A DNA stretch of 49,677 bases from Octopus bimaculoides (taxonomy: Eukaryota): assembly GCF_001194135.2 (NCBI RefSeq), contig NC_069002.1, positions 29,977,572 through 30,027,248 on the forward strand, read 5' to 3'. A program made the translations under genes and the position numbers. Shown piece by piece: positions 1-49,677 of this stretch (positions within the stretch are counted from its first letter, which is position 1; each line of letters starts with the position of its first letter). Below the pieces are notes generated by a model. That model was not told the origin of the DNA and did not search any database. It saw only the letters and a program-made list of their open reading frames with translations.

Positions 1-62
1 TATAACTGCATGCACGCATGTATGTACGTATGTGTGTATGTAAATGTTCATCTGTTTTTCAG

Positions 63-270
63 CTGGGTAGTCGGCCTCTGGAGCGAATGCTCAAGAAGCT
101 GCGATGTCGGTGAACAAGTTCGTTCGGTTCGCTGTTGGAGAATGTTGGCCCCGGGTTTCGATAGCAGTGTTCATGTGTACCTTTGTAACTCGGCAGTAAG
201 ACCTGCATCCAGTCGGAAGTGTAACAACCAGCCGTGCGGTCCTCAATGGGAAATGTCAACATGGTCAACG
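63..270 (+). CDS. ADAMTSL2: ADAMTSL2-like exon, TSP1 repeat (phase 2 to phase 0)
   Basis: Acceptor ttttcAG at 61-62, donor GTAACT at 271. Reads WVVGLWSECSRSCDVGEQVRSVRCWRMLAPGFDSSVHVYLCNSAVRPASSRKCNNQPCGPQWEMSTWST, closely resembling vertebrate ADAMTSL2 as I recall it (RCWKMLSPGFDSSV...CGPQWEMSEWSEC). Orthology is from recalled sequence, not a search. Confidence 0.9.
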
Positions 271-734
271 GTAACTAAACGTTTCATTTTGTTGATCTTT
301 TCCTGGCTCTTAAAATAATTCATTCATCAACACGAATATGTCGAATTTCTTTTCTTTTCTCTTCTGCCAAAATATCAAATTCCTACCAACATTCATAGTT
401 ACATACATGAGACTATATTATGCCAAATACTGTAATATTCTGCTAAGACCTGTATACGCTATATATTACTTAGGAGTGAGTCAACTGTTATGTACAGGCG
501 AGACTATATTTTACTATATATATCAGAGCGGTTACACTAAAGGGTGGAATCACTTTATTACAACTACACTTAGGAAAGTGTATACGATTTTACTCAAGTG
601 AGACTATTCCATTGGTTGCAAGGAAGGCTGTTCAATACAAAGGAGAGATGCATTTGCTACATTCAGGAAAATCTATGATATTGTAAAAAGAGGCTAAATA
701 TTGGTTAAAAGTTTGGCACCAGGCAAGCAAGTAC

Positions 735-870
735 GGGGCAGTGTGTAAGTCTATTACATCGACCCCAATGTTTAACTGGTACTTATTTTATCGATCCCGA
801 AAGGATGAAAGGAAAAGTACCCTCGGCGGAATTTGAACTCAGAACGTAAAGACGGACGAAATACCGCTAT
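735..870 (-). mobile_element. tRNA-headed SINE family B fragment
   Basis: Reverse complement of gcggtatttcgtc...ctgagttcaaattccgccgagg...ctttcatcctttcggg.tcgataaaataagtacc. Confidence 0.8.
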
Positions 871-1241
871 ATATATATATATATATNNNNNNNNNNNNNN
901 NNNNNNNNNNNNNNNNNNNNNNNNNNNNNNNNNNNNNNNNNNNNNNNNNNNNNNNATATACAAAAAATAACACCGCTAGGCACCGCACATATCCTGAAAG
1001 CACTTTGAATATAACTGGAATTACATTTATTCCATGGTTTACTCTCGTTTTTGCAAACTGTGAGAGATAAATCAAATATCGTGTAAGAAGGATGTTATAG
1101 TCGTGTCCATTATATAATTCATGTTACACACTGGCATCCCCAGTCATTTAATCATAGCAGAATCAATGAATATAATATATACGAACAAATGCATGTTTTG
1201 TATATACATGTATATAAATATACAAGGATGTGTGTAGGAGT

Positions 1242-1289
<48 letters not shown>

Positions 1290-1314
1290 TGTGTATGTTC
1301 CTGAGTGTGTGTAG

Positions 1315-2055
1315 GTTATGTAAATCAAAAGAGGAAAGATAGTTGCAGCAAATAGTAGTAGTAATATATGGTTATGGTTGCAGAAAAGAAAGCTGTAAAG
1401 GGCAATAGAAAGTTTGTTAGTAGCAGCACAAGATCAATCATTAAGGATCATCTATGTAAAAGCTAAGACAGACAAAAAAACCAAATAGATTCCCAAAGTA
1501 GGTTATGCAAATCAAAAGAGGAAAGGGTTACTCATATAATAAATGACTGTAGCATGCTGGCACAGAAAGAATACAAGAAAAGAAATGACAATCTTGGGGG
1601 AATAATCCACTGGAAGTTATGTAGAAAGCTAGGATTTCACCATACTAATAAATGGTATAAACATGAACCTGCTAAAGTACTAGAGAATAAGAAATATAAG
1701 ATGTGGGGCTTTAACATTCAGACTGACCGACTAATAGAAGCTAGAAGGCCTGATTTGGTAGTATAGACAAAGAGAATAGAAAGCGTCAGATAAATGACTT
1801 TACAATCCCAAATGATGAGAAAGTCAATATGAGTGGCATAGAGAAAACAGTAAAGTACCAGAACCTAGCCATTGAGTTACAAAGGCTGTGGAAAGTTCGG
1901 GTAAAATGTATCCCAGTTGTTATAGGTGCATTAGGAACTATCCCTAAAGATTTGAACATATGGATAGAGGAAATAGGGATAAAACCTAGAAGGCTTGATT
2001 TGGTAGTATAGACAAAGAGAGTAGAAAATGCCAGATAATTGACTTTACAATCCAA
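1315..2055 (+). mobile_element. Decayed R4/Dong-like non-LTR retrotransposon 3' part (zinc knuckle plus restriction-like endonuclease)
   Basis: Frameshifted LLVAAQDQ...RLCKSKEERVTHII..C.MLAQKEYKKR.DNL..IHWKLC, then FNIQTDRLIEARRPDLVV and KYQNLAIELQRLWKVRVKCIPVVIGALGTIPK. Confidence 0.8.
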
Positions 2056-2160
2056 ACACACTCACACCGTATTTAAATATTATTCATTGTGTTCCGAACT
2101 TTTTTACTATTTTACTATCTTCTGTATACTCTGATTTCTCTTTGCTTCTTTTTTGGCCAG

Positions 2161-2316
2161 TGTTCTTCTCTCTGTGGTTATGGAATTCAAAGACGCCATG
2201 TTCGATGTAACTCAGGCAATGAAATACATTGTAATAGATCTACGAAACCGACAACACACCAATCCTGCTTCCACCCTCCTTGTGTCCACAGTTGGAAAGT
2301 GAAGAAATGGTCGAAG
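2161..2316 (+). CDS. ADAMTSL2: ADAMTSL2-like exon, TSP1 repeat (phase 0 to 0, 52 codons)
   Basis: Acceptor ttttggccAG at 2159-2160, donor GTAATG at 2317. CSSLCGYGIQRRHVRCNSGNEIHCNRSTKPTTHQSCFHPPCVHSWKVKKWSK; joins the previous exon in frame (WST|CS). Confidence 0.9.
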
Positions 2317-2454
2317 GTAATGGCAAAATTAAATGTCTTTTCTTCACAACTTTTCTTTTGAAACAGCAAATTCCAAAGGGTTCTGTTCTACTCGTTTGTT
2401 GGAATTTGTTCTGTCAGTTTGATAGAAAATCTGGTCAACCATTTTGATAGCCTA

Positions 2455-3015
2455 TGTTCTACACCCAAGGGAATAAACGGAGATGGTATGCATCATGCTA
2501 TTATGGAGGGAAGAATAAGAAAGGAGCACTATAGGAGAATAAGACTTGTATTGAAGACTGAACTCAGCTCAACAAATCGCATCGATGCCATTAACACTCT
2601 GGCACTTCCAGGAGTCCAGTACAGTTTTAACACCATTAACTGGAATCCTACAGAGCTCCAAAGCTTGGACAGGAAGACAAGAACATGTAAGAACATGTAC
2701 CGTCGGAAAGCAGACGTTCACCAGCTGTATCTACCTAGAAGCATTGAGAGAAGAGGAATGATGCAATTAGAACTGGGCTATAAGGCCTCCGCTATAGGAG
2801 TGAACAGGTCCGTATATAGTACAGAGGACTGGATGCTGTGATTTGTGTGTGAACATGAAAGTAGGAAAAAGTCGCATTCTGTTGTCAAGGAGGCTTATAA
2901 ATTCGCAAAGGAAGTTGGCATTAATCCTGAATTGGATGAAATAACCTGAAACCACTGCTACCAAGCAAGCAAAACGAATGAAGAAGACTGCAAAAAAGAA
3001 CGGGCAGAAAAAAAA
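2455..3015 (+). mobile_element. Decayed R4/Dong-like LINE fragment (post-RT region)
   Basis: EGRIRKEHYRRIRLVLKTELSSTNRIDAINTLALP..QYSF..INW...LDRKTR...KADV.QLYLPRS..RRG..QLE, the region just downstream of RT in RLE-type LINEs. Confidence 0.75.
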
Positions 3016-3349
3016 TTGAGGAGCGGTGGAGTCAGAAGCCCCTGCACGGTCAGTATATTCTTCGAGGTCAAAATGACGAAGATGATTGTGATGACGACGA
3101 CGACGATTGTGATGATGATGACAATGACGACGATGATGACGACGACGACGGTGACGACGACGACGATAATGATGACAATGACGACGACGATGATGAAGAC
3201 GATGGTGCTTCTGCTTCGGTTGAAGTTGCTATTGTTTCGGTTGTGACGTTTTCTTACTTAAAAGAAAACGTGCGCGCGTGGAACTTTGAGTGTTGAATCA
3301 ATGTTGTAACACAGTTGAATCATCTTTGCGTTCTGTTTTTGGTTTCCAG

Positions 3350-3523
3350 TGCAACGGTCCGTGTGGCCGCGGTGTACAGCATCGGGACGTGATATGCGTT
3401 GACCGAAATGGAATTAGAAGCGACATCAGATCCTGCGATAAAAACACCAAACCACAAACGGTACAAGGATGTGGCTTTGCACCATACTGTCCGTCGATGT
3501 GGGTGCCACAGGCTTATGACACG
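3350..3523 (+). CDS. ADAMTSL2: ADAMTSL2-like exon, TSP1 repeat (phase 0 to 0, 58 codons)
   Basis: Acceptor tttccAG at 3348-3349, donor GTGAGT at 3524. CNGPCGRGVQHRDVICVDRNGIRSDIRSCDKNTKPQTVQGCGFAPYCPSMWVPQAYDT. Confidence 0.9.
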
Positions 3524-3625
3524 GTGAGTAGATTTTCGCTTTATTTATTACAGAAAATAAGGTAGCACAGATTTTTATGATTTTATTCAGAAAATTAGGG
3601 AACACAAGTTTTTCATACATTAAAT

Positions 3626-3999
3626 AGGCGTGGCTGTGTGGTAAGAAGTTTGCTTCTCAACCACATGGTTCGGGATTCAATCCCACTACGTGGCACTTTG
3701 GGCGGGTGTCTTATACTGTAACCTCAGGGTGACCAAAGCCCTGTGAGTGGCTAAGGGGTGGGCTGAGGGGTGCAAGGCAAAAGGGGTTAGCGGCTGCGAA
3801 TATGCCGCTGGCACTGTCCCACAATTCACATACTTGCAATATCTGTGGACGATTTCGTTGGCGGGGCCCAAATGTCGCATTTGACATAAGCATTATGACT
3901 GACAAAGAAAGAGTAGGTTGCTAAACCCTCATACATCGAAACCGACGGGAGGTCCCTCATATGTATGTGTGTATGTGTGTGTGGATATATATGTGTGTA

Positions 4000-4033
<34 letters not shown>

Positions 4034-4312
4034 CATATGTGTGTGTATATACATATGTGTGTGTATATACATATATATATATGTGTGTGTGTGTGTGAGT
4101 GTGTTTTTGTGTTTGTGTGTCCTCCGCCACCACTTGACAACCGGTGTTGGTGTGCTTACGTCCCAGTAACTTGGTGGTTCAGCAACAGAGACTGATAGAA
4201 TAAGTACCAGGCTTAAACAATAGTAAGCACCGGGGTCGATTCTTTCGACTAAAATTCTTCAAGACGGTGCTGCAGTATGGCCACAGCACCGTCTGATACA
4301 AATAAAAGATGA
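3626..4312 (+). mobile_element. tRNA-headed SINE family A (CORE-like), split by an insert and microsatellite
   Basis: A-box TGGCTGTGTGG, B-box-like GGATTCAATCCC, ggcactttgggc core; 3' half at about 4110-4312 (ttgacaaccggtg...gtcgattc...cgactaaa...). Confidence 0.8.
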
Positions 4313-4879
4313 AATATATAAGATATTACCGCAAGCTTATGATACCGAAAGTAAATGAAATCATAGAAAGTTGGGTTCTACGGAGCTTATAAATACTTTG
4401 AATAAATTAATCCATATTGAAAACTGAGTGCCACAGGCCTAGATACCGTGGAGTAAATATAATTTAATGGAATATCTGACACCAGAAAATGTATGCATTG
4501 TATTCGTTCTGGAATGCACTCGCAAACTGAAGCTAATGCTGTGAATATACATACTTGTGTAACTGTGGCTAATATCAGGTAATGTTATATAAATGCAATA
4601 ATTATTATTAATTAAATTTCAGAGCTCTTGTACGAAACAATAAAATAAATACACAGATTCAGAACATAAACATTTATTGAATTAAGATTAAACAAAATAA
4701 GACAAATTACACATTTGTATATCTGCCAGAAATGTATGTTATTAACAATACTTGTACTGTTTAACCATTAAAGTAAAATTATCTGAAAGTACTAAGAATT
4801 ACGAAAGTATGTTACCAACATTTACTATCAAATGTTATGTGACACATATTCTAGTTGGTATTTATTACTCAAGGGAGAT

Positions 4880-5115
4880 AAATCCGATGAGATCAGATTT
4901 ATCTCCCTTAGAGGGACGCGCAAACAGCAAGCTTTTATGAACAGGGTTAAGTGGATGGTATCTACTCCAGTACTTGACTGGTACTTTATTTTCTGGACTT
5001 CAGAAGGATGAATGGTAAAGTTGACTTCAATGGGGTTTGAACTCAGAACGTAAAGAGTCAGAAGAAATACTGCGAGGCATTCACTCCAGCGATTCTAACA
5101 GCTCGCCTCGCAACA
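4880..5115 (-). mobile_element. SINE family B, diverged
   Basis: gttctgagttcaaaccccattgaagtcaactttacc...cattcatccttc...aaataaagtaccagtcaagtactggag. Confidence 0.7.
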
Positions 5116-5119
5116 TTAA

Positions 5120-5122
5120 TGC

Positions 5123-5213
<91 letters not shown>

Positions 5214-5234
5214 CCTACCTACCTACCTACCTAC

Positions 5235-5292
<58 letters not shown>

Positions 5293-5420
5293 CTATGTAT
5301 GTATGTATGTATGTATGTATGTATGTATGTATCTATCTATCTGTCTGTCTGCCTGTCTATTTGTCTATCTGTCTATCTGTCTGTCTATCAATTTATCTCT
5401 CTATCTATATCTCCCTATCT
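5120..5420. repeat. Compound (TCTG)n(TCTA)n(CCTA)n(TATG)n microsatellite
   Basis: Direct reading; produces the low-complexity parts of ORFs 5037..5741 and 5119..5436. Confidence 0.95.
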
Positions 5421-5519
5421 ACTCGATCTAGAATAGAATGGAAGCTCTATTCTCTCCTATATTATAGAACAAACGCCAGACGACATCACAATTATCCTGA
5501 AACATATTTCTCTTTTCAG

Positions 5520-5699
5520 TGCTCAGCTTCCTGTGGCCAAGGAATTGTAACCAGGAAAGTAGTTTGCGGACGCGTGGTTCGAAACAGTTTCCAGTTGCAA
5601 TCAGATGCCCACTGTCGCCATAAACCTCGGCCAACAAGTACAACCACCTGCACCGCGAAACCGTGCCTCTCCAGCTGGTATGTCACAGAATGGTCAAAG
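5520..5699 (+). CDS. ADAMTSL2: ADAMTSL2-like exon, TSP1 repeat (phase 0 to 0, 60 codons)
   Basis: Acceptor ttttcAG at 5518-5519, donor GTAAGT at 5700. CSASCGQGIVTRKVVCGRVVRNSFQLQSDAHCRHKPRPTSTTTCTAKPCLSSWYVTEWSK. The expected last TSP1 and PLAC exons were not found downstream on +. Confidence 0.9.
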
Positions 5700-5769
5700 G
5701 TAAGTTTGATGAGATTTGACCAAAGGAAAAAGTTCTTTTAATCTTTTATCATCTTTTCATATTCTTTTA

Positions 5770-5945
5770 CTCGCGTTAGTCCCTGGATTGCGGTCATGCT
5801 GGAGCGCAGCCTAGGAGTGCTTAGTCGAACAAATTGACATTAATACTTATTCGTCCTAAATCTGGTATACATTTTATCGGTCCCTTCTTGCCGAGAAGCT
5901 AGAGAGTACAGGGACGTAACCAAGCCAACATTTGTTGTCAAGGAG
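5770..5945 (-). mobile_element. SINE family A 3' half
   Basis: Reverse complement of ttgacaac...cgactaa...gctccagcatgaccgcaatc. Confidence 0.7.
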
Positions 5946-6034
5946 CATGAAGACAAAGACGATGGGATGTGAGCACATACATGTACAATGTGTATAATAA
6001 TACACACGCATACACACGCATGTGCATACATCTA

Positions 6035-6107
<73 letters not shown>

Positions 6108-6142
6108 TATATGTATGTATGTGTGAGTGTATACACATAGAA

Positions 6143-6191
<49 letters not shown>

Positions 6192-6287
6192 CACACACAA
6201 AGTATGGGGATTTAGTTCACAGGTGATCTAAACGATTAGGTACCCTTGGTAACAGGTGTAACGGATTACTAGGGCTCCACGGTTATA

Positions 6288-6571
6288 GCCGAGACGGTAG
6301 TTATGGAGCCATTGTAGATTTCCGATACAGCCGATATATAATTGTTAAAGCGGACAACAGACATTAAGGCAAGGCAAACATCTCAAGTCATATACAATAT
6401 TATTATTGGAAAAAAATTCAAAGTCTTACAGCTGTTTCTGGGATATTCCAGAGTATGGGACATTCCGTCATCAGAGACTAATAGGGAGAATGAGAAGGGT
6501 ATATATTAATGAAATGATGACATAGAGGAAGGGAGTAAGGGAGGATATGGCTCCATAACTACCGTCTCGGC
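6288..6571. repeat. 284-bp segment bounded by a perfect 25-bp inverted repeat
   Basis: gccgagacggtagttatggagccat (6288-6312) and atggctccataactaccgtctcggc (6547-6571). Confidence 0.85.
6422..6479 (-). ncRNA. Minimal type I hammerhead ribozyme motif (same family as 38539)
   Basis: On -: agtct CTGATGA cggaatgtcccatactctggaatatccca GAAA cagctg TA agact: 5-bp stem I, identical stem III and cleavage site, degenerate stem II. Confidence 0.6.
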
Positions 6572-6787
6572 ATATAAATACATACATACATACATATATA
6601 TATGTGTGTCTGTTTATATANNNNNNNNNNTTTGTGGAAGAAACTTACCCCAGGTATCGTGCACTGGAACTGAACTCGAAAACACCTGGTTGCAAGCACA
6701 CTTCTTAACCACAGAGCCATGCTTAATCTTTCATATTTCATGGAACCATTTTGCATGTAATTCTCTAAAAATATAAGAAACACCAGC

Positions 6788-6985
6788 AAGCCGGGCGATA
6801 TGCTTCGCGGTATTTCGTAGCTCAAATTCCGTCGAGGTCGACGCTGCCTTTCATCCTTTCGGGGTGGATTAAATAAGTACCAGTTACGCACTGGAGTCGA
6901 TATAATCGACTTAAAATCCTTTTGCCTGTCCTTGTTTGTCCCCTCTATATTTAGCCCCCACGCTGTAAGTAATAAAGAAATAAAT
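6788..6985 (+). mobile_element. SINE family B
   Basis: gccgggcga...ctcaaattccgtcgaggtcgacgctgcctttcatcctttcgggg...aagtaccagttacgcactggagtcgatataatcgactt. Confidence 0.8.
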
Positions 6986-7614
6986 ATACTGTGGCAGACA
7001 ACCTAACTATAACCCCTTTCTTCTATAGACAAATAACCATAGTAAAGTAATTACTTTCACTTCTTTAAGAATATTTGTCAGCAGCAACATGTGTACAGCG
7101 CCGAAATATATACGTTACGATATTTAGCGCGCTGTTTCTGAGTTATGAAGCTAACGTATGTCAGAATCGAGAAAATCTTCCAACAATCCGGTGTCGATAA
7201 ACTAAATAATTCACTTAATTCGTTCGACTGTTTAACACATCTTGCAGAAATCAGACAACAGCCTAGTCACAACAGATATTTTTTTTATAATAAGCTTCTG
7301 GGAGAATACAAAGTGGTTAGGACGGCACGTACTTAGTAAATGTAGTACGTAAAATTTCTCCAGTTGAAGCCTTTTGGAAATACACAAATATTATATATCA
7401 TGTGATATTATTGGGGGTAGATGGAAATTGAAAAGGAGTGGGTGAAGGTGGTAGGGGAGAAGTGATTTGACTAGTTTTCTCCTTTTATGGAAATCAGTTT
7501 CTATTCTCCTCTAGAGTGTGTGTGTGTGTGAGTGTTTCTGAGTCTGTATATACATACATGTATANNNNNNNNNNNNNNNNNNNNNNNNNNNNNNNNNNNN
7601 NNNNNNNNNNNNNN

Positions 7615-7659
<45 letters not shown>

Positions 7660-8100
7660 ATGTACGTATGTGTATATATGTGATTTTATGGATATATGAA
7701 AATGTAGGTGTGTGTAGATTTGTGCACGTGTGTAGATTTGCGTGTATATATTTTTATATATGTGCATATGTGTGTTTGCTGGGGATAATAGTGGAGATAG
7801 TGGAGCGGCGTGGGACAATGGTGAATATGTTGGGTACTAACCAACATGGCCGCAAGTAGAAGTAAAACAACAAAAACGACAAAAACAAGAACGACAACAA
7901 CAACAACAACAATAATGGTAGCAGAAATATGGCTTTAATACAGCATGAGACTAAAGTTTTAGAGAGAAACAATATGAGAGTGAGAACGAAAGAGAGGCAG
8001 AGAGAGAGAGAGAGAGAGAGGGGGGAGAAAGAAGGAAAGAAAGAGGGAGTGGGAGCTTGTGGGAAATAAACGATTACCAAAGAGGTGTGAAGCAATAACT

Positions 8101-8372
8101 ACGGTTTGATGATGACGACGACGACGATGATGATGATGATGATGAGGATGAGGATCATGATGATAATGATGGTGATGATGGTGGTGATGATGATGATGAT
8201 GATGAGGATGAGGATCATGATGATAATGATGGTGATGATGGTGGTGATGATGATGATGATGATGAGGATGNNNNNNNNNNGATAATGATGGTGATGATGG
8301 TGGTGATGATGATGATGATGATGAGGATGAGGATCATGATGATAATGATGGTGATGATGGTGATGATGGTGG

Positions 8373-8404
<32 letters not shown>

Positions 8405-8480
8405 GTGATGGTGATGAGGATGATGGTGATGGGGATGATGGTGATGATGGCCACGAAGACGATGATGATGATGACGACGA
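8101..8480. repeat. (GAT/GGT)n repeat with 60-bp higher-order unit
   Basis: Lines starting 8161 and 8221 are identical up to the gap; the unit resumes after the 10-N gap. Confidence 0.9.
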
Positions 8481-8691
8481 CGACGATGGTAGTGGTGGTG
8501 GCCGCCGTCATTCTCTTCCTCCTCCTCCTCATTCCTTTCTTCTTCATTCTCATCGATGTCATCAGCAGCAGCAGCAGCTTTTGTAGCAACAAGATTTCTA
8601 CCAGCACAAAATCTCCAACAAAAATCAATAGTAAAGCAAAATAATAGCCGCATAAACCATCGACAGCACCCACATCTCCCCCGTTATCCAC

Positions 8692-8728
<37 letters not shown>

Positions 8729-9329
8729 ACACACACACACACACACACGCAGCTAAACACGTACACATACATTTACATAAACGCTTACATGAGCACATGC
8801 TAAGCAATACACGCGTACATATGCATATACATACATACACATACGCACATAACATACGCATATGCGTATATGTACACACATACACACACATAAACACCGA
8901 TACGTATAGAGAGACATGCACCACAACACTCAATATATACATCCACAACGAAAGTGTTGAATCGTTTTCTGTAGAGGAAGCAGACATGTCAAGCCGCATT
9001 CATCCACTTCTGCCCCTCCACAGCCTCCTTCCTCATCCCTACCCAACTACCAGCCAACCGTCTTCACCATCCCTTCGTCAATCTCCATCTACCCATTACG
9101 ACAGACACCCTGTCAATCTCACACGATCCTCTCACTTGAAATGATTCACTTTCACTCCGTCACACCTTCCATCCATTACAAATGTCTTAAAAGTTTTTAC
9201 GCTTTTCTTTCTATTTTATTCGCTTCTCTTTTTTTTTTACTAGTTGCAGTTCGATAGTTGCGGCCATGCTGGGACACTACCGTTTTTGCTTAATTTTTTT
9301 TCCCGCCATTTTCGAAACAGAAATAGAGA

Positions 9330-9500
9330 ATTTGTGATTGTGTGGTTAAGAAGCTTTGCTTCGCAACCACAAGGCTTCAGGTTCAACCATAAAGCGTGGC
9401 ACCTCGAGCAGATGTCTTCTACTATAGCTCTGGGGTCGGATCAAAGACTTGGAAATGAATTTGGAAGAAAACTGTGTAAAAGCCTACCCTGTGTATATCC
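9330..9500 (+). mobile_element. SINE family A 5' half (ends at gap)
   Basis: tgtgtggttaagaagctttgcttcgcaaccac...ggcacctcgagcagatgtcttctactatagc. Confidence 0.7.
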
Positions 9501-10741
9501 GACNNNNNNNNNNNNNNNNNNNNNNNNNNNNNNNNNNNNNNNNNNNNNNNNNNNNNNNNNNNNNNNNNNNNNNNNNNNNNNNNNNNNNNNNNNNNNNNNN
9601 NNNNNNNNNNNNNNNNNNNNNNNNNNNNNNNNNNNNNNNNNNNNNNNNNNNNNNNNNNNNNNNNNNNNNNNNNNNNNNNNNNNNNNNNNNNNNNNNNNNN
9701 NNNNNNNNNNNNNNNNNNNNNNNNNNNNNNNNNNNNNNNNNNNNNNNNNNNNNNNNNNNNNNNNNNNNNNNNNNNNNNNNNNNNNNNNNNNNNNNNNNNN
9801 NNNNNNNNNNNNNNNNNNNNNNNNNNNNNNNNNNNNNNNNNNNNNNNNNNNNNNNNNNNNNNNNNNNNNNNNNNNNNNNNNNNNNNNNNNNNNNNNNNNN
9901 NNNNNNNNNNNNNNNNNNNNNNNNNNNNNNNNNNNGGTGATATAAGCACACACATGCACACACATGCACACACATGCACACACATATACGCCAATACACG
10001 CATTCAACCTGTGTACAATCACATATACAGATATAAACACATTCACGCACATTTACGTACATACCTATACGCACATATGCAAGAATCCTTATTTAACCTT
10101 ACAAGACCACAAACACATATGAAACCAACAGATATGCAGGTATATAGAGATAAGAACACAAACAGACATACACACACATGCACTCACATACACTCTCTTA
10201 TACATATAAATATTTGTATACCATCGCATGCACGCAACACGCACCGATACACATATATGGATATAAACGCGCACAACTCACACATGCATATATACACGCA
10301 TACACTTATGTTCCGTGAAGATATGACAGTTTCACCATTTTAGAAAAATAACGGGACTTAATCTCACTTGACATGTTGAAAGAGAAAAATACGGAAAGCA
10401 AATAAAAGAAGAAAAACTCAACGTTATAAGCACACAAATTCAAGCACTCGTTTACAACCTTGTTTGCACTTGCACACAACTTCACACAAACGTACACAAC
10501 TTTGCACATGCTTACACAACCTTAGAAACACGTACGCTCAGACACGTGCACGCACAAGTACACACGTCTTTTTTTACAGAGAGGAACAAATATTCCACAG
10601 AGGGATTGGCAGTGATCCTCAGAGACACATACACACATACATACATATACATAGATGCATACACCCATAAATACATACATCCATAAATACATACATACAT
10701 ACATACATACATACATACATACACACAAGCACACAAAGGCA

Positions 10742-10813
<72 letters not shown>

Positions 10814-10894
10814 TTGGTAATGAACTAAAACGTGAGTGATGGACACCGCACTGGTGGATGAGTAACATGTGTCATAATAATAATAATAATAATT

Positions 10895-10925
<31 letters not shown>

Positions 10926-11305
10926 TGATGATGATGAAAACGCCGATGATGATGATGCTGAATGGTTATGATGACGATGATGGTGGTGATGATTTCTTTA
11001 ATTTGTTATACGCAACAGACAAACATATATAAACATGTGCGCGCGCGTGTGTGTGTGAGAGAGCGAGAGAGAGACAGAGAAAGATAAAAAAGAGCGAGAG
11101 TGTATGAAATACAGAACTACAGACTAGACTATGACGTTTTGCCGATAACGGTTTGTCAAACAATCGGCCGAGAAGTTCGACGATTCTCTACCGATAAGAA
11201 ACCAGTTAGCTGTCTTGAGAGAATGGTACACACACACACACACACACACACACAACGCATATATGTATCTGTATTTATCTACAAGGAATATATATACACA
11301 TATAT

Positions 11306-11418
11306 TCCGGGTTCAGTCCCACTGTGTGGCACCTTGGACAAGTGTCTCCCACTATAGCCTCGGGACGGCCAAAGCCTTGTCAGTGGATATGGTAGACGGA
11401 AACTGGAAGAAGCCCGTC

Positions 11419-11460
<42 letters not shown>

Positions 11461-11665
11461 NNNNNNNNNNGTGTCTGTTTGTCCCCTCATCATCGCTTCA
11501 CAACCGATGCTGATGTGTCTATGTCCTCGTAACCTAGCGGTTCAACAAGAGAAACCGATAGAATAAGTACTAGACTTACAAAGAATAAGCCCCGTGGTCG
11601 ATGTTTTCGACTAAAGGCGGTGCTCCAATATGGCCGCACTCCAATGACTGAAACAAATAAAAGAA
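11306..11665 (+). mobile_element. SINE family A, 5'-truncated, gap in internal (TA)n
   Basis: ccgggttcagtcccactgtgtggcaccttggacaagtgtc...aagcccgtcgtatat(n)...gtgtctgtttgtcccc...tgactgaaacaaataaaag. Confidence 0.85.
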
Positions 11666-12754
11666 TATATATATTCTTTTATTCTTTTATTATATATTTT
11701 AGTCCGGTTTTCACATTTTTTATTATTGCATTTAAAAAAAGTTTTTTACGATGTTGATGTGTTTTAAACATGAAACAAATATTTTGTAATATTCATAAAT
11801 TTCAATTAGCGCTTTCATACGTTCATAGTAAGCATCAGATTTCAAAATGTATTTAATTGACAGTTAAGTGTTTAACAACTGTAGTGAAATGACTGACTTC
11901 TTCCTTTTTATACCTCTTAGACGGCTCCAGCAAGCTGAATCTTTCGAGTACGGTTTTGACCAATCCGCATGCATTTAAACGCCACGGTTTAATATATTAT
12001 TCTATACACATTTACGCAAATTTGGAAAATATGTATTATTATAAATAATGTTCTGTTCTGTGATAGAAAGATCAACAAAAAAGTACTCCATGTTGTGAGA
12101 GATGAATATAATTTATTTAAAGGACATAGTACATGTCTTTAATAGCTACTAATAGTTTCATATGTTGAGAAATATGTCAAATATATACATCAAGCACATA
12201 TCATTATGAACTAAAAATACTGAATGAAAGCCTAAACACGAAAAGCTGAGAAGGCACTTGCACAATCGATTCGCATTTCTCAAACTGCAGCACACAAAAA
12301 GACNNNNNNNNNNNNNNNNNNNNNNNNNNNNNNNNNNNNNNNNNNNNNNNNNNNNNNNNNNNNNNNNNNNNNNNNNNNNNNNNNNNNNNNNNNNNNNNNN
12401 NNNATGTATATAAACACCAAAATTTCTTAAAATTGCTCTAAATTTGAAATTATTTCCACGAAAACTTACAGTTAGACATTTATTTTTAGGACTGCATGCC
12501 AATAATACTTTTACTTTTTATTTTCATATTTTAACTATATTTTATTCGTTGTTGTTTTTTGTGGGTGGGTGTGAAGGTAATCTTCATAATAACATTTTTA
12601 TATTAAAAGTATTTATTCTATTTTAGTAACTTATTATTCAAAACATGTGAAGAAGAGGTTTTGTAAATATTGTTGCTTCTTATTCTTTCTTATGTTTCTT
12701 TGTTATTTTTATTAGATTTATTGCTGTTGTTGTTGTTGTTATTATTATTATTAC

Positions 12755-12787
<33 letters not shown>

Positions 12788-12804
12788 GATAATCATCTTC
12801 ATTA

Positions 12805-13015
12805 AGGCGGCGAGCTGGGAAAATCGTTAGCACCTCGGGCGAAATTCTTAGCGGTATTTCGTCTGTCTGTCTTCACATTCTGAGTTCAAATTCCACCGAG
12901 GTCGAATTTTACTTTCATCCTTTCGGAGTCGACGAATTGAATGCCTATGAAATATTGAGATCGATGTAATCGAATAATCGCCCCCTCAAAATTTCAGGTC
13001 TTGCACCTTCAGTAG
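12805..13015 (+). mobile_element. SINE family B
   Basis: aaggcggcgagctggg...cgttagcac...ctgagttcaaattccaccgaggtcg, immediately after (TTA)n. Confidence 0.85.
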
Positions 13016-13288
13016 AAATTATTTTTTGTTTTGCATTTGTACAAGTTGGATCCAAGTTTCACCCAGAGACCTCAAGAGACAACAAGTTAGAAGTTCATGT
13101 AGGTGTTATGCCTAGGGTACCATATATTTGGATTTGTACAATTTTGTTCAAGTGAATGTTTAAGAAACCATAAGAAAATTATGTGTTTGCTTTAAAATTT
13201 GAGATCACATAGACAGTATTTTACGTAGGATATGGGCAGTTCCCATGAGCACTATCTTTTGAACTTCAGCCATTTTGGGGTTTCCTGG

Positions 13289-13353
<65 letters not shown>

Positions 13354-13356
13354 TAA

Positions 13357-13530
13357 GACAGCGAACTGGCAGAATTATTAGCGCTCTGGAAGAAATGCTT
13401 AGCGATATTTCGCCCTTCGCTAAGTTCTGAGTTCAAATTCCATCGAGGTCGACTTTGCCTTTCATCCCATCGGTGTCGATAAATTAAGTACCAGCGAAAC
13501 ACTGGGATCGACGTTATTGACTACTCTTCT
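13357..13530 (+). mobile_element. SINE family B
   Basis: gcgaactggcagaattattagcgc...ctgagttcaaattccatcgaggtcgactttgcc, immediately after (TTA)n. Confidence 0.85.
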
Positions 13531-14239
13531 CCTCCACAGTACAGGTGAGATTTTCTACAGAGGGGGGAAGCGAGGAACTGGTTCTGGTGCCTATCTACCT
13601 GGGTTATTGAGTAGCAAGAATTTAAATTAGATATATTCTACCAGAAATAGACATCAGCTGGGTGGTGCCAGCTGTCCTTCTGAGGTACAGAAGCTGCAAG
13701 AACAAAACTAGTTGGGTCAAGGCATGGAGTTGTGGGTGCAGTTGGATTAGGAAGTGTAGGAGCAATCCCGGACATCATAAGTTTGTCAGATGACACTAAC
13801 CTTCATATGGTCGTTGAGGGCAGAAAGTTGAGATATCACCTGTGTGGAGATACAAATCCACAGCTAAATGAAGAAAAGTACACTCCTGCCAACACGACTA
13901 TTACAAAAGCAATAACAAGGGCAACAACATGGAAGGTGACCGCTACAGCAGCAAAGCAAAAACAACAACAATAACAGCAACAGAATTACGGTAGTATCTA
14001 CAGCAGTAGCGACAACAGCAACAAGAACAATAACAGTTGGAGCAGAAAACTCACCAACATCAGTCTTCGACATTCCAGACAGCAGCAAAACAACGGAGTC
14101 AGAATCACCAAAAACAAAATATTTATTAACAGAACAGCAAAAATCGCCCCAAAACATACCCCTCTCCTTTTCGGACCCCTCGAATATGTCTTGTAATGAA
14201 GGGGAAAATGAAGAGCGTATATTGCAAAAAAAGTCGCCA

Positions 14240-15185
14240 AGCTTACAAAAAAAAAGAACCATGGTTCCGTTTTTCGTGGCTTGGATCGCAGCAATGTGAT
14301 ATCTGCTCCCGTAGTTCGGATGAATGGTTATCTATTGGAACTATTCAGCATCATGCGCTCGGTCCGTCAAGGTTGTCCTCTATCGTCTCTTCTGTGTGCA
14401 ATGGCCCTAGATCCACAATTGCAGAAATTGAGAGGCATCCCACACGAACTAGGACGCTGGAGACGTGTCAACATACACAAACGATTTCGCTGTCATAGTG
14501 TCGAACTGCAGGCACGTAGACCTGATCGGCACTGCTCCAAAAGAATACGAGGCAGTGGCAGAAAGACCAAGGAAACAAAGAAAAGTCGGTGGGTCTGCAG
14601 TTCAGTACCTGGAGATCAGTTAAACTGCTCGGGGTCTGGTTTGGTCCGCAAATCCAGGAGGAGAAGGACTGGACGATGTGACGAGCAGAGAGGCCAATCT
14701 TACCCAGAAATGGACCTAGAGAAAGCTATCTCTGAAAAGCCGAGCGAATGCTTACATCACCTCCGTTATATACTACTGCCTGACCGTCGTGCCCTACCCC
14801 TGTTTACGTCTGGCCAGACTGGAACACACACTCTTCCGCTTTCTGTGGAAGGAACACGTTCCACTAGTCAAGCACTTCGATTTGCTCTCAATACCCGCTG
14901 AATGGAGAACTGAGCATGCCGTGGCTACTGATGTGCAGACATGCGCTGAAGCGAAGACATTTCCAGTGCTTCCTTGACGATGAGCAGGTATGGTCGCCGC
15001 TTAACAAACAGAATTTTCCACAACTCATCTCTTCAACTGAGCTGCAATCCTGTATTAAGCGTAGACGGAAGCAAGGCGCCTGGTACCTCGAGTGTCGTCT
15101 GGCGCTCACTGTCCTCTATCAGTTGGACAATGTGGTCGGTGGAAGTTCTACTCTGGAGCTCTATAGATTGCTAGTGGCGGGCAAG
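14240..15185 (+). mobile_element. Decayed Tx1/L1-clade LINE reverse-transcriptase fragment
   Basis: VRMNGYLLELFSIMRSVRQGCPLSSLLCAMALDP (RT motif RSVRQGCPLS) and, in another frame, PCLRLARLEHTLFRFLWK; multiple frameshifts. Confidence 0.8.
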
Positions 15186-15187
15186 TG

Positions 15188-15410
15188 TCCGTGTTTGTCC
15201 CCCCACCCCACCCAACATCGCTTGACAACTTATGCTACTGTTTTTGCGTCTCCCTTTAGCTTAGCGGTTCAGTAAAAAAAAAAAAGACCTTTAGAATAAG
15301 TACCAGACTTACAAAGAATAAGTCGTGGGGTTGATTTGTTCGACTAAAGGAGGTGCTCCAGCATGGCCGCAGTCAATTGACTGAAACAAATAAAAAGAAA
15401 AGAAAGAAAG
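15188..15410 (+). mobile_element. SINE family A 3' half
   Basis: gtgtttgtcccccc...catcgcttgacaac...cgactaaaggaggtgctccagcatggccgcagtc. Confidence 0.8.
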
Positions 15411-16167
15411 GATCCTCATTATTTCTATTATTTACATTCTTTTCATTCCAGTTTAGTACCCTAACCATTTTTTGTCATAATTATTTTGCTGATTACAATC
15501 GAATGTAATTTTCAAACTGTTTTCACTTTATAACCTTCTTAGTTTCCACTTTTTTTTTTTAATTTTTAGAATTCTTAAAGCGATTTCTTTAAGATGAATA
15601 CGTTGTTTTTTTTCGTTTTGGCTTTTTTCGTGCAGTTTTTGTTGTTATTGTTGTTGTTTTTGTTAAAAACTCTTTATTAATCTTCGCAGGAAAGAGTAAA
15701 AGAAATGAAACAAACTTGAATAAAAAAGTATTCACAAAGAAATGAACCAAAAAAATGAGGCCAAATTTAATTTAGAGAAAAAAAATAACGTCATTTGGAA
15801 TCAGTTTTTGGTGCAAAATGAATTTTCGAAACGACGTTTATATTTTTTATCTTATTTAAGTCATTGCAATGTCAGACTTTAGATTCTATCAAGGAAAACC
15901 AAAAGTTATGTAAATAAGAGATTTCTTCACCATTTTTGCGGAGATGTACTTTATCTCAAAAGCGTTGTGCACCTGGCCCTTCATGTCGCATGTCGTTCAA
16001 CAATAGGGTCCACGTTTTTTAGAAATATTAAGATTATTTTCGACAAGTGGAGCGGAACTGGTGTCGATGTAATCGACTTACATCCTTGAAGCGGTCTTTC
16101 AACATGGCCACAGTTCAACGACCGAAACAAGTATAAGATAAAAGACACCACATAAAAAAGTATGTAT

Positions 16168-16329
16168 GCGTAGGAGTGGCTGTGTGGTAAGTAGCTTGCT
16201 TACCAACCACATGGTTCCGGGTTCAGTCCCACTGCGTGGCACCTTGGGCAAGTGTCTTCTACTATAGTCTCGGGCCGACCAAAGCCTTGTGAGTGGATTT
16301 GGTAGACGGAAACTGAAAGAAGCCCGTCG

Positions 16330-16374
<45 letters not shown>

Positions 16375-16590
16375 TTGTGTGTCTGTGTTTGTCCCCCGAC
16401 ATCGCTTGACAACCGATGCTGGTGTGTTTACGTCCCCGTAACTTAGTGGTTCGGCAAAAAGAGCCCGATAGAATAAGTAAGTACTAGGCTTTCAAAGAAT
16501 AAGTCCTGGGGTCGATTTTCTCGACTAAAGGCGGTGCTCCAGCATGGCCACAATCAAATGACTGAAACAAGTAAAAGAGTAAAAGAGTGT
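16168..16590 (+). mobile_element. Full-length SINE family A
   Basis: Intact A-box TGGCTGTGTGG and B-box GGTTCAGTCCC, CORE-like ggcaccttgggcaagtgtctt, internal (TA)n(TG)n, 3' tail tgactgaaacaagtaaaagag. Confidence 0.9.
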
Positions 16591-16783
16591 ATGCGTATTT
16601 ATATACTACGTATATGGAGAGATGCGTGAATGTGTGAGTATCTGTATGTCTACATGCACATACGGAAGTGCATGTATGTAGACGATATATGCGCGCTTGT
16701 GTGTGTGAGTGAATGCGTATAGTCATCACATGCGGTGGTGAGTGCATTTCAATACAGACTGTAAGAAATAACAAGGTACATAC

Positions 16784-16888
16784 CTGTATCACAAGTTAAG
16801 CTGCAAGGACTGATAATGTTGGCTCGCCAGGAGTAGATCAACAAGTGACCATCAGCTTCAACATTATTGTGATCTACAGAGGAATTAT
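16784..16888 (-). CDS. ADAMTSL2: ADAMTSL2-like exon: end of linker and first half of TSP1 repeat (phase 1 to 1, 105 nt)
   Basis: On -: tttccattgcAG|at aat tcc...gat aca g|GTATGT. Reads (N)NSSVDHNNVEADGHLLIYSWRANIISPCSLTCDT(G), matching the YRW...PCSATCTTG start of ADAMTSL2 TSR2. Absent from the ORF track. A second acceptor exists at 16932. Confidence 0.8.
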
Positions 16889-17349
16889 CTGCAATGGAAA
16901 CCGAGAAATGTTCAGTTTTCTTGTGTCGTAGGCTTGAGAAGAAAAAAAAGGTGGGTTAAACCAAAATAGTAAAATATAATACATTTTATCCAACGTGTTG
17001 TTCTTTTGAAGGAAAATATGAGAAGTGAGTTCGCTGCCTTGTTTCTATGCTTCTTTTATTTTTTTGAGGTTTTTTTAGTCAGAAGGAAAGGTATGGCCCA
17101 TGATCCTGTGTCCCTTCACAGAGTTTCGGAAACTAATGGGCGGGAGTTAAAGTGGCAGATATCCTCAAATCGGAGTTTTGGCCCGAATACTTACAAAGTG
17201 GTATCCAATGTGCCTGGTGATGCTAGTGGTTTTGGTGGTAGTGGTGATATGAATGGTGGTGGTGATGGTGGTGGTGGTGCTGCTGCTACTGCTGGTGCTG
17301 GTGGTGCTGGTGGTGCTGGTGGTGGTGTGGGTGATGTACAGCAGGTGAT

Positions 17350-17760
17350 CAGGCCATAGTGGATTTGAATACAGAACGCAAAGAACCGAAGCAAATACCC
17401 CCAGGCATCCACTGTGGCGTTCTTGAAGTTCCGCCAATCTACAGACCTTGATTGATAGAATTTCCTTTATCGACAATCAGAAAGGAAGAAAAGCAATGTC
17501 ACCCGCGGTTGGATTTGAACTCAGAGCTTTTAATTCGGAACCAATACTGCAAGGTATCGAGTCCAACGTTCTTAAAGCTTCACCAATCCAGCGCTCTGGA
17601 ATAGGTACGTTTTTTATCAACCCACACTCTAAAAAGGATGAAAGACAAAGTTGACTTCGGCAGCATTTGAACTTGGAGTGCAGAGAGCCGGAAGAAATAC
17701 TACACTTATAAGAAATTTTGTCCGATGCTCCAACGAATCTGCCAATTCTCCACATTTTCT
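17350..17760 (-). mobile_element. Cluster of degenerate SINE family B heads
   Basis: Three partial matches (about 17350-17450, 17480-17600, 17625-17760) to gagttcaaat...gccgaagtcaactttgtctttcatcc. Confidence 0.55.
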
Positions 17761-18076
17761 CGTTTTGGGAAAGAGTAGCATCAGTTTTCTTTTTGCGGGA
17801 GGATGGTTGTGTTTTTAAAGATTTTGATACGGGCACAGGAAAAAAGAAAGCCATCATTTGACCGGAAACTTGGCCCGAATGCTCAAAGCGCAGTGAACCC
17901 CGCGAGCTAAAGGCACACAAGGAACAGTTGGGGGTGTTAAACCGTGCCACCGATTAAGTGAACCGCCCATGAACAGATCTCGTCCTTCCGTGCTCTCCAT
18001 GCAGGTTCCGCCAATCAAATTCCAATTACGAAGTTTTCGTCGGCCCATAGCTATAGTAAAAGACACCTGTTTAAAG

Positions 18077-18695
18077 GCGCAGGAGTGGCTGTGAGGTAAG
18101 TAGCTTGCTTACCAACCACATGGTCCCGGGTTCAGTCCCACTGCGTGGCACCTTGGGCAAGTGTCTTCTACTATAGTCACGGGCCGACCAAAGCCTTGTG
18201 AGTGGATTTGGTAGACGGAAACTGAAAGAAGCCCGTCGTATATATGTATATATATATATATATATNNNNNNNNNNNNNNNNNNNNNNNNNNNNNNNNNNN
18301 NNNNNNNNNNNNNNNNNNNNNNNNNNNNNNNNNNNNNNNNNNNNNNNNNNNNNNNNNNNNNNNNNNNNNNNNNNNNNNNNNNNNNNNNNNNNNNNNNNNN
18401 NNNNNNNNNNNNNNNNNNNNNNNNNNNNNNNNNNNNNNNNNNNNNNNNNNNNNNNNNNNNNNNNNNNNNNNNNTGTGTGTGTTTGTGTGTCTGTGTTTGT
18501 CTCCCCAACTTCGCTTGACAACCGATGCTGGTGTGTTTACGTCCCCGTAACTTAGCAGTTCGGCAAAAGACACCGATAGAATAAGTACTAGGCTTACAAA
18601 GAATAAGTCCTGGGGTCGATTTGCTCGACTAAAGGCGGTGCTCCAGCATGGCTGCAGTCAAATGACTGAAGCAAGTAAAAGAATAAAAGAGTAAA
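18077..18695 (+). mobile_element. Full-length SINE family A (gap inside internal microsatellite)
   Basis: Only about 4 differences from the 16168 copy over the first ~165 nt. Confidence 0.9.
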
Positions 18696-20043
18696 GAGAG
18701 AGAGAGTAGGATCGGCCCCAGAAAGCACTACTTAATTTAGTTACAAAGTACAACGCTTTAACCATTCGGCCATCTCATTGCTAGCCATTACGATCGAATA
18801 AACTTTTGGTTCTGTCGAAATTCTTTGGAACTATTCCGGTGATTTATCAACTCATTACTCAAACTTCTTGATTTCATCTACTTGCACGTTTCTTCCGGAA
18901 TGAAATATTATCGCTTTGCTTATTTCTTCATGTTCACTACAGAATACATCTGTTTTGCCGAAACCAAAACTGAGAGACGGGGTATGCGAGTGAGTTGGAG
19001 AGGGTGTAAGCAGAGGAAATCAATGTCTGAATCGAGAAATTAGTTAAACGCACACACACACACACACACACACACNNNNNNNNNNNNNNNNNNNNNNNNN
19101 NNNNNNNNNNNNNNNNNNNNNNNNNNNNNNNNNNNNNNNNNNNNNNNNNNNNNNNNNNNNNNNNNNNNNNNNNNNNNNNNNNNNNNNNNNNNNNNNNNNN
19201 NNNNNNNNNNNNNNNNNNNNNNNNNNNNNNNNNNNNNNNNNNNNNNNNNNNNNNNNNNNNNNNNNNNNNNNNNNNNNNNNNNNNNNNNNNNNNNNNNNNN
19301 NNNNNNNNNNNNNNNNNNNNNNNNNNNNNNNNNNNNNNNNNNNNNNNNNNNNNNNNNNNNNNNNNNNNNNNNNNNNNNNNNNNNNNNNNNNNNNNNNNNN
19401 NNNNNNNNNNNNNNNNNNNNNNNNNNNNNNNNNNNNNNNNNNNNNNNNNNNNNNNNNNNNNNNNNNNNNNNNNNNNNNNNNNNNNNNNNNNNNNNNNNNN
19501 NNNNNNNNNNNNNNNNNNNNNNNNNNNNNNNNNNNNNNNNNNNNNNNNNNNNNNNNNNNNNNNNNNNNNNNNNNNNNNNNNNNNNNNNNNNNNNNNNNNN
19601 NNNNNNNNNNNNNNNNNNNNATATATATATTATGTATATGTGTGTGTGTGTGTGTAATTAGTTTCACAGTAAATATAACCAGTGTCTTACGAATATCAAA
19701 AATTGCAATACCAACAGTAGAATGTTTTATGATGTGTTTGGTAATCTATCCTTTATTTCCACTCGTATGTATTTTGTAACATGTGGACTTGAAGAAAAAA
19801 TCTCTCTCTTGGAATTTACACGGCCACTGGGGGTTCTTGAGTCTTGTTTTTAGCAGCTTGATAAATGGCGAAATAAATCAATATTTCAGCCAGGAAATCT
19901 CAGGTAGATCTATTTCACAAGGCTTTTTGAGGTTTTTTTTATTATGATAATACGTTGACTCTCAAAACAGACAGTGTGTTATACACTACTTGCTGAAAAT
20001 TATATCACACAGTATATATACATATATGCATATATAAAAGAAG

Positions 20044-20190
20044 CAGGCGTGGCTACGGGGTTAGAAGATTGCTTCCTCATGATTCTGGGTCCAGTCCCAC
20101 TGCGTGACACCCTGGCAAGCGTCTCCTGCTATAGGTGACCAAAGCCTCGTGTGTGAGCGTGGTAGATGGAAAACTGAAAGGTGCTCATAT
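20044..20190 (+). mobile_element. SINE family A 5' half, diverged
   Basis: caggcgtggctac...tctgggtccagtcccactgcgtgacaccctggcaagcgtctcc. Confidence 0.7.
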
Positions 20191-20419
20191 TATATGAGTA
20201 TCTGTGCGTGTGTGCATGAGGGTGTTTGTGTATGTGTGTGTGTGTGTCCATGTACGTGTCCATGTATGTGTCCATGTGTGTGTGCGTGTGTGCGTGTACG
20301 TGTGTGTGTGTATGTGTGTATAAAGCCAATTCTCAAATAATATTCCACTGATGTCTAACAAAGTGAAGGGAGGGAGAGTGAAGGGAGGGCGAGAGAGTGG
20401 TGGAGGGAAATAAAACTGA

Positions 20420-20915
20420 ACATACGCACGTACATACATACATACATTCATACATACATACATAAAAACATACATACATACATACATACATACATACATA
20501 CATACATACGTACGTACAAACATGCATACATACATACAAACATACATTCATGCATATATACATACAAACATACATTCATAATACATACATACAAATATGC
20601 ATGCATACACACATAAGTACCTACGTACATACATACATACATACCTACATACATACATACATACTTTCATTCATACATACTTTCATGCATACATACATAC
20701 ATACATACATACATACATACATACATACATACTTTCATACATACATACATACATACATACATACATACTTTCATTCATACATACTTTCATGCATACATAC
20801 ATACATACATACATACATACATACATACATACATACATACTTTCATACATACATACATACATACATACATACATACTTTCATGCATACATACATACATAC
20901 ATACAAACATACATT
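20420..20915. repeat. (CATA)n array with recurring ACTTTCAT variant units
   Basis: Direct reading. Confidence 0.9.
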
Positions 20916-21892
20916 ACAATGACTGACTGTGCAATGCAGTTGGTGTTAATTAACAGAGGTATATTAACTACGGAAATACATCTAATTATTTCATTAGTAT
21001 TTATCATTAACGTTAGCAGAGTTTTCGTAATTCTAATTACTAAGCCCCTTCCTCAATGAAAGGAATGTTTTGTTATCAAACTGTCTTGTAATTAGTTTCA
21101 CGAAAACCTTGTTGTTTACTTCGTAATGAGATAGTCACGAACACAATACGTAACAAAATATTATCTCTAATAATAATTAATTGTATAAACGTTAGATATT
21201 ACAGCTTAGTAATACACTTGGTTAATACACTGTTCAAATGTAAGTAAATTCCTTCTTTTTCCTTCCGTGAAGAGAAAGAAAAAGGAAACCTCAACCTGAC
21301 TGGTTTCGATTCCACTTGGAACTTTGTCAGAGCTCAAGCTTGTACGCCGACATAATTTATCCTTGTGGGACGGAAATAGCTGATAGCTATTTATAATCCT
21401 AATATAATGCCTTCTCTCGATCTATTTAGCTGATGTGGGTAATAGATCTAAATTTTCTGTAGACATTAACCTAATAGCTTTCGAGCCTAATTAGGGTATT
21501 CACCAGAGACCGTCGCTCATCACCGCTCAGTCTGAGCTAGATATATTTATAATCATAATACATTACGACCTCTACATTGGTTTGTCTGCATAAAAAATCT
21601 AAGCTATCGCCCTGCATAATAAATCTAAATTATCTCTAATGATTAATAATATAAATGTTATATATCGCTGTGTTGTATAATATACTGGACAACTATAAAT
21701 AAATTCCTTTTTCATTTTTTTATGACCAGGAAAAGATGTACGTAAACCTGCGTAATTTCGATTCTAACAGGAGCTTCACCAGAAACCAAGCTTGTGAACC
21801 CGCTCAATCTACTTATAGTCAGTTTGTCTGATTTGCATAAATAAGTCAGACAAACCGATTCCGAGAAGTCATAACATATGATTATAAATAGC

Positions 21893-21919
<27 letters not shown>

Positions 21920-21924
<5 letters not shown>

Positions 21925-22270
21925 TGTATGTCATTATTCAGTTTGAGTTCAAGATTTCTTGCCAATAGAGAAAGAGCCAGTTTCTAACTTAGATTCATTG
22001 GAATTTCAACAACGCCAACAGGGTATTTTTGTATGTATGTATGTATGTATGTCTCTTCTATTTTTTAATTCTTATAAATCTTCCACTGAGAAGGGAGCCG
22101 GTTTCCAACAAAGATGCAAGACTCCATCTTTGGGATGTAGTTAACACAAATTCATATTAGGAACTTGAGAAAAGTCTTGCATATTTTTACTGTTCCACTC
22201 ACAGATACGACCTGCAATGTATGAATTAGCCGGTCGATACGTTTGTATGTATGTATGTATGTATGTATGT
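21920..22270 (-). mobile_element. Two abutting RLE-LINE 3' end fragments (related subfamilies)
   Basis: 21920-22050 is the shared 3' UTR with CATA tail; about 22140-22240 encodes LQVVSVSGTVKICKTFLKFLI*, paralogous to the 43867 terminus. Confidence 0.6.
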
Positions 22271-22789
22271 ATGTATGCATGTATGTAATACTTGTATGTG
22301 ATGTGTTGTGAATTTATGGAAAGGAATTCCATAAAACTCAACAGTTTTGTTAAGAATGGAGAAGAGATGTTGAAATATATAAGAGAATTTTAATTCATTC
22401 AGACGATCGTTTCGTACAGAGATATAAAAACAATGCAAATTCATGGTTGAATTGAATTTAATTAAATTAATTATATATCACTGTACTCTTCAGTTCAGGA
22501 AGTATAAACAAAATTTTTACAAAGAACTTAAGAAAGGAAATAGCAGAATAGAATCTAGGAGATCCATATTTATCCTTATGAGAAAAAATGATATGTGAGT
22601 CCAGTTTGGTATTAACTATATAAAGCGATGTAGCCATTAGTTATAGTTAATACCTAACTGGACTTATATCTTTTTTTCTCCTAAGGATAAATATGAATCT
22701 TTTAGATTCTATAAATTAGAAAATTACTATTTTAAATCTCACAACGAGAGATATTCAGCAACAGTACTTTGTAGTAAANNNNNNNNNNT

Positions 22790-23035
22790 AGTTGCATATC
22801 TAGACATGCTCAAATATATTTAAATGATAAACTTCTGGGAAGTTTTTAAAATTTTTCCAGTTCCAGTGATGGATTGGATCTGTAGTCTTCGAATTAGCTT
22901 TCTCCTTTCTGCTTTTGAGAAGCCTAATTTCTCAAGATTGGCAATGAGTTACATATCCCAGGGCCCCAATAATTACATATATATGTATGTATGTATGTAC
23001 GTATGTATGTATGTATGTATGTATGTATGTATGCA
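22790..23035 (-). mobile_element. Same RLE-LINE 3' end family, fragment
   Basis: VIIGALGYVTH and the downstream tccaatccatcactggaactgg motif shared with the 43530 copy. Confidence 0.65.
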
Positions 23036-23044
23036 TATATGTAT

Positions 23045-23225
23045 GTGCGTGTGTGTGTGTATATACACGAAAGGTTTCTTTCAGTTTCCGTCTCACAAAT
23101 TCACTCGTAAAGCAGGGGTCGACCCAGAGCTTTTGTATAGGATGCATGCCTGAGGCGGCGGCACAATGGCACTGACCCCAAAGTCACGTAGCTGTAAGGT
23201 GAGCTTCTTAACCACATAGCCATGA
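23045..23225 (-). mobile_element. SINE family A 5' half
   Basis: Reverse complement reads ggctatgtggttaagaagctc...gagacggaaactgaaagaaacctttcgtg. Confidence 0.7.
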
Positions 23226-23557
23226 ACAAATATGAAAAAAAAAAAGTTTTAATTGTTAAGAACTAAAAACAATAAAACCATTAATTCTTTTTCTGTCCAC
23301 CGCGAGATAAAACGATATTTGTTAACAACTTGTTCGCGTATATTAGTTCATACATCACACAGGTGATTAAAATTTTTATTATAATTATTAGATATGCTTC
23401 ACATTATCAATACTTAAATCATTTCATTCAAACATCATTAGTTAATTGCTTACACTTTTTGTAAACTATTATCTTGTGATGTGTTTGTATATTTGTGTGT
23501 GCGAGGGTACACTGTATACGTGTTTTTATATCTGTGCACGTCTATGTGTGCGTGCGT

Positions 23558-23611
<54 letters not shown>

Positions 23612-23915
23612 TACGCTGTGTTGTTGCAAATATTCAGTCGTAAATCATAAAGATCGCATACGTCTATGTGCAGCTTTGTGTATATGTGTATACATATATG
23701 TGTGGATGTGAGTGCGTGTGTATACATATATACGTATATACTTTTTTATATGTATATGTGTGTGTTCATATATGCATATGTGTGTGTGTATAGAAAAATC
23801 TTTATGTACATATATGTGTATTTATGCATGTGTATGTATAAATATACATACATACACATGGAAACACACACATATATATATTTTTATATTTATATTTATA
23901 CATAAATACATATAT

Positions 23916-23950
<35 letters not shown>

Positions 23951-24273
23951 NNNNNNNNNNNNNNNNNNNNNNNNNNNNNNNNNNNNNNNNNNNNNNNNNN
24001 NNNNNNNNNNNNNNNNNNNNNNNNNNNNNNNNNNNNNNNNNNNNNNNNNNNNNNNNNNNNNNNNNNNNNNNNNTATATATACATATACGTATATATATGT
24101 CAAATACATCAAGACAAGAATGTATTTTAGTTTTAAACTGAACAGGAGTTAATAACCTCAAGGCTAGAGCGATAATTCAAATATATGTAACGTAGAACGA
24201 ATTAGTCAAGGCAGACATTTTAGAATACATACATATATACTTACATACATACATATATGCATGTGCGTGTATG

Positions 24274-24305
<32 letters not shown>

Positions 24306-24519
24306 CATGTATGTAGGGGAGAATTCACAAAAAAAACAAATGACGAAGGCAGGTGGTGTAGATTACAAACAGTTGTATTAGTTTAACGCACGGGAAGTGA
24401 AAAATTCTTAACGTTTCGAGCCTACGCTCTTCCACAGAAAGGAACGCAGAAAGAATCAAGGACAGAAAATAAAGAGAGAAAATAAAGAATGTGTAGTGAT
24501 TAGCAATCTATCATGGCGA

Positions 24520-24960
24520 AACGTATGTATGTCATTATTCAGTTTATTTCAAGATTTCTTACGGATATAGGGAAAGAGCCGGTTTCTAACCTAGATCCAA
24601 GGCTCCTTCATTGGAATTTCAACATCAACAGGGTATTTTTGTTTGTATGTATGTATGTATGTATGTATATGCACAAATTTCTATGTTTTGTATATGTATG
24701 TATTCTCATACATATAAATTTGCGTGACTAGACATGTTCATAAGCTTAAATGACAAATTTCTGGAAAGTTTTTTACAGTTCCAATGATGGCTTAGATCTG
24801 TCGTCTTCGAATCAGCTTTCTCCTTTCTGATTTTCAGAAGCCTTAATTTCTCTAGATTAGCATTTACGCAATGTGTTACATATCCCAGAGCCCCAATAAT
24901 TACAGGTATAAACATAAAAATTGTAATCTGGATTGATTGGCTGTAGATTCCTCAATAGTT
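24520..24960 (-). mobile_element. Same RLE-LINE 3' end family as 43530-44115
   Basis: FIPVIIGALGYVTHCVNANLEKL on -, followed by the same UTR (ccctgttgatgttgaaattccaatgaaggagccttggatctaggttagaaacc) and CATA tail. Confidence 0.75.
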
Positions 24961-25002
24961 CAGCGTAGGTATTTGCTTTTCCGCTGATCTTTTGCTTTAT
25001 GG

Positions 25003-25038
<36 letters not shown>

Positions 25039-25084
25039 ATGGTTGGTTGGATGGTTGGTTGGATGGATGTGAGTATTTAACTAC

Positions 25085-25195
25085 ATTAAAGGTACACGAT
25101 TCTTGGAGCTGGCTCAGTCACTTGCTCGTTAATTTCACAGGCAGGCTGTTCCGTTGATCGGATCAACTAGAACACTTGTCGTAACGGACGGAAAT
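25085..25195 (+). mobile_element. SINE family C 3' fragment
   Basis: ggtacacg...gctcagtcacttgctcgttaatttcac...caggctgttccgttgatcggatcaact. Confidence 0.7.
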
Positions 25196-25713
25196 ACTGG
25201 GGAAATGCACACGTTTATGGAATACTCAGCTACTAATACATAAGCTCAGGAGCTGGTAATTCAGTTGATTGGACAAACGAACCTTCATCGCTGAACGACA
25301 GAGAACCACCTCTACCACCAGCACCACAACCACCGTCGTATCCGCCTCGTCAGCAGTTCCGCAGAAAAGAAGATGCTATAAACGAGATATGCTCGTTCGT
25401 AATACATACAAAACCAACGTAAAACATACACAGTGGAGTCCTCTCCACGACCACTACCAACAACAACAGCAGCAGCAGCAGCGGCGGCAGCACTGCCGCA
25501 GCCACAGCCATGATGGCAACCACCATCATTAACGACGCCCAACAAATAATACTACAGCCACAACCTAGAGCACACAACGCCCTAAGTAACTGCAGCATTA
25601 ACTACAAAAGTAATGACAACGGGGAAAACAATTCGCGAGAGAGGCTAGAAATTATTTATCTTAGTAAGCATTTACATCTGCTCTCTTTCTCTCTCTCTCT
25701 TTCTCTCTCTCTC

Positions 25714-25752
<39 letters not shown>

Positions 25753-26284
25753 AACACACACACACACACACACACATACACGCGCGAGCGCACGTGTGTG
25801 TATGCATATATAAATGTATAAATATATATATATATATATACACACACACGCATACACATAAATGTATGTATTTTATATATTTATCTCTCTTCTCTCTCCT
25901 TATAAAAAAACATATATGCGTGTGTGTATATGTATGTATATATATATACATGCACACATATATATGTATATATATACAGACATATATGTATATATTTATA
26001 TTCATACAGATTTTTATGTGTATGTATATATATATATATATATATATANNNNNNNNNNNNNNNNNNNNNNNNNNNNNNNNNNNNNNNNNNNNNNNNNNNN
26101 NNNNNNNNNNNNNNNNNNNNNNNNNNNNNNNNNNNNNNNCACACACACACACACACACACATACACGCGCGAGCGCACGTGTGTGTATGCATATATAAAT
26201 GTATAAATATATATATATATATATACATGCATGTATATAAGTATATATATGAGAGGGATGTTTGTATGCATGCACACGAGTGGC

Positions 26285-26318
<34 letters not shown>

Positions 26319-27076
26319 TGTACAGATAAGCATCTGTCTGTCTTTCTCTATTTGCCTGCCTACCTTCGTCTCCCTCTATCGTTCTGTCTCTCCGCCTTTC
26401 CCCCCATCCCCAGGAGAGCTTTCAGTCTGTGCTCGATGTTAATCATTTTATTGATATTGCTGAAAACAGAAACGTGCTAATTATTTTCTACGGCAATATT
26501 TCCCTGTGTAACATTAATTCAGTGTTTGTGTGTGAAGCTCACTGACATATTGGCAGAACGTAAGATCGTCAGAGAAAAAAAGCGCCATGTTTTACGCCAC
26601 TACACACCGGTTTCATGTAAGTTCATTTTTTTTTTCCACAGAATGCAGGATGGCATCTTTTCTGGTGGAATGTTTTGTTTGTTTTTTTTCTCGTATAGTT
26701 CTTTGCTTTCTGAAGACTTTAGGTTGTTCCATTTCCGTCGGTCTCAAGGATCTTCCTTTTCCATTGGACAAATGTCAGGGGTATTAGAGAGAGGAGAGAT
26801 CTGCATTAATGCATAGCTGCTGATCTCGTCCCTTCTTGCGTCTTAGAGAAGCGCTTTCTATAGGCCAGTCCATCATGTTATGTGACCATGGGACACATGG
26901 GGGCATCAGGATAAACAACCAAGTGTTGTTGGAAGAGGAAAAGGTAACTTATTTATGGACCGCCTGTTTACTGTAGAGAATGTAATGAAACTATGTACAC
27001 ACATGTATAAGCACACATACTGCAATTTCTATAACGGACTTGTGCATTATGTCCTCTATACTTATATGCATATATA

Positions 27077-27122
<46 letters not shown>

Positions 27123-27255
27123 TGTGTAAGAGTCAAAGAGCTGTTATTAAATACATTTAAATACATGTAATTATTATATGTGTGTGCATGTATTTACATA
27201 TATTTATCTACGTATATAAGCATTATATATACATATATATACACACATAATTATA

Positions 27256-27292
<37 letters not shown>

Positions 27293-29039
27293 GCGAGCCT
27301 GTGCGCGTATGTATGCATGTGTGTTATGTATGTTGTGTATGTATGCATGAGAACTCCACACTTCTGAATAATAAATCAGCACATTCGAATTTTATCTCCC
27401 GTTTATGACATTCATTCTATACCAAAGTTGTAAAGCCTCCTAAATCTTTGGATCATTTCCATTATATGACTGAAGGCACACGCACACACACACTCATACA
27501 CACACACACAGACACTCAAACACACACACACTCNNNNNNNNNNNNNNNNNNNNNNNNNNNNNNNNNNNNNNNNNNNNNNNNNNNNNNNNNNNNNNNNNNN
27601 NNNNNNNNNNNNNNNNNNNNNNNNNNNNNNNNNNNNNNNNNNNNNNNNNNNNNNNNNNNNNNNNNNNNNNNNNNNNNNNNNNNNNNNNNNNNNNNNNNNN
27701 NNNNNNNNNNNNNNNNNNNNNNNNNNNNNNNNNNNNNNNNNNNNNNNNNNNNNNNNNNNNNNNNNNNNNNNNNNNNNNNNNNNNNNNNNNNNNNNNNNNN
27801 NNNNNNNNNNNNNNNNNNNNNNNNNNNNNNNNNNNNNNNNNNNNNNNNNNNNNNNNNNNNNNNNNNNNNNNNNNNNNNNNNNNNNNNNNNNNNNNNNNNN
27901 NNNNNNNNNNNNNNNNNNNNNNNNNNNNNNNNNNNNNNNNNNNNNNNNNNNNNNNNNNNNNNNNNNNNNNNNNNNNNNNNNNNNNNNNNNNNNNNNNNNN
28001 NNNNNNNNNNNNNNNNNNNNNNNNNNNNNNNNNNNNNNNNNNNNNNNNNNNNNNNNNNNNNNNNNNNNNNNNNNNNNNNNNNNNNNNNNNNNNNNNNNNN
28101 NNNNNNNNNNNNNNNNNNNNNNNNNNNNNNNNNNNNNNNNNNNNNNNNNNNNNNNNNNNNNNNNNNNNNNNNNNNNNNNNNNNNNNNNNNNNNNNNNNNN
28201 NNNNNNNNNNNNNNNNNNNNNNNNNNNNNNNNNNNNNNNNNNNNNNNNNNNNNNNNNNNNNNNNNNNNNNNNNNNNNNNNNNNNNNNNNNNNNNNNNNNN
28301 NNNNNNNNNNNNNNNNNNNNNNNNNNNNNNNNNNNNNNNNNNNNNNNNNNNNNNNNNNNNNNNNNNNNNNNNNNNNNNNNNNNNNNNNNNNNNNNNNNNN
28401 NNNNNNNNNNNNNNNNNNNNNNNNNNNNNNNNNNNNNNNNNNNNNNNNNNNNNNNNNNNNNNNNNNNNNNNNNNNNNNNNNNNNNNNNNNNNNNNNNNNN
28501 NNNNNNNNNNNNNNNNNNNATATATATATAAATGTGTGTGTATATGTGTATTTATATGCTTATATACAAATGCGTGCACATACATGTTGACTTAAACAAT
28601 GATTTTCGAAAGACAACTTTCTAAGGAAGAAATAAGTTTAAAGGAAAAGATATATGGTTTCGAGAGAAAATTGAACAAGGGCAATGTATACATCCAAAAA
28701 TATTCTCACAGAACTTCACTTTACGATCCCCAGCTGGAAATGGAAATTTTGTAGTCAGTAAATGGAAAAATATCTTATCTATCCAATGAAAAATCATCTT
28801 TAAAAGGCCGCCTCTTAGTGTAACACTTGGCTTGCTAGAAGCAACCTTAGTGACACGATAATTTAATAGAGTGCCCCCAACTCACTCTACACTAGAGTAG
28901 AACCAGAAAGAGGAAAACAATTTGGTTTAATATTCTTGCATACAACAGGAGTTTAGAAACTCTTAAGCTCTAATAAGTGAAAACAGTCTTAGTAGAGTAG
29001 CTTTACAACGAACATAATATAAATATCAGTTTTTCACGT

Positions 29040-29340
29040 CTTCACAGTGTCGCTTTCCCACTTACTACGACCGAAAACCAGCATCTACACAGCTCTCCTC
29101 TCCACTTTTCGCTCCAAGATTGTTTTATATAGAACATCCAAAACGAGCATCTATATACGATATCGTAAGCAATAGCACAGGACTTGCTACAAAGAATTTC
29201 ATAGTCGTTATTAACCTCATCTTTGCTCATTTAGAACAAGGAATACGAAATCTATATAACTCTGACTCAATTCATCTGGAAACTTCCAAATGAAGCAGCT
29301 GAAAACCATCCAAGTATACAGTTCATCGTCGAAAAAAATC
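29040..29340 (+). mobile_element. Possible decayed LINE apurinic-endonuclease fragment
   Basis: TGLATKNFIVVINLIFAHLEQGIRNLYNSDSIHLETS resembles the ...IDLIF...SDH end of APE domains; very degenerate. Confidence 0.3.
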
Positions 29341-30094
29341 CACTCTGCACTTAAATAGTACGGAAAATTGCAGGTAGGAAAGCAGCCAGTAATGTCATGT
29401 AACCGGAGGTCAGATATATTTTCCAACAGTCGTCATCGAATGAAGTTTCTTCTGAATAATTTCTAGACGTCTGAAATCTCCAGACTCACTAATGCGTAGC
29501 CATGAAATTTAACAGGGTTATAGAGTAGCCACACTTATTGACCACTGAGTGGGACTGAGTACTTTCCTTTTACCACATAGTAATCCAATCACATTCTGTT
29601 CGAATGCTTTTAACGTCATAACCTACCTTGACCAATGAAAAGTGGTCTATTTGTGTCTTGTGCACACAGCTTTATTCACTGTATATTGTGTGACCGATCA
29701 TACACTTACTTTATATATACATATGTTGTAATTTACTATTGAAGTCTCAGATCCTCCGTCTCTTTGATCCAGCGGTTTTTCAAAAGAACGGATCCTCCAC
29801 CCCTGTGAACGACCAGGCAGAAAAGGATAGGGGAGCCAAGGAAGCAGCAACTAGAAGCCCCTCTGTGTCAGTGGTCCTACAAAGGAACGGAGCCCTCACC
29901 CCATTGGACAACCAGAGGAAAAAAGTTCTCACCACAAGAAAAGAAAGGACGGAACACAAACACAAGCATAAAGAAGGAAAGGAAGAAAAAAGAAAAGGCA
30001 AAAATGAAACAGCCAAAACTAAAACCCGAAACCCCCAACCCACCAAACAAAAACAGAAAACCCCATGGAGGATCCAATGCCATCCAAAACCCTA

Positions 30095-30540
30095 CAGGAA
30101 AGAAGAAATTACCAGGATGGCGACAAAGTGCAGAAGACTAGCTGAATGGATCCTGAGAACATTCAGAACCAGAGATAAGGAAACCATGATGGTCTTCTGC
30201 AGGACATTCGTCCTCAGCCGCCTGGATTACTGCTCACAGCTGTGGTCACCCACCAGTGTGAAATTAACAGCGGACCTTGAAGCAATCCAGAGAAGATTCA
30301 CAAAGAATATCGTCTCTTTGAAACTGGGAAAGGCTGAAACAACTAAGACTCTACTCCCTGGAGAGAGGGCAGGAGAGGTATGCAGTAATATACATCTGGA
30401 AGGTCCTGGAAGGAATTGTGCCAAATTTTGACAATGAAAGCTACACCAATGCCAGAACGGTAAAACACTGCATTGTGCCAAAGATCCTAGCAACGCCATC
30501 GCGCTTCAGGACCAGTTTCTGCAACAGCCTAGGTTTCAGG
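30095..30540 (+). mobile_element. Decayed CR1/L2-group LINE, RT C-terminal region
   Basis: MATKCRRLAEWILRTFRTRDKETMMVFCRTFVLSRLDYCSQLWSP...LEAIQRRFTK, then after a frameshift WERLKQLRLYSLERGRER...IYIWKVLEG. Confidence 0.8.
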
Positions 30541-30820
30541 TTGTGAGTTTGATTCCCGGGCTCGGCTGCGTGTTATGTTCTTGAGCAAGACACTTTCTTC
30601 CACGTTGCTCCAGTTCACTCATCTGTAGAGATGAATTGCAACGTCACTGGTGCCAAGTTATGTCGGCCTTTGCCTTTCCCTTGGCATGCAGAAGGGAGGC
30701 TGGTATGCATGGATGACTGCTGGTCTTCCATAAAGTACCTTGCCCGGACTTGTGCCACGGAGGGTAACTTTCTAGGTGCAATCCCATCGTCATTCATCAC
30801 TGAAAGGGGTCACCCTTACC
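30539..30820 (+). mobile_element. SINE family D (B-box plus CORE-like box), 5'-truncated
   Basis: gagtttgattcccggg (B-box-like) then gttcttgagcaagacactt (CORE/V-SINE-like); abuts the CR1/L2 fragment. Confidence 0.55.
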
Positions 30821-31307
30821 CTATATACATACATATATNNNNNNNNNNNNNNNNNNNNNNNNNNNNNNNNNNNNNNNNNNNNNNNNNNNNNNNNNNNNNN
30901 NNNNNNNNNNNNNNNNNNNNNNNNNNNNNNNNNNNNNNNNNNNNNNNNNNNNNNNNNNNNNNNNNNNNNNNNNNNNNNNNNNNNNNNNNNNNNNNNNNNN
31001 NNNNNNNNNNNNNNNNNNNNNNNNNNNNNNNNNNNNNNNNNNNNNNNNNNNNNNNNNNNNNNNNNNNNNNNNNNNNNNNNNNNNNNNNNNNNNNNNNNNN
31101 NNNNNNNNNNNNNNNNNNNNNNNNNNNNNNNNNNNNNNNNNNNNNNNNNNNNNNNNNNNNNNNNNNNNNNNNNNNNNNNNNNNNNNNNNNNNNNNNNNNN
31201 NNNNNNNNNNNNNNNNNNNNNNNNNNNNNNNNNNNNNNNNNNNNNNNNNNNNNNNNNNNNNNNNNNGATCGTACTGCATTACCACTGGATATCCTTATTG
31301 CTTATTT

Positions 31308-31354
<47 letters not shown>

Positions 31355-32095
31355 ATGGCAATATGTTAACTCAGCATCAAGAAACAACAGACTAAACAAA
31401 AATACCAACCTACAGCAAAATATATTTTTTTAAAAACCAGGAATATCACCACCACCACAACCACCACCACAACCACCACCACCATCACCATTACTCTAAC
31501 TTCTACTGGAACAACAACTTGAGTGAGAGATTCAGTTGCGCAGGTGTGCTTCCACAGAAATTGGCATTTTGTAGATAATACAAACTGTCTCCTTCCTCTT
31601 CCCTCTCCACCTCCTCCATAACCCCCTCCACCTCCCCTTGTCCACAGTAGAAAACATACAGTGAACCCCCGTCTTCCTTCCTTCTTCCTAACTCACATTT
31701 GATAATATATATTTATGCATATAGCCCCCACTCTCACTCCACCTCACCATCAATAATATACACCATCCCCGCCGCAACCATCTCCAGTCAGCCTGCCTCA
31801 CTTCACGTTCCTCCATGAGTACAGCTTACAACAATCAACATAACACCAAGACTCACTCTCTCTCGCGTTCTCTATCTCTCTTTCTCCTTTGTTCTTCTCT
31901 TTCTTTTATTTGTCAAAATATGTATGCATGTGTGTATGTACGGATGTATGCACTTATGTAAGCATGCATGTATGTATGTGGCTCTTACGTTTAACTATTT
32001 ATCTAGGTAGAGTGAGAAAGAAATAGATGGATGATGGATAGGGAGACACAGACAGACAGACAGACAGTTATATAAAGAGATAGATAGCTACATAC

Positions 32096-32156
<61 letters not shown>

Positions 32157-32657
32157 CTGACAAATATTTTGTCGGCCTTCTAGCGCTGTCAACCAAAACT
32201 CTTTATTATTGTCTTTAGACAAAAAAAGAGTAATAACACATTGGATGTATGATCCATGCATCAGTGAAATGGTGGATTAGAAGCTTATCTTTATTTCAAA
32301 ATTATAGGTTCTGTATTTATACCTAACCCTATCTCTATATTCATATACAGCAGACACAGTACCTGATGACGGCTGGAAATCAAATCGCTCGAAATAAAAG
32401 TATGAAAAATCTAAACAATGTTTCTGTGGAAATAAGACTGTCACTGGTCTTGAAAAGTGTGACGTATCAACATTATGTGATGTTTATTGTTCAATGACCA
32501 TAAAGAATGATGGTGGGTACCATTTTTATTCATATAGTCTGTTTACTCTTATCAAGCAAGAATTAGACTCCATATATATTTATAAATTTATTCGTTTTTG
32601 CTCCAGTCGGGGAATTTAGCGTGTTCGTTTTGTAATTGGCATTTTTATTACTATTTT

Positions 32658-32850
32658 TATTACCTCTGCCTTAGCGAAGGCAGAGGTATTGTTTTCAGTC
32701 GTGTTTGTTTGTCCGTGGACAAGATATCTGAAGAACCGCTGGATGGATTCGGATAAAACTTTCAGGGATTTTTGGCCTCGTAACTGGCACAAACTGATTA
32801 GGTTTTGGGATTGATCCGGTACCGGACAAAGATCCTGCATTATTTTTTAA
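32658..32850 (+). mobile_element. Helentron-associated/DINE-1-like non-autonomous element, 5' part
   Basis: ttatt-ACCTCTGCC-ttagcgaa-GGCAGAGGT (perfect 9-bp inverted repeat), then a gtttgtttgt microsatellite and ...gatggattcggataaaactttcaggg, the usual HINE/DINE-1 layout. Confidence 0.6.
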
Positions 32851-32934
32851 ATGTCTGCCTCCTCGTTCCGTTTTGATGAACTCCACGATCGATACTTCCA
32901 CATGTCAACTTATTGTCCAATCAGCGAATTCTGC

Positions 32935-33115
32935 CGTACTGGCAGAATCGTTAGCACGCCGGACTAAATCCTTGGTGGCATTCAGTCCGTCTCTACGTTT
33001 TGAGCTCAAATTCTGCCGAGGCCAACTGGTCGATAAAATAAATGACCTGTTGAGCTCTGGGATCGAAGTAATCGACTTATCCCCCATTCACCCGAAATTG
33101 TTGGCCTTGAAACCA
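32935..33115 (+). mobile_element. SINE family B (internal deletion)
   Basis: ctggcagaatcgttagcacgccgg...gagctcaaattctgccgagg...gtcgataaaataaa...gatcgaagtaatcgactt. Confidence 0.8.
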
Positions 33116-33601
33116 ATATATTGACTCGACATCCAATCAGGAGAAAAGAACAAAAGAAAAGACAAAACCTACAACAACAACAATACAAACAGCAGATTCA
33201 CAACAACAAAAGTGGCACCACCGCTACCATTACTATTACTACTACTAACAACCACAACAACTACAAAAAAATCAATAAAAACAGTGAGCACATCGACATC
33301 ACTTGACTCCGCCATCGAGTGTGCATCGAGTGTGGCCGCTTTATCGTCTAGAAATAGCAGTTAAATCTCCTGAATATGATATGCAGTAATGTGTGATATG
33401 AAGGAGAGGGTGAGAGAAGTAAACATGGGCAGAGATAGGAAAGGAGGGAAAGAAGGAGGGAGAGAAAGAGAGAGAGAAAGAAGGAGGTGGGGAGGATAGA
33501 GAGGAAGAGAATGAGGGAGAGAGAGAGATGAAGGTGAAATAGAGAAGAAGGGAGAAAGTTGTGAAGGCGAAAGAGTGGGAGGGAGAGAAGGAAGGAGGGA
33601 G

Positions 33602-33696
33602 TGAGGGAAGAGAGAGGGAGTGAGGGAAGAGAGAGGGAGTGAGGGAAGAGAGAGGGAGTGAGGGAAGAGAGAGGGAGTGAGGGAAGAGAGAGGGAG
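33602..33696. repeat. 19-bp minisatellite, 5 copies (tgagggaagagagagggag)
   Basis: Five exact tandem copies counted. Confidence 0.9.
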
Positions 33697-33925
33697 AGGG
33701 AGAGGAGGGGAGGCGAGATGGAGTAGAGAACACTCGTATAATATAATCCTGGATCATATTATAATCATCATTATCATCATCAACAGCATCAACAGCATAA
33801 TCATCACTATCATCATCATCATCTTCATCATTATTACCATCAACATCCTTATCGCCACCTTCAACCCCTATCACCGACGCCATCATCGACATCATTGTCA
33901 TCGTAATCATCATCATCATCATCAC

Positions 33926-33957
<32 letters not shown>

Positions 33958-34091
33958 CATTGAACGACCATGTTTCCATGCTGGCATGGCTTGGAAACAA
34001 AAATTACAAACGGGATAGTCACGACTGGAATAAAGGCCTGGGGGCGAACGAGATTAAACAAGAACAGCATTAAATAGCAAGCAACTACTAC

Positions 34092-34134
<43 letters not shown>

Positions 34135-35274
34135 CAGCAATTGATGCTGCTACTACTACTGCTGCTACTACTACAATTTCTTATCGCTGTCATCTCATCT
34201 GATCAAAATGAAACCCTCTCGGAAAGTAGAATGTCTTCGAGGTAAACCGAGTTTCTGATATTCGACTCAGCATCTGTTTCCTTATCGAATGGAAGTTTAC
34301 AAAATAATCTCCTGTGTCTATCGATGTCGGTCATTGCTCGAGGCTTCACTGCGAGCACAATAAAGTGGGAGGCTATAGCATCTAAGGGAAGTAATTCTGT
34401 CAAAAGGTTATTCAAGCATTATTGAATTTAATAAGGTCTTTTTTATTTATTTTTTTGGTGGTGGGGAGGAGTCGTTTTGTGTGTGTGTGTATGAGTGTGT
34501 ACGTATGTGTGTGAATGTATGTGTGCGTGTGCTTGTGCGTTTTAAACAAAGAAGCAAGCCAAGATATGCTTGTGGAGTAATGACGTTGGTAGAATTTATC
34601 TGGCTTATATTATTAGTACTTACTCAACAAGGGAGATAACAACTGATTTTTTTCCCTAACCAGTCATTCTACGCCTAGAGAGCAATTCGGAAAATTTCTC
34701 ACTAACCGCAAAGACCTAAAAGGGGCTCATTTATATATATATATATATANNNNNNNNNNGTCAAACTCTGTTTAAGGAGTAGACAACCACCATGTATGTA
34801 TGTATGTGTCTTTGATGCATGTGTAGGAATGTGTAAGTGGAAACAAGATCTGAAGAAATAGCTCAGAAGTCTTCTTCGCAATTATGAAGGTTCGATCTAA
34901 GGAAGAGAATCTTGAAAGTGTATTTTACCTTAGCCGCCTTGAATTGATCCAAGCTTTCTGAAACTGAGTGGATTCCCTTTTTAAATTCCTTGTAGCAGAA
35001 GTAGAAAGCTTCAACATTTTTTACAACCGGTGTCACGCTGATTTTACATGGAAGTTGCTTTATGGGTACACGTATGTGTGGAATATTCGGTCACTTAAGG
35101 CTAGTTCGCTGACTGGGTAGTTTATTTGATCGTACGAGGGGAAAACGCATCATCGAAAGCGGTGAAAGATCACTTTAGCCAAACCACTACATAAAGAAAA
35201 CCACCGAAATCTGATTGAGTGTTCGTGTGTGAGTCTAGAGGATGCTTGTGCTTATATTCGCATATACAAACATA

Positions 35275-35338
<64 letters not shown>

Positions 35339-35661
35339 NNNNNNNNNNNNNNNNNNNNNNNNNNNNNNNNNNNNNNNNNNNNNNNNNNNNNNNNNNNNNN
35401 NNNNNNNNNNNNNNNNNNNNNNNNNNNNNNNNNNNNNNNNNNNNNNNNNNNNNNNNNNNNNNNNNNNNNNNNNNNNNNNNNNNNNNNNNNNNNNNNNNNN
35501 NNNNNNNNNNNNNNNNNNNNNNNNNNNNNNNNNNNNNNNNNNNNNNNNNNNNNNNNNNNNNNNNNNNNNNNNNNNNNNNNNNNNNNNNNNNNNNNNNNNN
35601 NNNNNNNNNNNNNNNNNNNNNNNNNNNNNNNNNNNNNNNNNNNNNNNNNNNNNNNNNNNNN

Positions 35662-35709
<48 letters not shown>

Positions 35710-36104
35710 GTATGTATGTATGTATACATGTGTGTATGTATATGTGCGGGTGTATGAGTATGTATGTGTGTGTGTGTGTGTGTGTGTGTTATGTGTGCAA
35801 TGTAGTAATGTTTTCAAGAGGAACTTAGTCACAGCTGACATTTCCAACAAAATAATCGCTAATCGTTCCTAAGCTGTCATATTTCTACATTTACAGACGA
35901 AAACATTGAAACGCACACATACACACACACACAAACACACATATATTCTTACACGCACATACCCACATTTTCATACACACATTCATGCACACATACACAT
36001 GCTCATACGCGCGTACACACACGCATAGTTACACGCATACATTCATATAAACATATACACACATATTAACACACATTTATACACCCTCACAGATATTCAC
36101 ATCG

Positions 36105-36295
36105 GTGCTCTCCTTTTCTACTCTAAGCACAAGGCCCGAAATTTGTGGGGAGGGTGCCAGTCGATTAGATCGACCCCAGTACGCAACTGGTACTTAATTT
36201 ATCGTCCCCGAAAGGATGAAAGGCAAAATCGACCTCGGCGGAATTTGAATTCAGAACGCAAAGACAGATGAAATACCGCTAAGTATTTTCCACGG
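36105..36295 (-). mobile_element. SINE family B
   Basis: Reverse complement of aaatacttagcggtatttcatctg...ctgaattcaaattccgccgaggtcgattttgcc...aagtaccagttgcgtactggggtcg. Confidence 0.85.
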
Positions 36296-36309
36296 AACAC
36301 CTTGGTTAT

Positions 36310-36790
36310 ATAAGACCTACGACTACCGAGGTATTGCTGAAGACATTCTACAGGAAGTTGCTCTGAACCAATATTGAGCAATCATAGAATATTGTATCAG
36401 ACCCAAACTAAAGATATAGCAGTCAGAAGCTTCCTCTTGTAAGACAATATCCCACAATGCATTTGTAGTACCAGTGCTGATACGAATCTTAGCTTCAAGC
36501 GCCACCAGCCGAGGCTCAGCAGCTTGTCAGGTTGAGAAAAGCAAACTGTCAAAGTATTGGTCACTCTCTGATAGGTTTATGGTCAAGCTTGCGGTAGTGG
36601 AAACCTCCGGCGTTCTTGGTCCCTGCTATCGTGAAAGGAGATGGCTATCCGCAAGTGTAAGCCCCGAGGATCTGAGTGACTGTTCCAGCACATCTCTCTC
36701 ACCTTCCTCCAGGGCCAACGCCTTTTCCATTTTATCTTCTTGGACCATGAGACGGTCTGAATTACAGGAAATCCAGAGAATTTAGGCATT
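36310..36790 (+). mobile_element. Decayed CRE-like non-LTR retrotransposon C-terminus
   Basis: RGSAACQVEKSKLSKYWSLSDRF...AVVETSGVLGP...RANAFSIL matches the K..KY..L...F.P.A.ET.G..G / GNA C-terminal pattern of CRE-clade elements. Confidence 0.6.
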
Positions 36791-36992
36791 TCCTAGCTTA
36801 CTACACGAGCAATAAACCTATACAACCCCTCACACATAAATTCTGCTCTAGATTTCTCTACCATATAATTGTTGTTGTCTATCAGTTATATCCTGTGTAC
36901 AATATTATTCATCATACTTTATAACAGGACCTAAAACTTAGTGAGTGCAAAACAAACTACTTAAACATTAGCCCATGCTACATACACTGCGT

Positions 36993-37379
36993 GGAGGCGC
37001 AATGGCCCAGTGATTAGGACAGCGGACTTGCGGTCGTGGGATCGCGGTTTCGATTCCCAGACCGGGCGTTGTGAGTGTTTATTGGGCGAAAACACTTACA
37101 GCTCCACGAGGCTCCGGCAGGGGATGGTGGCGAACTCTGCTGTACTCTTTCACCACAACTTTCTCTCACTCTTTCTTCCTGTTTCTGTTATGCCTGTAAT
37201 TCAAAGGGCCAGCCTTCTCACACTGTGTCACGCTGAATATCCTCGAGAACTACGTTAAGGGTACACGTGTCTGTGGAGTGCTCAGCCACTTGCACGTTAA
37301 TTTCACGAGCAGGCTGTTCCATTGATCGGATCAACTGGAATCATCGATGTCGTAAGCGACGGAGTGCCAACAACAACAA
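36993..37379 (+). mobile_element. Full-length tRNA-headed SINE family C with (CAA)n tail and 100-bp flanking direct repeat
   Basis: A-box TGGCCCAGTG, B-box GGTTTCGATTCCC, ends gcgacggagtgccaacaacaac; flanked by 36891-36990 and 37380-37479 (9 mismatches, no indels). Confidence 0.9.
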
Positions 37380-37514
37380 TCCTGAGTACAATATTATTCG
37401 TCATACATTATAACAGGACCTAAAACTTAGTGAATGTAAGAGAAACTACTTAAACATGAGCCCGTGCTACATACACTGCAAAAAACCTCAATCAGAAAAG
37501 ATGATAATACATAC

Positions 37515-38328
37515 TAAGATGTGATGACTTCCTCACGCCTTTCTTCCGGTAGGTATTCAAGTTCTCTTTGACCGTCGACAGGGCAGGAAGGAAAACGGGA
37601 AATCGCTTTTTCTTCGGGGAGCTAACTTGAACACTTTCATTTTGATTATTTCTTGCTTTTCTTTGACGTTGAGAAATCGAAGAGATTTTCGGAAAATATC
37701 GAGCGGTTCTGTTTTTCGTGTTGCTTTTCTCCAGCGTCCTATTTTTATTCGTTTTAGTCTTGCTTCGTTTCCTACTTTTCGAAGTTGACGAAAATGTCGG
37801 TGATGAAGACGGAGATACTATTTTCACATAGATATGCTTCCTGAGTTCCTGGTTTCTATCATGTATTGAAAGTGCCAAAGGTAAAGGAGATGCTGGTCCT
37901 AAAGAAGAATAATAATGAATATTTCGCTCCTCTACACGTCTGTGATTGTTCCTGTGGTGTTTCTTACTAACTTTGCTATCGTTTACATTAGCTGAATAAG
38001 CGTCGCTTTCTTTAAACTTTCCTGGTGATATATTCGGCCCATACGAAGACGGAGCTGTCTTGAAGTGCCCATCAGAAGGATATACAGACGAAGCGGGATG
38101 TGGTCTTAACAATGCTCGCGTAGCTAATCCTTCAGTTGGGTTCTTACTGTGAGGACGGGCATGGACTGGATTATAGTCAAAGAAGAGCTGACTGTCCAGA
38201 AGTGTTTGCCATGTAAAACTCGGTTCATTTTTCACTGTCATTTCCTTACTTTTTATCGTGGCGTTGTTGAATGTAACTATGTATTCGTACTTCAGCTGAA
38301 TATCTGTGTTCTTCTTTGACGTGAAACC
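37515..38328 (-). CDS. ADAMTSL2: ADAMTSL2-like large exon: end of spacer domain plus long basic linker (phase 0 to 1, 814 nt)
   Basis: On -: tatttccAG|GGT TTC at 38328, donor ctt a|GTATGT at 37514. 271 stop-free codons in non-repetitive DNA, starting GFTSKKNTDIQLKYEYIVTF (spacer-terminal YEY motif) and ending RKKGVRKSSHL. Overlaps track ORF 37492..38241. Confidence 0.85.
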
Positions 38329-38334
38329 CTGGAA

Positions 38335-38338
<4 letters not shown>

Positions 38339-38408
<70 letters not shown>
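38339..38408. repeat. (AAT)~23 microsatellite abutting the splice acceptor of the large exon
   Basis: Ends about 8 nt upstream of the AG at 38330-38329 on the - strand. Confidence 0.95.
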
Positions 38409-38409
<1 letters not shown>

Positions 38410-38538
38410 CCGGGCTTCTTTTCAGTTTCCGTCTATCAAATACGCTCACAAGGCTCACTTCTGTTTTTTCTTCCTCCACTTCACTCTGTATTTCATATCT
38501 TCTTTATAATAACTATTGCTTAACCGTTTTCTCGCACC

Positions 38539-38586
38539 GTCTCTGATGAAGGGATATATAAAACATCCCGGAAACAGCTGTAAGAC
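38539..38586 (+). ncRNA. Minimal type I hammerhead ribozyme motif (Penelope-type)
   Basis: gtct CTGATGA a gggat-atataaaac-atccc g GAAA cagctg TA agac: stem I gtct/agac, stem II gggat/atccc, palindromic stem III cagctg, GUA cleavage triplet. Confidence 0.7.
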
Positions 38587-38665
38587 CTTCTCTTTATAAA
38601 TGTTCTGGAATCCTTCATAGCCTTGGATTTGATTTTTTATTTCATTCTGCTAATTATATATATAT

Positions 38666-38778
38666 ATATATTAATAATTTAGAGAACAACCACCAAGATG
38701 CAATCCAAACAATGATGGTGACTGATCTCCCTCATTGTTTGGATTGCATCTTGGTGGTTCTCTAAATTATTAATATAT
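38666..38778. repeat. Near-perfect 47-bp inverted repeat (16-nt loop)
   Basis: 38666-38715 and 38732-38778 are reverse complements except for a 3-nt aac insertion in the left arm. Confidence 0.9.
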
Positions 38779-39582
38779 TTTTCATTACAAAATTCAATTT
38801 GATATTATTAATTTGAATATCCTTGTAAGTTTAGATTTTGACATTCNNNNNNNNNNNNNNNNNNNNNNNNNNNNNNNNNNNNNNNNNNNNNNNNNNNNNN
38901 NNNNNNNNNNNNNNNNNNNNNNNNNNNNNNNNNNNNNNNNNNNNNNNNNNNNNNNNNNNNNNNNNNNNNNNNNNNNNNNNNNNNNNNNNNNNNNNNNNNN
39001 NNNNNNNNNNNNNNNNNNNNNNNNNNNNNNNNNNNNNNNNNNNNNNNNNNNNNNNNNNNNNNNNNNNNNNNNNNNNNNNNNNNNNNNNNNNNNNNNNNNN
39101 NNNNNNNNNNNNNNNNNNNNNNNNNNNNNNNNNNNNNNNNNNNNNNNNNNNNNNNNGGCTGTCTAAGCTCTTTGACATATATTTGTTTTTTATTTTCATA
39201 CTTACAAAAAAAAAAAAAATTCCAAAATCTACAAATTAATATTAATCCATTACTTCCCATAATTCTATTAACTGGAATTTTTTATGAAACTTTGATTTCT
39301 AGCATAAAACAGACTTAGAAACACGCTGGAATGATCAAAATAACATTTCAAAATAACATTTTAAATAGAAATAAGCGAGATATTGGGTGAAAAATTAGCA
39401 AACCTCATTTGAATATCAGAGAAATATACCTAGTAGATATAGCAAAAAGGTTAGATATGTGTAAATATTGACAGATAATTATGAAATTTGTAATTTTTAA
39501 GTGATCTCATATGAGATCACTGGTAGGTAATGGGTTAAAACAAACGAGAAAATAGGAAAATATTAAAAGGTTTCCGACTCAC

Positions 39583-39758
39583 AAGGACTACAAGGTCTCT
39601 GTCTATGGTTCCTTCCGCGTGAAGTGTCTCCAATCCTCTTGCTTTGTAGACAGAATGGTGATAATAGAAGATGGCACCAGACACCAGTTTGGTGACACTG
39701 GGAGACTTCTTGTTGGTATTACCATTCAATAAATACTCGCCTTCTTCACTGCGGAGTG
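39583..39758 (-). CDS. ADAMTSL2: ADAMTS spacer-domain exon (phase 1 to 0, 176 nt)
   Basis: On -: gattcAG|ca ctc cgc...gtc ctt|GTGAGT. (A)LRSEEGEYLLNGNTNKKSPSVTKLVSGAIFYYHHSVYKARGLETLHAEGTIDRDLVVL, typical spacer motifs (AL...GxYxLNG, ETLxAxG). Phase fits both neighbours. Confidence 0.9.
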
Positions 39759-40063
39759 CTGAATCAACGACAATAACAGTTACAACAACAAGAGCGAGAA
39801 CAATAACAACAAAACGATCAGAGAGTTGAGTAATGTATAGATATTTATAATATAAGGTGTGTGAGACTGGAGTGTACATGAGTGTGTGAGAGTGTCAGTG
39901 TGTGTATATATGTGTGCATATGTGTGTAATTGCATGAGTGTGTGAGAATGTGTCTATTTGTATATGTGAGTATATGTGTGTGTATTTGTCGCGGTGAGTG
40001 TGTGTGTGTGTGACTGTGTGTGAATCTGTGTGAATGAGTGCATGTGAGTGTGTGAGAGTGTGT

Positions 40064-40113
<50 letters not shown>

Positions 40114-40251
40114 ATATATGCATATATGCGTGTAGATGTGTGTAGATGTACGAGTGTGTGACAATGCGTATATAAGTTACTATGCGTATGATTGTGTGTG
40201 TGTGTATATATATATGTGTGTGTGTGTGTGAGTATACATATATGTGTGTGA

Positions 40252-40287
<36 letters not shown>

Positions 40288-41374
40288 GTGTGAGTGAGTG
40301 TGTGTGAGTGTGCATATGTGTGTATATATGTGAGCGTGTATATATGGGTACAAGTGTACGTCTGCGTGACAATGTGTGTGTTAGAATATCTGAGTATTTC
40401 TCTGTGTATTTGTCGTTGTGAGTGTATGTGGATATGGTTGCATGTGTATGTGTATGTGAGTTTCTTAATTTACGCAGAATACGTACATGTTTACACACCG
40501 CTATGAACTCCTAGTTCCTAAATTTAATGGGAAAAAAAGGGTGAGTCTGTTGGTGTAATAGTTCAGCACATTTACCGCGTATTAAATGTCCATTTTTTCC
40601 CCGTTAAGTGTTATATGCCCGAATATTAGATTATTTTCGATAATCAATATACAGTGAAGGCTTAAAATTATATCCATAATATATATATATGTATATGTAT
40701 ATGTATNNNNNNNNNNNNNNNNNNNNNNNNNNNNNNNNNNNNNNNNNNNNNNNNNNNNNNNNNNNNNNNNNNNNNNNNNNNNNNNNNNNNNNNNNNNNNN
40801 NNNNNNNNNNNNNNNNNNNNNNNNNNNNNNNNNNNNNNNNNNNNNNNNNNNNNNNNNNNNNNNNNNNNNNNNNNNNNNNNNNNNNNNNNNNNNNNNNNNN
40901 NNNNNNNNNNNNNNNNNNNNNNNNNNNNNNNNNNNNNNNNNNNNNNNNNNNNNNNNNNNNNNNNNNNNNNNNNNNNNNNNNNNNNNNNNNNNNNNNNNNN
41001 NNNNNNNNNNNNNNNNNNNNNNNNNNNNNNNNNNNNNNNNNNNNNNNNNNNNNNNNNNNNNNNNNNNNNNNNNNNNNNNNNNNNNNNNNNNNNNNNNNNN
41101 NNNNNNNNNNNNNNNNNNNNNNNNNNNNNNNNNNNNNNNNNNNNNNNNNNNNNNNNNNNNNNNNNNNNNNNNNNNNNNNNNNNNNNNNNNNNNNNNNNNN
41201 NNNNNNNNNNNNNNNNNNNNNNNNNNNNNNNNNNNNNNNNNNNNNNNNNNNNNNNNNNNNNNNNNNNNNNNNNNNNNNNNNNNNNNNNNNNNNNNNNNNN
41301 NNNNNNNNNNNNNNNNNNNNNNNNNNNNNNNNNNNNNNNNNNNNNNNNNNNNNNNNNNNNNNNNNNNNNNNNNT

Positions 41375-41680
41375 GGAGGCGCAATGGCTCGGTGGTTAAG
41401 GCAGCGGACTCGCAGTCGTAGGATCACCGTTTCGATTCCCAGATCGGACGTTGTGAGTGTTTATTGGGCGAACCGTTTCTTCCTGCTTCTATTGTACCTG
41501 TATTTCAAAAGGCCAGCCTTGTAACACTCTGCGTCGCGCTGAATCTCCCCGAGAACTACGTTAACGGTACACGTGTCTGTGGAGCGCTCAGCCACGTGCA
41601 TGTTAATTTCACGAGCAGGCTGTTCCGTTGATTGGATCAACTGGAATCCTCGCCGTCGTAACCGACGAAGTGCCAGTTAG
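41375..41680 (+). mobile_element. SINE family C with internal deletion
   Basis: Same head (ggaggcgcaatggctcggtggttaaggc) and tail (cacgagcaggctgttccgttg...cgacgaagtgcc) as the 36993 copy. Confidence 0.85.
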
Positions 41681-41979
41681 TGATCTATATTAACAAATAT
41701 ATACAGGGTGCGGAAGAAATAACGCCTTTTTGTATTTGAGTTTTCTAGATTCTAATTAAGTTTCTTTTTTTTTATTTCCTAATATTTCTGCGATGTTTAT
41801 TTTTTCTATTTCCTAATACTTCTTCGATGTTTATTATTCGGTTCTTTCAGTAATACAAAAAAATTGTGTTCATCTAAAAATTTACTTAATAAACATTTAT
41901 ATACTATAAAAGTTATTAAATGCAAAAAGGGTGTTACTTCTGTTGCACCCTGTATACAGGCGCAGGAATAGTTGTGTGG

Positions 41980-42205
41980 TTAGAGCTGGCAGAAACGTTA
42001 CCCCACCGGGCGAAATACTTAGCAGTATTTCGTCTGCCACTACGTTCTGAGTTCAAATTCCGCCGAGGTCGACTTTGCCTTTCATCCTTCCGGGGTCGAT
42101 AAATTAAATACCAGTTACGCACTAGGGTCGATGTAATCGACTTAATCCCGTTGTCTGTCCATATTTGTTCCCTCTGTTTAGCCCCTTGTGGGCAATAAAG
42201 AAATA
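41980..42205 (+). mobile_element. SINE family B, near full length
   Basis: gagctggcagaaacgtta...ctgagttcaaattccgccgaggtcgactttgcc...tgggcaataaagaaata. Confidence 0.85.
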
Positions 42206-42289
42206 AGAAGCCCCCTTCCCAACCACATAGTTCCAGGTTCAGTCCTACTGCGTGGTACCTTGGGTAATTGTCTACTACTGCTTTCTTTG

Positions 42290-42725
42290 CTTGAAAGTCT
42301 GGTATTTATTCTATCAGTCACTTTTGTCAAACCGCTAAGACATGGGGACGTAAACACGNNNNNNNNNNNNNNNNNNNNNNNNNNNNNNNNNNNNNNNNNN
42401 NNNNNNNNNNNNNNNNNNNNNNNNNNNNNNNNNNNNNNNNNNNNNNNNNNNNNNNNNNNNNNNNNNNNNNNNNNNNNNNNNNNNNNNNNNNNNNNNNNNN
42501 NNNNNNNNNNNNNNNNNNNNNNNNNNNNNNNNNNNNNNNNNNNNNNNNNNNNNNNNNNNNNNNNNNATATATATATATATACGACAGGCTTCTTTCAGTT
42601 TCTGTCAACCAGATACACCAACGAGGCTATAGTAGAAGACACTTACAGAAGATGCTACGCAGTGGAACTGAAACCGGAACCATGTGGTTGGGAAGCAAGC
42701 TTCTCACCACACAGCCACGCCTGCT
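42290..42725 (-). mobile_element. SINE family A, both halves across a gap
   Basis: 5' half at about 42575-42725 (gcgtggctgtgtggtgagaagcttgcttcccaaccacatgg) and 3' half at about 42290-42358, same orientation. Confidence 0.75.
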
Positions 42726-42985
42726 CCTATATATAAATACATAAAGTTTCAAGGAATATTTACACCGCGTTCGGCGACCGAGTTCTAATTTATATCTCAG
42801 TCAGACTCACAAAGCCAAATAAGTTTAACGACACAACCTTGCTCTACGGAGACTCTCGATCTTCTAGAAATAGCAGTCAATTCTTCATGTCCTACTGTAT
42901 CACATCTTAAAGAAGACAAATTAACTTCTCATCAACAGGAATTAATGAGAAGTAGTTAATTAAGAAAGTTAAGTTGAATATTTAC

Positions 42986-43066
42986 CTAGAATTATGTTGC
43001 CTTCTGCTCTAGCAAATATCTTGATTTTCCTTGCAAATTTTGGTAAACGAAGAAGTTCCTCGTAGC
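42986..43066 (-). CDS. ADAMTSL2: ADAMTS spacer-domain first exon (phase 1 to 1, 81 nt)
   Basis: On -: tattccAG|gc tac gag...att cta g|GTAAAT. (G)YEELLRLPKFARKIKIFARAEGNIIL(A), equivalent to the GY...IPxGAxxIxI...L|AL spacer start; the split codon g+ca gives Ala into the 39758 exon. Absent from the ORF track. Confidence 0.85.
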
Positions 43067-43387
43067 CTGGAATACGAAACATAAGAGGAATAAGTTAACA
43101 AATAGAAGCAAGTTGAGCTGAGGAGGTCATAAAAGAGATTTGAGGAATTGTTGATAAACTTCATTGGCAAACAACAAAATATTCACCGCTGATGGGATTT
43201 CTGTACCGTTAGTGGAGTAAAATATGTTGATATGACTGGGAGTTCGAATTTTTCACATTTCACTGCTTAACAGTTAGATGAACTGTTAAAAGCGAAAGTT
43301 AGTGTTCCAGTCTCGTCAATGGGGTGACGGTGGGGTGGGGGTAGGAGTGTGAGGATGTTGGATAGGGGTGTGGGTAGACAGACAGAC

Positions 43388-43454
<67 letters not shown>

Positions 43455-43529
43455 CAGACAAACAGACGTATGTATGTACTAATGTGCTGGAGGAATGTCT
43501 CAATGAAAACCTCAATAAAATTTAAATAC

Positions 43530-44115
43530 AATAGACCTGGTATAATGATTTGGGATAGAGAAGAGAAACTGTACAGTTGTGGAAATTAGCTGCCCAACGG
43601 ATGTTAACAAAGCTGAAGAGCAATGAAAAGGAGAATTCCTACGATGAACCATTGAGAAATTTGCAGGTACACTATCCAGATTACAAGTTCAGATTTATAT
43701 CTGTAATTATTGGGGGACTGGGGTGTGTAACACACTGCATAAATACCAACCTTGAGAAATTAGGCTTCTCAAAACCAGAAAGGAAAAAATCAAATCGAAG
43801 ACTACAGATCCAATCTATCACTGGAACTGTAAAAATCTGTAAAACTTTCCAGAAGTTTAGCCTTTAAGTATATATGAGCATATCTAGATATGCAATTATA
43901 TGCATGAGAATATATACATAAAGCAAAAGATACGAATCTGCCCATATACATACATACATATATACATACATACATACACACATACCCTATTGTTGATGTT
44001 GAAATTCCAATGAAGGAGCCTTGGATCTGGGTTAGAAACCGGCTCTTTCTCTATTGAGAAGAAATCTTGAAATAAAACTGAATAATACACACATACATAC
44101 ATACATACATACATA
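43530..44115 (+). mobile_element. 3' end of an RLE-type LINE with 3' UTR and (CATA)n tail
   Basis: ORF end YDEPLRNLQVHYPDYKFRFISVIIGGLGCVTHCINTNLEKLGFSKPE...LQIQSITGTVKICKTFQKFSL*, then a UTR with internal (CATA)n and a terminal (CATA)n. Homologous copies at 21920-22270, 22790-23035 and 24520-24960. Confidence 0.75.
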
Positions 44116-44580
44116 TAGACACGGTTTTTATTGATATCGGCAGAATATTCACACAGTTGTAATTTGCTCTTGTTTAAAATTCGACCCCTAATTTTAATAA
44201 AAATAAAATACCTGGAATTTTCTTTGCTTCACATCTTAACCCAGAGCCTATATTTTCAACCAAAAGCATATAATAATAATAGCAGACCAAATCTAATCCC
44301 CCCCCCCTTTTTTTTTTACCCCCTTATAAGTAAAACGCCATGGAGTTGAAGTATTTTGTCCAGAGTAATGTATTTTCATGCTTCCATATTCGATTTCTTT
44401 TAGAATAACTGCATTCTCGAAGGAACACAAAATTCTATTATTTACGAAAAATTATCTTTGCCTTAAGCAAGGTTTTATCCACTTACCGTCAACATTCCTT
44501 AAATATTATTTTGTTATCTTCAGTTTCAAACTGTGAATGTTTTCTATTATTATTATTACTATTATTATTGTTGTTGTTGG

Positions 44581-44645
<65 letters not shown>

Positions 44646-44964
44646 TTATTATTATTATTATTATCATCATTATCATCACCCTCATCATCATCATCATCGT
44701 CGTCATCATCATCATCATCATCATTTTTATTAACATCTTCTTTCAATGCTAGTTCCTTTTCTTTCCGAGTGTCTTCTTGACACCTAGGGCAAAGAAACGC
44801 ACCGTATACATTGGTAGGCCATTAAAATACGCACACCTGATTGTTCATTTACAAAGTCATGCGATAGAGAAAAAGGGGAAGAAAGACAGAGAAAAAAGAC
44901 AGAGAAAAAAGACAAAAATAAGAAAGAAAAAGCCATCAAATAAAATAAAGGGGGAAAAGGGAAA

Positions 44965-45372
44965 GAAAATTCACAGGGACAATGCTCTTCTCCATACGTG
45001 TGACCAGTTGCCAGTTAAGGCAATCTTTTGCACTTCCTGTATGGATGTTAAACCAGAGATCATTCTTAAATAATTTTCATTTCCTTTTTTTATCATACCA
45101 AGTGCTCCTACAATCACTGTTTTGTAACCGTCTTGAGATGCCACATCTTTTCGATTTCGATTAATAAATCTTTATATTTTCTGAGACTATCAAATTCTTT
45201 TACCGAGATATTACGGTCACTGGTTATACTCATGTCAATCAATAAACAGATTTTATTGTTTTGGTCTTTCACAACAATATCTGGTCTATTTGCCTTGATG
45301 GTCCGGTCTGTATATACTGGGAAGTCCCAAAGAATCTTTATATTTCCTCCTTCAGTTACAGCCTCAGGATGT
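44965..45372 (-). mobile_element. R4/Dong-like LINE 3' end (RLE domain)
   Basis: HPEAVTEGGNIKILWDFPVYTDRTIKANRPDIVVKDQNNKICLLIDMS...KYKDLLIEIEKMWHLKTV..VIVGALGMIKK...IQEVQKIAL. Confidence 0.85.
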
Positions 45373-45377
45373 ATTAC

Positions 45378-45428
<51 letters not shown>

Positions 45429-45887
45429 TGTTTCATTATCATCATCAACATCGTCATCATCATCATCGCTGATGTTTCTCTTGTCGAGGCTTTCTCTTTC
45501 TCTCTTTGTTTTCCTTCTTCTTCACATCATCTTTCACACATTCTGCAAACTGTTCCAACTTTCCGTCTTCCTCTTTGCTAAACTCCGCCGAGATCGAATT
45601 TAGTTAAGCATTCTTGGAGTATTGTTTGTCTTCTATATTAATGTGTGCGTGTGCGTGTGTGTGTGTGTGTGCGTACGTATGTGTATATATATATATATAT
45701 ATATACACATATATATACAAATAATATATATATTATTCGCATATACACATGAATACATATGTACATATACGTACACATATACTTAAATATATATATTATA
45801 TAGATATATTTAACACAAATGTTTTATATATATATATATAGGGGAAGAGAGAATTATGCAGATAATCAAATTGGGTTTTGATATACA

Positions 45888-45918
<31 letters not shown>

Positions 45919-46149
45919 TACCTGACAACAGAAGGAAATATATGCATTTGTATATGTATGTATGTATGTATGTATGTGTGTGTGTGTGTGTCTGTCTGTA
46001 TGAGTTAAAGGTTACGCAACCATTTAGGGATAATAAATATCCAATATACTACTAACTGAAAACCAGACACGTTGCCTCCTCTCACAACTTTACTTCTGAT
46101 TCACAACTCAAGGTTTCCACGAACTGCTGACTACAATAATGGTCAAAGC

Positions 46150-47080
46150 CTTCGTCCAGTTTAAGGGTTCCACTTACTAGAATATTTCTGTATTGCCGGT
46201 GGGGTCTAGTTTGTCAGGCTTACTGACCACCACATACATGGGTCAGTAAGAACACAGGGCACTCAACGCCCGTCACTTCTACTTCTTTTACACCATGTTT
46301 GTGGATGACATCCTTATATTAACATCAGTTTGCAACAAGGCATTTAAAATGTACAAAATGCTCGGCAATTTCGACGAGCATATAGAATTTGAAGTTGAGC
46401 TCTCCGATAACACTTGTTCCAAACCTCTGCTTGATTTCGAACTCAAAAATCATAGAGAATGGATCCATCTCCACCAACCTTTCCAGGAAAGCTTCATACA
46501 GGGGTTTATGTGAATATTACTGTTCCTCCCGACCCATCAGAGCCAAGACGACCGCCTTAAGAAATGAGATTCGCAGGAAACGCAGTAAATGCAGCGAGAG
46601 AGATGAAAAGTCTAACACCATACAGATCCCAAAAAACATCCTTATGGAGAACGTCTGTCTAGATTCTTCCAGGACATCATCAGACCACCAAACAAAACCC
46701 ACACGTCTCGGGATATCAAGCGTGTTCTTTTTTTATTAAACTGAGCAACAAATGACAAATCAATTATGGTAATCCACCAGGAAATTGAATATATTGTTGA
46801 CAAACCTTTCATTAGGAAGTTTTTAACTAAAAGTCGGTCAACACATAAGAACGCCAAATGCACATGGCCAAACTGTCAGATCAATAATCAGAACGTATGT
46901 CTGCAGTCCCACATGAGGTATAAAATCACAAGTAGTAAATGCGATGAAAGCTACGTTGGACAAATGCACATCAAGTAAGAACTCGACAAAGTAAGAACAC
47001 CACTGAGGCTTCTTTTGTCAAAAAACACCTATGTAAATGCTCAAGACATCCCGGTCTCCACCGATGTTGTGTAACGAAAC
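46150..47080 (+). mobile_element. Decayed Penelope-like element (RT plus GIY-YIG remnant)
   Basis: LPVGSSLSGLLTTTYM, MFVDDIL (YVDD motif), FDEHIEFEVE...PLLDF, and YKITSSKCDESYVGQ (GIY-YIG-like); many stops and frameshifts. Confidence 0.8.
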
Positions 47081-47424
47081 ATCGGGAACCTAAGAAAAAA
47101 GAAGCCATCATCATTAGCAAGACCGAGCCACATAATAACAACAGACCCAAGCCGCACGCAACTCATTGGCCGGTATAACAATGTTATTCTGCGCATACCA
47201 CGCACCCCTCTCACACACGTGCACGTGTGCACATGCACATGCTCCAGTGCAGAAAAGCTAGCTCGCAACGTCAAATCTCCGACTTACGTTTCCTGAAGAG
47301 AATTTTTTTAACTCCAAAATATCAGGTAAAAGTGCAAACTATTAAATTATCGTATTTACTTTCAGTTTACTGCTAGCCAACGCCAAAGACGTAAGAATCA
47401 TATTTCACACTGCTTCAACTAAAT

Positions 47425-48354
<930 letters not shown>

Positions 48355-49261
48355 NNNNNNNNNNNNNNNNNNNNNNNNNNNNNNNNNNNNNNNNNNNNNN
48401 NNNNNNNNNNNNNNNNNNNNNNNNNNNNNNNNNNNNNNNNNNNNNNNNNNNNNNNNNNNNNNNNNNNNNNNNNNNNNNNNNNNNNNNNNNNNNNNNNNNN
48501 NNNNNNNNNNNNNNNNNNNNNNNNNNNNNNNNNNNNNNNNNNNNNNNNNNNNNNNNNNNNNNNNNNNNNNNNNNNNNNNNNNNNNNNNNNNNNNNNNNNN
48601 NNNNNNNNNNNNNNNNNNNNNNNNNNNNNNNNNNNNNNNNNNNNNNNNNNNNNNNNNNNNNNNNNNNNNNNNNNNNNNNNNNNNNNNNNNNNNNNNNNNN
48701 NNNNNNNNNNNNNNNNNNGTGGTGGTGGTGGTGGTGGTGGTGGTGGCGGTGGTGGGTTTGTATTCCTCAGACACGTGTACTCTTAATACAACTCTCAGAA
48801 GATCTTGACTGGCACAATATATCACACGGTTGTTGAACCTCATGAATTACCGGTGAAACCTACCCGGCAGGCTTCCATACAATTTCCATTTACCCGTTAT
48901 CATTCACTAGATTATAGGTCGAGGTGGCGTTATACGAAATAGCATTTGCCCAAGATGCCACGAGGTCCTCGGGTCGAATTCCAAGACCTCGTATTTGCAT
49001 AGTATATTTCTTACCCATTTGACCATACTGGGTCTCCTCTGTGAGAATCATAACATGCACATTTGATATATATGCCTTAAAATGGCGGTGTGTTCTTTTA
49101 ATAATTGACCGAAGTTTAACCAATTATCCGTTGGTTAATCAAAAGGTGCAGCCTTCACACTGACATTCGAAAACCTTGTTAGCCAGGTTCCTGCATGAAG
49201 TACTTTTGAGGTGTCGCCTGGATTTCACCTATCTCGCCCCCAATTATTATGTGTGAGCGTA

Positions 49262-49301
<40 letters not shown>

Positions 49302-49475
49302 CGCGCGCGTGTATGTGTATTCTCTGTTTATTTTTTCTTATTTCTTTCTGCTGAAGAGCGTAGGCTCGAAATGTAAAAGACTCATTCATTTTTCCCGAGC
49401 ATCAAACTAATACACTTGCTTGTTATTCAAACATCTGTCTTTGTCTTTCATTTTTCTATAAATTTCAACTATACA

Positions 49476-49518
<43 letters not shown>

Positions 49519-49677
49519 GTGTGTGTTTGTATATACCTGTGTTTGTATGTATGTATGCATGTATGTATATATATTAAGGTCTGCAAATCTAATGGAGGTT
49601 TTTAACAAAACTGTCCGACGAAGGGGACGGTGAAACTCTGAGTTACAGCTTTTGTTATATTTCTGGTGCTTTTAAAT

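Follow-up and report, generated by a model that had tools for sequence, protein, structure and literature searches.

ADAMTSL2, the gene mutated in geleophysic dysplasia, encodes in vertebrates a protein with the domain order spacer, long linker and run of TSP1 repeats. The octopus gene described here shares this order, as well as recognisably conserved exon-junction sequences (…YRWK…CS.TC.TG / …RWE…WSECSR.CG.G…), but its TSP1 region is only ~40% identical to that of vertebrates, its linker is unrelated in sequence, its model has no Pfam PLAC match and its span is much larger, reaching 245 kb in O. vulgaris. In the deposited assembly of Octopus bimaculoides, the exons of this gene are placed on opposite strands in two convergent sets. 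Drosophila mod(mdg4) resembles this layout only superficially, in that phase-compatible exons of one protein lie on both strands; the octopus case differs in coming without a joined transcript or an alternative 3' exon array, and in having relatives that are colinear.

A further comparison is with orientation errors of the HiRise type in Hi-C scaffolding, which our locus resembles in four respects: 1) the switch of strand lies at a default 100-N join gap; 2) scaffolding started from a fragmented short-read assembly left unimproved; 3) the long-read assemblies of relatives are colinear; 4) the gene is cut into two convergent partial models. It differs in that the error is inferred by comparison and not from assembly records. 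The stretch of DNA analysed here (the window, 49,677 nt) is 100% identical to CM046622.1 (GCA_001194135.2, Octopus bimaculoides), with window base 1 being record base 29,977,572. This assembly consists of the 2015 Illumina shotgun assembly re-scaffolded by Hi-C (HiRise, juicebox) with gaps left unclosed, the default Hi-C join gap being 100 bp (PMC9068888 supplement), and a later paper states that many of its gene annotations are still fragmented (PMC10925132). We are confident, on the evidence given below, that the opposed halves are complementary pieces of a single O. bimaculoides ADAMTSL2-like gene and that their opposite orientation is a scaffolding error.

Two exon sets on opposite strands

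The exons in the window are as follows, with positions in O. vulgaris referring to the ADAMTSL2 protein of that species.

42986 to 43066, minus strand: spacer exon E1, 81 nt; O. vulgaris aa 287-314; 96% identical to P0033; Pfam ADAMTS_spacer1
39583 to 39758, minus strand: spacer exon E2, 176 nt; O. vulgaris aa 314-372; 92% identical to P0033; Pfam ADAMTS_spacer1
37515 to 38328, minus strand: exon E3, end of the spacer and long low-complexity linker, 814 nt; aa 373-~643; 89% identical to P0033
16784 to 16888, minus strand: exon E4, first half of a TSP1 repeat (…YSWRANIISPCSLTCDTG), 105 nt; phase 1-1; ortholog at 11455-11559 of the O. sinensis contig L002
63 to 270, plus strand: TSP1 exon A, 208 nt; phase 2-0; O. 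vulgaris aa 687-755
2161 to 2316, plus strand: TSP1 exon B, 156 nt; phase 0-0; O. vulgaris aa 756-807; 100% amino acid identity
3350 to 3523, plus strand: TSP1 exon C, 174 nt; phase 0-0; O. vulgaris aa 808-865
5520 to 5699, plus strand: TSP1 exon D, 180 nt; phase 0-0; O. vulgaris aa 866-925

An earlier note, made from the letters of the window, had proposed these eight exons, and both the splice borders and the exon lengths agree with its coordinates, phases and open frames. All four minus-strand exons are preceded by AG and followed by GT, the phases computed from the lengths are 1-1, 1-0, 0-1 and 1-1, and the joined open frame comprises 391 residues, with ADAMTS_spacer1 recognised by Pfam (E 4e-13) and with ~270 low-complexity linker residues encoded by the 814-nt exon; the borders of E4 are conserved in its O. 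sinensis ortholog. Beyond the right edge of the window, the minus strand carries further N-terminal exons, including those for the Cys-rich module and TSR1. Exons A to D are likewise bordered by AG and GT and join into an open frame of 239 residues, in which Pfam finds four TSP1_ADAMTS stretches (E 2e-45). Compared with O. sinensis, exons A to D carry 17 synonymous changes and 1 non-synonymous change (omega 0.015), which argues for strong constraint on these exons, and every splice site is conserved.

The eight exons match distinct, consecutive parts of the O. vulgaris protein at 88-100% identity, and therefore no part occurs twice, bearing out the claim that no domain is present in both sets. 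Over a surveyed 102 kb, N-terminal exons are confined to the minus side and TSR exons to the plus side. By Pfam, the O. vulgaris ortholog comprises TSP_1 (108-161), ADAMTS_CR_3 (229-273), the spacer (278-390) and six TSP1_ADAMTS stretches with no peptidase domain. Together with the O. bimaculoides exons, this agrees with two hallmarks of ADAMTSL2, one being the ADAMTS ancillary modules (TSR1, Cys-rich, spacer) in a protein that lacks protease and disintegrin domains, the other a long linker that separates the spacer from six C-terminal TSP1 repeats. Kinship to ADAMTSL2 was judged by one-way search, without phylogeny, from the best 120 of 203 matches, among which the non-octopus entries were either named ADAMTSL2/ATL2 or orthologous but unnamed (E of 3e-86 or weaker), with no other family name.

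Colinearity in congeners and the exon between the two sets

Colinearity was found in two congeners, by DNA alignment in O. sinensis and as a one-strand gene model in O. vulgaris. The gap-free O. sinensis PacBio contig VCDQ01004419.1 (L002) has E4, a connecting exon (exon X) and exons A to D (33639-39443) on a single strand, and the RefSeq protein XP_029656792.2 joins them. In O. vulgaris, whose assembly is ONT-based, CAI9738799.1 is one 1021-aa gene on one strand; the reconstituted protein aligns with it over 100% of its length and is 91% identical. Alignment of the window to the O. sinensis contig yielded two blocks, and the gap between them deserves mention together with these.

53 to 7404, plus strand: plus block, colinear with O. 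sinensis L002 33629->40968, where the O. sinensis contig ends
12304 to 12403, no strand: gap of exactly 100 N, where Hi-C scaffolding (HiRise/juicebox) joined two of the original scaffolds; the mis-oriented scaffold probably ends here
12404 to 22238, minus strand: minus block, colinear with O. sinensis L002 17652->8101, the match reaching the first base after the gap

Upstream of the window, the plus block goes on for 8 kb or more, with positions 1914-7316 of the adjoining O. bimaculoides stretch (L001) corresponding to L002 24818-30576, again in plus orientation. Comparison of window 7405-12303 and L001 1-1913 with the remaining unmatched O. sinensis sequence (L002 17653-24817) gave microsatellite matches only. 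The contigs at 7615-12303 sit beyond window base 7404, where the match to the O. sinensis contig ends.

It had been predicted that only one exon of roughly 43 residues, running from phase 1 to phase 2, was missing between the two sets. Exon X of O. sinensis (L002 25745-25871) is precisely such an exon, with AG/GT borders, 127 nt, phase 1->2 and 43 residues, and in that species it completes the TSP1 repeat begun by E4. A tblastn search, even at E<=50, gave no match to exon X in the window or in the 9.9 kb upstream; its position in O. bimaculoides corresponds to a 682-N gap (L001 2533-3214), ~7 kb upstream of window base 1. Exon X thus maps inside the plus block, as a flip of that block requires. 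A colinear gene would read …CSLTCDTG-IQLTFFSCFNIRLEKVEDKF…CPAR-WVVGLWSECS… in one transcript.

The exons for the last TSP1 repeat and PLAC were also absent from the window and the 9.9 kb upstream at the same threshold (tblastn E<=50), in agreement with the observation that they do not follow base 5699, and none of the window, L001, L002 and L003 yielded a PLAC exon. The O. vulgaris model, the end of which reads …CEDDAAINCQYVRRIQQCQSSYFKK… (a partial Cys pattern), has no match to Pfam PLAC.

A scaffold join at the switch of strand and its alternatives

Among the 41 gaps in the 102 kb surveyed, only the one at 12304-12403 has exactly 100 N, and base 12404, which flanks it, is the exact end of the minus block's match to O. 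sinensis; hence the switch of orientation coincides with a join of the scaffolder type. The earlier note had favoured a mis-oriented block reaching from upstream of base 1 to a gap after 5699, a reading that has been strengthened by the one-strand order in O. sinensis and O. vulgaris and by the place of exon X in a gap of the plus block. On this reading, which we regard as very likely, the left short-read scaffold ends at 12303 and contains exon X (lost in the gap), exons A to D and the sequence up to that base, while the right scaffold starts at 12404 and has the N-terminal exons in minus orientation. The site of the join is part of an intron, its O. sinensis counterpart being a 7-kb stretch with large microsatellite arrays, and short reads could not assemble through it; Hi-C, being unreliable for the orientation of small scaffolds, then joined the left scaffold to the right one the wrong way round. 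With the left scaffold flipped, the minus strand carries all exons, and their order is that of O. sinensis and O. vulgaris. The O. bimaculoides genome is, as judged from these comparisons, probably itself colinear at ADAMTSL2, with one ordinary ADAMTSL2-like gene having very long introns, the predicted product being a secreted matrix protein composed of TSR1, a Cys-rich module, spacer, linker and C-terminal TSP1 repeats, probably followed by PLAC.

It seems improbable that the opposed layout is real, with ADAMTSL2 broken by an intragenic inversion that is recent or polymorphic, and less probable by far that trans-splicing across strands rescues the broken gene; in either case, both halves would still look pristine because the event is young. 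A fixed or polymorphic inversion with its breakpoint in the intron after E4, splitting and inactivating the O. bimaculoides gene, would accord with the layout standing in the deposited chromosome assembly, and megabase-scale inversions between O. bimaculoides and O. vulgaris have been reported (PMC10700109), indicating that inversions do occur in the genus Octopus. However, the strand changes here at a join gap of default size, both congeners, like vertebrates in general, keep ADAMTSL2 as one gene, and the orphaned 3' half retains four intact exons with the low omega and conserved splice sites given above, a state not expected of a dead fragment unless the event was very recent; we therefore hold such an inversion to be unlikely. 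Opposite-strand trans-splicing into a single mRNA, in the manner of mod(mdg4), could draw on the layout itself and on the intact, phase-compatible exons and on nothing further. That layout is most likely an artefact, close relatives encode the same protein colinearly, and no O. bimaculoides transcript joining both halves was found in the protein collection. Moreover, the plus block includes the connecting exon X, and therefore the arrangement gives no call for trans-splicing, which strikes us as exceedingly improbable.

Equally improbable is a pair of tail-to-tail ADAMTSL2 paralogs, each partly seen in the window. This alternative of the earlier note has in its favour two convergent O. bimaculoides RefSeq models that share the name 'ADAMTS-like protein 2', XP_052831643.1 (466 aa) and XP_052831642.1 (215 aa), but it is contradicted by exon sets that are exactly complementary, with none duplicated and each representing a different part of a single O. 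vulgaris protein, and by the O. sinensis contig, which bears both sets as one gene. In addition, the best 120 of 203 matches included no second full-length octopus copy (P0001 and P0032 unlisted), and N-terminal and TSR exons stay on separate strands throughout the 102 kb. In keeping with the scaffolding error, the two RefSeq models are fragments made by the wrong orientation, each with a spurious end.

For biology the consequence is minor, the locus being an ordinary, conserved gene of the extracellular matrix, but the mis-join is located in a widely used cephalopod reference (CM046622.1 ~29,989,875-29,989,974) and explains two truncated RefSeq proteins. As a diagnostic for short-read assemblies re-scaffolded by Hi-C, complementary gene halves on opposite strands flanking a gap of exactly 100 N should be presumed to reflect an orientation error unless long reads contradict this.

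Other gaps and database records

With regard to the other gaps, the earlier view that those at 8271-8280 and 11461-11470 are crossed by repeats in one orientation was upheld, given that a (TGA)n array runs through the first and a SINE copy at 11305-11667 spans the second. The gap at 9504-9935, which had been put forward as a breakpoint candidate, is without support, and the 12304-12403 gap, listed then merely for checking, is the better candidate on account of its default join size and the minus-block match stopping at 12404. The argument for 9504-9935 had relied on a SINE interrupted there. This SINE family has a 432-nt unit with an internal (TA)n(TG)n at 166-228, and the copy at 9339-9474 represents positions 17-151; the gap, at 432 N, has room for the ~280 nt still wanting, and beyond it no SINE 3' half occurs in one orientation or the other, so the CA-rich sequence there is uninformative either way.

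Open reading frames at 14281-15275 (plus strand), suspected of being a retroelement fragment, had no Pfam match, and ARAGORN detected no tRNA in the window. A database look-up for the exact 255-aa product P0001 found no record, and a chimeric homology query combining the junction and the C-terminus retrieved no octopus protein besides P0001. Cluster look-ups for P0033 and P0034 returned only an older 542-aa O. bimaculoides model, the extra residues of which derive from spurious exons at 13801-14190 on the minus strand, within the same contig. HiFi and IsoSeq data for O. bimaculoides belong to BioProject PRJNA1076263.

Two opposed exon sets

The eight exons of the earlier note have correct coordinates throughout, with AG and GT at every border and with the described phases reproduced exactly by the exon lengths; they fall into two sets on opposite strands.

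Coding exons in the window (all with AG/GT borders)
43066-42986, minus, E1, 81 nt
39758-39583, minus, E2, 176 nt
38328-37515, minus, E3, 814 nt
16888-16784, minus, E4, 105 nt
63-270, plus, A, 208 nt
2161-2316, plus, B, 156 nt
3350-3523, plus, C, 174 nt
5520-5699, plus, D, 180 nt

Concatenation leaves open frames of 391 residues (minus set) and 239 residues (plus set). Pfam assigns an ADAMTS spacer to the first product (E 4e-13) and four TSP1_ADAMTS repeats to the second (E 2e-45). Further N-terminal exons (O. vulgaris aa 136-287) follow beyond the right edge of the window (window-equivalent 71277-85956), again on the minus strand, so that a long 5' portion of the gene is colinear on the right scaffold.

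The RefSeq annotation is equally convergent, with a 215-aa TSR gene on the plus strand and, on the minus strand, a spacer gene of 466 aa (XP_052831643.1). A protein 100% identical to the plus product shares its 90% cluster with two others, XP_052831642.1 ('ADAMTS-like protein 2', Octopus bimaculoides) and XP_029656792.2 (O. sinensis). Two generations of 5'-half models in O. bimaculoides, XP_052831643.1 (466 aa) and UPI00071D3CF7 (542 aa), differ in their terminal exons, both spurious and both within the intron after E4 (15875-15886, 'ESKV*', and 13801-14190, minus strand); such differing ends are the behaviour of a predictor when the true downstream exons sit off its strand.

A single gene in related octopuses

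On a gap-free O. sinensis contig (VCDQ01004419.1, here L002), E4 (11455-11559), a connecting exon X (25745-25871) and exons A-D (33639-39443) are all on the plus strand. Exon X is 127 nt long with AG/GT borders and runs from phase 1 to 2, and is the missing exon of roughly 43 aa, phase 1 to 2, that had been predicted. The O. sinensis protein across the junction reads …YSWRANIISPCSLTCDTG, then IQLTFFSCFNIRLEKVEDKFCDGQAQPDPSYHECTRKECPAR, then WVVGLWSECS…, and the junction sequences are the same in vertebrate ADAMTSL2 proteins. In O. vulgaris, ADAMTSL2 (CAI9738799.1, 1021 aa) aligns at 91% identity over 100% of the reconstituted protein of 673 aa, and comes from a single gene that keeps to one strand over 245 kb of an ONT-based assembly. 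Each exon in the window corresponds to a distinct consecutive part of this protein (88-100% identity), showing that nothing is duplicated. E4 (16784-16888, 105 nt, phase 1-1) is left out by the O. vulgaris 'isoform X1' model (…ARKASHLS/IQLTFF…) and included in the O. sinensis model; this skip reflects either alternative splicing of the half TSP1 repeat or an annotation omission.

The switch of orientation

Comparison by blastn of the window and L001, the O. bimaculoides locus including about 9.9 kb upstream of the window, with the O. sinensis contig returned three colinear pieces.

Matches to the O. sinensis contig
L002 8101 to 17652, window 22238 to 12404, minus
L002 24818 to 30576, L001 1914 to 7316 (upstream of the window), plus
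L002 33629 to 40968 (contig end), window 53 to 7404, plus

As the L001 piece is plus-oriented, the plus block takes in 8 kb or more of the DNA upstream of base 1. The position of exon X maps between L001 2516 and 4008, in a 682-N gap (L001 2533-3214), which explains why it had no tblastn match in the O. bimaculoides DNA examined (the window, L001 and L003, the DNA to the right). The minus block matches O. sinensis right up to window 12404, where the block's own contig ends. The next 7.2 kb of the O. sinensis intron (L002 17653-24817), without assembled counterpart in O. bimaculoides, includes large (TATC)n, (ATGT)n and (GATA)n arrays and a tandem unit of 154 nt; about 10% of it consists of perfect short-period repeats, a share not above that of the flanking intron. 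Short reads tend to fail in assembling through large microsatellite arrays, and this stretch was probably the cause of a short-read scaffold break there. Window 7615-12303 gave microsatellite matches only with the O. sinensis contig, which ends opposite window 7404.

Small scaffolds are commonly set in the wrong orientation at Hi-C joins. Among 41 gaps in 102 kb (L001, window and L003), ranging from 10 to 2531 N, only that at 12304-12403 is exactly 100 N. Because the O. bimaculoides chromosome assembly combines the published shotgun assembly with Hi-C data newly generated for it, and the supplement of the assembly paper mentions a 'default gap of 100 bp' (PMC9068888), the opposed halves very probably meet at a Hi-C join of two original scaffolds. 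The 100-N gap is a better candidate than the gap at 9504-9935 proposed in the earlier note, whose SINE argument neither supports nor excludes a breakpoint there.

Colinearity in relatives and the switch at the 100-N gap support scaffold mis-orientation, the leading interpretation of that note, and from these sequence comparisons we consider it very likely that the opposed halves are an assembly artefact in an ordinary ADAMTSL2 orthologue. A real inversion in O. bimaculoides, very recent or polymorphic, has a slim chance of being correct. No junction-spanning O. bimaculoides protein was present among the matches listed in the protein collection. Relative to O. sinensis, exons A-D carry 17 synonymous changes and one non-synonymous change (omega 0.015) with all splice sites kept. 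This pattern suits functional coding exons and would be surprising in a 3' fragment cut off from its gene, except after a very recent break. A tail-to-tail paralog pair is highly improbable, being contradicted by the match of each exon to a distinct part of one O. vulgaris protein, and we give just as little credence to opposite-strand trans-splicing of the two halves, a reading that is unnecessary. The practical value of the artefact reading is that it flags a mis-join and two fragmentary RefSeq models (XP_052831642.1 and XP_052831643.1).

The 20 N runs in 49.7 kb point to the origin of the window in a very fragmented assembly, and a later paper describes many gene annotations in the O. bimaculoides assembly as still fragmented (PMC10925132). 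L001 comes from chromosome CM046622.1 of GCA_001194135.2; window 1-25578 equals L001 9860-35437 at 100% identity, with base 1 at position 29,977,572 of that record. Large gaps adjoin the window directly on both sides: 2531 N (L001 7329-9859) precede base 1 and 1900 N follow base 49677. Its ends do not correspond to natural boundaries, and only 62 bases separate exon A from a gap.

Repeats and probable insertions in the introns

The intron between A and B measures 1890 nt in the window, whereas the O. sinensis intron (L002 33847-33970) has only 124 nt. About 1.77 kb (window 340-2107, including the gap at 887-955) is without O. sinensis counterpart; since parts of it match repeats elsewhere in the locus, it is probably a lineage-specific insertion. 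Another segment of about 1 kb (14257-15298) is missing at the O. sinensis orthologous site, where its flanks (14256/15299) adjoin at L002 ~15974-15997. It harbors plus-strand ORFs at 14281-14901 and 14916-15275 and an RT-like 'RQGCPLSSLL' motif; a Pfam search of both ORFs gave no match. A SINE-like family of about 430 nt also occurs in O. sinensis. Its head, for which ARAGORN makes no tRNA call, and its 3' half are both conserved, and it has a (TA)n(TG)n tract inside.

SINE-like copies in the window (several in introns)
16165-16596
18077-18692
11305-11667
9339-9474
3625-3750 and 4050-4309
15185-15403
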